Below are positions 1 through 64,000 of a stretch of DNA of 64,000 bases, piece after piece. Position 1 is the first letter of the stretch. Each line of letters begins with the position of its first letter. Made by a program: the position numbers and the translations under genes. The notes beneath the pieces were generated by a model that saw only the letters and a list, made by a program, of their open reading frames with translations, was not told the origin of the DNA and ran no database searches. Location: positions 1-64,000 of IMG/VR virus record IMGVR_UViG_3300046007_008124, one strand, 5' to 3'. Source of the DNA: a virus.

Positions 1-1
1 G

Positions 2-2092
2 AGAGTAAACAAATCAAATGGTCAAATAAGTGTTGTGTATGGTAATATGACGACAATTACAACAAGTACAACTTATCAACCAATGGTTGGTTTAAGGGGT
101 TCCACAAATACAGACTACAATAACAGAAGATTAACAACTTCTATACCGGATGCAACACCAAATTGGGGGGCACCAAATGGTACAACCGCCGGAACATCTA
201 ATGCTCACAACGTAAGGTTTCGTAGTGGATGTGTCCCTTCAACAGGGTTAATATTTATTTGGACTGTGCAGTCTTGTATAGGTCCTACATTACCAACAAT
301 ATCATACACTTCATCATCAACTGCAAATCTTTCTTGGACGGCACCATCACCAACACCAAGCAATGGTTATAATTGGGAATTAAGGTCGTCAGGTGCTGGC
401 GGTAGCGGATCTACCGGACTTGCGGCATCTGGAATAGTCGGTACAACAACCACGACCGCGAGTAGTTTAACCCAACAAACGTCCTATATTCTTTATGTAC
501 AAAGTAATTGTGGTGGAACTACAAGTTCTTGGGTTGCTTCTACCTCATCCATAAGTCCACCAACTAATAATGATTGTTCAAATGCAACATCTGTCACAGT
601 AAACAGTTCTTCAACTTGTACCTCAACAACTTCCGCTAGTAGTGTTGGTGCAACACAATCATCAGCGGCATGTGCCGGTACAGGTGCTGATGATGATGTT
701 TGGTTTTCTTTTGTTGCAACAAATACTTCACATGTTATTACTGTCACACCAGGTACTATGGCTGATGTTGTTTTTCAAGTGTATGGTGGTAATTGTGGTG
801 GACTTTCATCACTATCTTGTATTGATGCGACGGCAGGTTCTAGTGTAGAAACCACAACAGTTAATAGTTTAAGTATTGGCGTTACTTACTACATAAGAAT
901 TCATAGTTACGCATCCACTGTTGGGTCAAGAGGTACTTTTACAGTTTGTATCACAACACCCTGTACTACACCAACAACTGCGGGTACATTATCATCAGAT
1001 AAAACGACAACAGTTGTAAATGATGCTGTTACATTCTCAATTGTGGGAAATGGGGGTAGTGTAACATTATTAGAATGGTCTTTTAATAATTTTAGTACAG
1101 TTGACGGATCAATAACAAATCCTATTATGCCATACACATTACAACTAAATGTTGCACAAGCAAATATGTATTTTAGGGCAACTTCAGTAAGTGGTTCTTG
1201 TCCTGCTGGTGTCACATCACCAATTTTAGTCACATTAGAACTTGCACCACCATATACTTATGGGGTTAGTGATGGTGATTATATATCAAATGTGACATTA
1301 AGTAATATCAACAATACGTCAACAAATGATGGTGATGCTTACCAAGATTTTACTTCTCAAATTATTGAGTTAACTAAAGGGGAACCATACCAATTAAGTG
1401 TTACCGCAACAAATACCTTTCAATCCGGACAAGGATACGCCGCTTGGATTGACTATAATGGTGACGGTATTTTTCAAACAACAGAAAATGTTTTACAAAA
1501 AGCACCAGCAAATTCAACATCAGAATTAATTACAGTACCATCAGATGCTGCAACCGGTGACTTTTTAATGAGAGTTTTATCAGCTTGGGGTTCAACGCCA
1601 TCAAACGATGCTTATTATTCAACAGGGTATGGTTATGGTGAAATAGAGGAATACACTGTTAGACTTTCAAATCCGGTGTCATTACCTGTAGAACTACTTT
1701 ATTTTGAAGGTGTAAAATATCCATCATTTAATAACTTAAAATGGGCTACAGCATCAGAACAAAATTCATCTCATTTTGATATCGAAAGAAGTGAAGATGG
1801 TGAAAATTGGAGAGTTGTTGGTACTAAATTAGCGGCGGGTAATAGTCAGTCATTAATAAATTACACCTATCTTGATTATTATAACCAAGATAATATTGTT
1901 TATTACAGACTGGTACAATATGATATTGATGGTCAACATAAAATTTACGGACCAATATCAATAGAAGGATTTTTTTCAAGTAAAAAAATTGTAAAATATA
2001 TAAATCTTACTGGTCAAGAAGTTAATGAAACATATAAAGGAGTTGTGTTTGAAGTATATGAAGACGGTACTATGAGAAAAATTATTAGATGA
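2..2092 (+). CDS. Bacteroidota-type surface protein (FN3-like, GEVED, LPVEL Ig-like domain, T9SS-CTD-like tail); 5' partial
   Basis: Frame is open from base 2 (RVNKSNGQISVVYG...). Contains GEVED-type AWIDYNGDGIF...GEIEEYTV, LPVELLYF...WATASEQNSSHFDIERS...YYRLVQYDIDG and a terminal INLTGQEV...KGVVF...KIIR. Confidence 0.8.
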   Translation, partial: RVNKSNGQISVVYGNMTTITTSTTYQPMVGLRGSTNTDYNNRRLTTSIPDATPNWGAPNGTTAGTSNAHNVRFRSGCVPSTGLIFIWTVQSCIGPTLPTISYTSSSTANLSWTAPSPTPSNGYNWELRSSGAGGSGSTGLAASGIVGTTTTTASSLTQQTSYILYVQSNCGGTTSSWVASTSSISPPTNNDCSNATSVTVNSSSTCTSTTSASSVGATQSSAACAGTGADDDVWFSFVATNTSHVITVTPGTMADVVFQVYGGNCGGLSSLSCIDATAGSSVETTTVNSLSIGVTYYIRIHSYASTVGSRGTFTVCITTPCTTPTTAGTLSSDKTTTVVNDAVTFSIVGNGGSVTLLEWSFNNFSTVDGSITNPIMPYTLQLNVAQANMYFRATSVSGSCPAGVTSPILVTLELAPPYTYGVSDGDYISNVTLSNINNTSTNDGDAYQDFTSQIIELTKGEPYQLSVTATNTFQSGQGYAAWIDYNGDGIFQTTENVLQKAPANSTSELITVPSDAATGDFLMRVLSAWGSTPSNDAYYSTGYGYGEIEEYTVRLSNPVSLPVELLYFEGVKYPSFNNLKWATASEQNSSHFDIERSEDGENWRVVGTKLAAGNSQSLINYTYLDYYNQDNIVYYRLVQYDIDGQHKIYGPISIEGFFSSKKIVKYINLTGQEVNETYKGVVFEVYEDGTMRKIIR

Positions 2093-2559
2093 TAAGTAGA
2101 TTTGAAATTATAAAAAGGTTGTTTACTTCTATTTTAGCGGTATTACAACCTTTTATAATTTATTTTACTTGTGGTAATTTAGAGTCAATATCACAATCTT
2201 GGGAAACTCAATTACAACCCTTATTTATTTTTTCAAATGCACTTGTTAGTTATTTTTTATTTGATTTACCTAAATGGAGAATTCCTGCAGTTTTGTTACT
2301 ATTGTTAACGGTATTTTCAGTACAAAATTGGTTTTTACTTCACAATGTTTTAGCTATTTTATTTTTTATAATGTCCGGAATATCAATGTTATCAGTTAAA
2401 AAATTTAGATTTTATATTCCAATATATTTAATATCATTATTTTTTCTACTAAATGGTGGTTTTTTCTGGATGGAAACTTGGGCAATTATTTGTTTAGTTG
2501 CATATCATATACACATAATGTTTTATACATTAAGTCTTGGAAGAAATAACTCTAATTGA
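2089..2559 (+). CDS. small multi-pass membrane protein
   Basis: 156 aa with several hydrophobic segments; ATGA overlap with the upstream stop. Confidence 0.7.
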   Translation: MISRFEIIKRLFTSILAVLQPFIIYFTCGNLESISQSWETQLQPLFIFSNALVSYFLFDLPKWRIPAVLLLLLTVFSVQNWFLLHNVLAILFFIMSGISMLSVKKFRFYIPIYLISLFFLLNGGFFWMETWAIICLVAYHIHIMFYTLSLGRNNSN

Positions 2560-2745
2560 TTTTGATAGAATTTCTGACTCGCCAATTGTAAATGCACCAC
2601 GTTTGTGTGCCGCTTTAACAGATTCAACTAAATAGTAAATTGCATGTTCTTTATCCATTGTTGTTAAAATTAATTCTAGATGTTCTTCTGACAATAAATT
2701 TATTGTACCAAATAAATTACCAAATAATTCTTTTTCTTCTTCCAT
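2530..2745 (-). CDS. hypothetical protein
   Basis: 71-aa ORF with ATG start and plausible composition, fills the gap between genes. Confidence 0.6.
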   Translation of the reverse strand: MEEEKELFGNLFGTINLLSEEHLELILTTMDKEHAIYYLVESVKAAHKRGAFTIGESEILSKSIRVISSKT

Positions 2746-2773
2746 TTTAGTTATTTTAGATATTTATAATATA

Positions 2774-3739
2774 ATGGATTTAAGAAAAATTATAAAGAGA
2801 ATACTAAAAGAAGCCACAAGTGATGGTGGTGGTAGAGGATCTTATGCTCCACCATTACAACCTGGTATGAAAGATTTTAATGATAGTCAATTAGGACCAT
2901 TTACTGTTGATGTTTCAAAATATAAAAGTCCTTTAGTTGCATATGATAGTTATGACCATAAATTTGATTTAAAGAAAAATGAAATTAAAAAGTTAGAAAC
3001 TAGAGCAAAAAAAGTTTCTAATTATTTAAAGTATCATCCAGAAGCAACTTTTACTGATGAAGATGGTGGTGTAATAAATCAAACACCAAGTGGTAATTTA
3101 AAAAAAACAAAAAAAGAAATTGTTCCAATTGAAAGAAAAAAATTAAATGAAATAAGTACTACGACTAGTGCCGGTGAATATAATGGACCACAAGAACTTG
3201 GTTTAAGGATTTGGAAAAACTCTGAACTAGGTCCTTTTAGTGTTGAGTCTAAAATTAGAGTTAACCAAATCCCAAAGAAAAAAACAACAAAAAAAAATGT
3301 TAAAAGAATTGTTGGTGTATGGGAAAAGGACAAATCTGGTAAATATGAAATACCAACATACCCAGTTGGTACTACAGATGAAGAAACAATTACTGAAGAC
3401 TTAGCTGTTTGGTTTGGTAAAAAGAAAAAACCAAAAGGTTCATCACAACCAAAAGGACCTTGGGTTGATATTTGTAGAAAAGTTGATGGTAAACATCCAC
3501 CTTGTGGTAGGTCAGACGCAAGTACAGGTTCTTATCCTAAATGTAGAGCGGCTGGTGTTGCAGGTAAAATGTCTGATTCACAAAAAAAAGCAGCTTGTCA
3601 ACAAAAAAGAAAAGCAGAAAAAAATGATCCACAATCTGGTAAAGGACAAAAACCAGTTATGACATCATATAAGACAAAAAAAGAATCAATTAATAATTTA
3701 GTTGACAGAGTTCTTACTGAAATTAGAAATTCTTTCTAG
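2774..3739 (+). CDS. hypothetical basic protein, probable internal head protein
   Basis: N-terminal IIKRILKE, internal LNE/ITE sites, Cys/Gly/Lys-rich C-terminal module (WVDICRK...PCGRS...YPKC); upstream TATTTAT. Confidence 0.6.
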   Translation: MDLRKIIKRILKEATSDGGGRGSYAPPLQPGMKDFNDSQLGPFTVDVSKYKSPLVAYDSYDHKFDLKKNEIKKLETRAKKVSNYLKYHPEATFTDEDGGVINQTPSGNLKKTKKEIVPIERKKLNEISTTTSAGEYNGPQELGLRIWKNSELGPFSVESKIRVNQIPKKKTTKKNVKRIVGVWEKDKSGKYEIPTYPVGTTDEETITEDLAVWFGKKKKPKGSSQPKGPWVDICRKVDGKHPPCGRSDASTGSYPKCRAAGVAGKMSDSQKKAACQQKRKAEKNDPQSGKGQKPVMTSYKTKKESINNLVDRVLTEIRNSF

Positions 3740-4138
3740 TACATTATGTAATGAATTTTTTATTTGGGAATTTATCTTTTCTTCGTATTCGGTTCTTCTT
3801 TTTTCGGTTTCTGTGTCATATATTTTTGTGACTCTTTCCCAATCTCGTTTACTCAATTTTACGTGGTAATGGTATACGTGATTTGTTAAATCAACATTAC
3901 CATCATACATTGTTATAAACAAATCTAATTCTTTATTCTCCAAATACCGTTTATGTGACATTGGGGCAATCATAAATTTGGTTGATTGGTTTTTAATCAT
4001 TTTGACACAAATATGAAAACAAGTTTTTTCATAAGAAGTTGTTTCTTCTTCGTAACTTTTAAAAACACCGTCTTTTTTTGTCCATAAATAAAATCGCATT
4101 TTAAACCTTCTAAAAAACCTAAAAATTCTTTTAAACAT
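3698..4138 (-). CDS. hypothetical protein
   Basis: 146-aa ORF with normal composition. Confidence 0.65.
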   Translation of the reverse strand: MFKRIFRFFRRFKMRFYLWTKKDGVFKSYEEETTSYEKTCFHICVKMIKNQSTKFMIAPMSHKRYLENKELDLFITMYDGNVDLTNHVYHYHVKLSKRDWERVTKIYDTETEKRRTEYEEKINSQIKNSLHNVLERISNFSKNSVN

Positions 4139-4191
4139 ATCTTATAATTTATTTTCTACAAAGATATGGAAAAAATAATTATAATACCAAA

Positions 4192-4377
4192 TTATTTTAA
4201 TAGTATTTTATTATATTCACATTTCCAACCTTTATAATGTTGTAAATCACCTTTACCAACCCTATGTAAAGCACTGTCATTCAAACCGTGCTCCAAACAA
4301 AAATTTCTCAAGGAAGTTAAATTAAATTCAACGCCATATGGTGATATTAATTTATAAACTCTTTTTTCATCTGTAAA
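4192..4377 (-). pseudogene. remnant of a homing-endonuclease C-terminal DNA-binding (NUMOD1/IENR1-like HTH) domain
   Basis: Manual translation FTDEKRVYKLISPYGVEFNLTSLRNFCLEHGLNDSALHRVGKGDLQHYKGWKCEYNKILLK*; no in-frame ATG. Confidence 0.6.
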
Positions 4378-4830
4378 TTATTTTTTTATCCACTTACCAC
4401 CTTTAGAGTTGTACCTCTTAACGGCAGCGCCATTACAATATGCGCTCGGACAAACGTCGTATCTTGCTCTAGCCCAAGATAAAGATTGTTGCCATAATTT
4501 TTTATTAGTTGCAACATTCTTTTTTTTCTTACCTTCAGCCATAACCATATCCTTATCGTCAATATTCATAGACATTTCCATACCATCTTTTTTTGATTCA
4601 TTCATTAAAAAATCAAAAACTTGGTCCATATTATTTTTTGCTTCAGATATGTGATCTTGAGCCCAATCGTGACCATTTTCTAAAATAGATTCAACCATTT
4701 CTTCATCTAAATCTAAAAGTAAATCACACTGTCTTCTCATTTGTTGCAGGTTAGAGAAGAACATATATCTTCCAGACCTATGTTCGTCTTCTTCCTTTAG
4801 TACTTTTTTTATAATTCTTTCTATACTCAT
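4378..4830 (-). CDS. hypothetical protein, probable internal head protein
   Basis: N-terminal IIKKVLKEE; C-terminal YDVCPSAYCNG...YNSKGGKW module of a type seen in large phages. Confidence 0.65.
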   Translation of the reverse strand: MSIERIIKKVLKEEDEHRSGRYMFFSNLQQMRRQCDLLLDLDEEMVESILENGHDWAQDHISEAKNNMDQVFDFLMNESKKDGMEMSMNIDDKDMVMAEGKKKKNVATNKKLWQQSLSWARARYDVCPSAYCNGAAVKRYNSKGGKWIKK

Positions 4831-4834
4831 AATT

Positions 4835-6643
4835 TTAATTATTTAATCCGTTAGGTCCTCCAAGAACTATCATATTTAATTGTGTCACCGCTGTTCCATA
4901 ACCATCAGTCCATACTGGATGAGGTGGTGTTACCGATATTGTAGTTGTACCACCAGATGTACATATTTCTTGACATAAAAATGTTTCAGTATTTGCACTT
5001 CTTGGTTGATTTACATCTGGGTTGTTTTCAGAACATATTGAACAATTAAAATAAAAACCAACCGGCGTAAATTCATTTGAATTTAAAGGTATTGGACATA
5101 CATTTGATATTGTATAACAATTACCATTTTGGTCGCTTACGGAATAATTTTGTAATGAACCGTAGTTTAATATTTGTAAATAATTCTCAAGTGTTATTTG
5201 AACAAAACTTTCTGTGTATGGAATATCGCAAGAAAGTAATGTGATTCCTATTGCACCTTGTGAATTACAATTTTCACAAGTATCATATATTAATGTTGTT
5301 CCTAAACCATTTTTTTGTGTGTTATAATAAGTTCCATTATAATAACCACTTGTAGTACTAGTAATTTCACCACAAACCCACTCATTAGAACCCCACATTA
5401 ATTTAACAATATCTCCAGTTGTGACTGTACTATCTGTCGTTACATTTACAGAATAATTTGATGATGTACCACTAGCAGCACATATATTTACCTGCCAGTA
5501 ATTTATATCGGCAGTTGCATTACAATCCGAACAATCTTCAAAAGTTTCAACACTATATATTGTTCCAGGGTAATATCCGGATGACGTTCCTGCAATTTGT
5601 GCACACACATCATTTAATGGGTCATAAAAATGAGTACCAGCACTTAAAGCTTGAAACGACCTAAGTGTATAAGAATTTTCATTACAATCTACATAACCAT
5701 AAAGAACACCACTACACTCAACACAAGGGTCACATCCAGGTTGTGGTTCAAAATTAAAGAAATTATTAATTGTAACTTCTTCTTCTGTGTACCCACTAAC
5801 TTCGTAACAACCATTATCTAAAGATAGGTTTGAAACATCACCAGCACCATAAAAAGCTGAAGACCAAACAACTTCAGTTTGCTCAGAATCAATACAATTA
5901 ACAAGTTTTATTTTTTGGGCTGAAGTTGATAAACAATCAATACATTCGGCTTCACCTCCATTGTCAATAAAAAGTCCATAATCTTGAATAAAATTAAAAA
6001 ATGGACCAGTACATGCTTCACTAACTGAGACGACACCACAATATTGGTCAATTCCATTTGAATATGAAATTAAATGTCCGTCAAATGTATTATCAAGTAA
6101 TAAAACACAATCAGTTTCACCATCCGTACATCTTTGTACAATATGTGGAATAGCGTTTGTTTGAAGACAAGAAGGACAATCAGTTTGTAATACTGGTGTT
6201 CCTTGTACAACACCTATTTTACAATTGAGAATCTGTTCATTTAAAACTTCTTGTGATGAATAAATACCAAAACCTACTAGAGTTGCACAAGTGGTTATTA
6301 ATTCGTCACATACGGAATATGTTATATAATAAGTTTCATCAATAGTTGGTGAAAAACCAAAACTTTCTGCTGTGACAGCAAAATTACCCCTTACACAATC
6401 TTCAAAGTTATAAACAAAAAAATTAGAAACTTGACAATCATAACAATCTGTATAACCACTAATTAAATATCTTCCAGCAGTTGGTTCGTCAGTTAAACTT
6501 GTTATAGTAACACATTGTATTTTGTTGGGTCCGTTAGGTATATTTGATGTTAACCACGCTTGTCCTATTGATGGTATATTAAAGTTAAAATCTACTGACT
6601 CAAGATTATTTGTGGTACATTGAACCGTATTTATATTTGCCAT
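4835..6643 (-). CDS. Cys-rich acidic repeat protein, putative virion decoration/fibre
   Basis: 602 aa with recurring CxxC motifs (CYDC, CPSC, CIDC, CSDC, CENC, CSIC); C-terminus shared with 6655..7269. Confidence 0.75.
   Translation of the reverse strand: MANINTVQCTTNNLESVDFNFNIPSIGQAWLTSNIPNGPNKIQCVTITSLTDEPTAGRYLISGYTDCYDCQVSNFFVYNFEDCVRGNFAVTAESFGFSPTIDETYYITYSVCDELITTCATLVGFGIYSSQEVLNEQILNCKIGVVQGTPVLQTDCPSCLQTNAIPHIVQRCTDGETDCVLLLDNTFDGHLISYSNGIDQYCGVVSVSEACTGPFFNFIQDYGLFIDNGGEAECIDCLSTSAQKIKLVNCIDSEQTEVVWSSAFYGAGDVSNLSLDNGCYEVSGYTEEEVTINNFFNFEPQPGCDPCVECSGVLYGYVDCNENSYTLRSFQALSAGTHFYDPLNDVCAQIAGTSSGYYPGTIYSVETFEDCSDCNATADINYWQVNICAASGTSSNYSVNVTTDSTVTTGDIVKLMWGSNEWVCGEITSTTSGYYNGTYYNTQKNGLGTTLIYDTCENCNSQGAIGITLLSCDIPYTESFVQITLENYLQILNYGSLQNYSVSDQNGNCYTISNVCPIPLNSNEFTPVGFYFNCSICSENNPDVNQPRSANTETFLCQEICTSGGTTTISVTPPHPVWTDGYGTAVTQLNMIVLGGPNGLNN
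4881..5006. repeat. 126-bp direct repeat, copy 1 (copy 2 at 6701..6826)
   Basis: Manual alignment shows a single mismatch (4994 T vs 6814 C). Confidence 0.95.
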
Positions 6644-6654
6644 AATTTATTTTT

Positions 6655-7269
6655 TTAATTATTTAATCCATTAATACCACCTAATGTAATCATGTTTAAC
6701 TGTGTCACCGCTGTTCCATAACCATCAGTCCATACTGGATGAGGTGGTGTTACCGATATTGTAGTTGTACCACCAGATGTACATATTTCTTGACATAAAA
6801 ATGTTTCAGTATTCGCACTTCTTGGTGGTTCTTCTCCACAATCTTCACAAAGTAAAAAGGGTCCTGAAACGTATGTATAATCTGTTACACCCAATTCACT
6901 TAACCCCTCAAAAGTAGCACAAAATGGTGTTTCAGAAGCAAATTGTATTTCATAAGTAAGACCTGTAGTGGGTGACCCAAATTCACTACAAAAATCAGTT
7001 GCGCTTATATTAATTTCATTTTCTGTACCACATTGTATAAATTTAAAATTTAAAGATTCTGTAAGACCACTTAAACACGAACAACAATCTGTATGTGGGC
7101 TAATAAAGGATATATTTAGAGTTTCAGCGTTCTCTGTTACTGCCCCAACAGTACCACAAAATCGGGCCTCGCTAATATCAAACTCTATTGTGGCGCCCGA
7201 CGTTAACGTATCTGCAGAAATAATGTATTCATTATTAGTTAAACATTCGTTTATAATATAATTTGGCAT
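6655..7269 (-). CDS. Cys-rich protein, short paralogue of 4835..6643
   Basis: CCSC and CEDC motifs; near-identical C-terminal PRSANTETFLCQEIC...NGLNN. Confidence 0.75.
   Translation of the reverse strand: MPNYIINECLTNNEYIISADTLTSGATIEFDISEARFCGTVGAVTENAETLNISFISPHTDCCSCLSGLTESLNFKFIQCGTENEINISATDFCSEFGSPTTGLTYEIQFASETPFCATFEGLSELGVTDYTYVSGPFLLCEDCGEEPPRSANTETFLCQEICTSGGTTTISVTPPHPVWTDGYGTAVTQLNMITLGGINGLNN
6701..6826. repeat. 126-bp direct repeat, copy 2
   Basis: Matches 4881..5006 at offset 1820. Confidence 0.95.
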
Positions 7270-7280
7270 TTTCTATTTTT

Positions 7281-8741
7281 TTATTTTTTATTCACTATTT
7301 GAAACTTAATCTGTTTTTTATAAGTATTTACCTCACCAGAAGAAATTACCTTTAAATCAACATAATATTCATTTGGTATTTTATCTCTGGTATCAAAAAT
7401 AAAATAATATTCGTTTGGTGTTCTATTAAGTTTTGACCAGTCTTGAACTTGGACTTCTGTTTGACCTTCTCTTACATATACACGATAATAACCTTCTACT
7501 TTTGGTAACATTTTATTTGTCGTATATGCTTGTTTTATAATAACACCAACTTTTCTTATATCTGTATTTAATATTTTTTCATCTTGTTTAATTCCAAAGA
7601 AATCAAAACCATAAACTTTTGGATCATTTGTTGATGTTCCTATTTGAATGTTTTTTTGGACCGGATATAAAACAAATTCATTATAAACATCTGGTAATAC
7701 AAAACCATCCATTGTAATGTTTTTCCAAGTATCCTGAAATGTACAAGGGGTTTTATATCCTAATAAAGGTGGAATTGTAACTTCGTATACACCTTTTGTT
7801 TTTTGACAAGAAGGTAAATTAATTAATCCAGAAATTGGGTCACCACTAGCATCACTAATTGTAACTAATGGCGGATTGTCTAAATTTTTAAAATCACCAT
7901 CTTCATAAATGTATAAATACAATTTATTTGTTTTACCTAAAGAAAAAGAATTTCTATCATCTTCAATTAAATCATCATAATTTGTTTCCAAAAAAGGCTC
8001 ATAAAATGTTTGAGTATGTCTTGTAAAAAACCCAACAGAGTATGTACCAGTTGTTCCGGATAAATTCTCAACTTGAGGTAAGAAAGCAATTACCCAACCA
8101 ACAGAGTTAATAGTATCACCATTCAATACACCATTTATTTCATCAGTCATATCAAATTCAATATTTTCATCACCAAATTCAAAATGTTGTCTTGCAATTT
8201 CGGTTAAACCGGAATATGGAACAGAACCACTATTTGTATTACTATATATTCCAGGTTGTTCCCAAACACCAATTGTTGTTGTTTGATACCAGTTTGATGG
8301 ACGGTCAGAATAATTTTTATCATTTGGTATTTCTGTTATCACATCATAATAATCGTAACCAACACCTTCATCCCAAATTTGTGGTTTTTCTGGGTCTAAA
8401 TCAAAATAAGGAATTCTAAGTAACACAAGATCAAATGATGTTGCCCTTAATCTTCCTTGTGATGTTTTTGCATTTAAAAAATCTTTATCAAAATAACTTG
8501 TATTTGTCATTCTTAGGGTGTGTTTCATATTTGTTGTACACCCAGTTGATATTAATCCATTTGCAATTTTTTCTTTTAGTAATGTTAAATCTAAATCAAA
8601 AATAAATCTTGTAAAACCAATTGGATTAACAAGGCCACCATCACCATAAAATAATTCTGTTACTGGATTTCTTCCGGTATTAACAAAACTATTTGAAATT
8701 AAAGTATTATTTCTACTAAAGTATGAATTATTAATTGACAT
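7281..8741 (-). CDS. putative virion structural protein
   Basis: 486 aa, beta-rich; next to the gp5-like gene; upstream TATTTAT. Confidence 0.55.
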   Translation of the reverse strand: MSINNSYFSRNNTLISNSFVNTGRNPVTELFYGDGGLVNPIGFTRFIFDLDLTLLKEKIANGLISTGCTTNMKHTLRMTNTSYFDKDFLNAKTSQGRLRATSFDLVLLRIPYFDLDPEKPQIWDEGVGYDYYDVITEIPNDKNYSDRPSNWYQTTTIGVWEQPGIYSNTNSGSVPYSGLTEIARQHFEFGDENIEFDMTDEINGVLNGDTINSVGWVIAFLPQVENLSGTTGTYSVGFFTRHTQTFYEPFLETNYDDLIEDDRNSFSLGKTNKLYLYIYEDGDFKNLDNPPLVTISDASGDPISGLINLPSCQKTKGVYEVTIPPLLGYKTPCTFQDTWKNITMDGFVLPDVYNEFVLYPVQKNIQIGTSTNDPKVYGFDFFGIKQDEKILNTDIRKVGVIIKQAYTTNKMLPKVEGYYRVYVREGQTEVQVQDWSKLNRTPNEYYFIFDTRDKIPNEYYVDLKVISSGEVNTYKKQIKFQIVNKK

Positions 8742-8761
8742 TTACTTTTTTATAATAAATA

Positions 8762-10321
8762 TCAATTAATCCGAATATTTTGATTTAATATAGTATTATC
8801 TTTATCTAATAATTTTTGAAGTATGTTCTCAACTGTTGTTCCGTCTGTTGCAACTGGAACTGGTGCTAAACCTGGAAATGCGTGAACGTGTGAAACAAGA
8901 AAGTTTACAATTTCTTGAAGTAATACCATTAACTGGTCCCCTCTCACCATTGGATCCGTTTTCAAGTAAACTTCATTTGTAAATTTTTCTTGGTCAATAC
9001 CATATAATGTACCAGTTAAATCTATTTTACTACCTTTTGGTCCTATAACAGATTTGTGTGATAATAAATAAACAAAATCACCACCCATAGTACCATAGGT
9101 AACTGGTGTTTGTGTATATGTAGATGTCTCAACTTTAGTTCTTGTTATTGTTGGTTGTTGACCAAAAACATTTTGTTGCCAAATAAGGCCATAACCTGAA
9201 TTTGGTGCTGACTGAATTAATTTCACACCATTGTATATTTTTGTAAAATTTTGTTCATCAATAACAGTGGTTGATGTTACTGTTTCTGATAATTCAGAAT
9301 TAAATTTACTAGGTCTATAATAAAATGGGAACTGATTTTCTAAATTAACACCATCTTGTGATGGATAACTAATATAACCATTAATATTTATTTTACCATT
9401 ATTAACACCTTGGATAAACTGATTAATTAATTGTGTTGTTTCATCTGATGTTTTTCCTGTAAAATTTAATTGATATAATGTTGATGAAATATAACTTGTT
9501 AAATCTGAAGATAATGTTACTTTTGGATGTTTAGTATTTTCATCTTCTTTTAAACTAAATAATTTAATTGACCCATCAAACGTTGTTCCAGATAAATTTG
9601 TAACTTCCCACTCAACTAGGTTTTTAACATATTTTACTTCTTGTATAACGTTTGTAACCGTAGTATCCCCACTTTTTACTTTTTCTAATCCAAATGTTGA
9701 AACTTGTACAAAAGACCTTTTATCATTTGGTGTTGGTATATTAAAATCAGCACTACTAGATTCTAATGGATTTAATTTTCCAGATCTTAATAGAACACCA
9801 TCAAAACCATTTGCATCGTCTTTTCTAATAACTAAATCCGAAGTTCCACGGCCAAGAAGGGCGTTGTCACCAGGTTCCGGATATATACCAAATGCTTTTG
9901 GATCCGTAACACCGGTTTTTCTATTTTTTAACTCATTTGCCGGTTTAAAAAACTCACCACTAGCTAGCATTGTTTGTGAGTTTGTCCATTCTTCTTTAAA
10001 ATTATTTTGTGGACGAGTTATTGGACCTTGAATATAAAATTTACTATTGTCTAATCTTTCTCTTTTGTTGTAAAAGAATATATTAATGTATTCACCAACT
10101 TTTGGCACTTGGTTTATATAATATGGTAATAATGGTAAAAAAATAAAAGGGTCTCTAGCTGTCCATTTATCCTTTTCTTCATCCCAACCTTCCGGTAAGG
10201 AATCTTGATATCTTTCATAAATAGGTATAGCTCTAACTCTACCAAGCATCATAGGATCCTGATTATCATTTACGTGACCTTGAAAAATTACCTTACTTTG
10301 TAACCAACCCTCTAGACTCAT
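8762..10321 (-). CDS. baseplate hub/central spike protein (gp5 N-terminal OB-fold-like)
   Basis: N-terminal GHVNDNQDPMMLGRVR and PLLP...PKVGEYINIFF; C-terminal HVH resembling the HxH of spike tips. Confidence 0.7.
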   Translation of the reverse strand: MSLEGWLQSKVIFQGHVNDNQDPMMLGRVRAIPIYERYQDSLPEGWDEEKDKWTARDPFIFLPLLPYYINQVPKVGEYINIFFYNKRERLDNSKFYIQGPITRPQNNFKEEWTNSQTMLASGEFFKPANELKNRKTGVTDPKAFGIYPEPGDNALLGRGTSDLVIRKDDANGFDGVLLRSGKLNPLESSSADFNIPTPNDKRSFVQVSTFGLEKVKSGDTTVTNVIQEVKYVKNLVEWEVTNLSGTTFDGSIKLFSLKEDENTKHPKVTLSSDLTSYISSTLYQLNFTGKTSDETTQLINQFIQGVNNGKININGYISYPSQDGVNLENQFPFYYRPSKFNSELSETVTSTTVIDEQNFTKIYNGVKLIQSAPNSGYGLIWQQNVFGQQPTITRTKVETSTYTQTPVTYGTMGGDFVYLLSHKSVIGPKGSKIDLTGTLYGIDQEKFTNEVYLKTDPMVRGDQLMVLLQEIVNFLVSHVHAFPGLAPVPVATDGTTVENILQKLLDKDNTILNQNIRIN

Positions 10322-10508
10322 ATTCTTTTAATATTGTGTTATAACTTAATTCTAGTTTATCTAAATGTAAACTTAACTTTATTAAAGATTCTTTTGTTAA
10401 TTCATAATCTTTTTTTATAAACTCCATAGCTAAAACCAAATCTTTATTTGGTCTAGTTTTGTGTTCTTTAATAATCTCAACAATTTTATCTGATTCTATT
10501 TTATCCAT
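10293..10508 (-). CDS. hypothetical coiled-coil protein
   Basis: 71-aa ORF in a tightly packed operon. Confidence 0.6.
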   Translation of the reverse strand: MDKIESDKIVEIIKEHKTRPNKDLVLAMEFIKKDYELTKESLIKLSLHLDKLELSYNTILKEYESRGLVTK

Positions 10509-10510
10509 AA

Positions 10511-12430
10511 TTAACCTTTTTTTCCATAACTTGATAATCCTTTAGTCACACCGATTGGTAAAACGGTCATTGGTTTTACCGCAACCTGAAGGCTACCGTT
10601 TTGTCTATCTTCTTTATCTGACCCATCTAAAATTGCCTTAATTGATACTAACATCAAATTAGGACTTCCGTCTGGCATAGGTCCGGTAGGTAGCCCAAGT
10701 TTTTCAAACTCTTCAATAACATTTAAAAACGCTCTTGTAGAAGAATAGCCGTCAAGTAATTCGGAACTTAACAAAAGTGGATAAGGAATTTTATTACCAA
10801 AACCTTTACCCGCTAATTTTAATAAAGAAAGTAATTCATCAATAACACTTTTACATTCTCTAAAATCTTTTACAATATTTGCTAACGTTACTAAAACTTC
10901 AGTTAAAGAACGTATTGCTTCTAATCTATTTCGTATTTTTTCATTTTTAATGTCACCAATAATACCCTTAATTAAACTTAAAATGTCTTTTCTTATTATG
11001 TTAAATAATATTTTAGCAAAAAGAGCACCGATTTTTGATGCAATATTTACTATCATTTTTTTAAATCTTTTAGCAAAATCCATAAAAGAATTAATTGCTA
11101 AATCAACATTATCCCCTAAAGCTTTTAGCATAACAATTAATGGTAGTAAAACTTTTGGTGTTAAAAGAGCTAATATAACTGCTTTTGGAAATTCTTTTAA
11201 GAATGATAAATCAATATCAATTTCTAATGGAAACCAACCTGGGTTACTAGTTAAAATGTCTGTTAAATTTGCGGCGTCATCAATGTTGTTATTGTTGTTT
11301 GAGTCTTCAACAAAATTTAAATTATTTAAACCATTTAAAATGTCATCAGTATTTACCGGTAATTTAACAGTATCACACTCCTCAAATTCAACAACACCTA
11401 ATTTAATATCTGAAATTTTTTGATCTATAATTCTTAAATCAACTTCGTCAAACTCAAAAAAAGATTCATCTATTGTATCATTTTCAGAAACCTTTGCTGT
11501 TCCAGAAACATCAATTTCTTCATTTTTGTCAAAACAAATTCCAAGGATTCTTTGTAAGATTAAAAGTATTTTTTGTAAGTCACCTAATTCTAATTTTCCT
11601 TCACCTTTTTTTATTGATATAACACCAGAAAGTTGGTTCATTAAATTTGCAAAAATTGATTTATAATCAAGAATATTTATTGTCGAATAATAGTCTTTTA
11701 TAAATTCTGTTATTTTGTTAACATTATTTACTCTATTTTTTAAATCTATTTTATAAAAATTACCCTGTATTGTTTGTGATGTTATTGGATCCACGTAACT
11801 TTCAACATATGTTATATCAAATAGTTCTTGATTAGATTTTCCTTTATATGCTGGATTACCAGATGGTACAGAATATGGTTGATTAATATTTTGAATTCTA
11901 CTATATAATTCTCTATTCATTGAAAATGGGTAATTATTATACTGAATATCATTAGCTTCATACAATGGTTTACCAACATCACTTTGTGGATCTTCTTTTA
12001 ATAAATTTTGTAAATCAATTGATTTAACTCGTATATATAAAGTTTGATTTGTAAATTCTTGATCTTGTGAACAACCAATAGCACTTGTAATTTCATTAAT
12101 TATTAACTCAATTATTTTTGGTTTTAATTCCTCAATAGATTTTACAAAAGTTTTTTTAAGATATTTTTTTGTACTTTTACCTGAACCTGTTGATAAAAAT
12201 TTTAAATTAAATAAATTATCTAATTGAGATTTTTTTTCTTTTTGGTGTTTTTTTTTATTTTTTTTTGCTTCAGATAATTGCTTAGAAATATTACTAGTTT
12301 TTTCTTCAAGTGAACTACCTTTCTTTTTTTTTAGGTTGTCACTATCTTCTTTTATTTTTTTATATTTTTTATTTATTGATATTTTACCACCAACAGAATC
12401 AAAACCATTATTAATATCTAAAGTAGCCAT
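10511..12430 (-). CDS. hypothetical protein (helical C-terminal half)
   Basis: 639-aa ORF coupled to its neighbours. Confidence 0.7.
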   Translation of the reverse strand: MATLDINNGFDSVGGKISINKKYKKIKEDSDNLKKKKGSSLEEKTSNISKQLSEAKKNKKKHQKEKKSQLDNLFNLKFLSTGSGKSTKKYLKKTFVKSIEELKPKIIELIINEITSAIGCSQDQEFTNQTLYIRVKSIDLQNLLKEDPQSDVGKPLYEANDIQYNNYPFSMNRELYSRIQNINQPYSVPSGNPAYKGKSNQELFDITYVESYVDPITSQTIQGNFYKIDLKNRVNNVNKITEFIKDYYSTINILDYKSIFANLMNQLSGVISIKKGEGKLELGDLQKILLILQRILGICFDKNEEIDVSGTAKVSENDTIDESFFEFDEVDLRIIDQKISDIKLGVVEFEECDTVKLPVNTDDILNGLNNLNFVEDSNNNNNIDDAANLTDILTSNPGWFPLEIDIDLSFLKEFPKAVILALLTPKVLLPLIVMLKALGDNVDLAINSFMDFAKRFKKMIVNIASKIGALFAKILFNIIRKDILSLIKGIIGDIKNEKIRNRLEAIRSLTEVLVTLANIVKDFRECKSVIDELLSLLKLAGKGFGNKIPYPLLLSSELLDGYSSTRAFLNVIEEFEKLGLPTGPMPDGSPNLMLVSIKAILDGSDKEDRQNGSLQVAVKPMTVLPIGVTKGLSSYGKKG

Positions 12431-12801
12431 TACTTGTTCATTTTATAACCACCATCGGTAGATGTGTCTTTATCAATTAAACTTTTCATTATATCATCAT
12501 CGAAATCTAAATCGGTTAATGTAAAGTTTTCTTGTTTATCTTGAGATTTTTGCCAAATTTGTGCTTGTAATTTTGATAGAGAAAGTTTTTTCTCAACACA
12601 ATCATTAATAATTTTTTGTTGTTTTTCTATTACAGGACCGATTAATGTCATATCTTCCGGTTCTTTCATCATAGTCAACATCTTATTTTGGATTCTTATT
12701 GCAGTATTTCTTTGTTCAACTAGTTCGTTGTAAATTTCTTGCATAAGAGACAACATCGACTCTTTTGTTAAATTAATTTGTTTTTTTTGTGGTCTAGGCA
12801 T
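12430..12801 (-). CDS. hypothetical protein
   Basis: 123-aa ORF; upstream TATTTAT. Confidence 0.65.
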   Translation of the reverse strand: MPRPQKKQINLTKESMLSLMQEIYNELVEQRNTAIRIQNKMLTMMKEPEDMTLIGPVIEKQQKIINDCVEKKLSLSKLQAQIWQKSQDKQENFTLTDLDFDDDIMKSLIDKDTSTDGGYKMNK

Positions 12802-12813
12802 AACAATAAATAC

Positions 12814-13563
12814 TTATTTTGATAATTCGTTTACAATTTTAAAATATATTTTTTTATATCTTTTTAAAGAATTTCTAATTTCTTTTGTTGTTAGGTTTGT
12901 CATTTCTCTTAATTCAAACAAAATTATGTTTTTATTAAACTTATTATTATTTGTTGTATCTTGAAATATTGTTGAGTAATTTTGAAATATGTCGTGTAAA
13001 GCTTCACCTAATTTAATTTCTTGTTCTGTAACGCCTTTTTCATCAAATGATGTTTTTAATTCTAATAAAAATTTATTTATTATTTGTTCGGTTGTAACTT
13101 CATCACCATCTATGTAATAAACCATATTTGGCATCGCGTCTAAATCACTTGAAATGTCTTCGTACGATATTTTTCTATTTGTCTCTTTTTGGTCTTTTTG
13201 TATTTGACCCATCAAATAATTTTTACAAATTGTACCAAAATAAGAGTATGCTTTCTTTTCTTTTGACGGTTTAAATTTGTCAATTTTTGTCATAAGAAAA
13301 GAATGTGTGTCCATATGAATCTCTTCAAAATCCATATCTTTTCTATACAATTTATATCGTCTTATAATTGACGAAATCATTTTATCTAAAGGATCTTTTA
13401 AAAACTCATTATATATTTTATTTTTATCTTCCCTCGAATTTGAACTTAGATATAATCTAACAGCATTTTCTTCCGGCTCATCAAAATATTTTTTAACAGT
13501 TGGTTTTCGTCCTTTCTTTTTCTTTTGTATTTCTTCAGTTTTTAACTCTTCATTTTCAAGCAT
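12814..13563 (-). CDS. phage RNA polymerase sigma factor (gp55-like, region 2)
   Basis: KYFD...KIYNEFL...KFKPSKEKKAYSYFGTICKNYL resembles sigma region 2.3 of phage late sigma factors. Confidence 0.7.
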   Translation of the reverse strand: MLENEELKTEEIQKKKKGRKPTVKKYFDEPEENAVRLYLSSNSREDKNKIYNEFLKDPLDKMISSIIRRYKLYRKDMDFEEIHMDTHSFLMTKIDKFKPSKEKKAYSYFGTICKNYLMGQIQKDQKETNRKISYEDISSDLDAMPNMVYYIDGDEVTTEQIINKFLLELKTSFDEKGVTEQEIKLGEALHDIFQNYSTIFQDTTNNNKFNKNIILFELREMTNLTTKEIRNSLKRYKKIYFKIVNELSK

Positions 13564-14363
13564 TAAATCTCTTGAGGTTCATATTTTATTTCTCTTTGTG
13601 AAGTAAATAAATATTCTTTTTTTGCCGAATCAATCCAAAATTTAACTTCATCTTCTGCTAATTTTTCTTCACCATATTTATAATTCCAGAAAATTGATCC
13701 TTCTCTCATATTCATATGTTTATAACCTATTTTTGGTATTGTTAAAAATTTAACATTAGATTGTGTCATTCTTAAAAAGAATTCATAACCAAAGGTTAAT
13801 TTTATGTTTGGTTTAAAACCACCATTTTTTAAAAAAGATTCTTTTTTAATGACCATTCCTGATATTTGAAAATTTTGGTACGTTTGTAAAGTTTCATTAC
13901 TTAAATAACCAAGTTCTTGTGTAAAGTTTGCAGCAAACGTCGCTTCATTTGTAAAACCAGCAAAAATACCTTTTTCATCAACATCAACAACTATTGGTAA
14001 AAATGAGTCAACATCTTTATATATCTCCATGTATTTTTTAACATTTTTAAACCATATATTTGAATATTCGTCGTCAAATTCTAATAATGATACCCACTCA
14101 CTGTTTGCTTGTTTAACACCTTCGTTAACTTGGTTAGCAAAGTTAGGTTCTTTATCCCAAAGAATACGATTTACGGTAAGACCACTAAAATTAAAGTTAT
14201 TTAAAAAATTAACTAATAATTCTTCATCTGTATGAACTAAAATTAATTCTTTTACATTCTCACCTTGGTTTAGTACTGAAATTATACTTTTTTCAAAGTA
14301 CTCGTCAAATAATTTAAATTTACCACTTTTTATTGGTAAGATAACTGATATTTTATTTTCCAT
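13563..14363 (-). CDS. glycosyltransferase family 2
   Basis: ISVILPI, NEGVKQANSEWVSLLEFDD, GGFKP motifs of the GT-A fold. Confidence 0.8.
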   Translation of the reverse strand: MENKISVILPIKSGKFKLFDEYFEKSIISVLNQGENVKELILVHTDEELLVNFLNNFNFSGLTVNRILWDKEPNFANQVNEGVKQANSEWVSLLEFDDEYSNIWFKNVKKYMEIYKDVDSFLPIVVDVDEKGIFAGFTNEATFAANFTQELGYLSNETLQTYQNFQISGMVIKKESFLKNGGFKPNIKLTFGYEFFLRMTQSNVKFLTIPKIGYKHMNMREGSIFWNYKYGEEKLAEDEVKFWIDSAKKEYLFTSQREIKYEPQEI

Positions 14364-14364
14364 A

Positions 14365-15426
14365 TTATTCTATTGTTTCAAGTTTATTTATTTGTTCTTT
14401 AAAAGTTGTTGCTCTAGTTGTTATCATTTTATCAAAAATACTTACAACGTTAGTATTAAAATCTTCTTCAGTTTTTAAGTTATTTTTTGTTTTTTCCATT
14501 TCACTGTATAACTCTGGACTAATATTGTCTTCTAACCAATTTTGGATGTAATCGGCAATAACATCAACTAAAATATTTTGATTGTTAATCCAAATTCCAT
14601 TATTTTCGTTCATCCATTCCGGAACCATATTTGGGACTACCCCTATAACTGGAATACCCATTTTAATAGATTCTAAAGGAAAAGTACCATATGCTGAAGT
14701 ATTATCAATCCAAATAGAAACAAAACTATCTTTCATTCTTTCAGCAAAATCATTTTCAGATAAACCTCTTAAATCTCTAAATGTAAACCATCTATATTGT
14801 GGAAATCTAGTATAAAAAGCTTTAATTAAATTTGTCGTATCTCTATGATCTCTTGTATGAATATTGATAATTGTTTTTGGTGGAAGTTCCGGAGTTTTAA
14901 AATTTTCAGAAATGAATGGCTCAACAACATCAATTGATACATTTCTCATAATGTTTTCAATCCACTCCTTCTGTTTTTCAGAGGTTGTAATACATTTGTA
15001 AATACCAAGTTGAGTCCAGGTTTCACCTGGTTGTAAAGTTTCAAATATATGGTCATAAGCTTGACAAAGTACAACTTTACCGCAAGGTAACTTTTTAACT
15101 TGATCCATAACAAAACCATAAATTTCCGGAATAATAATTAAGTCTTCCGGAGAAACTTCTAAATTACCACCCTCAATTGATTTGTGTTGTAGTTCATTCA
15201 TATATTCTTCACCTAACCAACTTGATACACCAAAGTAATCTGGTTTTTCGTGAAGAATTGTTGGGTTATAACCTGAGTTTTTTAAAGCCATAGCCATTTG
15301 ATAAATGTACCTTACAGACGCTTTTGCGTTACCTTTTGTGTCTTGTACTAGGAAGTAAATTCGTAATGTCTTTTCTTCCATATTTTTTATTGAATTTTCA
15401 ACCTTTAATATTTGTTCTTGATTCAT
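14365..15426 (-). CDS. GT-B fold glycosyltransferase (GT4-like)
   Basis: IIIPE and SAYGTFPLESIKMGIPVIG (E-x-F-G-x-P-x-E-like) motifs. Confidence 0.7.
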   Translation of the reverse strand: MNQEQILKVENSIKNMEEKTLRIYFLVQDTKGNAKASVRYIYQMAMALKNSGYNPTILHEKPDYFGVSSWLGEEYMNELQHKSIEGGNLEVSPEDLIIIPEIYGFVMDQVKKLPCGKVVLCQAYDHIFETLQPGETWTQLGIYKCITTSEKQKEWIENIMRNVSIDVVEPFISENFKTPELPPKTIINIHTRDHRDTTNLIKAFYTRFPQYRWFTFRDLRGLSENDFAERMKDSFVSIWIDNTSAYGTFPLESIKMGIPVIGVVPNMVPEWMNENNGIWINNQNILVDVIADYIQNWLEDNISPELYSEMEKTKNNLKTEEDFNTNVVSIFDKMITTRATTFKEQINKLETIE

Positions 15427-15432
15427 AACTTT

Positions 15433-15687
15433 TTATATTTTGTTTATTATTTTTTTCATTAATAATGTATTAAATGCTAATTTAAATGGTATTGATAATT
15501 CGGTTGATTTCATACCTAAATTTTCATCAACCTCACCATCTTCAGTTAACAAAACATCTAATAACAATTTTGTTGTTTCATACTTAACAACATGAATATT
15601 TGTCTCACCAGACTCACCCATAAATTGTGTAAACTCATCTAACTTGTCTAAGTCAATATAATAATTTTCATTCCATACTTCAAACAT
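15433..15687 (-). CDS. hypothetical protein
   Basis: 84-aa ORF overlapping its upstream neighbour. Confidence 0.6.
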   Translation of the reverse strand: MFEVWNENYYIDLDKLDEFTQFMGESGETNIHVVKYETTKLLLDVLLTEDGEVDENLGMKSTELSIPFKLAFNTLLMKKIINKI

Positions 15688-16339
15688 AAGATTCTATTTT
15701 TTTTAAGATTTCATTAAATTCAGATAGTGTGTTTATTTCGTATTCTGATTTAATTTGTTTATTGTAATTTGTATTGTATTTTACAACAATTTTATTTTCT
15801 GGTTTTTCTAATAATAAGGTAGGATTTGCGGTAAGTAAAATATCCACACTATTCCACATGTCATTTTTTGTTATTTCACTATAAAACATAATTTTTTCTA
15901 TCAAACAACCAAACTTAGATAAGAAAAAAAGTGAAGCCGGTTTTGACTTTCCAATTTCATCAGAAACAATGGACATTTCATAAGAATCTCTTAATTCGTA
16001 ATATAAATCATTTAACATACTAAATGTTGTCATTTCTGTTGATGGGGCGTGACCAAATAACTCCATTGTATATTCTTCAAACATAAATGAAAATAACTCT
16101 TCTTTATTTTGGAAAGAAAAATGTTTCATTAAATCTAATGAGTCAACATCACTTAATATTTCATATTTAAATGGTTCTGAAATTTGATTTTCTTCTGTAT
16201 TACCAGATAGGTCAATATTAAATGTCTGACTAACAAAATCTTCTTGATTTAAATCAATTAAATGTTTTTCATAAATTTGTTTAAACTTTTCTATAGTATC
16301 TCTTAAAACACCATTAATATCAATCCCTATTTTCGTCAT
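15680..16339 (-). CDS. HAD-superfamily 5'(3')-deoxyribonucleotidase-like protein
   Basis: IGIDINGVLRD motif-I-like start and C-terminal TNYN. Confidence 0.6.
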   Translation of the reverse strand: MTKIGIDINGVLRDTIEKFKQIYEKHLIDLNQEDFVSQTFNIDLSGNTEENQISEPFKYEILSDVDSLDLMKHFSFQNKEELFSFMFEEYTMELFGHAPSTEMTTFSMLNDLYYELRDSYEMSIVSDEIGKSKPASLFFLSKFGCLIEKIMFYSEITKNDMWNSVDILLTANPTLLLEKPENKIVVKYNTNYNKQIKSEYEINTLSEFNEILKKIESYV

Positions 16340-17054
16340 CGTACTTTTTCAAAATTTTACCAATTAATGGATTACGAACATTTTTTGCGTCTCTAAAATC
16401 ATAGACACCAATATCATCAATGTTTTTAAATCTTTGTATTGCATCATATAGACCAGATTGTTTTTTATCCTTATATCTATCTGTTTGTTCTAAATCTCCT
16501 GATATAAAGAATTTACTATTAAAACCAATTCTTGTCAATAGTAATTTCATTTGATTTGGTGTTGAGTTTTGTGCTTCTTCAAAAATTAGTATTGAATTGT
16601 CAATGTTCATACCCCTCATATAAGCAAGAGCAAATACCTCAATAATTTCAGCTTCCTTTAACTTTTCTCTAGCTTCTTTACCGATAATTTTATTTAAAAG
16701 ATAGTATGATGGAAATATATAAGGATCCAATTTTTCTTCAAGATTACCAGGTAAAGAACCTAATTTTTCTTCAGCTTCAACAGCCGGACGAACAATGATA
16801 ATTTTTTCATAAGAATTATCTGAATCGATAAGTAAATCAACGGCAGCTTTCATTGCAATATAAGATTTACCAACACCAGCAGGGCCTGAAGCAACTGTAA
16901 TTTGATTGTTTTTTAAAATATTATAATACTCCTCTTGGTGTTCTGTTAAAAATTTATTTCTTTGTTTTTTCTTTATAACGGCATTTATAAAATCTTTTCT
17001 TGAAATTGGTTGTGCTGTTGTTTGTTCTTCTTTTGGTTTTGTTTTTCTAGTCAT
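16320..17054 (-). CDS. phoH: PhoH family ATPase
   Basis: GPAGVGKS, RPAVEAEEKLGSLPG, AYMRG, EAQN, GDLEQTD. Confidence 0.95.
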   Translation of the reverse strand: MTRKTKPKEEQTTAQPISRKDFINAVIKKKQRNKFLTEHQEEYYNILKNNQITVASGPAGVGKSYIAMKAAVDLLIDSDNSYEKIIIVRPAVEAEEKLGSLPGNLEEKLDPYIFPSYYLLNKIIGKEAREKLKEAEIIEVFALAYMRGMNIDNSILIFEEAQNSTPNQMKLLLTRIGFNSKFFISGDLEQTDRYKDKKQSGLYDAIQRFKNIDDIGVYDFRDAKNVRNPLIGKILKKYDDENRD

Positions 17055-17721
17055 AGTTATATTTTATTTTTTTTAATACAAATTCATTACTTGATGGTTT
17101 ATCTATGTTTGTTAAACTAAGTTCTGGGTATACTAATGAACCAATTATTTCATATTCATTATTTAATAATTCTAATACAATATAATCAACAGCACCTTTA
17201 ACTTTTGGGCTATAGATATTATCCATATAATCATCAAAAACAATATAACCACCAGGTTTAACTAAATTAGAAAAATTTTTAAAATCATTTAAAACCCCTT
17301 CGTATGAGTGATCACCATCAATAAAAAGAATATCAACAGATTTTACGGTTTTTTTTACCGATTCTATAATTTTTTCATCAAAAGAACTACCCTCAAAATA
17401 ATCATAAGAGCAGTTTTCATTTTTAAATTTATTAACATTACGAATTGGTATCTCTTTATTTATTGGTGATCCTAAATCAACACTATAGACTTTTTTAACT
17501 TTTGGGTTAGTAGATACTAGGGAAGCTGATCCACCAGCAAAAGCACCAATTTCTAAATAAGTAATATCATTATGATTAAAAGAATCACATATATCATAAA
17601 GTATGTGATAGTGATTATGGAAACTTTTATTTTCCATGTTTTCTATGATAAAATTTACTTTATCTAAAGAATTTTTTGTAATATTAAAAGGAATATTATT
17701 TTCTTGAGTAACCTTCTTCAT
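17047..17721 (-). CDS. class I SAM-dependent methyltransferase (Methyltransf_24-like, often glycan O-methylation)
   Basis: LEIGAFAGGS, DILFIDGDHSYEGV..D, PGGYIVFDD. Confidence 0.85.
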   Translation of the reverse strand: MKKVTQENNIPFNITKNSLDKVNFIIENMENKSFHNHYHILYDICDSFNHNDITYLEIGAFAGGSASLVSTNPKVKKVYSVDLGSPINKEIPIRNVNKFKNENCSYDYFEGSSFDEKIIESVKKTVKSVDILFIDGDHSYEGVLNDFKNFSNLVKPGGYIVFDDYMDNIYSPKVKGAVDYIVLELLNNEYEIIGSLVYPELSLTNIDKPSSNEFVLKKIKYNYD

Positions 17722-18406
17722 CGTGTCTACATGTTAATTTGTTTATAAAATAACTCTTTAGGTTATTTGATTCAATATAATTTCTTACCCTCTCCCAGAG
17801 ATCAGCATCAGCTGGTAACCCAACTTTTTTATTAAGGTCATATAAATCTCTATAAAGTAAAGGAATTTGTTTAAAATTCATACATACTGAGGAATGTATT
17901 AGACAACTAGACTTTGGTAAAAATATGTTGTATAAGTTTTGTGTGTTTTGATTTGGGAGGAACCTATTTTCTGACATATGTGTTGATTTAGTACAAACCC
18001 ATGATGCACCAGTATTTTTAATACATTTGTAAATTTCTTCTAGATGATCTTCTAACCACCAATCGTCGTGGTCAAGATGACAAATATATTCATAACCATC
18101 TTTTAAAGATTTTAAAATTCCGTGGTTTGTTGCGTTAACACCGCCATAAGACCATAAAGCTTTCTTATCGTCTTTGTAGTTGTCTCTTTCTTTTGCGTAA
18201 GGTAGATTCTCAAAGTATAATTTATTACTATCATACTTTGAAACTAACTCTAGTATCTCAGAGTTATTTTCATATTTATCCCCAATTAAATATACTTTAA
18301 ATTCTTTATAAGTTTGGTTAAATACAGAATCAAGAGTTCTTTTTAATAGTTCTGGTGTTCTTTTATCGTCTCTTTGGTATGTACTAATTACAATTGAGAA
18401 TTTCAT
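17696..18406 (-). CDS. glycosyltransferase family 2
   Basis: FSIVISTYQR, SVFNQTY, YICHLDHDD. Confidence 0.85.
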   Translation of the reverse strand: MKFSIVISTYQRDDKRTPELLKRTLDSVFNQTYKEFKVYLIGDKYENNSEILELVSKYDSNKLYFENLPYAKERDNYKDDKKALWSYGGVNATNHGILKSLKDGYEYICHLDHDDWWLEDHLEEIYKCIKNTGASWVCTKSTHMSENRFLPNQNTQNLYNIFLPKSSCLIHSSVCMNFKQIPLLYRDLYDLNKKVGLPADADLWERVRNYIESNNLKSYFINKLTCRHDEEGYSRK

Positions 18407-18408
18407 AA

Positions 18409-18999
18409 TTATTTAATTTTTTTAGTTGGTAACCCAACATATGTTCCCGGTTCTAAAATATGTTTTACAATACCAGACCCAAGACCAATAGTTACATTGT
18501 TGCAAATGTTTATTTTTTCTCTTATTGATGAATTTGTTCCAAGATATACACAGTCACCTAAGTTACAATTACCTGAGACTTTAACTCCTGGGGCTGTTGT
18601 GAAGTAATCGCCAATCCTACAATCATGACCTATTGTTGTGTGTAGGTTTAGATGCGCATGCTTACCTATCTTAATATTTGTTGTTAGAATACATCCAGCA
18701 CATACTATACTCCCTTCACCTATCTCCAAATCTTTATCTAAAACTTGAGCTGATGGGTGTATGAAGGAGAAGTACTTAGTATTGCTTGGTAGTCTTTGAG
18801 ACATATCGTATCTCATTTTAGGATCTCCAATAGCAATCAATACTTCGTACTTACTAGGGTCAAACTCAGACAATGGTCTTATATATTCGTTACCTTCTTC
18901 CCAATAGTGATCATCTATAAACCGCTTTATAGTTGGGTCTCCAATATGGACAATAATTTCTTTAGCAAATCCACCATTGCCAATTAACGCTTTAATCAT
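18409..18999 (-). CDS. PglD/NeuD-family sugar acetyltransferase (hexapeptide repeat)
   Basis: IGNGGFAKE, IAIGDP, IHPSA, IGHDC, hexapeptide repeats, YVGLP. Confidence 0.9.
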   Translation of the reverse strand: MIKALIGNGGFAKEIIVHIGDPTIKRFIDDHYWEEGNEYIRPLSEFDPSKYEVLIAIGDPKMRYDMSQRLPSNTKYFSFIHPSAQVLDKDLEIGEGSIVCAGCILTTNIKIGKHAHLNLHTTIGHDCRIGDYFTTAPGVKVSGNCNLGDCVYLGTNSSIREKINICNNVTIGLGSGIVKHILEPGTYVGLPTKKIK

Positions 19000-19724
19000 A
19001 TTATTATTTTATTGTATTTAAAGTCTTCACTTGATTGTGACCAAATTTTGACTAAATTATTTTTTTTATTCTCATAATAAGGATTACCATCAAAATATAA
19101 ATCCCAGGTTAAATGATAAGCCACATTTTTTGTCGTTTTAAAATATTTACCACCGTTTTTAACCGCTTTATTAAAAATATTCGTATCAATAAAATGAATA
19201 TTTTTAATTAAAAATAAAGTTTTATTAGTAAAAGTTAATAAATGTGCACCCGTTTTTCCAAATGTTGATGATGGTTCAATGTCGGACCTACTTTTCATAA
19301 AATCAATGTATGGTTGAATACCAACAACTCTATTAGGACCTTTGTTTAAATAACTGTTACCATGGTATAAACTAACACCACATACATAACATTCTGGGTC
19401 TTTGAAAGTTGATATTATTTCTTTAAATGTTTCTTTTATATCATATAAAAATAAATCACCATCAGTATAAGTAATAAAATCATATTCTGAAAGTAAATCA
19501 TAGTAATCTCTAACAAACACGTTTAACGCATTTGCCCCAGTATTCTTATTAAATTGAATATAACCAACTAACTTTTGGTTTGAGAAATATTCTTTGATTA
19601 AGTGTGAGTTTTCGGAATGATTTTCAACAACAAAAAAATCAGCGTCTGCTGTTTTTAATGAATCAAAAGAAGTTCTTATAATATCTAAATTTTCAAATGC
19701 TAAAAAAACTACAATATGCTTCAT
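18996..19724 (-). CDS. GT-A-like glycosyltransferase
   Basis: VVENHS, YTDGD (DxD), AYHLTW; sits in the GT cluster. Confidence 0.55.
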   Translation of the reverse strand: MKHIVVFLAFENLDIIRTSFDSLKTADADFFVVENHSENSHLIKEYFSNQKLVGYIQFNKNTGANALNVFVRDYYDLLSEYDFITYTDGDLFLYDIKETFKEIISTFKDPECYVCGVSLYHGNSYLNKGPNRVVGIQPYIDFMKSRSDIEPSSTFGKTGAHLLTFTNKTLFLIKNIHFIDTNIFNKAVKNGGKYFKTTKNVAYHLTWDLYFDGNPYYENKKNNLVKIWSQSSEDFKYNKIII

Positions 19725-20362
19725 TGTTTATAAATATCAAATTTAGATAAATCAGGATAAGGTAATTCTAGATCTTCATTATGTTTTGGGGTTCCGTCAA
19801 CATTGTAGAATTGATTCATTAATAACAAACCTCTTGTTGCTAACTCTGGCATCATATAATAATTCCACCCAATCATATCAAAGTAATCATCATGATATGA
19901 ACATTCTCGCCTTCCACTATATCTAGCTCTTTTAAACCACAAATAAGCATCATAATCATCAGTTAATATTGCACCTCCTTTTGATAGTTTAAAATGTTTG
20001 TATGGTCCAGTAAATGAAATACACATATGTGTATTTTTTTTATACATATTATGTGTAAATGATAACGCCGAATCCCAAACATTACTACCAACTAAATTAT
20101 AAGACCCTTTTATTGTTTTCCCTTCAACTTCATAAAAATCAACTTTTAATCCTGCGTGTATTATTTCACAAGGAACTGAAGGATATGTCCTAGAAGGAAT
20201 AGTAATTTTTTCACCAATACTTTTTTTAATGTTTTTTTCATAATATAATGAAAGAAAAAGTGCGTTACTTTGGTTATCAACCGTAATTACATACGGCGCT
20301 CCAGTATAATCAGATAAAGATTTTTCAAAATCCTCTGTTATTTTATAAATTCCATTTGCCAT
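19721..20362 (-). CDS. DegT/DnrJ/EryC1/StrS PLP-dependent sugar aminotransferase (short form)
   Basis: FEKSLSDYTGAPY, IPSRTYPSVP, WDSA, SFTGPYKH...GGAILTDD, GWNYYM; the ATG at 20362 abuts the upstream stop. Confidence 0.85.
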   Translation of the reverse strand: MANGIYKITEDFEKSLSDYTGAPYVITVDNQSNALFLSLYYEKNIKKSIGEKITIPSRTYPSVPCEIIHAGLKVDFYEVEGKTIKGSYNLVGSNVWDSALSFTHNMYKKNTHMCISFTGPYKHFKLSKGGAILTDDYDAYLWFKRARYSGRRECSYHDDYFDMIGWNYYMMPELATRGLLLMNQFYNVDGTPKHNEDLELPYPDLSKFDIYKQ

Positions 20363-20363
20363 A

Positions 20364-21038
20364 TTATCCCCATTTATTTTTAAAGTTAATTCCCAAACCA
20401 TCAGTCATTTCATATTTTTTTTCTTTTTCAATTAAACCGTGACTACGACTTAATAAATGAGTTACTTTTGAATTAGTTATTAATCCATGTTTTATTTTAT
20501 TTTCAATTAAACAATTGGCATAATCATTGTCTTGATACCAAAATGTAAATTGTTCGTCAAAACCACCAATTTTTTCAATAACAGATTTATGAACAAGTAT
20601 TGACCAACCTGTTACTTCATATGAAGTTCTATATCCATAATATATGTGTATTTTTTGATCAAAAGGTTTGTGTCTAAACCAAGTATCATCCATTGGTGAC
20701 ATAGAAAGTAGTTCGTTATCAAATTGATTTGCAACCAACATATTTTCTAAAAAATTTTTATGATAAATTGTGTCGTTGTTTGATATTAAAATCCAGTCAC
20801 TCACACATTCTTTAAGACCAATATTTAAAAATTTATTATAATTAAATTTAATACCTGGTTGGATTACTTTAACATTTTCTTGTGAGTATTTATATTCTTT
20901 TTCTGAATCTGTCTCAACTAAAATAATATTAAATTTATGAGTACTTGAACTTGAATTTAAACTATCAATACAATCATTATTCATTTTAAGTATTGAATCG
21001 TTTTTTGCGTAACTTAAAATTATAACATCTATTGTCAT
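20364..21038 (-). CDS. glycosyltransferase family 2
   Basis: VIILSY, NIGLKE, ISNNDT, IGGFDEQF.FWYQDND. Confidence 0.85.
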   Translation of the reverse strand: MTIDVIILSYAKNDSILKMNNDCIDSLNSSSSTHKFNIILVETDSEKEYKYSQENVKVIQPGIKFNYNKFLNIGLKECVSDWILISNNDTIYHKNFLENMLVANQFDNELLSMSPMDDTWFRHKPFDQKIHIYYGYRTSYEVTGWSILVHKSVIEKIGGFDEQFTFWYQDNDYANCLIENKIKHGLITNSKVTHLLSRSHGLIEKEKKYEMTDGLGINFKNKWG

Positions 21039-22561
21039 TATCTTTTATTGTATAAGTAATTTATAATATTATAAACAGATTGTTGGTTAAGTAAAGGAGT
21101 TTCTGTTGGTAATACACCGTGTTTCTTTTTATAATGTTCAGTTCCTCTTTTATAATTTTCATTCCATTCTGGAGTTCTAGCAATAGTACTTTCTTGAATT
21201 GAGTTCGGTATGTCACTCAAATACTCCCAACTATTTTCAATGTCCGCAAAATACCAGAAAGGTGGGTGAAAATTATTTTTTATTGTTTGAAATGTGTGTT
21301 CTACGTGTTCCCAAGCATTTTTAAACATTGGGTCAAATAGACCAATTTTATCTAAAACAGATTTGTGGTAGTAAGAAAATGCACCAACACAATTTGGGTA
21401 TAATACAATTTTTTTACCTTCCGGATATGGAATAATCATTCTTGGATTTGGTTCACTATCAACATCTTTTCTATCTTCAAGAGTTTTAAATCCGGTTGAT
21501 CCCTTTTTATTTGCTGGTCCGTGAAGGGCAAAATTAAGATGTTTTATTCCTGAAATAACAGAATGTTTAATATATTCTTCAAAAACTTTTTCATCTTTAA
21601 TTAAAATATCATCCTCCATTAAAAATATGTGTTCACATCCTTGGTCTAATAGATATTGCATTGCCGAATTTTTTGCGGCACCAACAGACATATTTGTTTC
21701 GTGTTGGATGAGGTGAGCTTGTTCCGGATAAGATGAATTATCATACGGTGTTCCGTCATTTACAATAACAAAATGTTTCATCCAATTTGGTACCGTAAAT
21801 GCACTTTGTTTTATTCTGTGTTCAGCGTTATAAGTTGTCATACCAATACCAACCTTATCAATATCAAAAAACATTTTTTCTTCTAATGTACGATTATTTG
21901 ATAACCTAACTGGAAGTTTGTCTTTGTATTTTTCTTCAAACTGAATTTTATTATCTTCCCATTGTTGGTTAGTTTGACCAATTGACATATGTGTAACTCT
22001 AATTTGAGTTGTAACTGCTAACTTAACTCCGTTTAAATAATTCTCAAAACAAAATGGAATCTCATAAAAATGAAATCCTTTAAATGATTCGTCAAAATTA
22101 TTTTTAATTTTTGTTTTGTTAACAGCAAAAAATAAACCATCTAAAACAACAACTTCTTTTAATTTATTTCCTTGGTCCGGAGAATAAGTGTTTGTCCATT
22201 TTTTACCTTCGTGTTTGTGTGAAACAATACCTGTCATTGATTCTTTTAATGTCCACCAACGACCATCAATTAAATCTGTTGTCCCAGCAATTCCAATTAT
22301 ACCAAACTCTGGATTTTTATTAAAAAGTTTTAATAATTTTTCACCCCAATTATTTGTGTCAAACTCAATATCATCGTGACAGAAAACCACAATATTATTT
22401 TGAGCTTCATTTAATATTTCATTATAAACTTCGGCCAAACCTTTATCTCCGGTGTTAACCTTTTCAATAACCTCAAATTTTTTATTACCACCACAAGTTT
22501 TTTTGTAGTAGTCAATTAAAGTTGGGTTATGTTCCCTTGTTGAATATCCTATTGTAATCAT
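21038..22561 (-). CDS. two-domain GT-A glycosyltransferase
   Basis: N-domain VFCHDDI, VVVLDGLF, FDE.F.GFHFY; C-domain IVNDG, VGAAKN, LMEDD, GLFDP. Confidence 0.8.
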   Translation of the reverse strand: MITIGYSTREHNPTLIDYYKKTCGGNKKFEVIEKVNTGDKGLAEVYNEILNEAQNNIVVFCHDDIEFDTNNWGEKLLKLFNKNPEFGIIGIAGTTDLIDGRWWTLKESMTGIVSHKHEGKKWTNTYSPDQGNKLKEVVVLDGLFFAVNKTKIKNNFDESFKGFHFYEIPFCFENYLNGVKLAVTTQIRVTHMSIGQTNQQWEDNKIQFEEKYKDKLPVRLSNNRTLEEKMFFDIDKVGIGMTTYNAEHRIKQSAFTVPNWMKHFVIVNDGTPYDNSSYPEQAHLIQHETNMSVGAAKNSAMQYLLDQGCEHIFLMEDDILIKDEKVFEEYIKHSVISGIKHLNFALHGPANKKGSTGFKTLEDRKDVDSEPNPRMIIPYPEGKKIVLYPNCVGAFSYYHKSVLDKIGLFDPMFKNAWEHVEHTFQTIKNNFHPPFWYFADIENSWEYLSDIPNSIQESTIARTPEWNENYKRGTEHYKKKHGVLPTETPLLNQQSVYNIINYLYNKR

Positions 22562-23166
22562 ATACCTGTACTACCAAAACCATTATCGGATCTATCCTTA
22601 CTTTCAACATTTGTAACCTCAACTAATTCAAGCCATTTGCCGCAAACAACAGGACTAACAACGCCTTGTGCTACTTTTTGTCCTTTTTCAATTTTAATTG
22701 TATCTTTTGTTGTATTAAATAAAATTACTTTAATCTCACCGGTATACCCTTGATCTACAGTTCCTGGTGAATTTAAAACCATAAGACCTTGTTTTAGTGC
22801 TAAACCACTTTTTGACCTTACTTGTATTTCATAACCATCTGGAATATCAAAATGTAATCCAGTTGGGGCAAGCGCCCTACCAAACGGTCCGATAATTAAT
22901 TCTTCTGTTGAATATAAATCAAACCCTGAATCTGTTGGGTATGCGTACTCCGGAAAAATAGCATCTTCATTTGATTTTGAATACTGTAACGGCATTGTTG
23001 GTTGAAACGCGTCCATATCGGCTGACAACTGATTGATGTCCAAACCAAATTCAGAAAAGATTGAGTTATAATCCTCTTGATTTATATCTTCCACTTCAGG
23101 CGCATCACCAAACAAATTTTCAATTTCAGCTAGTTGTTTTTTTAAATCTTCTAAATTTTCTTCCAT
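22558..23166 (-). CDS. dut: trimeric dUTPase with acidic N-terminal extension
   Basis: SGFDL, RSKSGLA, GTVDQGYTGE, RSDNGFGSTG. Confidence 0.95.
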   Translation of the reverse strand: MEENLEDLKKQLAEIENLFGDAPEVEDINQEDYNSIFSEFGLDINQLSADMDAFQPTMPLQYSKSNEDAIFPEYAYPTDSGFDLYSTEELIIGPFGRALAPTGLHFDIPDGYEIQVRSKSGLALKQGLMVLNSPGTVDQGYTGEIKVILFNTTKDTIKIEKGQKVAQGVVSPVVCGKWLELVEVTNVESKDRSDNGFGSTGI

Positions 23167-23885
23167 TATTCTAAACTTTTTAATTTCATTATGGTGTCAA
23201 TTAATACATTGACATCCTTTTCACAGTATTCTGTGATTTCTTTTATTTTTTGTTCTTCCCAGTATGCTTTATGAACATTTACACCAGTGATTTCACCATC
23301 TTTTGGTGTTGGTATATCAAGACAAGAGCATAACAAGTCTAATGACCCAATTGACGTATACGAACCATATTGCCAGATTTCTTTTGTATCAATTGCTTTT
23401 ATTTCCCAAGGTTTTGTATCATAAGATGGGAGAATTTTTGATGGACGTATTCCATTTATAATCATTCTTTTTGCAAGCATTGGAATATCAAAATTCTTTA
23501 GATTGTGTCCACATAAAAAGAATCCAAGTTTTTCACAACGGTCCAAGAGTGTTCTTACTTCTTTTAGTAGTTTTTTCTCATCATCACCAAAAAAAGATTG
23601 TTTTTTTGTTTCACCATTGTCCAAAACAAAAGCAACTGATACGCAAACAATTTTTGCAAACTCTGGAACAAGTGCGGCTCTTTTTTTAAAAACTTCATTT
23701 TTCCATTCAGTTTCAGATTCTCCAATTGTGTTATCTTCTGGAAATCGTTTTAAAAACCAATCAAAATATTTGTGAAATTGTTCCGCAATTTGTGGACTAA
23801 ATCTTTCACAAGATTCAAAATCTGGACAACCACCAACGGTTTCAATATCTAAAAATAAAATTTTTGTTATAGGTATGTTTATCAT
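23166..23885 (-). CDS. PolB-like 3'-5' exonuclease (DEDDy)
   Basis: FLDIET, GHNLKNFDIP, YCEKDV. Confidence 0.85.
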   Translation of the reverse strand: MINIPITKILFLDIETVGGCPDFESCERFSPQIAEQFHKYFDWFLKRFPEDNTIGESETEWKNEVFKKRAALVPEFAKIVCVSVAFVLDNGETKKQSFFGDDEKKLLKEVRTLLDRCEKLGFFLCGHNLKNFDIPMLAKRMIINGIRPSKILPSYDTKPWEIKAIDTKEIWQYGSYTSIGSLDLLCSCLDIPTPKDGEITGVNVHKAYWEEQKIKEITEYCEKDVNVLIDTIMKLKSLE

Positions 23886-23886
23886 A

Positions 23887-25101
23887 TTATTTAATTAAAG
23901 ATTTGTAAAATTCTGCTCTTGTTTTAGTGACATTATTTAAATCGTATTTATCTTTTACGGTTTCGTATAATCTTTCACCAAGATCTGTAATCATATTTGG
24001 ATTATCAACTAATTTTTTAATGTTTTTATACCAATCACTGTGATTATTATGTTCATTAACAAGAAGGGCGTTTCCGTCTGTAAATTGACCATTTTTAAGT
24101 GCGTGTTTTAAATCAATAGTGTATGGACCAACATTTGACGCAATTAATGCTTTTTTATAAAACCCAGCTTCAATAACTTTAAGTTGGGATTTCATTCTAT
24201 TAAAAATATGGTTTTTAATTGGTGCTAACGAAATATCAAATTTTGAGTAGTTTTTAGCATAAGAGTTTACAGGTCTTGTCCAAACCCTAACATAATTTTC
24301 TTTTTCAACACCAGGATAATCATTTTCAACAAAAGTGTCTAAATATTCTTTATACTTTGGTGTTATAATATTGTAGTTTGCTGTAAAAATTTCCTCATAT
24401 TTAACCCAAACAGTTTCTTCTGGTTTAATTGTTCTTTGTGTTTTTTCACCAGTTTGTTTATTAATTTCTGTTACAGTTCCACGAATATCAAAACCACAAA
24501 CATAATATTGTAACTTATCTTGTACTTGTGATAATTTTGAAACCATACCGTCAAGTAATTTTAAATCGTGTAAGTGAGAAGAACCACCTAACCAACCAAT
24601 TCTAATTTTATCAGAAGGTAATGTTGGTTCATTAAATTGTGGGTCATTTGGGTCTACAGCATTTGGTAATACAATAACATTTTTATTGAATCTTTTAATT
24701 TCGTTTGCAAAAAGTTCTGTTGTTGTTGTCACATAATTACAAACTTTTAGATTTGCAACTATTTTTTCGTGAATTTTATTCTGAACAATAAGTTGGTGTA
24801 TTGGGTGTTCTTTTGTTGGTAACCAATAATCATCAATGTCACCAATTACAACAATACCAATTGACCTTAATTTTTTAATAAACTCAACCGAAGCATCATA
24901 ATCGGTTCCAATAATTCTATGAAAATGAACAATTTGATATTTTTTCCAAAATTCTAAATCGTTTATATTAACACTATATTCAATATCTACGTGGAACTCT
25001 TCCGGATATAAATTTTGTAACTTAACATGGGGGTCAACAGATCTAAATTTACCAACTCCACTACCATCTGATGGTAGTACTAAAACATTTATTTTACTCA
25101 T
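23887..25101 (-). CDS. GT-B glycosyltransferase (GT4-like)
   Basis: DIDD, VLPNAVD, IGWLGGSSH..DL, DISLAPI...FNRMKSQLKVIEAG. Confidence 0.8.
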   Translation of the reverse strand: MSKINVLVLPSDGSGVGKFRSVDPHVKLQNLYPEEFHVDIEYSVNINDLEFWKKYQIVHFHRIIGTDYDASVEFIKKLRSIGIVVIGDIDDYWLPTKEHPIHQLIVQNKIHEKIVANLKVCNYVTTTTELFANEIKRFNKNVIVLPNAVDPNDPQFNEPTLPSDKIRIGWLGGSSHLHDLKLLDGMVSKLSQVQDKLQYYVCGFDIRGTVTEINKQTGEKTQRTIKPEETVWVKYEEIFTANYNIITPKYKEYLDTFVENDYPGVEKENYVRVWTRPVNSYAKNYSKFDISLAPIKNHIFNRMKSQLKVIEAGFYKKALIASNVGPYTIDLKHALKNGQFTDGNALLVNEHNNHSDWYKNIKKLVDNPNMITDLGERLYETVKDKYDLNNVTKTRAEFYKSLIK

Positions 25102-25153
25102 TTAATAATTTTTATTTAAAATATATCAAACTACATTTTAAATATCAATATAT

Positions 25154-25193
25154 AAAAAAACAAAAAATCCCCCCAATTAATTTTGAGAGGACT
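25154..25193 (-). terminator. probable intrinsic terminator
   Basis: Minus-strand AGTCCTCTCAA/TTGGGGGGATT stem (with GU pairs) followed by a U tract, downstream of 25217..25792. Confidence 0.6.
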
Positions 25194-25216
25194 TTACTTT
25201 ATCGATGACACTTAAA

Positions 25217-25792
25217 TTATTTTGCTATTTTTTTTATCTTTGTTACTCTACCTTCAAAGATATGTTGACCAACTCTAAATTTAAACTGATCGTTTGATTT
25301 TGTTTCTGATTCTGTTAATAAACCATTTTCTCTTAAAACATCTTCTACTGTTTCTCTAACAATTTGCCTAATATCATTATTTGATTGTTTAGGGATTGAT
25401 TTTTGTTTTGGTATATTAGAATTCTCTTCACTAACATTATTATTCATTAATCTTGACGCTCTCTCAACTAAATCATTACTTAACCCAACACCAGAATGTA
25501 CACCCATTGTTGGTTGATCAATTGGGTGTTCAATCATTAATCTTTTAATTTCATCAGGTAATTTTGAATTTAAAATTCTATCTTTTGTTGGTATTTCTGT
25601 GTTATATTGTTTTGGTGTTGCTTCTTGAAGGAATTCTTGTGGTAAATTATAAGTTGCATTTGGTGTTTGGAACTGTTGTAACTCAGGTACATTAGGTATA
25701 TTCTTAGCCTGACCCCTATCCATATTATTGTGTTTATCCATTATTTTTTTGGATATTAATAATTTGTTAATTAAATCTTGTTCTGAATTCAT
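25217..25792 (-). CDS. hypothetical protein
   Basis: 191 aa; IRQIVRETVEDVLRE helix and LTE site. Confidence 0.65.
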   Translation of the reverse strand: MNSEQDLINKLLISKKIMDKHNNMDRGQAKNIPNVPELQQFQTPNATYNLPQEFLQEATPKQYNTEIPTKDRILNSKLPDEIKRLMIEHPIDQPTMGVHSGVGLSNDLVERASRLMNNNVSEENSNIPKQKSIPKQSNNDIRQIVRETVEDVLRENGLLTESETKSNDQFKFRVGQHIFEGRVTKIKKIAK

Positions 25793-26205
25793 ATTTCTTC
25801 TATATTTTGTTCTTCTGGTCTATTATCAAAGACCGCGTTAATTATTACTCTTGTCATACTTTTATCACCATTTGGGTTATAACCAGGTCTAACTTCATTA
25901 AAGTTTTCCATAGTTGGTTTATAATTTATTATTTTATCAACTCTAAACATTCTCCAACTAGGCAATGGTTTTTTACCCAAATACGCTCTATGTGACGCAC
26001 CCTCAACATCCCAAGCTCTCAATACTGGGTTTCCAGCTTTACTATAACCATAACAAACAGGTTCAATAATTCTTAATCCTTTTCCTCCTGGTTCATCACC
26101 ATCATAATAAACAATAACCCTTCGTTTTTTTTTAATAGAATCTACGATAGCATCAATAGAAGCTACTTCAACAATAAGGTCTTTTAATGTATTGTAAAGT
26201 TTCAT
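25789..26205 (-). CDS. stand-alone WYL-domain protein
   Basis: VIVYY...RIIEPVCYG...VLRAW...WRMFRVDKI. Confidence 0.75.
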   Translation of the reverse strand: MKLYNTLKDLIVEVASIDAIVDSIKKKRRVIVYYDGDEPGGKGLRIIEPVCYGYSKAGNPVLRAWDVEGASHRAYLGKKPLPSWRMFRVDKIINYKPTMENFNEVRPGYNPNGDKSMTRVIINAVFDNRPEEQNIEEI

Positions 26206-26492
26206 TAAGCTGTTGGTGTGGTATAAGGTTTGTCTCTTTGATATTCGTTAATTTTAATTTCATTGATTCTTTCAATTATGTCAATAGAAGAACCACCATT
26301 TGCTGTATCAAGAAAACCACCGGTACCTTTACCTTGTTCATCACCATCAGAAATAGCATCTTTATTTGTTGCAGAATAAGGGTTAACAGCTTTGTAATCG
26401 TTTTTTGGAATCAACCTATTTCTTTGTTGTTCACCCACCATACCCAACTCATTCATTGGTTGGCTAAAATCTAATCTTTCACTTACTGGCAT
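26205..26492 (-). CDS. hypothetical protein
   Basis: 95-aa ORF coupled to the WYL gene. Confidence 0.6.
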   Translation of the reverse strand: MPVSERLDFSQPMNELGMVGEQQRNRLIPKNDYKAVNPYSATNKDAISDGDEQGKGTGGFLDTANGGSSIDIIERINEIKINEYQRDKPYTTPTA

Positions 26493-26493
26493 T

Positions 26494-26964
26494 TTAAATT
26501 ATTTTTTTAATTAAATCGTTTATCCTTACTATACTTTCTTGTATTTTAAGGTCATCCACTTGACTTTTGTGTTCTTGTGAGGGTCTATTTAAATCTGCTA
26601 ACCAACCCATATCATCAATTAATTGTTGATTAACATCATCTGGCATATACTCTCTATTTATCTGTTGGGTTTGTTCATCACCTCTTCTTAATGAATCCAA
26701 AGTTTGGTCCACCCAATTTCTCATATAATCACCACCGTTTAATATAAACGGAGCATCTTCTTTATTTCCATTGTAGTTATCAAAATAATTTTTAATTCTA
26801 CCCAACTGTTGATATGTTACTTGACCATTTGTTCTTAAATCAGTATTTCTATTGTGACCTTCAACCGATGAATCAGAATTAGGTACCTGTTGAAAACACA
26901 CTGTAAGGTGGTCAATCATTTCTTTTGGTATTTGAATTATTTTTCCGTAAAGACTACTATTCAC
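26494..26964 (-). CDS. hypothetical protein
   Basis: 156 aa; ends IQESIVRINDLIKKII. Confidence 0.65.
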   Translation of the reverse strand: MNSSLYGKIIQIPKEMIDHLTVCFQQVPNSDSSVEGHNRNTDLRTNGQVTYQQLGRIKNYFDNYNGNKEDAPFILNGGDYMRNWVDQTLDSLRRGDEQTQQINREYMPDDVNQQLIDDMGWLADLNRPSQEHKSQVDDLKIQESIVRINDLIKKII

Positions 26965-27934
26965 CGCTCTTTAAGTATTTTACAAGTTTATCAATACTAA
27001 TACCTTCTTTCTCTGCAATAGCTCTAATTGACTCTAAATTTTTTTTAATTATTTTCCCAACTACATTTCCTTCGGTTTCTTTTTTTATTACATCAGTATC
27101 TTTTTTCTTTTTTGTTAATAAAATTTCATCAAGAAGATGATTCATTTTTTGTTCTTCCAATTCAGATAATCTTCTTTTTGTAAAACAATTTTTACATCTA
27201 CCTCTTTTTTTTTCTTGTTTTAATTCTTTATCCAATTTTTTGTCAAAACCAAATGATTTACATCTTTCATCTCTTTCTAAAAATTCATCAATACCCATAT
27301 CTTTCATTGTACCCATACAATCTTTATAAGATTTATCATCTTCTGTTTCGTCATAGGCAAAAGCATCTGAATAATCAACTTCGTCAATAATGTTATCACC
27401 TTTATCTTCAGATTCACCATAATAAACTCTAATAAACGGCCACTGACTTGTTCTGGTCATTCTTGTTGTTTGATCCAAAGTTTTATGTGGGTGCATATTT
27501 TGTTGAAGTATTGGAATATTTGAACCTAAAAAACTACCGTCGCTATCAACTAACTCGTCTAATTCTCCATCCGGTTTATTAGGTTCTTCTTTTTCATATT
27601 TTTTAGGTACTTTACTATTAAGTTTTATTCCTAATTTTTCACCTAATTTAATAATGAATGGTGTTGCAATTGTTGAACCTGGAAATATTTGAAAAGCAAT
27701 TAAAGGTAATATTTTTAAAATATCTGCAGACTGATCTTTTATAAATTTTTTATCTTCATCCGACAATTCAAAATCTTTATCTTTTAAATAATCTTTTGCT
27801 GCGGACATTACTATTCTAACTAAAAGTCTAGTCTCTTTAAATTCTTTAACCACAGTGTCTTTATATTTCTTTAATTCCGAAGTAATATCAGAGATACTAT
27901 TTTTTTTCAAACCTATTTTGTTTTTATTTTCCAT
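26957..27934 (-). CDS. protein with LETM1-like N-terminal region
   Basis: ELSDEDKKFIKDQSADILKILPLIAFQIFPGSTIATPFIIK resembles the LETM1/Mdm38 pattern (helix then Pro-containing hydrophobic segment). Confidence 0.55.
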   Translation of the reverse strand: MENKNKIGLKKNSISDITSELKKYKDTVVKEFKETRLLVRIVMSAAKDYLKDKDFELSDEDKKFIKDQSADILKILPLIAFQIFPGSTIATPFIIKLGEKLGIKLNSKVPKKYEKEEPNKPDGELDELVDSDGSFLGSNIPILQQNMHPHKTLDQTTRMTRTSQWPFIRVYYGESEDKGDNIIDEVDYSDAFAYDETEDDKSYKDCMGTMKDMGIDEFLERDERCKSFGFDKKLDKELKQEKKRGRCKNCFTKRRLSELEEQKMNHLLDEILLTKKKKDTDVIKKETEGNVVGKIIKKNLESIRAIAEKEGISIDKLVKYLKSGE

Positions 27935-27966
27935 TTTAATATTAAATTCTATTTTGGCTTTTTAAT

Positions 27967-27993
27967 ATAAATACTTTGATATGTAGTATTTAT
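27967..27993. promoter_or_regulatory. divergent pair of TATTTAT motifs (putative phage late promoters) at the strand switch
   Basis: ATAAATA 27967-27973 (minus) and TATTTAT 27987-27993 (plus). Same motif at 2761, 8755(-), 12806(-), 30984, 43691(-), 44250, 51273, 54215, 61395 and 63695(-). Confidence 0.7.
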
Positions 27994-28004
27994 CTATAAA
28001 AGAA

Positions 28005-30974
28005 ATGGCTTACCAAAATATTAATCAATATGTCTATCAAAAAAATAGAATTGGTCTAGAATATGATAGTATGGATATGTCACTAGCCTCTGACGAAAGA
28101 GACTATAGTGAAGAAGTTGTATTCTCGCCTTTTATAATTGCTGAAACATACGGTAAAAAACTACCAATAAATATTGATATTGATAATCCATTAACAGTAC
28201 AACCGTTAAATCTTAGTTATAAAAATTATAATCAAAATAATATTTTTGTTTCTCAAAATTATTATAACCCAAATGATGAATTATTAAATTGTTTAACAGC
28301 TGATACTGTTTGTGATATTGGTTTAACTGGTATCGATAATGGTTTAGTAAATAAAATGACTGGTGAAACATTAAATTTTACTGAAGGTATTTTTGAAGAT
28401 TCTGTAAAGTTTAATAGAATGTACTACGATAGAAGAATGAAAATGATACAAGTAACCGGATATACCGGAACTTATAGTCGTTTTTCTGGATTTACAAAAC
28501 AAACATTATATGAAGTTGTAAGTAAAAATCATCCACAATTTGGAAAATATCATGAACTATATGGTGGGTTTTACCAAGGGTTTTATAAACTATTTGGGTA
28601 TGACTATGAAATTTTACCAGAAAGAGTTACAAAAGGTTGGTCTGTTGAAATGGTTTTAAAACCAAGGTTATCAAATGAGTTTAGTCCTGGACCAAATGAA
28701 ACAACTTTAAACTTATTATATCCTCAAAATAAAAATACGTTTTTTTATATGGGGACAAGAGCTGAAAATAAATTTTATCATCACGCAGATGGTAGTCCAA
28801 AATGTTTTACAGGTTACACAAGAGTTACAACACCACTTGCAAATTGTTTACAAACTTGTGCTTGTTGTAATAAAGCTATAACAAATAGTAGATGTATATT
28901 TGTTTACCCACCAAGGTCAAAAAATAATCAACACGACCCACACGCAAATTATGGTTGTGATAAATGTAATGGTGTTAATAGTGTTAAAATAAGTTGTGGT
29001 TGCGGTTGTAATGAATCACCTTGTGATACTTGCGGTTGGGAATGTCAAACACACCAATGTGAAACAATATTCTACCCAACACCAACACCAACACCAACAC
29101 CAAGTCCAACACCGACTTGTCAAGATGTAACACCTATTTGTACACCTAGTTGTGCAACTTGTAATGATTGTGTTGATTGTGTTGATTGTGGAACAACTGG
29201 TTATACATCAATAGAAGATACTTGTGAGAAAGATCCGTTATTTGATTTAATGTCAAATAATATTTCATTTAAATTATGTGGTGACCCAAAAAACCCATCA
29301 ATTGGTGTTAAAGTTTTAAGATTTACCGGTGGATGTGAAACAACAGGAACTTGTGTTACCGGACAAACCTATATGACCGGATATACAATTCAAGAATATT
29401 GTTCACCACCAATATACCCAAGATGTGAAAAAGAAAATCCTTCTTGGTTAAATTTGGAACATTGGTTTCAAGTCGATGTTGTTTGGAGAAGGTATACAAA
29501 TTATGATTTTTGTGATTTAAAATATTTTGGTGGACTTGCGGATATAACAGAAATTAAATATTTAGATTCTTTAGCAAATAATACCGTCAATTTAATTAAG
29601 CCACCTTTAACTCATACAAATGAATTTGGAGAAACAATTGAAATTGTTAATTTAAATAAAAAGTGGTTAGATGAGAAAAAGGATAGACTTGGCAGATTAC
29701 GAATTTATGTTAATGGAAAACCAATATATACTTTAGAAAATTTTGAAGAGGTTATTCCAAGAGCACTAAATACAGATAAAGAAAGACAATTAGCGGTACC
29801 ATTTAATATTTCTTGGGGTGGAGGAACACAAGGTCTTCACGAAAATTTAACATTTTCATCTTGTACCGGTTTAACCTCAAATTATATCCAAGACCCTGAA
29901 TGTTTTCCAACATCAGTTTTAAGTGGGACAACATTATCTGGGTTAACAACAAATATATTATTAGAAAAAGAATTTGGTGGAACGTTTGAAGGTGGTATTT
30001 CACAATTTAGAATGTATGTTGAACCTTTAACTGGTGATGAAATTAAACACAACTTTTTATTGTTAAAAGATAAATTTGCAATGTTTGACCCAGATTGTCC
30101 AGATTGTGGTGATGATTTCTGTGAGGTTGATGATTTTACTTATGTTATTAATGATGTAACAACAACCACAACAACAATACCGGTTACAACAACCACAACA
30201 ACATTTAATCCATATCTTTTAATAACGCAAGATTTTGAACCAATTATAACTCAAGATAACGATAATATTATTTGGTATTGGCCAACACCAATGGTTGGTG
30301 GATTTAGTCCTGATAGTATTTTATTTGGTAGAACGTATATTCAAGATAACAGAGATCAAAATTATTTAATTCAAAATCATTTTAATCAAAAATTAAATTC
30401 AAAAACATTAACACAAAGATATTGGGACGACAATGGATGGTGGGGTGACCAAGGATATTTACCACATTGTGTTGGTTATGCTTGGGCTCATTGGTTAGAA
30501 GATGGTCCAGTTGAACAGTCTGGTATTCCACCAATTATAAAACCAATAGACATTTATAAAAATGCACAAAAACTTGACGAATGGTACGGTGAAAATTATG
30601 ATGGAACTTCTGTAAGGGGTGGTGTTAAATTTTTACAACAACAAAAGAAAGTAAAATCATATTATTGGACATATGATTTAAACACACTTATAAATACTGT
30701 TTTAAATGTAGGACCAGTTGTTGTTGGTACAAACTGGTATTATGGAATGTTTTATCCGGATAAAAATGGTTTAATTAAAGTTAGGGGTGCTTTAGCTGGT
30801 GGACATGCTTATATAATTAATGGTATTGATACCAAAACAAAACAGTTTAGAATAAAAAATAGTTGGGGTAAAAGTTGGGGAAAACAAGGTCGCGCATTTA
30901 TTTCATTTACTGATATGACAAGATTAATTAGAGAACAAGGTGAAATTTGTTTAGCAACAGAAATAAAATCATAA
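28005..30974 (+). CDS. large putative virion protein: LamG-like region, Cys-rich and Pro/Thr inserts, C-terminal papain-like (C1) peptidase
   Basis: FEGGISQFRMY...IKHNF; PTPTPTP and T-rich linkers; DQGYLPHC, GGHA, KNSWGKSWG catalytic motifs. Confidence 0.8.
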   Translation: MAYQNINQYVYQKNRIGLEYDSMDMSLASDERDYSEEVVFSPFIIAETYGKKLPINIDIDNPLTVQPLNLSYKNYNQNNIFVSQNYYNPNDELLNCLTADTVCDIGLTGIDNGLVNKMTGETLNFTEGIFEDSVKFNRMYYDRRMKMIQVTGYTGTYSRFSGFTKQTLYEVVSKNHPQFGKYHELYGGFYQGFYKLFGYDYEILPERVTKGWSVEMVLKPRLSNEFSPGPNETTLNLLYPQNKNTFFYMGTRAENKFYHHADGSPKCFTGYTRVTTPLANCLQTCACCNKAITNSRCIFVYPPRSKNNQHDPHANYGCDKCNGVNSVKISCGCGCNESPCDTCGWECQTHQCETIFYPTPTPTPTPSPTPTCQDVTPICTPSCATCNDCVDCVDCGTTGYTSIEDTCEKDPLFDLMSNNISFKLCGDPKNPSIGVKVLRFTGGCETTGTCVTGQTYMTGYTIQEYCSPPIYPRCEKENPSWLNLEHWFQVDVVWRRYTNYDFCDLKYFGGLADITEIKYLDSLANNTVNLIKPPLTHTNEFGETIEIVNLNKKWLDEKKDRLGRLRIYVNGKPIYTLENFEEVIPRALNTDKERQLAVPFNISWGGGTQGLHENLTFSSCTGLTSNYIQDPECFPTSVLSGTTLSGLTTNILLEKEFGGTFEGGISQFRMYVEPLTGDEIKHNFLLLKDKFAMFDPDCPDCGDDFCEVDDFTYVINDVTTTTTTIPVTTTTTTFNPYLLITQDFEPIITQDNDNIIWYWPTPMVGGFSPDSILFGRTYIQDNRDQNYLIQNHFNQKLNSKTLTQRYWDDNGWWGDQGYLPHCVGYAWAHWLEDGPVEQSGIPPIIKPIDIYKNAQKLDEWYGENYDGTSVRGGVKFLQQQKKVKSYYWTYDLNTLINTVLNVGPVVVGTNWYYGMFYPDKNGLIKVRGALAGGHAYIINGIDTKTKQFRIKNSWGKSWGKQGRAFISFTDMTRLIREQGEICLATEIKS

Positions 30975-31005
30975 TATAAAACATATTTATTAAATAAAAA
31001 AAACT

Positions 31006-34000
31006 ATGGCAGATAAAAGAATAACCGACTTACCTTTAATATTATCTGGTGATATATCAACACAAGATGTATTACCAATAGTAGATGTCAATCTAGACAT
31101 TACAAATAAAATTGAGGTAGATCAATTAAAATCATATATATTAACAGGTGTTAATGATTATTATGTTACTGGTGGTACCTATTCTAATGGAACAATAACA
31201 TTAGGGAGACAAAATGGTTCTTTATCAATTAGCGGTTTATACACTGGATCAACAGATGTTTTTGTAACTGGTGGTACCTATGATAACACAACTGGAACAT
31301 TAACTTTAAAAGATAATAACGGAACGTCATTTGGTGTAACTGGATTTACAACTGGTGGTACTGGGACTTCTTTATATGAAGTTGGTTCTGGAACTGACTC
31401 AACACAAAGGGTTGGTGTTAATAATGTTGCAATCGGTAATTGTTCTGCTGTTTTAGCTGGATCCGGAAACACTGTAATATCAGAATTTTCTTTTATTGGT
31501 GGAGGTTATAATAATACTGCTGGTTTTAGTGGTGGTGTTAATTTTGTTTATAATGAAACATTTACAGGTAATATACCTTCATCAGGATTTTACGGTTCAA
31601 TTCCACCATCATCAACACTTTCCGGTCTTGGTTCTGGTTCAACTTTTTCATTTTATTTTTCAACTCAAACAACTTTAAGTAATGTTTATGTTGACAATCA
31701 AGGTAGTGGATATGTTAGTGGTGATACATTAACATTTAACGGTTCAAATTTTGGTGGTGTAACACCTGCCGATAATGTTACAGTTCAAATCAACACATTA
31801 GGTGGTTCAAACATCGTTATTGGTGGTGGTCAAGGAAATACTGCAAATAGAGACTCATCAACAATTAGTGGTGGTTATATAAATAAAAGTAACGCAAACT
31901 GCTCAACAATCGGTGGTGGTTGTCGTAACATTATTTCAAATGATTCTTGTTACTCAACAATTAGTGGTGGTAGAAGAAATACCGGATACGGTTGTTACGG
32001 AGTAATTAGTGGTGGTCGTTGTAATGAAACTGGTGCTTATGGTACAATAACTGGAACATTTAATCAAGTGTATACCGGTGGTACTTTAAATGGAACTTTT
32101 TCTGGTGGTTATAACCCAACATCAACGACATCTGGTTATGGATTTGATGCTTCTTTTGGTTTTGTTTTTAATTTTGGTACTTTATCTAGTGTTAATATTC
32201 TTGGTGGTGGTAATCGATATATTGGAAATGATACTTTATTTTTTAATGGTAATATATTTCCTGGTGGAACAACTGGTATTGATGATGTAACATTTCAAGT
32301 TAGTACATCAATAAATAACTATGCAACAGTAGCTGGTGGATGTTGTAATACTGCATCTGGTGAATACTCAACAATTAGTGGTGGGTATGAAAATACAGTA
32401 TCCGGTGATTATTCAACTATTGGTGGGGGTTCTTGTAACACAATTAATACTAATTCGTGCTATTCAACTATTGGTGGTGGTGATGATAATACTATCCTTC
32501 AAGGTGATGTTGCAACAATCAGTGGTGGTGAAAATAATACGATAAGTGGTGCTTATTCATTTATTGGTGGTGGTTATAATAATATAATAACAAGTTCTGA
32601 TGCAACAATTGGTGGTGGTTGTAATAACACTGCAAGTGGTTACAAATCATTTATTGGTGGTGGAGAAAATAACGTTTCTGGACGAAATAATTTTGTTAGT
32701 GGAATAAATAGTTCTGTATATACTGGTGGTACTTTAAATAATACTTACGGTGGTATCTCACCAACATCAACATCAAGTGGTACTGGATCTGGGGTATTAT
32801 TTAGTTTTGATTTTGTTCTTGGTGTATTACAAACCATCCAAATACAAAACGGAGGTTCTGGTTATTCTAATGGTGAAACACTATATTTTAACGGTGGATT
32901 ATTTGGTGGTGGTTCATCTCCTTTAGATGATGTTTGGTTAAACATCCAAACAGAAAATAGCACACATACAACCGTAAGTGGCGGCTATTGTAACACATCA
33001 AGTGGGGATTACTCAACCGTAAGTGGTGGATATAGAAACACATCAAGTTGTTATAGTTCAACAGTAAGTGGAGGTATTAATAACAAATCAAGTGGTAATT
33101 CTTCAACCGTAGGAGGTGGTCTTGAAAATACATCAAGTTGTTGTTATTCAACAGTAAGTGGGGGACGTAGAAATACATCAAGTGGTTATCATTCAACCGT
33201 AAGTGGTGGATACCGTAATACATCAAGTGGTCAATATTCAACCGTAAGTGGCGGACAATTTAACACATCAAGTGGTAATTATTCATTTGTTGGTGGTGGA
33301 CAATGTAACGCGTCAAACTCTATTAACTCAACCGTAAGTGGTGGATTTTGTAATACAACAAGTGGAACTTACTCAACAATAGGTGGAGGTAATAATAATA
33401 AGTCTAGTGGTGGTTATTCAACACTAAGTGGTGGTCAAAATAATGTTGCCGGTGGTACACATTCATTTATTGGTAGTGGTTTTGGTAACGTTTCAGGTGT
33501 TAATGGATTTGTTACTGGTGTTACAGGTTTTGTATATACTGGAGGAACATTTAATAGTACATTCACCGGTGTTAGTCCAACTTCAACAAGTAGTGGATTA
33601 GGATCCAATGCGTTTTTTAACTTTAGTTTCCTTGGTGGTGTATTACAAAGTGTTACAGTACAATCAGCAGGATCTGATTATGTAAACGGAGATATACTAT
33701 ATTTTAATGCCGCTTCATTTTTTAGTACATCACCTCTTAATGATGTTTGGATAACAATATCAAGTGCTAGTAATTCATTTACAACAGTAGTTGGTGGTAG
33801 TCAAAACACATCAAGTGGATATCTATCAATTGTTGGTGCTGGTTATCAAAATACATCAAGTGGTTGTTATTCATTTATTGGTGGTGGATGGTGTAACACA
33901 ACGGTAGGTGATTGCTCAATGATACTTGGTGGTTATGCAAATAAATCTATCGGTACAAGAAGTGCTGTTGTGGGTGGTCAGAATATTGTAGCAACAGAAG

Positions 34001-34164
34001 ATGATATGACATATATGCCAAGTGCGAACATCCAATCAACCGGATATATTTATTTTGGAGACGTTAACACAAATGGTTCTTGGAGAATGAGTATATCTGG
34101 CGCAACATTTATAATTGAAAAAAGAGTCGGAGGTGTTTGGGTTGTGTCCGGAACATTCGTATAA
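31006..34164 (+). CDS. tail-fibre-like protein with 15-aa (S/T)(V/I)(S/G)GG beta-roll repeats
   Basis: KRITDLP N-terminus, YEVGSGTDSTQR motif, repeat arrays, four ~90-aa inserted modules. Confidence 0.75.
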   Translation: MADKRITDLPLILSGDISTQDVLPIVDVNLDITNKIEVDQLKSYILTGVNDYYVTGGTYSNGTITLGRQNGSLSISGLYTGSTDVFVTGGTYDNTTGTLTLKDNNGTSFGVTGFTTGGTGTSLYEVGSGTDSTQRVGVNNVAIGNCSAVLAGSGNTVISEFSFIGGGYNNTAGFSGGVNFVYNETFTGNIPSSGFYGSIPPSSTLSGLGSGSTFSFYFSTQTTLSNVYVDNQGSGYVSGDTLTFNGSNFGGVTPADNVTVQINTLGGSNIVIGGGQGNTANRDSSTISGGYINKSNANCSTIGGGCRNIISNDSCYSTISGGRRNTGYGCYGVISGGRCNETGAYGTITGTFNQVYTGGTLNGTFSGGYNPTSTTSGYGFDASFGFVFNFGTLSSVNILGGGNRYIGNDTLFFNGNIFPGGTTGIDDVTFQVSTSINNYATVAGGCCNTASGEYSTISGGYENTVSGDYSTIGGGSCNTINTNSCYSTIGGGDDNTILQGDVATISGGENNTISGAYSFIGGGYNNIITSSDATIGGGCNNTASGYKSFIGGGENNVSGRNNFVSGINSSVYTGGTLNNTYGGISPTSTSSGTGSGVLFSFDFVLGVLQTIQIQNGGSGYSNGETLYFNGGLFGGGSSPLDDVWLNIQTENSTHTTVSGGYCNTSSGDYSTVSGGYRNTSSCYSSTVSGGINNKSSGNSSTVGGGLENTSSCCYSTVSGGRRNTSSGYHSTVSGGYRNTSSGQYSTVSGGQFNTSSGNYSFVGGGQCNASNSINSTVSGGFCNTTSGTYSTIGGGNNNKSSGGYSTLSGGQNNVAGGTHSFIGSGFGNVSGVNGFVTGVTGFVYTGGTFNSTFTGVSPTSTSSGLGSNAFFNFSFLGGVLQSVTVQSAGSDYVNGDILYFNAASFFSTSPLNDVWITISSASNSFTTVVGGSQNTSSGYLSIVGAGYQNTSSGCYSFIGGGWCNTTVGDCSMILGGYANKSIGTRSAVVGGQNIVATEDDMTYMPSANIQSTGYIYFGDVNTNGSWRMSISGATFIIEKRVGGVWVVSGTFV

Positions 34165-34189
34165 ATAAAATAAAAAAATAAAATAAAAA

Positions 34190-37100
34190 ATGGGATTTAA
34201 TACAGACATATTAAGTGCAACAACAATAAGTGGTGGAACATTCTATGGTGATGGTTCCGGATTAGTTGATAACACAATTACCGAAATTATAAATTCACCA
34301 ACACAGAATCCACTTAATGTTAACACAAGTAATGATTATTTACCAATTACTGGTAATGACCAATATCAAGATGAAGCAAGTAACTATATTTCTTGGACAA
34401 ATGGGTCAAATAATGGGACAGGATTTAATCCTTGGACCATAACTACACAACCAAATACTGGTGTGTTTTTAGGTAATCCAGCGTCGGATGGTATGGGAAC
34501 CGCCGGTATTGGAACAAACGCATTTGCTCTTTTTGCAACTGACGGATCAAATTATGTATCAACATCAAGAACATTTACATCTGGAATGAATGTTGGTGAT
34601 GTATTTAGTTTTTATTGGGCGATAAATTTTGACGCAAATGGTGGTAATAAAGGTTTTGATTTAAAAGCTGGTGGTACAACAATTTTTAATGCTAATAATA
34701 ATAATTCTGCAACAATAACATCAAACTTATCTTCACCTAATAACATTATTGATAGTGGTTATGGTACAACACCAATGTTAGTTACTCTAACTAGAACAAG
34801 TGATATTCTTTATAATATAACAATAACATCTAGAAGTGGTGGACCAACTTATTCTGCATCAATAAATTCACCATTGGTTGTCAATGAAATTAATTTTTAT
34901 TGTGGTGCTCAAGGTGATGGTTTAGGACAAAGGAATTTATTTTTTAATCAACTTTTAATTACAAAAACAACAGAGTTATTAAAAATAACAGTTGATGATT
35001 TGGGAAGTTTGTTTGGTGGTGGGTCTTTATATGAAGTTGGTTCCGGTACAGACTCAACACAAAGATGTGGTGTTAATAATGTTGCTAGTGGCAATTGTTC
35101 TATTGTTGCAGGTGGTGATTATAACACATCATTATCACCTTCTTCAGTTATAAGTGGTGGTAAATGTAATACAGCAGACTGTAATTTTTCAACCGTAAGT
35201 GGTGGTTATTCTAATAAAACTTATGGTGGTTGTTCATTTGTAGGTGGCGGTGTTCGTAACACAGCAAGTAATAACTTTTCAATAGTTGGTGGTGGTTGTA
35301 TCAACACATCAAGTGGTAACTACTCAACAATAAGTGGTGGTCGTCAAAATACATCAAGTGATTATTATTCAACCGTAAGTGGCGGTCGTCAAAATACATC
35401 AAGTAGTTGTTATTCAACTATAAGTGGTGGTCGTCAAAATACATCAAGTAGTTGTTATTCAACTATAAGTGGTGGTTATCGTAATGTTTCAGGAATAAAC
35501 GGAACCGTAAGTGGTGTTTACAATCAAACATATTTAGGTAGCACATTAAATGGAACATTTAATTCAATATCTCCATCATCAACATCTTCTGGTTATGGTA
35601 ATGGTGCAATATTTAATTTTGTTTTTAACACCGGAAGTTTATCTACTGTTACTCTTGTAACAATTGGTTCTGGATATGTAAACGGAAATTTATTAACCTT
35701 TGACGGAACTTTATTTGGTGGATCAAGTGGAACCGACGATGTTACATTAAATATTAATACACAAAACATAGGAAATAGTTCAACCGTAAGTGGAGGTCGT
35801 GGTAACACATCAATTGGTGGATATTCAACCGTAAGTGGGGGTGTTGGTAACACATCAAGTGCGTGTTATTCAACAATAAGTGGTGGAGTAAATAACACAT
35901 CAAGTTGTAATTATTCATTTGTTGGTGGAGGTCGCCAAAACACATCAAGTGGTGACCTTTCAACGATTGCCGGTGGTCTTCAAAACGCATCAAGTTGTAA
36001 ATATTCAACCGTAAGTGGTGGTGCTTTTAATACATCAAGTAGTGATAATTCATTTATTGGTGGTGGACTTAGAAATACAACAAGTGGACAATATTCAACT
36101 ATAAGTGGTGGTTATTGTAATGTTTCAGGAATAAATGGAATCGTAAGTAGTTTTTCTAATCAAACATATTTAGGAAGTACATTAAATGGAACATTTAATT
36201 CAATATCTCCATCATCAACATCTTCTGGTTATGGTAATGGTGCAACATTTAATTTTGTGTTTAACACAGGGAGTTTATCTACTGTTACTCTTGTAACAAT
36301 TGGTTCTGGATATGTAAATGGAGATTTATTAACCTTTGACGGAACTTTATTTGGCGGATCAAGTGGAACCGATGATGTCACTTTAACTATTAACACATCA
36401 ACAATAGGAAATTGCTCAACCGTAAGTGGAGGTCGTGGTAACACATCAAGTGGAGATATATCAACCGTTGGTGGTGGTCGTTTTAACACATCAAGTGGAG
36501 ATATATCAACCGTAAGTGGTGGTTGGCAAAACACGTCAAGTGGATATAACTCAACAATAAGTGGGGGATATTGTAATACATCAAGTGGATATAACTCAAC
36601 CGTAAGTGGGGGATGTTGTAATACATCAAATGGTTGTGGATCATTTATTGGTGGTGGACGAAATAACACAATAAATTGTTTTTTTAATACAATTGGTGGT
36701 GGTCAAAATAACACATCAATTGGACAACAGTCTATAATTGGTGGTGGTTCTAGTAATGTGGCATTTGGTAGTGCTTCATTTATCGGTGGTGGTAGTCAAA
36801 ACACATCAAATGGCGGTGGGTCAACTATTAGTGGTGGAGTCGCTAACACATCAAGTGGTGATTCTTCAACCGTAAGTGGTGGTCGTTTTAACACATCAAT
36901 TGGCTGTTGCTCAACCGTAAGTGGTGGTTATTGTAATGTTTCAGGAATAAATGGAACCGTAAGTGGATTGTATAATCAAACATATTTAGGAAGCACATTA
37001 AATGGAACATTTAATTCAATATCTCCATCATCAACATCTTCTGGTTATGGTAATGGTGCAACATTTAATTTTTTGTTTAACACAGGAAGTTTATCTACTG

Positions 37101-37783
37101 TTACTCTTGTAACAATTGGTTCTGGATATGTAAACGGTGATCAATTATTATTTGATGGTACTTTATTTGGTGGATCAAGTGGAACCGATGATGTTACTTT
37201 AAATATTAATACACAAACAATAGGAAATTGCTCAACAATAGGTGGAGGTCACCAAAACACATCAAACGGAAATTCTTCAACAGTAAGTGGTGGTTATAGA
37301 AACACATCAAGTGGTAATTACTCAACCGTAAGTGGTGGAGTAAATAACACATCAAGTGGAGATATATCAACCGTAAGTGGTGGAGTAAATAACACATCAA
37401 GTTGTAATTATTCATTTGTTGGTGGAGGTTATAATAACACATCAAGTGGTCAATATTCAACAATAAGTGGTGGAGGTTGTAACACATCAAGTAGTGATAA
37501 TTCATTTATTGGTGGTGGACTTAGAAATACAACAAGTGGACAATATTCAACTATAAGTGGTGGATATCGTAACACGTCAATAAATGTTTATTCGGCAATA
37601 CTTGGAGGACAAAGTAATACATCCCAACACGATTGTTCATTTATTGTTGGTAGCGGAATTTTTAGTACAGCGGCAAACACAACACACGTAAATTGTTTAC
37701 ACTTTAGTAATATACCAACAAGTTCAGCGGGTCTTGCTCCAGGAACAGTATGGAATAATGGTGGTGTATTAAACATAGCATAA
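34190..37783 (+). CDS. tail-fibre-like repeat protein with inserted N-terminal beta domain
   Basis: Same repeats, three near-identical ~95-aa modules, C-terminal IPTSSAGLAPGTVWNNGGVLNI. Confidence 0.75.
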   Translation: MGFNTDILSATTISGGTFYGDGSGLVDNTITEIINSPTQNPLNVNTSNDYLPITGNDQYQDEASNYISWTNGSNNGTGFNPWTITTQPNTGVFLGNPASDGMGTAGIGTNAFALFATDGSNYVSTSRTFTSGMNVGDVFSFYWAINFDANGGNKGFDLKAGGTTIFNANNNNSATITSNLSSPNNIIDSGYGTTPMLVTLTRTSDILYNITITSRSGGPTYSASINSPLVVNEINFYCGAQGDGLGQRNLFFNQLLITKTTELLKITVDDLGSLFGGGSLYEVGSGTDSTQRCGVNNVASGNCSIVAGGDYNTSLSPSSVISGGKCNTADCNFSTVSGGYSNKTYGGCSFVGGGVRNTASNNFSIVGGGCINTSSGNYSTISGGRQNTSSDYYSTVSGGRQNTSSSCYSTISGGRQNTSSSCYSTISGGYRNVSGINGTVSGVYNQTYLGSTLNGTFNSISPSSTSSGYGNGAIFNFVFNTGSLSTVTLVTIGSGYVNGNLLTFDGTLFGGSSGTDDVTLNINTQNIGNSSTVSGGRGNTSIGGYSTVSGGVGNTSSACYSTISGGVNNTSSCNYSFVGGGRQNTSSGDLSTIAGGLQNASSCKYSTVSGGAFNTSSSDNSFIGGGLRNTTSGQYSTISGGYCNVSGINGIVSSFSNQTYLGSTLNGTFNSISPSSTSSGYGNGATFNFVFNTGSLSTVTLVTIGSGYVNGDLLTFDGTLFGGSSGTDDVTLTINTSTIGNCSTVSGGRGNTSSGDISTVGGGRFNTSSGDISTVSGGWQNTSSGYNSTISGGYCNTSSGYNSTVSGGCCNTSNGCGSFIGGGRNNTINCFFNTIGGGQNNTSIGQQSIIGGGSSNVAFGSASFIGGGSQNTSNGGGSTISGGVANTSSGDSSTVSGGRFNTSIGCCSTVSGGYCNVSGINGTVSGLYNQTYLGSTLNGTFNSISPSSTSSGYGNGATFNFLFNTGSLSTVTLVTIGSGYVNGDQLLFDGTLFGGSSGTDDVTLNINTQTIGNCSTIGGGHQNTSNGNSSTVSGGYRNTSSGNYSTVSGGVNNTSSGDISTVSGGVNNTSSCNYSFVGGGYNNTSSGQYSTISGGGCNTSSSDNSFIGGGLRNTTSGQYSTISGGYRNTSINVYSAILGGQSNTSQHDCSFIVGSGIFSTAANTTHVNCLHFSNIPTSSAGLAPGTVWNNGGVLNIA
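35483..37222 (+). repeat. ~290-bp module repeated at ~35483, ~36119 and ~36935 (fourth copy at ~56094..56381)
   Basis: AATGTTTCAGGAATAAAyGGAA...TCTCCATCATCAACATCTTCTGGTTATGGTAATGGTGCAA...GGATCAAGTGGAACCGAyGATGT is nearly identical in all copies. Confidence 0.9.
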
Positions 37784-37800
37784 AATTAAATAAATTTAAA

Positions 37801-38322
37801 ATGAAAAAAGTATTTAAAGATTTTTTAAACAAGTATTATAAAGAAAGTTTAGTCAGAAAAAAAGATAAAAATCAAAAAGATTTTGGGTCAAAAGTTAATG
37901 ATTGTATAGTACAAGTCTACAATAAAAATTCTGATAAACAAATAACAAGTAAGGACGTTATTTTACCGTCAGGTTGTTACTCAATGATGTTAGAAACTGA
38001 AGATGAAAATGTATTTACAAAATGTTTGTCTATTTTACCAAATATGAACGATATAATTGTGAGTCAAATTAAAACTTGTATAAAAGGTCAAAACGTTACT
38101 TGTGTTAAAGGTGTTGGTTTTACAATAGAAAAAGCTGGTGATATAATATATACGGATTGTTGTGGTCAAACTAATGCAAATTTTTACAATGAAAATAAAT
38201 ATTTTCTTGATGTTTGTATAAAGAGTGGTTCACTTTTACCTTATGATAAAAAGGGTAAACCGGCTAGCATTATTAAAATAGAATATGAAAATCAAAAATG
38301 TATTTGTGATAGTAAACAATAA
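37801..38322 (+). CDS. hypothetical Cys-rich protein
   Basis: 173 aa with YTDCCG and other Cys. Confidence 0.6.
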   Translation: MKKVFKDFLNKYYKESLVRKKDKNQKDFGSKVNDCIVQVYNKNSDKQITSKDVILPSGCYSMMLETEDENVFTKCLSILPNMNDIIVSQIKTCIKGQNVTCVKGVGFTIEKAGDIIYTDCCGQTNANFYNENKYFLDVCIKSGSLLPYDKKGKPASIIKIEYENQKCICDSKQ

Positions 38323-38340
38323 ATCAAAAATAAAACAAAA

Positions 38341-38523
38341 ATGGAAATTAAATTATTATTTAAGTATGAAGAACCAAAACAAATTGGTGAACACAAGGTA
38401 ATTGCAATTAGACAAGTACCAAGAGGAATTAGATTTAGAACTGAAAATGGACCAATCCTTAAAGAAGTTGCATTTAAAGAAACTTGGACTGAAGAAGAAT
38501 TGCACGCATTATTATTAAGTTAA
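38341..38523 (+). CDS. small hypothetical protein
   Basis: 60 aa with A-rich leader, followed by a terminator. Confidence 0.6.
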   Translation: MEIKLLFKYEEPKQIGEHKVIAIRQVPRGIRFRTENGPILKEVAFKETWTEEELHALLLS

Positions 38524-38528
38524 TAAAC

Positions 38529-38558
38529 AAAACCCCACCTTTAAAAGTGGGGTTTTTT
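38529..38558 (+). terminator. intrinsic terminator
   Basis: AAAACCCCAC-CTTTAAAA-GTGGGGTTTTTT. Confidence 0.85.
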
Positions 38559-38593
38559 ATACACTTTTTTGTTACAAATAATATAATTGTATT

Positions 38594-39334
38594 ATGTTTG
38601 TAACAGTATGTAATAAAGAATACCTCATAGGATTTGAGGTAATGTTAAAATCTTTAATAGATAATAATCCAAGAGTTGTTACTGATAATTTACCATTTGT
38701 AATTATTACAAACGATTTAAACCCTGAAGATTTAGTCACCTCAAGAACAATTTATAATAATATACATATAAAAAGATTTGACGAATCAAAATATTCACAA
38801 ATAGAGGAATTAAAAAAACAACAAATGGCATTTGGTGATTATACCAAATATGAAATTTTTTCTTTGACCGAATTTAAAAAAATTATATTTTTAGACTCCG
38901 ATACAATAATATTAGGAAACATTGATTACCTTATTGATTTTAAAGAACCATTTGGTTGTGTGAGAGAATTATTTATTGATCAATATAACACCGGTGTTAT
39001 GGTAATCGAAAATAAATATTTAAATCCAAAAATTACAGAAGATTTAATCAATCTAACAAACATTTATGGTATTACAGAACATTTAGATCAGGACATAATA
39101 AATAATTATTTTATTGATGTTATCACGCCAATTCCATTGGAATACAACTATCTTAAAATATATTCAAAACAAATTTTTCAAAACACCGGACTTCCGGAGT
39201 ATATTAAAATAATTCATTATGTTGTTAAAAAACCTTGGCAACAAAAACCATTGGTAATATTAGAAGAAGGAACACTATGGACCGAAAGATATTGGTTTGA
39301 GTATTATTCAAAAGTACTAAAGTTAAAAATATAA
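38594..39334 (+). CDS. glycosyltransferase family 8 (glycogenin-like)
   Basis: FLDSD, NTGVMV, DQDIIN, IIHY..KKPW. Confidence 0.85.
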   Translation: MFVTVCNKEYLIGFEVMLKSLIDNNPRVVTDNLPFVIITNDLNPEDLVTSRTIYNNIHIKRFDESKYSQIEELKKQQMAFGDYTKYEIFSLTEFKKIIFLDSDTIILGNIDYLIDFKEPFGCVRELFIDQYNTGVMVIENKYLNPKITEDLINLTNIYGITEHLDQDIINNYFIDVITPIPLEYNYLKIYSKQIFQNTGLPEYIKIIHYVVKKPWQQKPLVILEEGTLWTERYWFEYYSKVLKLKI

Positions 39335-40242
39335 TGGTTAAAAGACATTACGGACAACACGAGCTATTGGAGTATGTTGAATTAGATAAAGACGCTCAAA
39401 CATTAGAAGGAAAAGTAATTTTAATGCACTTTGATTCTTTTTGTCTTGGCGATACAATTTGTTTTTCCTCTTTTATTGACGCTTTTCTTGATTATCACAA
39501 ACCAAAAAAAGTAATTATCTCAACATTTTTTATACACTTATTCAAATCAACGGATGAAAGATATGAATTTATTAACGCAAATCAAAAATTAAAATTAACT
39601 GTTGATAAATTAATTGATGTTGGTTACGATAAAAATAGTTTAGAAGATACAAAAGGTGGTATGATGTGGGCAACAAAAAGAACAATGATGTTACCACAAG
39701 AAACAAAACCTAGAAAATGTCCGGTTATTCCATATGAAAGAAAAATAATCCCAAATAAAATAACAATTGCACCAGAGTCATTAAAAAAAATTGCTCAGTG
39801 GAACCATTTTGGAAATTACGGTTGGCAATCATTGGTAAATGAAATTGTAAATTCTGGATTTGTGGTTTCAAATGTTTCATACGAAAATACAATGAATTTA
39901 CAAAATGTAACTGGTTTTCACGGTCACGATGATATTAGGGTTGCATTAAATGAAATTTTATCATCACGAGTATTTGTGGGATTATCTTCTGGACTTGCTT
40001 GGCTTGCTTGGGCTTACGGTGTTCCGGTTGTTATGATTTCTGGCTTTACAAAAGAACATAATGAATTTAATTGTTATAGAGTTACAAATAAACTTTCTTG
40101 TAATGGTTGTTTTAATTTATTTCAAAATATACAATCAACTTGTCCTTTATTTTTGGGTACCGATAGAGAAAATGAGTGTCATAAATCAATTACACCACAA
40201 ATGGTTATTGACAAAATAAACGAAGCTCTTAAATTTAATTAA
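39334..40242 (+). CDS. Aah/TibC-like (autotransporter strand-loop-strand) O-heptosyltransferase homologue
   Basis: LGDTI, QWN...GWQ, FVGLSSGLAWLAWA.GVPVVMISGFT...EF and the four-Cys iron-finger pattern CNGC...CP...ECHKSITPQMV. Confidence 0.8.
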   Translation: MVKRHYGQHELLEYVELDKDAQTLEGKVILMHFDSFCLGDTICFSSFIDAFLDYHKPKKVIISTFFIHLFKSTDERYEFINANQKLKLTVDKLIDVGYDKNSLEDTKGGMMWATKRTMMLPQETKPRKCPVIPYERKIIPNKITIAPESLKKIAQWNHFGNYGWQSLVNEIVNSGFVVSNVSYENTMNLQNVTGFHGHDDIRVALNEILSSRVFVGLSSGLAWLAWAYGVPVVMISGFTKEHNEFNCYRVTNKLSCNGCFNLFQNIQSTCPLFLGTDRENECHKSITPQMVIDKINEALKFN

Positions 40243-40247
40243 AAATT

Positions 40248-41132
40248 ATGGAAAAAAAATATAGTGTATTTCACATAGAGGGTGGTCTTGGTAAACATGT
40301 TTTAGCAACAGCAGTTGCAAGATGTATTAAAAATAATCATCCGGATAGAGAACTAATTGTTGTTTGTGCTTATCCAGAAATTTATCTTAATTTAGATTTT
40401 GTTAATCGTGTGTATAGATTAGGTAACACACCTTATTTTTATGACGATTATATAAATGAAAAAGATAGTTTAATTTTCAAACACGAACCGTACTTTACTG
40501 AAGATCATATTCATAAAAAATTATCATTAATCCAAAACTGGTGTAAATTATTTAACCTTGAGTATAGTAATGAAAAACCAGAACTTGTTTTTAATTTAAG
40601 ACAACAACAAATTGGTATTAATAAATGGCAAAGACAAAGACCAATTATGGTTATTCAAACAAACGGTGGACCATTAAATGACCAACCGTATCCGTATTCT
40701 TGGACAAGAGATATACCTATGGACACTGCTCAACAAATTGTAAATTCATTTAAAGACTATTATCATATAATTCAAATTTGTAGACACGAATCAAATGCTC
40801 TTCAAGGTGTTGAGGTAATTAAAGAACCGATGTCAAATATGGAATTATTTTCACTTCTTTTATTTTCACAAAAAAGATTGTTAATTGATTCTTGTTTACA
40901 ACATGCCGCAGCAGCGCTTGGTTTACAATCAACAGTTCTTTGGGTTGGTACATCACCAAAAGTATTTGGTTATAATTTACATAATAATATTGTAGCACAA
41001 CTACCAAACACAGTCAAACTTCCGGATAGTTATTTATTTGACTATAACTTTAATGGAATGGTTCACGAATGTCCGTTATTTGACACAAACATCTTTAACA
41101 TAAACGAAATAATAGAATCACTAAAAAATTAA
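40248..41132 (+). CDS. GT9-like GT-B glycosyltransferase
   Basis: GGLGKHV, LLIDSCLQHAAAALG...VLWVGTSP..FGY. Confidence 0.7.
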   Translation: MEKKYSVFHIEGGLGKHVLATAVARCIKNNHPDRELIVVCAYPEIYLNLDFVNRVYRLGNTPYFYDDYINEKDSLIFKHEPYFTEDHIHKKLSLIQNWCKLFNLEYSNEKPELVFNLRQQQIGINKWQRQRPIMVIQTNGGPLNDQPYPYSWTRDIPMDTAQQIVNSFKDYYHIIQICRHESNALQGVEVIKEPMSNMELFSLLLFSQKRLLIDSCLQHAAAALGLQSTVLWVGTSPKVFGYNLHNNIVAQLPNTVKLPDSYLFDYNFNGMVHECPLFDTNIFNINEIIESLKN

Positions 41133-41133
41133 A

Positions 41134-41952
41134 ATGGTACAAAAAATTTTCTTTCAAAGCTCACTACCTAGAGCAGGGTCTACATTACTACAAAATGTAA
41201 TGGGTCAAAATCCAGATTTTTACGTTACACCAACATCAGGTGTATTAGAACTTGTATATGCCGCAAGAGCAAATTACACTTCATCACCAGAATTTAAAGC
41301 ACAAGATACTCAACTAATGAGAGAAGGGTTTTTAAATTTTTGTAATCAAGGTGTTCAAGGTTTTTTTAATGCTGTAACGGATAAACCCTATGTTTTAGAT
41401 AAAAGTAGGGGTTGGGGTGTTCATTACGGATTTTTAAATTCATTTTATCCTAACCCAAAAGTAATTTGTATGGTTAGAGATTTAAGAGGAATTTTTGCAT
41501 CTATGGAAAAAAACTTTAGAAAAAATCAACATATGGATTCTGGAATTGTAAATCACGCACAAATGCAAGGAACAACAACAGAAAAAAGAATTGATATTTG
41601 GGCACAGTCACAACCGGTAGGATTAGCAATAGAAAGGTTACATCAAATTTTTAAAGAAGGTAACAATCAAAAAATGTTATTTGTTAAGTTTGAGGATTTT
41701 TCATCAAACCCAAAAAAAGAAATGGAACGTATCTATCAATACTTGGAATTACCTTATTATGAACATGATTTTAATAATGTTCAACAAATTACACAAGAAG
41801 ATGACAGTGTGTATGGAATTTATGGTGACCATAAAATAAAAAGTAAAATAGAACCATTAAAACCAGATTATAAAGAAGTTTTGGGTGTTAACGCATCTAA
41901 CTGGGTTAAATCTAATTATCAATGGTTTTATGATCAATTTGGATATTTTTGA
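41134..41952 (+). CDS. PAPS-dependent sulfotransferase
   Basis: 5'-PSB LPRAGSTLL, LDKSR, 3'-PB MVRDLRGIFAS, VKFEDF. Confidence 0.9.
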   Translation: MVQKIFFQSSLPRAGSTLLQNVMGQNPDFYVTPTSGVLELVYAARANYTSSPEFKAQDTQLMREGFLNFCNQGVQGFFNAVTDKPYVLDKSRGWGVHYGFLNSFYPNPKVICMVRDLRGIFASMEKNFRKNQHMDSGIVNHAQMQGTTTEKRIDIWAQSQPVGLAIERLHQIFKEGNNQKMLFVKFEDFSSNPKKEMERIYQYLELPYYEHDFNNVQQITQEDDSVYGIYGDHKIKSKIEPLKPDYKEVLGVNASNWVKSNYQWFYDQFGYF

Positions 41953-41955
41953 TTT

Positions 41956-42411
41956 ATGAAAGAGAAAAAAATATATTGGTTTACCGGACAACCTGGTGCT
42001 GGAAAAACGGTGTTATCTTTAAGATTAAAAAAGTATTTAGAACAAGAATATGGACAAGAAGTATTCCATATTGATGGTGATGAGTTAAGAGTTTTATTTA
42101 AAAACATAAACTACGGTAGAGAAGGTCGTGAGGAAAATATAAAAAGAGCTCAAGATATTGCAAAATTTATTCACTCACAAGGTTATGATGTAATTGTTAG
42201 TTTAGTTGCACCATATAAAGAAATGAGGGAAAGTTTTAAGTATGATTTAAAAAATTTACTAGTTGAGTTTTATGTTCACACAACAGACATTAGAGGTAGA
42301 GAACATTTTCACACGGATGAATATGAAGGTCCTACAGAAAATTTTGTAGATATTGATACAACAAATGTTGATCCACAAATATCATTAAACGAAATAATCA
42401 AACACATATGA
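41956..42411 (+). CDS. cysC: adenylyl-sulfate (APS) kinase
   Basis: WFTGQPGAGKT, IDGDELR, GREENI, VSLVAPY, YEGP. Confidence 0.9.
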   Translation: MKEKKIYWFTGQPGAGKTVLSLRLKKYLEQEYGQEVFHIDGDELRVLFKNINYGREGREENIKRAQDIAKFIHSQGYDVIVSLVAPYKEMRESFKYDLKNLLVEFYVHTTDIRGREHFHTDEYEGPTENFVDIDTTNVDPQISLNEIIKHI

Positions 42412-42860
42412 GTTGGGAAAAGAAAAATTATGGGGGGGATCCAACAACAAATGAAAGTAAAAAATATGCAATTTTTATTGGCCGTTATCAACCACCACAT
42501 TTTGGGCATTTAGAGTTATTTGAACAAAAACTAAAACAAGGAGTTCCAATTTTAATTATGGTTAGGGATATTGAACCAGATGAAAAAAATCCTTTTACAA
42601 CAGAGCAAACAGTGTTTTTATTGGAAAAATATTTTTCAAATAAAAAATTAGATGTTAAGGTTATGGTTATTCCTGATATTGAGTCGGTAAATTTTGGTCG
42701 TGGTGTTGGTTATGAGGTTAATGAATTTATACCACCAAAAGACATTGGTGGGATTTCAGCAACTGGAATTAGAAATTCCATTAAAAATAAAGATGATTAT
42801 TGGAAAAAAATGATAGACGAATCAATCCAAAACGATATTTTTAATTTTTTGACTAATTAA
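42408..42860 (+). CDS. HxGH nucleotidyltransferase (NadM/cytidyltransferase-like)
   Basis: FIGRYQPPHFGH, KNPF, ISATGIR; ATGA-coupled to cysC. Confidence 0.8.
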   Translation: MSWEKKNYGGDPTTNESKKYAIFIGRYQPPHFGHLELFEQKLKQGVPILIMVRDIEPDEKNPFTTEQTVFLLEKYFSNKKLDVKVMVIPDIESVNFGRGVGYEVNEFIPPKDIGGISATGIRNSIKNKDDYWKKMIDESIQNDIFNFLTN

Positions 42861-43676
42861 ACTATCAAACTCTGAAAAATTATTATCTTTTATTACAATA
42901 TAATTATAAATTTTTTCAGATGTTTCTTTTTTAAGTTCATTAATTCTTTGGTTTTTTTGCCACATATATGATGATTTTATTTCTATTACAATATTGGTAT
43001 TTTTAATTTTAAAATCCGAAAAATAATTGTGTGTTAAACCATTATCATCTACGTATTCAATTACCGGACCTCTTTCTAACATCGTAAACAGTCCAATTTT
43101 TTCACAGTATTTAATAAATTCTAACTCATAAGTACTTTGATAATCAATTCCTTTATATTGTTTAATTATGGTTTTTCCCCATCTGTTTTGTGGTTTTAAT
43201 ATACCAGTTTTATACGCCTTTTTAATTGACTCACTTAATTTTTTTTTAGTTTCTTCTGATCTTTTTGTACCCTTGTTTTTTTTAGCAATCTTTTTCCAAA
43301 CTTGTTTATTAATATTATTTTGTTTTGTTGAGTCCCAGGTAAATGGATTACCACGTTCTTCTAACATCTTATTTCGTGCTTTAATAAAATTTTCATTTGG
43401 TTCTACACCATACATACCATTTCTATTACCTTTATTCATACATTTAAAACAATAATCAATATTACCATTTATTCCACAAATTCTTTTTTCAAATGTGGCA
43501 CCACAATCATCACATTTTATTTTTAATTTTATTCTTCTGTATGATGTTGTTTTCAATAACGACCAATTTATAAAAAAAGGTTTATTTATTTCTGGAGTAA
43601 AACCTAGTTTTGTTTCCCAAGTTTTAAGTTTTAATTTAGATTTAATTTTTATTTCTACCATTTCATTTAGTACCAT
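42822..43676 (-). mobile_element. free-standing homing endonuclease (zinc finger, NUMOD3-like, TnsA-like PD-(D/E)xK domain)
   Basis: CDDCG...CFKC, GNRNGMYG, KRSEETKKKLSES, YQSTYE...YFSDF...IEIKS; opposite strand to the surrounding operon. Confidence 0.7.
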
Positions 43677-43796
43677 AATCTTTTTTTATTATAAATACTA
43701 CAAAATACAGATTAATACCAAGACAATTTGGTCACATTTAATTTTCTATTAATTTACATATAAATAATACATAATATTTTTATAAAAAAATGACTT

Positions 43797-44237
43797 ATGA
43801 AAACGCAGAGCAAAACATATCAAATTAGATATAATACAATTTCAAAAAACGATACCGAAAGGTGGAGATTAATAGAAAATGGAAATGAAATTTTAGTTTC
43901 TGATATTATAATTGATGGTCATACGTACACAACAAAAGACTGGATACCGGAAATAAATGATTATAAGTGGCACATAAGTTGTGTTGGTTATTGTGTTGTT
44001 AAAAACAATATTGCATATATCACAACAATAAAAGAAGAATCTGTTGTTATTAGACATATATTAAAAACACTAACATATAGATTTTTTGCAACAATTACAA
44101 CAATTACAACAGCATTATTATTAGGTGCATCAATTGAGGTTTCGTCATTAATTGGTTTAGGTGAATTACTAATAAAACCTATAATTTATTTTTTCCACGA
44201 ACGAGTTTGGTATAAATTTATAAAAGTTAAAAAATAG
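43797..44237 (+). CDS. DUF2061-domain membrane protein with N-terminal extension
   Basis: RHILKTLTYRFFAT...IYFFHERVW. Confidence 0.75.
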   Translation: MKTQSKTYQIRYNTISKNDTERWRLIENGNEILVSDIIIDGHTYTTKDWIPEINDYKWHISCVGYCVVKNNIAYITTIKEESVVIRHILKTLTYRFFATITTITTALLLGASIEVSSLIGLGELLIKPIIYFFHERVWYKFIKVKK

Positions 44238-44269
44238 TCTTATTTGTTGTATTTATTGTAAAACAATAG

Positions 44270-44689
44270 ATGAGTCAAAGTATTACAATAAATAGTGTTT
44301 TATATGATGGTGAGTTAGCAAGTATATTATTCAAACCAGACAATTCTGACGATGTAATTAATCTTGGTCTTGTTGAGTTACCTTTTACATTTTATCCTAA
44401 TTTATTAAGTCCACCAAGAGAAGTATATGGTAGTTATACAATTTTGGTTCAAGGTTCAAGTTGTTCAAAAACATTAAATGTTCCAAGACCAACACCTACA
44501 CCTACACCAACAGTTACTCCTACAAGGACCCAAACACCAACACCCACACCAACTAATACACCAACACCATCTTTTGATCCGTGTAAAGTACCAACACCAA
44601 CACCAACTAATACACCAACACCAACTAATACACCAACAGTAACACCAACACCAACAGTTTCTTGTACAAATCCATGTGGTTGTTTTTAA
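44270..44689 (+). CDS. small Pro/Thr mucin-like repeat protein
   Basis: [28 protein letters not shown]...[12 protein letters not shown]; upstream TATTTAT. Confidence 0.75.
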
Positions 44690-44730
44690 CAACAACTTTA
44701 TAATAAAGACAAATGTTTTATAATTAATTA

Positions 44731-47700
44731 ATGCAACAAATAGAAATTACAGGAGTTACCGGAACAGGACCTTATCAAGTCGAAGTTTGTGATATAACAA
44801 ACACAACTTGTGTTGTTGTAACTGGATCAACAATTATTCCGCCAACATATACTTTTGATGTTCCACCACCATTTGTTGGTACAAACTCTTTATTAATCAA
44901 AATTACAGATTCATTAGGTTGTGAGGTATTCCAATACTACTCTTGTCCACCAACTCCCACACCAACACCAACTCCGACATTAACTCCAACACCTACACCA
45001 ACATATCTTTGTTATTGTATTACAGCAATTAACACAACAAATAATAATGGATATTTTAATTACATAGATTGTAATGGAAATTTACAATCATCTGTATTTG
45101 TTGCAAGTGGAACAACATATTATACTTGTGGGATTCACCCATCAAGTCAAATTAATGTAAAAACAACTGTTGGTGGGTTTTGTGATTCAAATCAGTCTTG
45201 TCCGACACCATCTTGTACTCCAACACCAACAAATACACCAACACCAACACCAACACAAAAAGGTAGGTTTAAAGCGTTATATAGAACAACAAATACCTCA
45301 TCTGGTTCATCTGGAGCAAGTCAATTAAGATTACCATTAGAATCAACTGGTAATTATAACTTTACGGTTTATTGGGGTGACGCGTCAAGTGATGTAATTA
45401 CAGTATGGAATGATCCATTAACAACACATACCTATGCAGCGCCTGGTGATTATCTTGTTGAGATTGATGGAACAATAGAAGGTTTTAGATTTGCAAATAC
45501 CGGTGATAGGAAAAAGATATTAAGTGTTTCAGATTGGGGTATTTTAAAATTTGGAAACAACGGTGATTACTTTTATGGTTGCTCAAATTTGACATTAAAT
45601 TCAGTTAATGATACTCCAGATGTTTCATTAACAACAAATATGTCTCAAGCATTTAGGGAATGTTCATCACTTACATCATTTAATAATTTAAATTCTTGGA
45701 ATATGTCCCAAGTAACTGATACATCATATATGTTTGCAATATGCCCAACATTTAATCAAAACATTGGTTCTTGGGATGTATCGTCTGTTACAAATATGCA
45801 ATCAATGTTTTATAATTGTTCTTTATTTAATCAAGATATTACAAACTGGAATGTATCAAATGTTGATGATATGTCGTATATGTTTTGTGAAGCGGCATTA
45901 TTTGATCAACCAATAACCGGTTGGTCGGTATCTGCTGTAACAAATATGGCTGGAATGTTTTCTGATGCAATATCATTTGACCAAAACATCGGAACTTGGG
46001 ATGTTTCAAATGTTAGTTTTATGAACAATATGTTTGAGGGTGTTGTATTATCAACACAAAATTATGATTCAATATTATGTGGTTGGTCTAACTTACCAAC
46101 ACTACAATCAAACGTTGTCTTTGATGGTGGTAACTCTCAATATACAACTTCAGCAGTAACTTGCATTGTAACATTGTCGACATCACCATATGATTGGACA
46201 ATACTAAATGGTGGTCAATCAAGATTTGAATCAACTTGGGATACAACATTAACCTCATTAGGTTCTTCATTAGGAAATCAAGTTATGTTACCTTTAGAAT
46301 TAACAGGGATATACAACTTTTTTGTTGATTGGGGTGATGGAAATTCGGATAATATTACGGTATGGAACGATCCGGCAACAACACATACATATGTGACATC
46401 AGGAATTTACACAATAAAAATATATGGGCAAATAGAAGGCTGGAGATTTAATAACACCGGTGATAGATTAAAACTGTTAAGCATTCAAAGCTGGGGGTCT
46501 GATTTCAGATTAGGTAATAATGGTTCATATTTTAATGGTTGTACTAATTTAGACTTAAGTGGTGTTTCAGATATTTTAGATTTACAAGGAACAACTACTT
46601 TATTTAGGACATTTAGAAACTGTGGTTCTTTAACAACTGTTTCTAATATGAATTTATGGGACACATCAAATGTCACAAATATGTCAGAAATGTTTATTAA
46701 TTCATCATTTAATCAACCAATTGGAACTTGGGACACATCTTCTGTTACAGATATGAGTAGTACATTTTTTAATGCCGCATCATTTAACCAACCAATTGGA
46801 ACTTGGGACACATCTTCTGTTACAACAATGTTTCAAATGTTTGCTTTTGCAACATTATTTAACCAACCAATTGGAACTTGGGACACATCTTTTGTTCTAA
46901 CTATGGGTGGTATGTTTGCCAACGCAACATCGTTTAATCAAAATCTTGGATCTTGGAACATAATATCTGTTACAGATATGAATGGTATGTTGAACAGTTG
47001 TGGAATGAGTTCAACAAACTACGATTCAACATTATGTGGTTGGTCATTACTACCAACATTACAAACTGGGGTTTTATTAGGCGCTTTAGGTTTATTTTAT
47101 TCACCAGCCGGTCTTACTTGTAGAAATATATTAACCGGAACATATTCTTGGGTAATAACCGGTGACAACCCTTTAGTAGTAACACCGTTTGTCTCAAATT
47201 GGGACACAACTCAAACAAGTGGTGGTTCATCATTAGCAAACCAAGTACAGTTACCATTAGATTTTAGTGGTACATATAACTTTACCGTAGATTGGGGTGA
47301 TGGGTCACCAATTGATACAATAACGGTATGGAATGATCCATTAACTTTACATACTTATGGTGTGTCTGGAACATATACAATAACAATTACAGGACAAATA
47401 GAAGGATTTAGATTTAATAATACTGGTGATAGAGATAAATTATTAAATATTACAAGTTGGGGTCCTAATTTTAGATTAGGTAATAATAATAGTTATTTTT
47501 ATGGTTGTACAAATTTAGATTTAAGTTTTGTTTCAGATATTTTGGATTTAACAGGTACAATATCAATGACTAATACTTTTAGAGATTGTACATCATTAAC
47601 AACAGTAAATAATATGAACTTGTGGGACACATCTTCAATTGTAAGTATGTCTAGTATGTTTCGTAACGCAACATCATTTAATCAACCAATTGGAACCTGG

Positions 47701-48312
47701 GATACCTCTTCCGTTACAACTATGGGTAGTATGTTTAATAATGCAACATTATTTAACCAACCAATTGGTACTTGGATTACATCTTTAGTTACAAATATGA
47801 CTCTTATGTTTGCTGGCGCAACATCATTTAACCAACCAATTGGAACCTGGGATGTATCTTCGGTTATAACTATAAATGCTATGTTTGATACTGCAATATC
47901 ATTTAACCAACCAATTGGAACCTGGGATGTGTCAAATATTACAGATATGAGCGGTATGTTTCAAAGTGCTACATCATTTAACCAACCAATTGGAACTTGG
48001 AATACATCGTTAGTTACAAATATGATTAGTATGTTTAATAATGCAACATTATTTAACCAACCAATTGGTACTTGGGACGTTTCATTAGTGACAAGTATGA
48101 ATAATATGTTAGATAATTGTGGGTTAAGTCAAGCAAATTATGATAACTTACTTATAGGTTGGTCAATATTACCATCACTACAACTTGGTGTTACACTTGG
48201 TGCTTTAAATATACAATATACACAACCACCAAGTGCTGTGGCTTTAGCTAGAAATACAGTTTTAATTGGAACTTATGGATGGACAATTGTTGGTGATATT
48301 CCGGTACCATAA
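44731..48312 (+). CDS. surface/virion protein with Pro/Thr linkers and three PKD-like + DUF285 (BspA-type) repeat units
   Basis: Three V(D/Y)WGD...HTY units, each followed by 25-aa [20 protein letters not shown] repeats (75-bp period). Confidence 0.85.
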
Positions 48313-48361
48313 CCATTTATTTATTTATTTCATTTTTTATTTTTATCTTAAAAAATATTAG

Positions 48362-49606
48362 ATGAATACCATATTTGTTCAAATCGCATCATTTAGAGAT
48401 CCCCAACTTAATCCGACAATTAAAGATATGTTGGAAAATGCCAAATACCCAGAGAATTTAAGAATAGGAATTTGTAATCAATATAATCCGGAAGACGAAT
48501 TTAATTTAGATAAATTCAGAGATGATGATAGATTTAGAATTGATGATGTTTTAGATAAAGATTCACAAGGTGTTTGTTGGGCTCGCCACAAAGTACAACA
48601 AATGTATAGTGGAGAAACTTACACATTACAGATTGATTCTCATATGCGTTTTGAAAAAGATTGGGACAAGACTCTAATTGAAATGTTAAAGGGGTTACAA
48701 GATAAAGGATATAAGAAACCATTACTTACAGGTTATGTATCTTCTTTTGATCCGGAAAATGACCCAAAAGGAAGAGTAACGGAACCTTGGAGAATGGCTT
48801 TTGATAGATTTACACCGGAAGGTTGTGTTTTCTTTTTACCTGAAACAATACCAGGATGGAAAGAATTAAAAGAACCAATTACATCAAGATTTTATTCAGC
48901 ACATTTTTGTTTTACATTAGGTGAATTTTCAGTTGAGGTTCAACACGATCCAAATTATTATTTTCACGGAGAAGAAATATCAATTGCTGTTAGGGCATAC
49001 ACTTACGGATATGATTTGTTTCACCCACATAAAGTTGTTATCTGGCACGAATATACAAGAAAGGGAAGAACAAAACATTGGGATGTTGATTCGGAGTGGT
49101 ATAAGAAAAATGACGCATCACATAAAAGAAATAGAGAACTATTGGGAATTGATGGTTTAGTATTTTCTGGTGATAGTTCATTATATTTTGGTACCGAAAG
49201 AACAATTAGAGATTATGAAAAATATTCCGGAATTCTTTTTGAGAAAAGAGCTGTACAACAATATACAATAGATAAAAAATACTCACCAAATCCATACGAA
49301 TATAAAACAGAAGAAGAATGGAAGGATAGTTTCCTTTCAATATTTAAACATTGTATTGACCTTTCATTTGATATGGTTAAAGAAACAGATTATGATTTTT
49401 GGGTTGTTGCATTTCATAATGGTAAAGATGAAACATTATATAGAAGAGATGCCGACCAAAATGAGATTGCAATGATGATGAAAGATCCAGATAGATATTG
49501 TAAAATATGGAGAGAGTTTAATACAACGGAAAGACCAAAGTATTGGGTGGTTTGGCCACATAGTACATCAAAAGGTTGGTGTGATAGAATAACTGGGAAT
49601 TTATGA
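48362..49606 (+). CDS. GT60-like polypeptide GlcNAc-transferase (Skp1-Hyp Gnt1 family)
   Basis: IFVQIASFRD, GVCWAR, LQIDSHMRF, FHGEE, YGYDLFHP. Confidence 0.85.
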   Translation: MNTIFVQIASFRDPQLNPTIKDMLENAKYPENLRIGICNQYNPEDEFNLDKFRDDDRFRIDDVLDKDSQGVCWARHKVQQMYSGETYTLQIDSHMRFEKDWDKTLIEMLKGLQDKGYKKPLLTGYVSSFDPENDPKGRVTEPWRMAFDRFTPEGCVFFLPETIPGWKELKEPITSRFYSAHFCFTLGEFSVEVQHDPNYYFHGEEISIAVRAYTYGYDLFHPHKVVIWHEYTRKGRTKHWDVDSEWYKKNDASHKRNRELLGIDGLVFSGDSSLYFGTERTIRDYEKYSGILFEKRAVQQYTIDKKYSPNPYEYKTEEEWKDSFLSIFKHCIDLSFDMVKETDYDFWVVAFHNGKDETLYRRDADQNEIAMMMKDPDRYCKIWREFNTTERPKYWVVWPHSTSKGWCDRITGNL

Positions 49607-51267
49607 TTACATTAGTAACTGGTCTTTGGGATATTGGTAGAGGTGAATTATCTGATGGGTGGTCAAGATCATTTGATCACTATTTAGATAAATTTTCACA
49701 ACTATTAAAGGTTGATAACAATATGATAATTTTTGGTGATCAGAAATTAAAAGAGTTTGTTTTTAAATATAGAACAGAGGAAAATACTCAATTTATATTA
49801 AAACCAGTTGATTGGTTTAAAAACAACGAGTTTTATGAATTAATCCAAAACATTAGAAAAAATCCATCTTGGTATAATCAAGTAGGTTGGTTAAAAGAGT
49901 CAACACAAGCAAGACTTGAGATGTATAATCCACTTGTTATGTCAAAGATGTTTTTATTACACGACGCAAAACTTTTAGATAAGTTTGATTCAAAATTATT
50001 ATACTGGATTGATGCCGGACTAACAAACACGGTACATCCTGGATATTTTACACACGACAAAGTTTTAGATAAGATACCAAAATTATTTAAAAAATTCACA
50101 TTTGTTTGTTTTCCATATAAAGCAGAAACAGAAGTTCACGGATTTAAATATGATAAGATGTGTGAGTTATCCGGAAAAAATACAGAAATAGTTGCTCGTG
50201 GTGGATTTTTTGGTGGAGATAAAGATTCAATATCACAGATGAATGTTCTTTATTATAACTTGATGATGGAAACATTAAAGTCTGGTTTAATGGGAACAGA
50301 AGAATCTTTATTTACAATTCTTCTATATCAAAATCCATCACTTATTGATTATTGTGAAATAGAATCAAATGGATTACTATATAAATTTTTTGAGGATGTT
50401 AAAAATGATAAGGTTGTATTAAAAAATAAAGGAAAGAAAATTGTGACAAATTATAATGGTGACGTTGGTTTATATGTAATTACATTTAACTCACCAAAAC
50501 AATTTGAAGTTTTAATAAAATCAATGTTGGATTATGATTCAAATTTTATTCATAAGACCAAAAAGTTTTTACTGGATAATTCAACCGATCTTTCAACAAC
50601 TCCGAGGTATAGAGAACTATGTGAAAATTACAATTTTCAACACATTAAAAAGAATAACATTGGTATAACCAGAGGTAGAGTTTTTGTTGCCGAACATTTT
50701 AACGAACAAGAAAATTTATCACATTATTTTTTCTTTGAGGATGATTTTGGTTTCTATTCCGGAAAAGATATTACCTGTAAAAACGGTTTTATAAGAAAAA
50801 TTAATAATATATATGAAAAAACTTTAGAAATAATTAAAAAAGAAAATTTTGACTATTTAAAATTGAATTTTACCGAATTTTATGGTTCTCACAATAAACA
50901 ATGGAGTTGGTATAATGTAAGTCAACAATATAGAGAAAGTCACTGGCCAAACAACCCAAAGTTACCAAAACAAGGACTTGACCCAAATTCACCAAATCTT
51001 GAATTTAAACATATACAATCACATAAAGGATTGGCCTATGTTTCTGGTGAAATTTATTTATCCAACTGGCCAATATTAATGACAAAGGAAGGAAATTATA
51101 ATTGTTATATTAAAACAAAATTCCAACATCCATACGAACAGACTTTAATGTCAAATTGTTATCAAGAAATAATTAAAGGAAATATTAATCCAGGATTACT
51201 TCTTGCAACACCAACAGAACACAATCGTTTTGATTTTTATGAATCTTCATTAAGAAAAGAGTGTTAA
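49603..51267 (+). CDS. HtrL/YibB-like glycosyltransferase fused to a GT-A-like domain
   Basis: TLVTGLWDIGR, YWIDAGL, GGFFGG, GTEES; C-terminal LLDNS and FFEDD. Confidence 0.7.
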   Translation: MITLVTGLWDIGRGELSDGWSRSFDHYLDKFSQLLKVDNNMIIFGDQKLKEFVFKYRTEENTQFILKPVDWFKNNEFYELIQNIRKNPSWYNQVGWLKESTQARLEMYNPLVMSKMFLLHDAKLLDKFDSKLLYWIDAGLTNTVHPGYFTHDKVLDKIPKLFKKFTFVCFPYKAETEVHGFKYDKMCELSGKNTEIVARGGFFGGDKDSISQMNVLYYNLMMETLKSGLMGTEESLFTILLYQNPSLIDYCEIESNGLLYKFFEDVKNDKVVLKNKGKKIVTNYNGDVGLYVITFNSPKQFEVLIKSMLDYDSNFIHKTKKFLLDNSTDLSTTPRYRELCENYNFQHIKKNNIGITRGRVFVAEHFNEQENLSHYFFFEDDFGFYSGKDITCKNGFIRKINNIYEKTLEIIKKENFDYLKLNFTEFYGSHNKQWSWYNVSQQYRESHWPNNPKLPKQGLDPNSPNLEFKHIQSHKGLAYVSGEIYLSNWPILMTKEGNYNCYIKTKFQHPYEQTLMSNCYQEIIKGNINPGLLLATPTEHNRFDFYESSLRKEC

Positions 51268-51293
51268 CGATATATTTATTGTAAAAACAATAA

Positions 51294-51758
51294 ATGGAGT
51301 TCTTTATAAAGAAAAATGCGACACTTCCGGTTTTAAAAATTACAGTCGTAAAAGACGGACGAAGTGATTATAATAATTTTATGGATTTTATTGAGGAATC
51401 TTCCATTTTTTTCTCAATGATTGATACCGAAACCGGTATTCCGAAAATACTAACAAGACCAGCAGGATTTGTAAAAAAAGAATTTATGGACCTAAACACT
51501 CCGGTTGAGTACTATGTCTATTATCAATTTACATCAAAAGATACAAGAAAAGTTGGAAGATTTGAGGGTCAATTTTTATTTAGAAATGATGATGGAGTTT
51601 TAATCCTTCCAATAAGAGATAAACTATTTATAAACATACAAGAAAGTTTCATCGCAGATGATCTTCCTTATGAGAGTTGTTATGTTTCAGAATTTCCTTG
51701 TTGTGTAAAAACACCAGTAATTCCAGTTACAACAACCACAACAACATTACTATTTTAA
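51294..51758 (+). CDS. BppU-like (baseplate upper protein N-terminal-like) small structural protein
   Basis: FFIKKNATLP...YQF...DT...GRFEGQF...ILP; Thr-rich tail. Confidence 0.55.
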   Translation: MEFFIKKNATLPVLKITVVKDGRSDYNNFMDFIEESSIFFSMIDTETGIPKILTRPAGFVKKEFMDLNTPVEYYVYYQFTSKDTRKVGRFEGQFLFRNDDGVLILPIRDKLFINIQESFIADDLPYESCYVSEFPCCVKTPVIPVTTTTTTLLF

Positions 51759-51773
51759 AAAAAATAATTAACT

Positions 51774-54200
51774 ATGGCAAATTTACCAATATCAGTATTA
51801 CCTAATGTAAATGCAAGTGGTGTTACACAAAATGACTTACTTGTTATTGTAAACTATGATGTATTAACTGGGAACACAAAAAACATAACAGCATTAGATT
51901 TTAAAACTTATATAAATTCCGGATCAACACAATTATATGAAGTTGGTTCTGGTACAGACTCAACACAAAGAATTGGTGTTAACGCAAATGCTATTGGTGA
52001 TTACTCTGTTGTTAGTGGTGGACAAAACAATTTTGCAAATAGTGGTTACACTTTTGTTGGTGGTGGTTTAAATAATACAGCATCTGGCGAATATTCAACA
52101 ATTGGTGGTGGAGCTTTTAACACATCAGATGGTGTTTATTCAACAGTAGGTGGTGGAACAAATAACATATCAATTGGGCCTACATCATTTATTGGTGGCG
52201 GACAACAAAATACATCAAGTGGGGATAATTCAACAGTAAGCGGTGGGTACAAAAACACATCAAGTTGTAATGGTTCAACCGTAAGTGGGGGTATTCAAAA
52301 TACATCAAGTGGACAATACTCAACAGTAAGTGGTGGTCGTGGTAATACACCAAATGGATTTGCATCAACCATTAGTGGAGGTTTTAGTAATACATCAAGT
52401 GCGTACTATTCTTTTGTTGGTGGTGGGTGTGCAAATACTATTGACAGCATCATCGCTTCAAGTAGTTATTCTGTCTTTGGTTCAACAATCGGTGGAGGTT
52501 CTTATAACACAATATCATCTTATAGTAGTTGCTACGATTCATATGGTAATACAATTGCTGGAGGAACTTGTAACACAACAGTTTCATCATATTATAATGG
52601 ACAAACAATTGGTGGGGGTGTATGTAATGTAACCTCCAATGATTTTTCAACAGTAAGTGGGGGTTATCTTAACACATCAAGTGGTTCTGTTTCAACCGTA
52701 AGTGGTGGACTTAGAAACACATCAAACGGAAATTCTTCAACTATAAGTGGTGGTCAGTGTAACACATCAAGTGATTGTAACTCAACCGTAAGTGGCGGTT
52801 TTGCCAACACGGCTTCAAATAGTTATTCAACAGTAGGTGGTGGTGGTCAAAATAGGTCAATCGGATGTTCATCAACAGTAAGTGGTGGACTACAAAATAC
52901 TGCAAGTTGTAGTTCTTCAACCGTAAGTGGTGGTCGTTTAAACACATCAAGTGGTCAATATTCATTTATTGGTGGTGGATCTGGTAATACAGCATTTAAT
53001 CTTTATTCAACAGTTGTTGGTGGTAGAGAAAATACATCAAGTGATGATTACTCATTTATTGGTGGTGGTTGTGGTAATAAATCAATTGGTTGTTATTCAA
53101 CCGTAAGTGGTGGTTTGCTTAACACATCAAGTAGTTCTTGTTCATTTGTTGGTGGTGGTCAGACAAACACAACAATTGGTGGTGTATCGTTTATTGGTAG
53201 TGGAAGTCAAAATACTTCATCTGGATGTAATTCAGTTGTCACTGGTGGGTTCTGTAATAGAACAATAGGTGTATGTAACTTCATTGGTGGTGGACAATCA
53301 AATATAACATCAGGTAGTACATCAACAGTAGTCGGCGGCCTTGAAAATAATTCAATAAACAATATGACATTTGTTGGTGGAGGTTTTCAAAATACATCAA
53401 GTGGAGTTTATTCAACAATTGGTGGTGGTCGTCAAAATACATCAAGTGGTTGTTATTCAACAATTGGTGGTGGTTATAAAAACACAACAAATAATAATTC
53501 AGTAACTGTAAGTGGTGGAGTACGTAACACATCAAGTGGTTATAGCTCAACAATTAGTGGGGGGCAACGTAATACTAGTTCAGCCTATGGTTCATTTGTT
53601 GGTGGAGGTAGACTTAACGTTAGTGCAAACTCATCTTCAGTTGTTACTGGAGGTGATTCAAATACCGCTTTAGATTTTTACTCATCAATTAATGGTGGAA
53701 ATCAAAACACAACAAATGGTTTTGCCTCAACTATTGGTGGTGGTTGGAAAAATACGTCTAACGGTATTTGTTCTGTTATTGGTGGTGGTTCATTTAATAT
53801 TTCTAGTACAGATTTTTCAGCAATACTTGGTGGATCTGGAAACACAGCAAATGGTGCTTGTAGTTTTATTGGTGGAGGTCTTAATAATGTAACAAACGAT
53901 AAAGCAATTGTTATTGGTGGTGGTAGAGCTAATCAAGTTACTGCACCATGTTCTGTAATTTTAGGTGGGCAAAATAATTCAATTTGTACAATTTATTCTG
54001 GTATATTGGGTGGGTGCGGAAACTCTGTTGGTCACAACTGTTCATTTATTGTTGGTCATGGTATATCAACATCATGCCCAAATACAACATATGTCAATTG
54101 TTTAAATATTGTAAGTTTACCAACAGAAGCAAGTTTACCTCTCCCAACAGGAACATTATATAGATGTACATCGGATAATTCAATTTATTCGGTACCATAA
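51774..54200 (+). CDS. tail-fibre-like 15-aa repeat protein
   Basis: LPISVLP N-terminus, YEVGSGTDSTQR, long STVSGGxxNTSS array, C-terminal HNCSFIVG...TTYVNCL. Confidence 0.75.
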   Translation: MANLPISVLPNVNASGVTQNDLLVIVNYDVLTGNTKNITALDFKTYINSGSTQLYEVGSGTDSTQRIGVNANAIGDYSVVSGGQNNFANSGYTFVGGGLNNTASGEYSTIGGGAFNTSDGVYSTVGGGTNNISIGPTSFIGGGQQNTSSGDNSTVSGGYKNTSSCNGSTVSGGIQNTSSGQYSTVSGGRGNTPNGFASTISGGFSNTSSAYYSFVGGGCANTIDSIIASSSYSVFGSTIGGGSYNTISSYSSCYDSYGNTIAGGTCNTTVSSYYNGQTIGGGVCNVTSNDFSTVSGGYLNTSSGSVSTVSGGLRNTSNGNSSTISGGQCNTSSDCNSTVSGGFANTASNSYSTVGGGGQNRSIGCSSTVSGGLQNTASCSSSTVSGGRLNTSSGQYSFIGGGSGNTAFNLYSTVVGGRENTSSDDYSFIGGGCGNKSIGCYSTVSGGLLNTSSSSCSFVGGGQTNTTIGGVSFIGSGSQNTSSGCNSVVTGGFCNRTIGVCNFIGGGQSNITSGSTSTVVGGLENNSINNMTFVGGGFQNTSSGVYSTIGGGRQNTSSGCYSTIGGGYKNTTNNNSVTVSGGVRNTSSGYSSTISGGQRNTSSAYGSFVGGGRLNVSANSSSVVTGGDSNTALDFYSSINGGNQNTTNGFASTIGGGWKNTSNGICSVIGGGSFNISSTDFSAILGGSGNTANGACSFIGGGLNNVTNDKAIVIGGGRANQVTAPCSVILGGQNNSICTIYSGILGGCGNSVGHNCSFIVGHGISTSCPNTTYVNCLNIVSLPTEASLPLPTGTLYRCTSDNSIYSVP

Positions 54201-54236
54201 TTAAAACTAAAACATATTTATAAATAAAAATAAAAA

Positions 54237-57200
54237 ATGGCAAATAAAAGAATATCACAATTACCTTATGTAGGAAACACTGGTTATACATCAAATGATA
54301 TAATGCCAATTGTAAATTATGATGTATCAAGTGGTACAACAAAAAATACACCTCTTGTTGATTTAAAAGCTTATATTTTAAGTGGTTCAACAGATTATTA
54401 TGTAACAGGTGGAACTTATTCTGGTGGAACATTAGTTTTGGATAGACAAAATGGTTCAGTAACAATAAATGGTTTTACAACTGGAACAACATTATATGAA
54501 GTTGGTTCTGGAGTTGACTCAACACAAAGAATAGGTGTTAATAATGATGCAAGTGGGGATTACTCAACCGTAAGTGGTGGTCGTCAAAACACATCAAGTG
54601 GTTATTATTCTTTTATTGGTGGTGGACAACAAAATCTAATAACAGGATATACAGCAACAATAAGTGGTGGGTATTTAAACACATCAAGTGGTTGTTATTC
54701 ATTTATTGGTGGAGGAGTTGCTAATAATGTAACAAATATTAAATCGACCGTAGGTGGTGGTGGTTGTAATACCTCAAGTGGTTATTATTCAACCATAAGT
54801 GGTGGAAGATTAAATAAATCAAGTAATTGTGGATCAACAGTAAGCGGTGGAGGACGTAACACATCAAGTAATTATAATTCAACCGTAAGTGGTGGTTATT
54901 GTAACACATCAAGTGGGGATAATTCAACCGTAAGTGGTGGACGTAGTAACACAGCAAGTAATTATAATTCAACTGTAAGTGGTGGTTATAGTAACACATC
55001 AAGTGGTTACGCCTCATTTGTTGGTGGTGGAGTAAATAACACATCAAGTGGTGATTGCTCAACCGTAGGTGGAGGTCGTAATAACACGTCAAATGGACCT
55101 GGAAACTTTATTGGTGGTGGACTTGCTAACTTTACCGACAATAAATTTTCAACTGTAAGTAGTGGATATCGTAACACATCAAGTGGTGGATATGCAACAG
55201 TAGGTGGGGGTTTTTGTAACACATCAAATGGTGATTTTTCTGTAATTGGTGGTGGTCGTGAAAACACATCACAAAATGATTTTGCGTCAGTTTTTGCTGG
55301 ATCTGGTAATACAGCATCAGGGTACTATAGTATTATTGGTAGTGGTATCAAAAATACAAATAATAGTGATCTTGGTTTTCTTGGTGGTGGTTTTTGTAAT
55401 ACATCAAGTGGTTACGATGGAGTACTTGGTGGTGGTGGATGTAATACATTAAATAATTTACTTGGTGGTGTAATTGCCGGTGGTAGATTAAATACTGTTG
55501 TTGGTATCGCCCCAAATACAATTGGGGGTGGTTTTGGAAATAATATATTTGCTTTTGGTCCATCAACAATTAGTGGTGGATACTTAAACACAACAAGAAG
55601 TGACTACTCTACAGTAGGTGGTGGTTCATTAAATACAATAGATTCAATAACAACACAATCTGGTTATTATGTCTTTGGTTCATCAATAGGTGGGGGTTCT
55701 TGTAATACAATATCATCTTATAGTGCATCTTATGATTCTTTTGGTAATACAATTGCCGGAGGAACTTGTAATGTAACTGTATCATCATATAGCAATGGTC
55801 AAACAATTGGTGGAGGATATCGTAATACAACATTGTGTGATTACGCAACCGTAAGTGGTGGTTATCGTAACACATCAAGCGGTAATATCTCAACCGTAAG
55901 TGGAGGTATTAATAACGCATCAAGCGGTAATATCTCAACCGTAAGTGGCGGTCGTTGTAACACATCAAGTGGTAATTCTTCAACCGTAAGTGGTGGTCGT
56001 AATAACACATCAAGTGGGGATTACTCAACCGTAAGTGGTGGTTATCGTAACACATCAAGCGGAAGTGGTTCATTTATTGGTGGGGGAGAAAATAATGTTT
56101 CAGGAATAAATGGAACCGTAAGTGGTGTTTATAATCAAACATACACTGGTGGAACTTTAAATGGAACATTTAATTCAATATCTCCATCATCAACATCTTC
56201 TGGTTATGGTAATGGTGCAACATTTAATTTTGTTTTTAACACAGGAATTTTAACTACTGTTAATCTTGTAACAATTGGTTCTGGATATGTAAACGGAGAT
56301 TTGTTAACATTTGATGGAACTTTATTTGGTGGATCAAGTGGAACCGATGATGTTACTTTAAATATTAATACACAAACAATTGGACCATTCTCAACTGTAA
56401 GTGGTGGTGTTAATAACACATCAAGTGGTAAATATTCAACCGTAAGTGGTGGAGTAAATAACACATCAAGTGGTGATAATTCATTTATTGGCGGTGGTGT
56501 ATGTAATACATCAATTGGTGCCGCTTCATTTATTGGTGGTGGCGTTCGAAACACATCAAGTGGTCAATATTCATTTATTGGTGGTGGACTTAGAAACACA
56601 TCAAACGGAAATTCTTCAACAATAAGTGGTGGATATCGTAACACATCAAGTGGTATATATTCATTTATTGGTACCGGAGAATGTAACACTATTGATTCTG
56701 CTTATTCAGTTGTAAACGGCGGAGTAAATAATACTTCACTTAATATATATAATAGTATATTAGGTGGTTCCGGAAATACAATAAATCACGACTTCTCAAG
56801 TGCCGTTGGTAAAGATGTCACGTCAGTTTCAGCTTGTACATTCCACGTAAATTATTTGGCGTTACAAAATACGCCAGAAACAGATAGTACTAATAACAAT
56901 TTCTTGGTTAGAGACACATCAACAGGTATTTTAAAAACAAGAGATATTTCTCAATCAGCAAACTACTCAACAAGTGCTATAACATCCTCACAAACCTTAA
57001 CTTGGGATAAAGTATATTGGGGTGTTAGTGGATCATCAAATGTTGATTTAACATTACCAACAACAACGTCAAAAGATGGTTACTTTTTAATAATTAAAGA
57101 CGAATCCGGAACCTCCGGATCTTTTAGAATAAGATTAACACCGGCATCGGGTTTGATTGATGGGAATTCATACGTTGATATGAATATAAACTATATGTCT

Positions 57201-57242
57201 CTTACCATTATGGTGAGAAACGGAAATTGGTATTTAATTTAA
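54237..57242 (+). CDS. tail-fibre-like 15-aa repeat protein with distinct C-terminal domain
   Basis: KRISQLP N-terminus, repeats, one copy of the shared module, terminal LTLP...IIKDE...IDG...GNWYLI. Confidence 0.75.
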   Translation: MANKRISQLPYVGNTGYTSNDIMPIVNYDVSSGTTKNTPLVDLKAYILSGSTDYYVTGGTYSGGTLVLDRQNGSVTINGFTTGTTLYEVGSGVDSTQRIGVNNDASGDYSTVSGGRQNTSSGYYSFIGGGQQNLITGYTATISGGYLNTSSGCYSFIGGGVANNVTNIKSTVGGGGCNTSSGYYSTISGGRLNKSSNCGSTVSGGGRNTSSNYNSTVSGGYCNTSSGDNSTVSGGRSNTASNYNSTVSGGYSNTSSGYASFVGGGVNNTSSGDCSTVGGGRNNTSNGPGNFIGGGLANFTDNKFSTVSSGYRNTSSGGYATVGGGFCNTSNGDFSVIGGGRENTSQNDFASVFAGSGNTASGYYSIIGSGIKNTNNSDLGFLGGGFCNTSSGYDGVLGGGGCNTLNNLLGGVIAGGRLNTVVGIAPNTIGGGFGNNIFAFGPSTISGGYLNTTRSDYSTVGGGSLNTIDSITTQSGYYVFGSSIGGGSCNTISSYSASYDSFGNTIAGGTCNVTVSSYSNGQTIGGGYRNTTLCDYATVSGGYRNTSSGNISTVSGGINNASSGNISTVSGGRCNTSSGNSSTVSGGRNNTSSGDYSTVSGGYRNTSSGSGSFIGGGENNVSGINGTVSGVYNQTYTGGTLNGTFNSISPSSTSSGYGNGATFNFVFNTGILTTVNLVTIGSGYVNGDLLTFDGTLFGGSSGTDDVTLNINTQTIGPFSTVSGGVNNTSSGKYSTVSGGVNNTSSGDNSFIGGGVCNTSIGAASFIGGGVRNTSSGQYSFIGGGLRNTSNGNSSTISGGYRNTSSGIYSFIGTGECNTIDSAYSVVNGGVNNTSLNIYNSILGGSGNTINHDFSSAVGKDVTSVSACTFHVNYLALQNTPETDSTNNNFLVRDTSTGILKTRDISQSANYSTSAITSSQTLTWDKVYWGVSGSSNVDLTLPTTTSKDGYFLIIKDESGTSGSFRIRLTPASGLIDGNSYVDMNINYMSLTIMVRNGNWYLI

Positions 57243-57246
57243 TATT

Positions 57247-58467
57247 ATGTCATTTATTTTTAACAACTCAATAAAGTACGCGGACGGTCCAAATATGGAC
57301 GCATTTGGAAGATTAAGAACCGCTGCTGTCACAAATCTTTTGGATATAAAACACGTTTACGATAAAAATCCATTACAAATTAGTGAAGTAACTGCAGGTA
57401 CTGCAACATCAATATTCAATCAACAATATGCGAGAGTTAGAATGTCAACATCAGCAAATAATGATTTGGTTATTAGACAAACTAAAACACACCCAATTTA
57501 TCAACCAGGTAAAAGTCAACTATTTGAAGGCAGTTTTTCAAACTTCCAAATAGAAACAAATATAATTAAACGAATTGGATGTTTCACATCAACAACGGCA
57601 TCCACGTACAATTCGGTATTTGATGGGTTCTTTTTAGAAAGTAATGGTGTAACAAGTGCGATAACATTTAACATTTATTTAAGTGGTTCTTGTACTTATA
57701 GTGCCGATACAACAACTTGGAATAATACAGACTTTGATGTAAACAATTTTGATTGGAGTAACACAAATCTAATGACAGTAGATTATCAATGGTTAGGTGT
57801 TGGTAGGATGAGGTTTGGAATGGTATTATCGGGCCAAACATTTTATTTTTTAGACTATACTGCGGCAAATAATATACCTACCGTTTACATGTCATCACCA
57901 AATCAACCAATTAGGTATGAAATAAGACAAGTAGGTGTTGGTTCAGGATACTTTGATATGTTATGTAGTCAAGTATCGACCGAAGGTGCGTTAAACGGAC
58001 TTTACTCAACCGTTGGTGTTATAAACTCAACAACCGCAAATTTAGGAACTTCAGGTACAAAATATCCGTATATTGGTTATAGGCTTAAAGAAAGTTATAA
58101 ATCAGTGACATCACAATATAGTAGTTTATCCATTTTAAACACCTCAAATGATAATTACTTAGTAACCATTGAATATAACCCTACATTATCCGCAACCCCA
58201 AGTTGGACTGACATACCAAATTCACCATTTCAATACTCGGAATATAATGGGACCGTCACAACAACAATAACATCACCAGGACACATTATGTCATCACTTA
58301 TTGGTGAATCAGGAACATCAGCAATTACAACACTTAAGGTGGATGATAATCAAATTAGAGTTGGATCTAATGTTAACGGAACACTTGACGAAATGTGGAT
58401 ATGTATAACACCACTAAGCAACTCAGCAACATTTTTAGGTACTGTGGAGGTATTATATTATTTATAA
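57247..58467 (+). CDS. putative virion protein (beta-rich)
   Basis: DAFGRLR, YQPGKSQL and DYQWLGVG..RFG motifs recalled from aquatic phage structural proteins. Confidence 0.55.
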   Translation: MSFIFNNSIKYADGPNMDAFGRLRTAAVTNLLDIKHVYDKNPLQISEVTAGTATSIFNQQYARVRMSTSANNDLVIRQTKTHPIYQPGKSQLFEGSFSNFQIETNIIKRIGCFTSTTASTYNSVFDGFFLESNGVTSAITFNIYLSGSCTYSADTTTWNNTDFDVNNFDWSNTNLMTVDYQWLGVGRMRFGMVLSGQTFYFLDYTAANNIPTVYMSSPNQPIRYEIRQVGVGSGYFDMLCSQVSTEGALNGLYSTVGVINSTTANLGTSGTKYPYIGYRLKESYKSVTSQYSSLSILNTSNDNYLVTIEYNPTLSATPSWTDIPNSPFQYSEYNGTVTTTITSPGHIMSSLIGESGTSAITTLKVDDNQIRVGSNVNGTLDEMWICITPLSNSATFLGTVEVLYYL

Positions 58468-58482
58468 TTACAAAATTTTCAT

Positions 58483-58511
58483 TTGACAATTTTTAGAGTA
58501 TTAAATATATT
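58483..58511 (+). promoter_or_regulatory. sigma70-like promoter upstream of DNA polymerase
   Basis: TTGACA (58483-58488), 17-nt spacer, TATATT (58506-58511), overlapping a TATTTAT. Confidence 0.6.
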
Positions 58512-58573
58512 TATTGAGGTAAGGTAAATTTCGTAAACTACGAAAGCTAATACACCACTCAAAAAATATATTT

Positions 58574-61390
58574 ATGATTACAGCAGAAGAAATTAAATCG
58601 TTTCTAGAAGGAAACGACCCTGAAGAACACATTGTGGCAATTGAATTTGATTATCAAAAAGACCACATCTATAAAATAAAAGAAGTTCCAGGAAAAGGAA
58701 AATCAATCGTAAGAGACAATCTAATTGCATTTGCTTGGGTTGGTGACCTAAGAGGTCTTAATTTCTATCAAGGATCAAAGGCGTTACAAAAAGAAGCAAT
58801 GTCAAAATATGGTATTGTTATTGAGAAATTAAGAACTGATGGAAATGAACAGTTAGAAAATGGTTTAACATTCCTAGTTAAATCACTAAAAGGGTATAGA
58901 GCTCTTTCACAATTTTTCCGTGACGGTGGGATAGATCCTTGGGGTGAAAAAGTAAAAGACAAATTCTTAATGCTTACACCGGTAGAACAATTCCTAATCT
59001 CAAAAGAGAAAAGACTATTTAAGGGTTTTGAAGATTACAATGATATTACAAGGCTTGTATTTGACCTTGAGACGACCTCTTTAGAACCTAAAGATGGTCG
59101 TATATTTATGATTGGAATTAAAACAAATAAAGGTTATAGAAAAGTAATTGAGTGTACAAACGATGATGAGGAAAGAAGAGGCATTGTTGAATTCTTTAAA
59201 ATTATAGACGAAATAAAACCTTCAATAGTATCTGGTTATAACTCGGCAAACTTTGACTGGTACTGGATTTATGAAAGATGTAAAATCTTAAATCTAGATA
59301 TTAAAAAAGTTGCAAAGTCACTTCACGGTGAAAGATCAATAACACAAAAAGAATCAATATTAAAATTAGGAAACGAAGTTGAAAGTTTTACCCAAACTCA
59401 AATGTGGGGTTATAACATTATTGATATTATCCATTCAGTTCGTAGAGCCCAAGCAATTAACTCATCAATAAAAGAAGCGGGTCTTAAATACATTACAAAA
59501 TTTATTGATGCTGAAGCCAGTGACCGAGTATATATCGATCACGACAAAATTGGATCAATGTATAGAGAAAAGAATTTGTACTGGTTAAACATTGAGAATG
59601 GTAAGTATAAAAAAGTTGGTGTTGACGAAAAAATAGATGAGGTATGTTCAAGAAGAACTGATATCTATATTCAAACAACCGGTGATGATATTGTTGAGCG
59701 TTATCTTGACGATGACTTAGAAGAAACCCTACTTGTTGACGAAGAGTTTAACCAAGGGTCGTTTCTTCTTGCATCACTTCTTCCAACGACATATGAAAGA
59801 GTTTCAACAATGGGAACAGCAACAATCTGGAAACTTGTAATGCTTGCTTGGTCCTATAAGAATGGTCTTGCAATTCCAGCAAAAAAAGAAAAAAGAAACT
59901 TTGTTGGTGGATTATCAAGATTACTTAAAACCGGTTATTCAAAAGATGTATTAAAACTTGACTACTCATCACTATACCCATCAATTCAATTAACACACGA
60001 TGTTTTTCCGGATTCAGATATTACTGGAGTAATGAAAGGTTTATTATCTTATTTTAGGGATACTCGTATTTTGTATAAGAATTTATCGGCCGAATGGAAA
60101 ACAAAAGATAAGAAAATTTCACAAAAATATGATAATTTCCAATTACCGGTAAAAATCTTTATCAACTCACTTTTTGGTGCTTTATCCGCTCCACAAGTTT
60201 TTCCTTGGGGGGATATGGACAGAGGTGAAATGATAACCTGTACTGGGAGACAATACCTTCGTATTATGATTGATTTTTTCACTAAAAGAGGGTATTCAAG
60301 TTTGGTTTGTGATACAGATGGTGTCAATTTCTCATTACCAGAAGGTGGTGTTGATGATAGAAAATACGTTGGTAAGGGATTAAATTGGTTGGTTAAAGAA
60401 GGAAAAGAATATATTGGGTATGACGCAGATGTTGCCGAATTTAATGACCTATATATGCGTGGTGTCGCAGGGCTTGATTGCGATGGGACGTGGAAATCTT
60501 GTATAAATCTAGCTCGTAAAAACTATGCAACATTAGAACATAATGGTAAAGTTAAATTAACAGGTAACTCAATTAAATCTAAAAAAATGCCAAAATATAT
60601 TGAGGTATTTTTAGATAAAGCAATTAAATTACTTCTTAATGGTGATGGACAAGGTTTTGTTGAGTGGTATTATGAATACCTACAAAGAATATTCGACCAA
60701 AAAATCCCCCTTATTGATATAGCAAACAAAGCAAAGGTTAAGCAAACAGTTGATGATTATATTAAACGAAGTAAGACAACAACTAAAGCTGGGTCTTTAA
60801 TGTCAAGACAGGCACATATGGAACTTGTAATTAAAGAAAATTTAAATGTTAGTCTTGGTGATATAATCTATTATGTTAATAATGGCGTGAAAGCATCACA
60901 CGGTGATGTACAAAAAGTTAATAAACCAAAAAAAGGGTGGAATGAAGAACAATTAAACACCTTCTTTTCAAATACAAAAATAAATCCAGATACTATAGAA
61001 TCAGTAATTCAACTTAATTGTTATAGAATTAACCCACAAGAATTAGAGAGTAACCCAGGATTAACCGGCGAATATAATATTCAAAGAGCAATTGCAACTT
61101 TTAATAAGAGAGTGGAACCACTACTTGTTTGTTTTAAAGAAGAAGTTAGAGACGGATTATTAGTTAAAAACCCAGAAGAACGACCTTTCTTCACTAAAGA
61201 TCAGTGTGAACTAATAAATGGTGTTCCGTTTGAGGAGGAGGATCAAGATAAGTTAGAAGATGTTATGGCAATATCGGATGAGGAAGTTGTGTTTTGGGAA
61301 AAGGTTAATATTTCTCCTTATCATATGTATAAAAATATTGATGAAAATACTGAAAAATTTTATGATAAAAGTAGAACTTTTACTATTTAA
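58574..61390 (+). CDS. polB: family B DNA polymerase
   Basis: ExoI FDLET, ExoII GYNSANFD, motif A DYSSLYPS, motif B KIFINSLFG, motif C DTDG, KNYA. Confidence 0.95.
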   Translation: MITAEEIKSFLEGNDPEEHIVAIEFDYQKDHIYKIKEVPGKGKSIVRDNLIAFAWVGDLRGLNFYQGSKALQKEAMSKYGIVIEKLRTDGNEQLENGLTFLVKSLKGYRALSQFFRDGGIDPWGEKVKDKFLMLTPVEQFLISKEKRLFKGFEDYNDITRLVFDLETTSLEPKDGRIFMIGIKTNKGYRKVIECTNDDEERRGIVEFFKIIDEIKPSIVSGYNSANFDWYWIYERCKILNLDIKKVAKSLHGERSITQKESILKLGNEVESFTQTQMWGYNIIDIIHSVRRAQAINSSIKEAGLKYITKFIDAEASDRVYIDHDKIGSMYREKNLYWLNIENGKYKKVGVDEKIDEVCSRRTDIYIQTTGDDIVERYLDDDLEETLLVDEEFNQGSFLLASLLPTTYERVSTMGTATIWKLVMLAWSYKNGLAIPAKKEKRNFVGGLSRLLKTGYSKDVLKLDYSSLYPSIQLTHDVFPDSDITGVMKGLLSYFRDTRILYKNLSAEWKTKDKKISQKYDNFQLPVKIFINSLFGALSAPQVFPWGDMDRGEMITCTGRQYLRIMIDFFTKRGYSSLVCDTDGVNFSLPEGGVDDRKYVGKGLNWLVKEGKEYIGYDADVAEFNDLYMRGVAGLDCDGTWKSCINLARKNYATLEHNGKVKLTGNSIKSKKMPKYIEVFLDKAIKLLLNGDGQGFVEWYYEYLQRIFDQKIPLIDIANKAKVKQTVDDYIKRSKTTTKAGSLMSRQAHMELVIKENLNVSLGDIIYYVNNGVKASHGDVQKVNKPKKGWNEEQLNTFFSNTKINPDTIESVIQLNCYRINPQELESNPGLTGEYNIQRAIATFNKRVEPLLVCFKEEVRDGLLVKNPEERPFFTKDQCELINGVPFEEEDQDKLEDVMAISDEEVVFWEKVNISPYHMYKNIDENTEKFYDKSRTFTI

Positions 61391-61405
61391 TAGATATTTA
61401 TAGAT

Positions 61406-61561
61406 ATGGGAAGACCAAAAAAAGAAGACCAAGATAAGAAAATTAAAATTGGTATTAGTTTGGATAGAAAACTTTTTAATCATATGATGAAAGATGGTGG
61501 TAAAGCTTCCCGTATAATAGAGAATATTATTAGGGAGTATTATGGAAACAAAAATTTGTAG
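61406..61561 (+). CDS. 51-aa ribbon-helix-helix-like protein (absent from the ORF track)
   Basis: MGRPKKEDQDKKIKIGISLDRKLFNHMMKDGGKASRIIENIIREYYGNKNL*, preceded by TATTTAT at 61395. Confidence 0.65.
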   Translation: MGRPKKEDQDKKIKIGISLDRKLFNHMMKDGGKASRIIENIIREYYGNKNL

Positions 61562-62192
61562 TAAATGTAAAGAAGAAAAAGAACTATGTTTATTTGGTAT
61601 TTCTAAAGATGGTAAATATGGTCGTAAATCAATTTGTAATGCGTGTAGAAAAATAGAAAGTAAACAATATAGAGAGAATAATAAGGAGAAAAGAAAAGAA
61701 ACAATAAAAAAATATTATGAGAATAATAAAGAAAAGATTAAAGAAAAAACTATAATTAGGTTTTTAGAAAACCCAGAAAAAGTTAGGGGTGTTAAATTAA
61801 AATCGTATCATAAAAATAAAAACAAAGACGAAAAAATTGAGAGGAAAAGAGAATATCGTAGATATAGACGAAAAAATGATGAGACATTTAAGATGTCGGA
61901 ATATATTAGAAATAGAGTAAGACACTATATACGAATAAACAACATAACAAAAAAGAATAAAACTTTTGATATTGTCGGTTGTACTCCAGAATTTTTAAAA
62001 GAATACATAGAAAAACAATTTAAAGAAGGGATGTCTTGGGATAATTATGGTTTTTATGGGTGGCACATTGATCATAAAATACCATTATCTTCAGCTAAAA
62101 CCGATGAAGAATTATATAAGTTGTGCCACTATTCAAACCTACAACCATTGTGGGCTAATGAAAATTTAAGTAAAGGTTCTAAAATCTTATGA
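61542..62192 (+). mobile_element. HNH/EndoVII-like homing endonuclease
   Basis: N-terminal CSKC...CNAC; WHIDHKIP...HYSNLQPLWANENLSKG. Confidence 0.8.
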
Positions 62193-62558
62193 CATTTTAA
62201 GACCGTCACTAGAAATTATATACCAATTACCCTCAACAAATTGAAATTGAACACAGGCTCCTTTTTCTAAAAGAAGTTCATCCCATTCTTCATCAATTGA
62301 GCCGGTGTCTGATTTAATTAAAGTTTGTGTAAGAGATTTTACTGTAATCTTTTTTACAGTAGTAGAATTTAGTGTTACTTCGGAATAGTCAATACCTCTA
62401 ACAATTAAAATTGTTTCGTCATTTGTTTTATAATTAGATTCCGAAATTATTTTATGAATCTCAACCGGCTTTTCAATAACGACTTTTGGTTCAACCACGG
62501 TTTGTGTCTGATACCTAACCACATTTTTTCTTTCTGTTGTGTTAACTCTATTAATCAT
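62187..62558 (-). CDS. small structural-type protein resembling the fibre C-terminal domain
   Basis: VTL...GSIDE...GACVQFQFVEGNWYII parallels the end of 54237..57242. Confidence 0.5.
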   Translation of the reverse strand: MINRVNTTERKNVVRYQTQTVVEPKVVIEKPVEIHKIISESNYKTNDETILIVRGIDYSEVTLNSTTVKKITVKSLTQTLIKSDTGSIDEEWDELLLEKGACVQFQFVEGNWYIISSDGLKMS

Positions 62559-63679
62559 ATTACATATATTTGTCTTGGCATTGCTCGGAACTTTAAACCT
62601 TTATTTAAATTTTCAGCAATTTGAGCTTCCCTCTCCATAACTTTTTCTGGTTTCAATCTAGTAAGTCTTCCTTCAGCACCAATAAGTTCTTCAATTAGTT
62701 TTGTCTTTTCATCTTTACCTTCTGTTGCTAAAGATTGCCATTCCATAGTAAGATCACCATCTGGTGTCTTTAAATTACCACTAAACTTACCTCTAACTTT
62801 TGAGAGTACTTCTTTACAGTAAGCAATAAACCATCTTCTAACCCAGATTTGTGCTGGGTTATTTAAATCTTGCCAACTAATTTTATCAAAAGGAACATCA
62901 GAAGGTAATTTGATAATATCTGGATTATCTTTTAAACATTTATCTCTATCTTCTGGTCCAACATCATAATACCAATACCAAACTCTTCCTTTTGTTAAAG
63001 CGGTATTACCAAAGTCAAATTTACCACCTGGTGTATTCATTAAGTGAATTGCTTTTTTTCCGTCTGGTAATGCTGTAATTCTGTATGTTAAATCACCTAG
63101 TATAATTCTTTTTTGTATGTTTATTTCTTGCATTCTCAATAAAGTATCAAAAGCTGGTGTTAAAAAATAACTACCTGCCATGTTACCCATTTGAGCGTAT
63201 CCACCAACACCACCAAGACCACCACCACCAATACCACCAAACGACCAAGGATCAAATAAAAGATTATTCATTGTTGGTGGTGTAAACCACAACAATTCAT
63301 TTATTTCTCTGTTTGCTGGAATTTCATAGATCTGTTGTCCTTTTTGTAATTGAATATAATCTTTTTTTAGAACGTAATCACCACCAGCCTGTAAACCGAC
63401 AATCTTTGAATAAGCATAAGTATATCTTGTTTCATAATCCAAACTTCTAGTTGTAAAAGCTTTAGATAAAGATTGTGTATCTAAATTCAAGTTATATAGA
63501 TTAGTCCATTGAGACTCAATTAACCAATCCTGAACATACTGAGAATACTCATCAATAGAAAACTCTAAAAGAGTGTCCATTTGTTCATCCTCAAGTTCAA
63601 CAGATCTTAATGGTGCACCAAGTAGATGTCTTATTTTTTTATAAAGATTACTTCTTTCTGGTTCATTAATTATTGACAT
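62555..63679 (-). CDS. neck/head-completion protein (T4 gp13-like)
   Basis: LYKKIRHLLGAPLRSVELEDEQ N-terminus and WVRRWFIAYCKE...RGKF...P.G C-terminus. Confidence 0.75.
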   Translation of the reverse strand: MSIINEPERSNLYKKIRHLLGAPLRSVELEDEQMDTLLEFSIDEYSQYVQDWLIESQWTNLYNLNLDTQSLSKAFTTRSLDYETRYTYAYSKIVGLQAGGDYVLKKDYIQLQKGQQIYEIPANREINELLWFTPPTMNNLLFDPWSFGGIGGGGLGGVGGYAQMGNMAGSYFLTPAFDTLLRMQEINIQKRIILGDLTYRITALPDGKKAIHLMNTPGGKFDFGNTALTKGRVWYWYYDVGPEDRDKCLKDNPDIIKLPSDVPFDKISWQDLNNPAQIWVRRWFIAYCKEVLSKVRGKFSGNLKTPDGDLTMEWQSLATEGKDEKTKLIEELIGAEGRLTRLKPEKVMEREAQIAENLNKGLKFRAMPRQIYVI

Positions 63680-63701
63680 AATGATTGTTTCTATATAAAT
63701 A

Positions 63702-63998
63702 TCACAATCGTCGATTTAAAATTCTTCCAATATCTAATTTAAAACTATTATTTTTTGATAAATTTTTAATAACGTCTTGTGGGATATTATCACCAAATTT
63801 ACTAACACCATATTTTTCACCAAATAAATTCAATAAATTTAGAGTTTGTTTCGTTGTTTCATCACCAATTAAAAATTCTTCATATTCTTCTGGTTTTATT
63901 ATTGGAAATTGTATTTTTCCTTTTAAAATTGGTACATCTGGATTATTTAATTTTAAAATTTTTGTTGAAAATCTTATTTGTTGTGACCCTTTTATTTT
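63702..63998 (-). CDS. hypothetical protein, 3' end only (partial)
   Basis: Open frame from the window edge, KIKGSQQIRFSTK...ILNRRL*, with TGA at 63702. Confidence 0.55.
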   Translation of the reverse strand, partial: KIKGSQQIRFSTKILKLNNPDVPILKGKIQFPIIKPEEYEEFLIGDETTKQTLNLLNLFGEKYGVSKFGDNIPQDVIKNLSKNNSFKLDIGRILNRRL

Positions 63999-64000
63999 TG

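Follow-up and report, generated by a model that had tools for sequence, protein, structure and literature searches.

Why does a phage keep genes for sugar and sulfate transfer among its fibre genes? The question is raised by a window of 64,000 nucleotides (positions 1 to 64,000 of IMG/VR record IMGVR_UViG_3300046007_008124), which belongs to a very large uncultured water phage. The available sequence is a fragment, a 92-kb contig that covers about 30 % of the genome of a jumbo myovirus of roughly 300 kb. Judged from its genes, the region 28005–58467 is best explained as a fibre module with embedded soluble cytoplasmic enzymes, and the best reading, on balance a probable one, is that these enzymes modify the phage's own fibre or decoration proteins before or during assembly. 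A published description of this phage fibre glycosylation and sulfation gene set was not found in the literature.

All of the named genes lie on the plus strand, and the order and coordinates which an initial annotation had given for the fibres, glycosyltransferases (GTs), sulfation genes and Pro/Thr (PT) proteins hold. The same is true for its enzyme family assignments, including the Aah/TibC-like (TIGR04414, 4rap) and the GT9-like one (Foldseek). The block is compact, with intergenic gaps of −4 to 49 nt and all enzyme genes on the strand of the fibres. It is headed by a 989-aa papain-like peptidase protein (28005–30974; PF00112, 1.6e-5; phrog_16701 peptidase, 3e-55), which comprises a Cys-rich region, PT and poly-Thr linkers and the peptidase at the C-terminus; homologues with 64–73 % identity hold the same position in 10 relatives. 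The last gene encodes a virion structural protein (57247–58467; phrog_1645, 6.7e-49) whose counterpart carries this annotation in cyanophages. The fibre genes upstream are followed by a gene for a 173-aa Cys-rich protein without Pfam or NCBIfam match (37801–38322) and by the sole sizeable gap of the block. These 271 nt contain a hairpin with a perfect 12-bp stem (38529–38556), a possible terminator between fibre genes and enzyme genes. A hydropathy scan showed no transmembrane segment in any of the enzymes, and within the block only the DUF2061 protein (43797–44237; PF09834, 3.3e-14) contains a hydrophobic segment. Instead of the twelve GT-like genes counted initially, 11 are supported in the window, two of them under the Pfam cut-off. 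A second sugar cluster, located among the early genes (12814–25101), is composed of four GT2 genes, DegT, a PglD-like acetyltransferase and a methyltransferase.

Four fibres with beta-roll repeats are encoded in the block. Fibre B (31006–34164; 1052 aa) shows left-handed beta-roll repeats (LbR_Ice_bind, 1.1e-9; composition), and in fibre C (34190–37783; 1197 aa; composition and sequence) the repeats are broken three times by an inserted domain. Fibre D (51774–54200; 808 aa), repetitive over nearly its whole length, resembles the trimeric-autotransporter head of UspA1 (PDB 3pr7, 1.3e-18), and fibre E (54237–57242; 1001 aa; sequence and composition) possesses a separate C-terminal domain in addition to the repeats. 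The four proteins consist of 16–19 % Gly, 15–18 % Ser and 11–13 % Thr. Their 105 regular repeats follow the consensus Y-S-T-[VI]-[SG]-G-G-x-x-N-T-S-S-G-x with a period of 15 residues, not 14 as first assumed. The turn [VIL][SG]GG occurs 26 times in fibre B and 34 times in fibre D, and fibre C contains [VIL]SGG 24 times and NTS 29 times; over the four fibres 67 [VIL]SGG and 77 NTS motifs are present. Heptosylation of AIDA-I takes place at Ser in the contexts N-S-G-G and N-T-S, but not at Thr (PMC4358343). Both contexts, SGG and NTS, are found within each fibre repeat.

One of the enzymes is a short TibC/Aah-like GT of 302 aa with an iron-finger motif (39334–40242; TIGR04414, 8.6e-36, at 124 bits with a cut-off of 200 bits; PDB 4rap, 1.1e-16). 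Its residues D40 and W223, equivalent to the catalytic Asp110 and to Trp305 of TibC, and the four Fe-binding cysteines (C256, C259, C270 and C282) are invariant among 11 phage homologues. The enzyme thus keeps the residues marking the protein-modifying BAHT family. In TibC the iron finger touches the protein substrate (PMC4358343). With the BAHT pairs TibC–TibA and Aah–AIDA-I of E. coli (TIGR04414; PDB 4RAP, 4RB4) the phage system shares the GT-B core, the catalytic Asp, Trp305 and the four-Cys iron finger, a soluble cytoplasmic enzyme, and a GT gene adjoining the gene of a repetitive beta-solenoid protein with S-G-G and N-T-S serines. In contrast to these pairs, the partner is a trimeric left-handed beta-roll fibre (UspA1-like) and not a right-handed autotransporter beta-helix, and the GT gene is combined with those of a GT8, of a GT9-fold enzyme and of a sulfotransferase, a combination that was met beside none of the best 80 bacterial homologues. 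Furthermore, the phage enzyme lacks the N-terminal beta-barrel and has a deletion at the site of the dodecamer 'thumb', which makes a dodecamer doubtful. Three of the four sugar-binding residues of TibC (Thr226, Lys230 and Arg286) are not conserved, and ADP-heptose may therefore not be the donor. Since, in addition, a search of five complete or near-complete phages (four of the broad lineage and the unrelated phage G010) gave no gmhA of the ADP-heptose pathway, the heptose suggested initially appears doubtful.

The neighbouring GT genes encode a GT8 enzyme (38594–39334; PF01501, 5e-22, 79 bits with a cut-off of 24) and a GT9-fold (GT-B) protein (40248–41132). The latter has no Pfam match; its AF2 model (pLDDT 70) is closest in Foldseek to the GT9 structures 3tov (1.1e-8) and 1psw, to WaaC and to TibC, with a further match to WaaF, and hhalign gives a probability of 62 % against the TibC-like family. 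Further downstream an HtrL/YibB-like domain (residues 2–249; PF09612, 1e-21) is fused to a C-terminal part of 300 aa (49603–51267), for which the domain search gave no match. The gene before it encodes a GT60-family GT (48362–49606; PF11397, 2.6e-67, 228 bits with a cut-off of 21), which all five related records and 183 IMG/VR contigs encode. Two proteins with PT tracts, which are also seen in the peptidase protein, are encoded just upstream: M1 (44270–44689; sequence and composition) consists of an N-terminal domain of 75 aa and a (PT)n tail, and M2 (44731–48312; PF03382, 3e-160) of an N-terminal domain, PT linkers and three blocks with a total of six DUF285 repeat domains. M1 homologues of 75–307 aa with variable tails exist in all relatives. 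By sequence scan, a 154-aa protein (51294–51758) ends with a poly-Thr run; its relatives carry longer PT-linked C-terminal domains. The family match to the GT60 enzymes of protists (CAZy GT60; PF11397; the Skp1 hydroxyproline GlcNAc-transferase Gnt1 and polypeptide alpha-GlcNAc-transferases) is strong, and the Pro/Thr-tract partners correspond to the acceptor type of mucin-type members. A characterised bacterial or phage GT60 member was not found in the literature.

Phages without such enzymes commonly have PT linkers and fibres rich in Ser and Thr as well, so that a matching acceptor discriminates only weakly. The linkage of enzymes and repeat proteins was examined across phages, and it exists in relatives and, more tellingly, in an unrelated phage. 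The cassette is placed between fibre genes in at least 10 relatives, each of the four near-complete genomes of the lineage has a TibC-like gene, and wherever the sequence sufficed no relative was found that has the enzymes but lacks the repeat proteins. Clustering of enzymes with repeat proteins is beyond chance, in statistics based on crude ORF calls, arbitrary thresholds and many phylogenetically related loci: T/S/P runs of at least 8 residues occur in 156 of 1226 ORFs of 80 GT60-centred loci and in 6 of 1838 ORFs of 80 PhoH-centred loci. The gene immediately upstream of GT60 contains such a run in 54 of 80 loci, compared with 0.3 % of ORFs in the PhoH-centred background, and beta-roll or collagen repeats are missing from every ORF of the 80 PhoH-centred loci, which span 20 kb each and come from this same lineage. 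TibC-like domains are encoded on at least 573 IMG/VR contigs, mostly next to collagen-like or beta-roll fibres. When grouped into 14 clusters less than 60 % identical to each other, 11 have a collagen-like, beta-roll or T/S/P-run protein encoded within 10 kb of the TibC-like gene. Six whole contigs contain few ORFs of these kinds, and the TibC-like gene lies at a distance of 1.5–5.6 kb from one of them (Fisher combined p 0.006; 0.016 with a second copy counted).

The unrelated phage, G010 (197 kb, 59 % GC), has 7 of 185 ORFs in common with this genome. Five of them are contiguous and encode two beta-roll fibres, a sulfotransferase, a short TibC-like GT and a GT8–methyltransferase fusion, with 34–55 % identity to the genes described here (55 % for the GT8 part); the module adjoins a helicase gene and does not lie in a structural block. 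The enzymes thus travel with fibre genes between unrelated phages and probably decorate the phage's own fibres. We infer every acceptor and donor and any effect on the virion, and propose the following steps. The TibC-like GT would prime Ser in exposed beta-roll turns (S-G-G, N-T-S) of the four trimeric fibres, and the GT8 and GT9-fold enzymes could lengthen the sugar laid down by it. Separately GT60, possibly with HtrL, would glycosylate Thr of the Pro/Thr linkers in proteins of the M1/M2 type. The phage APS kinase, using host APS, may supply the sulfotransferase, which would place sulfate on the glycan or directly on conserved tyrosines of the repeat.

The last step touches the most probable of the alternatives. 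The GTs might decorate the fibres while the sulfotransferase acts directly on fibre tyrosines, like tyrosylprotein sulfotransferases (TPSTs) or RaxST, and not on a glycan; it departs from the favoured explanation in the sulfate target only, and its probability appears appreciable though rather low. The PAPS-dependent sulfotransferase (41134–41952; PF13469, 1.5e-21) matches only TPST1 and TPST2 among PDB sequences (3e-5 as single sequence; 1.2e-9 to TPST1 as profile). The top 12 Foldseek matches of its AF2 model (pLDDT 78.5) are all TPSTs (7.5e-9), with carbohydrate sulfotransferases 100- to 1000-fold weaker; within this enzyme class, however, the order of fold matches indicates the substrate only weakly. 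TPSTs (human TPST1 and TPST2, tick TPST; RaxST in bacteria) are therefore the nearest solved relatives by sequence and fold, and direct tyrosine sulfation rivals glycan sulfation; the sulfated glycan of the initial annotation is no better supported. R13 and K90, equivalent to the 5'-PSB Arg78 and to Lys158, are invariant, and repeat position 1 is most often occupied by Tyr (38 %; 40 % in G010, where the sulfotransferase gene immediately follows the fibre genes). However, the catalytic base Glu99 is replaced in the alignment by an invariant Thr, and an acidic residue, usual at TPST sites, precedes only 9 of 48 tyrosines of the Y-S-T-V type. Unlike the TPSTs, the phage-encoded enzyme is cytoplasmic and accompanied by its own APS kinase.

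This kinase is short (41956–42411; 151 aa; PF01583, 2.5e-20) and matches NCBIfam APS-kinase models under their cut-offs. The postulated PAPS module is incomplete: an ATP sulfurylase was not found in this sequence nor in complete relatives, and the HxGH nucleotidyltransferase (42408–42860; PF01467, 1e-6), whose best NCBIfam and PDB matches are NMN adenylyltransferases, looks NMNAT-like and unlike an ATP sulfurylase. The sulfotransferase is present in one and missing in three of the four near-complete lineage genomes, which makes sulfation an accessory trait within the lineage.

Could the enzymes instead remodel the host envelope (LPS core, O-antigen or capsule) during infection, their position among fibre genes being incidental? 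Superinfection exclusion or a block of progeny re-adsorption could be the purpose. GT8, GT9 and HtrL/YibB are families best known in LPS core synthesis, and the WaaC and WaaF matches, the early sugar cluster at 12814–25101 and a weak NoeE match of the sulfotransferase fit this idea, as bacterial sulfotransferases often modify glycolipids or polysaccharides. Nevertheless we consider it unlikely. To our knowledge the iron-finger TibC-like subfamily contains protein GTs only, its genes adjoin fibre genes in 11 of the 14 divergent clusters, and enzymes and fibres moved jointly into a phage whose GC content is very different and whose host should therefore have another envelope. Moreover, a domain search detected no flippase, polymerase or lipid-carrier GT in the block. 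A target of another sort, be it phage DNA, a host protein or a phage protein other than the fibres, is very improbable: phage GT clusters may hypermodify DNA (cited in PMC12619734) and a dUTPase/dCTP-deaminase-like gene lies within the window, but a base-hydroxymethylating enzyme was not seen there, nucleic acids are not known as substrates of the GT60, TibC-like or TPST-like families, and the cassette is located in the late fibre block away from replication genes.

Decoration of the phage's own fibres has parallels in other viruses. Mimivirus and chloroviruses coat their fibrils by virus-encoded, host-independent glycosylation, with collagen-like and Ser/Thr-rich proteins among the acceptors. 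These giant viruses infect eukaryotes and have other enzyme sets, the likeness being one without established homology. In mycobacteriophages, capsid and tail-tube subunits carry C-terminal glycans, as proven by experiment (Freeman et al. 2023, Cell Host Microbe, via PMC12619734). Phage GTs among structural genes and decoration of own virion proteins, the latter a proposal in the present case, are the common point; the mycobacteriophage system uses other enzyme families and involves neither sulfation nor TibC-like or GT60 enzymes or repeat-fibre acceptors.

A last peculiarity of the block is an ORF on the minus strand (42822–43676; 284 aa, Lys-rich, with CxxC pairs), which has only a weak DUF7487 match. 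In relatives, where it is missing, the DUF2061 gene directly follows the nucleotidyltransferase gene; the insertion is probably a mobile or homing element.

Twenty genes lie on the plus strand between 28005 and 61390, with intergenic gaps of -4 to 49 nt; the three exceptions are 271 nt ahead of the GT8 gene, 106 nt ahead of the polymerase gene and 936 nt in which a minus-strand ORF is located. The block contains four fibre genes (31006-34164, 34190-37783, 51774-54200 and 54237-57242) and an enzyme cassette encoding a GT8 glycosyltransferase (38594-39334; 5e-22), a TibC-like glycosyltransferase (39334-40242), a GT9-like protein (40248-41132), a sulfotransferase (41134-41952; 1.5e-21), an APS kinase (41956-42411; 2.5e-20) and an HxGH nucleotidyltransferase (42408-42860; 1e-6). 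Downstream follow DUF2061 (43797-44237; 3e-14), the PT proteins M1 (44270-44689) and M2 (44731-48312), GT60 (48362-49606; 2.6e-67) and HtrL (49603-51267; 1e-21). All families named in the initial annotation were recovered. Its by-eye call for the Aah/TibC-like protein (TIGR04414, 8.6e-36; TibC crystal structure, 1.1e-16) holds, that for the GT9-like protein agrees with the predicted fold (AF2 model closest to GT9 structures), and 11 of the 12 GT-like genes that it had counted in the window are supported. Its observation is confirmed with small corrections, and its interpretation, glycosylation and sulfation of the fibres by phage enzymes, is partly supported. In the family search the HtrL protein's C-terminal half stayed without an assignment, as did two small ORFs at 37801 and 51294.

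That these soluble enzymes decorate fibres and PT-linker proteins of the phage itself is the best reading of the block and the one to which we incline, as a prediction from sequence. The four STVSGG fibres of the initial annotation contain 105 regular repeats, with a period of 15 residues and not 14. The repeat consensus is Y-S-T-[VI]-[SG]-G-G-x-x-N-T-S-S-G-x, and the protein encoded at 51774 matches the head domain of UspA1 (3pr7) with 1.3e-18. This match together with the repeats argues for a predicted fold of trimeric left-handed beta-rolls, as in the heads of trimeric autotransporters. The phage fibres thus share the YadA/UspA1-type head repeats with the trimeric autotransporter adhesins but do not belong to them, as neither a C-terminal membrane anchor domain nor a signal peptide was found in the fibres. 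Both an S-G-G and an N-T-S serine context occur in every repeat, and the four proteins carry 67 [VIL]SGG and 77 NTS motifs. In AIDA-I the serines of N-S-G-G and N-T-S are heptosylated, not threonine (PMC4358343). N-glycosylation of the N-T-S sequons was set aside for lack of a GT41-type enzyme. Cysteines, of which each fibre has 15-27, gather at variable positions of the repeat (1, 9, 14 and 15), which is unusual for a protein assembled in the cytoplasm.

The TibC-like enzyme matches TIGR04414 with 123.7 bits over profile positions 77-373 of 374, below the 200-bit equivalog cut-off. Compared with the TibC reference residues (PMC4358343), the catalytic base Asp110 aligns with D40 in an L-G-D motif, and the iron-finger residues Cys339, Cys342, Cys358 and Cys370 correspond one-to-one to C256, C259, C270 and C282. 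Only Trp305 of the sugar-binding set (Arg286, Trp305, Thr226, Lys230) is kept, as W223; Thr226 is replaced by Leu, Lys230 by Ala and Arg286 by Ala, with a Lys and an Arg located 2-4 residues off. D40, W223 and the four cysteines are invariant in 11 phage homologues with identities down to 29%, and longer phage forms retain an S-T-x-Q-A-K-x-W motif. The N-terminal beta-barrel (TibC residues 1-97) is absent, just 23 residues preceding the catalytic domain, and the thumb region, in TibC a beta-hairpin for the dodecamer, has a 4-residue deletion; a barrel-like segment is seen in phage forms of 400-1450 aa. Judged from its sequence, the protein is a genuine but minimal relative of the protein-modifying BAHT family and may differ from TibC in its oligomeric state and in its sugar donor. 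A search of five phages with complete or near-complete genomes (four of the broad lineage and the unrelated phage G010, IMGVR_UViG_3300043773_002546) found no gmhA gene, so heptose would come from the host or another sugar would be used. For a putative Ser O-heptosylation of the repeat-protein partner, the analysis shows the motif match (S-G-G, N-T-S) and the gene linkage.

GT8 matches PF01501 with 79.1 bits (cut-off 24.3) over profile positions 5-251 of 253, and GT60 matches PF11397 with 228.2 bits (cut-off 21). The GT9-like protein has no Pfam match, PF01075 included; its AF2 model (pLDDT 70) is nearest to the GT9 structures 3tov (1.1e-8), then 1psw/WaaF and WaaC, at TM values of 0.5-0.6, and also to TibC. 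A weak profile-profile alignment connects it with the TibC-like family, and the usual position of the catalytic Asp reads, by eye, G-L-G-K. PDB sequence searches with this protein and with GT60 returned nothing useful. For GT60, with a putative transfer of GlcNAc to protein Thr/Hyp, the analysis shows adjacency to genes with T/S/P tracts: its immediate upstream neighbour contains a T/S/P run of at least 8 in 54 of 80 loci.

The sulfotransferase carries canonical PAPS-binding motifs and is placed among almost entirely viral sulfotransferase clusters in a protein atlas built on language-model features and not on alignment. Its sole sequence matches in the PDB are tyrosylprotein sulfotransferases (TPSTs; 3e-5 with the single sequence, 1.2e-9 to TPST1 with a nine-sequence profile), and TPSTs also take all of the first 12 places among the Foldseek matches of its AF2 model (pLDDT 78.5). 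Of the TPST catalytic residues Arg78, Glu99 and Lys158 (PMC10951654), Arg78 and Lys158 are retained as R13 and K90, and Glu99 is replaced by an invariant T34. Tyr is the commonest residue at position 1 of the fibre repeat, in this phage and in G010 alike. Because of this kinship in sequence and fold, the two retained residues and the position-1 Tyr, direct sulfation of fibre tyrosines has support equal to that for a sulfated glycan, the sulfate target being in either case a prediction. The proposed PAPS module is not complete: the probable APS kinase is short, with 151 aa (PF01583 73.5 bits vs 21.1; all NCBIfam models under their cut-off, 70 vs 138.7), and the HxGH enzyme, with only NMNAT-like matches, could be confirmed neither as ATP sulfurylase nor as heptose-1-phosphate adenylyltransferase. 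A search for ATP sulfurylases of the Sat type found none in the same five phages. The sulfotransferase occurs in one of four near-complete genomes of the lineage and the TibC-like gene in all four; within the lineage, glycosylation looks like the core and sulfation like an accessory.

The source contig (92,077 bp, a single virus contig with a GC content of ~30%, the window being its first 64 kb) encodes the hallmarks PhoH, dUTPase, a family-B DNA polymerase and the phrog_1645 virion protein within the window, and tail sheath, tail tube and baseplate hub just past its end, which identifies a myovirus. Related IMG/VR contigs of 91-150 kb are 28-51% complete (CheckV) and near-complete relatives measure 274-322 kb, so the contig represents about one third of a jumbo phage of ~300 kb. 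This is an abundant lineage, with matches to its PhoH patterns in at least 582 IMG/VR contigs, the best 80 of which have 77-94% identity to the PhoH of the window. Cultured phages are distant, the best polymerase matches being only 22-29% identical. The truncated first ORF (2-2092, plus strand) with fn3, T9SS-associated galactose-binding-like and GEVED domains hints at Bacteroidota as possible host or gene donor. Aquatic jumbo phages infecting Bacteroidota ('Moraphage') with glycosyltransferases in their core were described in 2025 (PMC12619734).

Within this lineage, the run GT8 - TibC-like - GT9-like - sulfotransferase is conserved in at least 10 contigs and usually extended by APS kinase, nucleotidyltransferase, DUF2061 and then a small PT-tailed protein. 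It is always located behind a homologue of the 28005 protein and at least one fibre, the type of which varies among the relatives (STVSGG-type, NIALG-type, collagen-like), and GT60 was present in all five related records searched. The PhoH scan, used also for lineage abundance and genome size, was meant as a diverse control but returned this lineage only and serves here as a within-lineage control; its 80 PhoH-centred loci contain no beta-roll or collagen-like ORF, and a T/S/P run in 6 of 1838 ORFs. Relatives that keep the enzymes and lack the repeat proteins had been named in the initial annotation as evidence against the proposed fibre modification. In the sub-lineage represented by L010 no STVSGG fibre lies beside the cassette; as such fibres are located ~70 kb away on its larger contig, it is not such a relative.

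The strongest single evidence for the enzyme-fibre linkage comes from G010 (197 kb, 59% GC, 96% complete), because neither shared ancestry nor a shared structural block explains it there. Just 7 of its 185 ORFs are common with the present genome, and five of them are contiguous (L191:8529-17418): two beta-roll fibres, the first with additional collagen and CBM5/12 domains, a sulfotransferase, a short TibC-like enzyme and a GT8-methyltransferase fusion, with 34-55% identity to the genes here. The G010 module adjoins an SNF2 helicase and a trypsin-like protease, not a tail module. TibC-like domains occur in at least 573 IMG/VR contigs in architectures of ~300, 400, 700 and 1000-1450 aa, and in 11 of 14 clusters (<60% mutual identity) a collagen-like, beta-roll or T/S/P-run protein is encoded within 10 kb of the TibC-like gene, often within 2 kb. 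Five diverse phage contigs and the present one were tiled completely; all six have 1-14 such repeat ORFs and a TibC-like gene 1.5-5.6 kb from one (combined p=0.006; 0.016 counting a second, unlinked copy). With ORF calls that are crude and thresholds that are arbitrary, these statistics are to be read as support, not proof. Remodelling of the host envelope by the enzymes is the main alternative to the decoration of fibres, yet we regard it as unlikely; DNA modification was rejected because no base-modifying enzyme was seen in the window.

The data do not support that the module as a whole came recently from bacteria: bacterial TibC-like genes, present in at least 510 species, are at most 36% identical to the phage clade, and none of the best 80 bacterial loci has an adjoining phage-type sulfotransferase or GT8. 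GenBank phages carry the domain in only 4 of 50,697 records. One is the cultured Microcystis phage Mel-JY01 (PP395634.1), where a 1226-aa protein annotated as 'methyltransferase FkbM' (L176:4750-8430) has a TibC-like C-terminus (31% identity) and is encoded directly after a 'structural protein' gene. Giant proline-free collagen-like proteins (L005:14940-20897, L013:1-6273), in which triplets of the types G-T-S and G-T-N extend over thousands of residues, adjoin the enzyme cassette or TibC-like fusion genes in other phages.

Taken further, a horizontally mobile phage module might combine tail fibres of the beta-roll or collagen-like type with a TPST-like sulfotransferase and a minimal protein O-glycosyltransferase of the iron-finger TibC type, and so yield sulfated, glycosylated fibres; carried by hundreds of IMG/VR contigs, it would be widespread in aquatic phages, a proposal that we put forward tentatively. 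If true, no sulfated bacteriophage virion and no system for the sulfation of protein tyrosines or glycans in a bacterial virus would precede it, and the TibC/Aah family would reach from the adhesins of a few pathogens to hundreds of environmental phages. No paper was found in which phage genes of the TibC-like, GT60 or sulfotransferase kind are described as modifying the virion; the sole proven phage precedent cited here is the glycosylation of mycobacteriophage virions (as cited in PMC12619734). If phage enzymes do glycosylate and sulfate the fibres, receptor binding, host range, protease resistance and the stickiness of particles in lakes and seas would depend on a hidden chemistry which genome-based host-range prediction leaves out. 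Being small, soluble and self-contained, the enzyme set is possibly a tool to O-glycosylate or sulfate repeat proteins in the cytoplasm. The system is testable, since its genes are short, its repeat peptides are defined and at least one carrier, Mel-JY01, is in culture as an experimental handle.

A second sugar cluster is located on the minus strand (12814-25101) among early and metabolic genes (PhoH, dUTPase, exonuclease). It comprises four GT2-type glycosyltransferases, two weak GT1/GT4-like genes, a DegT-like aminotransferase, a PglD-like acetyltransferase and a CmcI-like methyltransferase, and may supply or build the glycan for the fibre enzymes or have a separate target. The DegT-like ORF (226 aa; 18996-20401 with its neighbour, minus strand) covers only profile positions 23-99 of 360 and overlaps by 4 nt a 242-aa ORF without Pfam match; both together may represent an aminotransferase that is split or has diverged strongly.

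The 271-nt gap that separates GT8 from the last fibre-side ORF contains a hairpin, a perfect palindrome with a 12-bp stem (38529-38556) and the only noteworthy one in the promoter and terminator scan, and a TATAAT-containing promoter-like site (38558-38587) lies just after it. Such sites were no commoner than in shuffled sequence; due to hairpin and TATAAT site the cassette may be a separate transcription unit. Between the nucleotidyltransferase and DUF2061 genes, a Lys-rich minus-strand ORF of 284 aa with CxxC pairs (42822-43676) has a weak DUF7487 match as its sole hit; it is missing at this position in relatives and therefore a recent insertion, possibly a homing endonuclease. Past the window, the tail sheath (1121 aa; 69922-73287 of the whole contig, L229:6922-10287; phrog_23, 5e-54) contains a Thr/Ser/Pro-rich insert at about residues 296-333 with Cys on both flanks, which is similar to the PT tracts in the products of the genes beside GT60.
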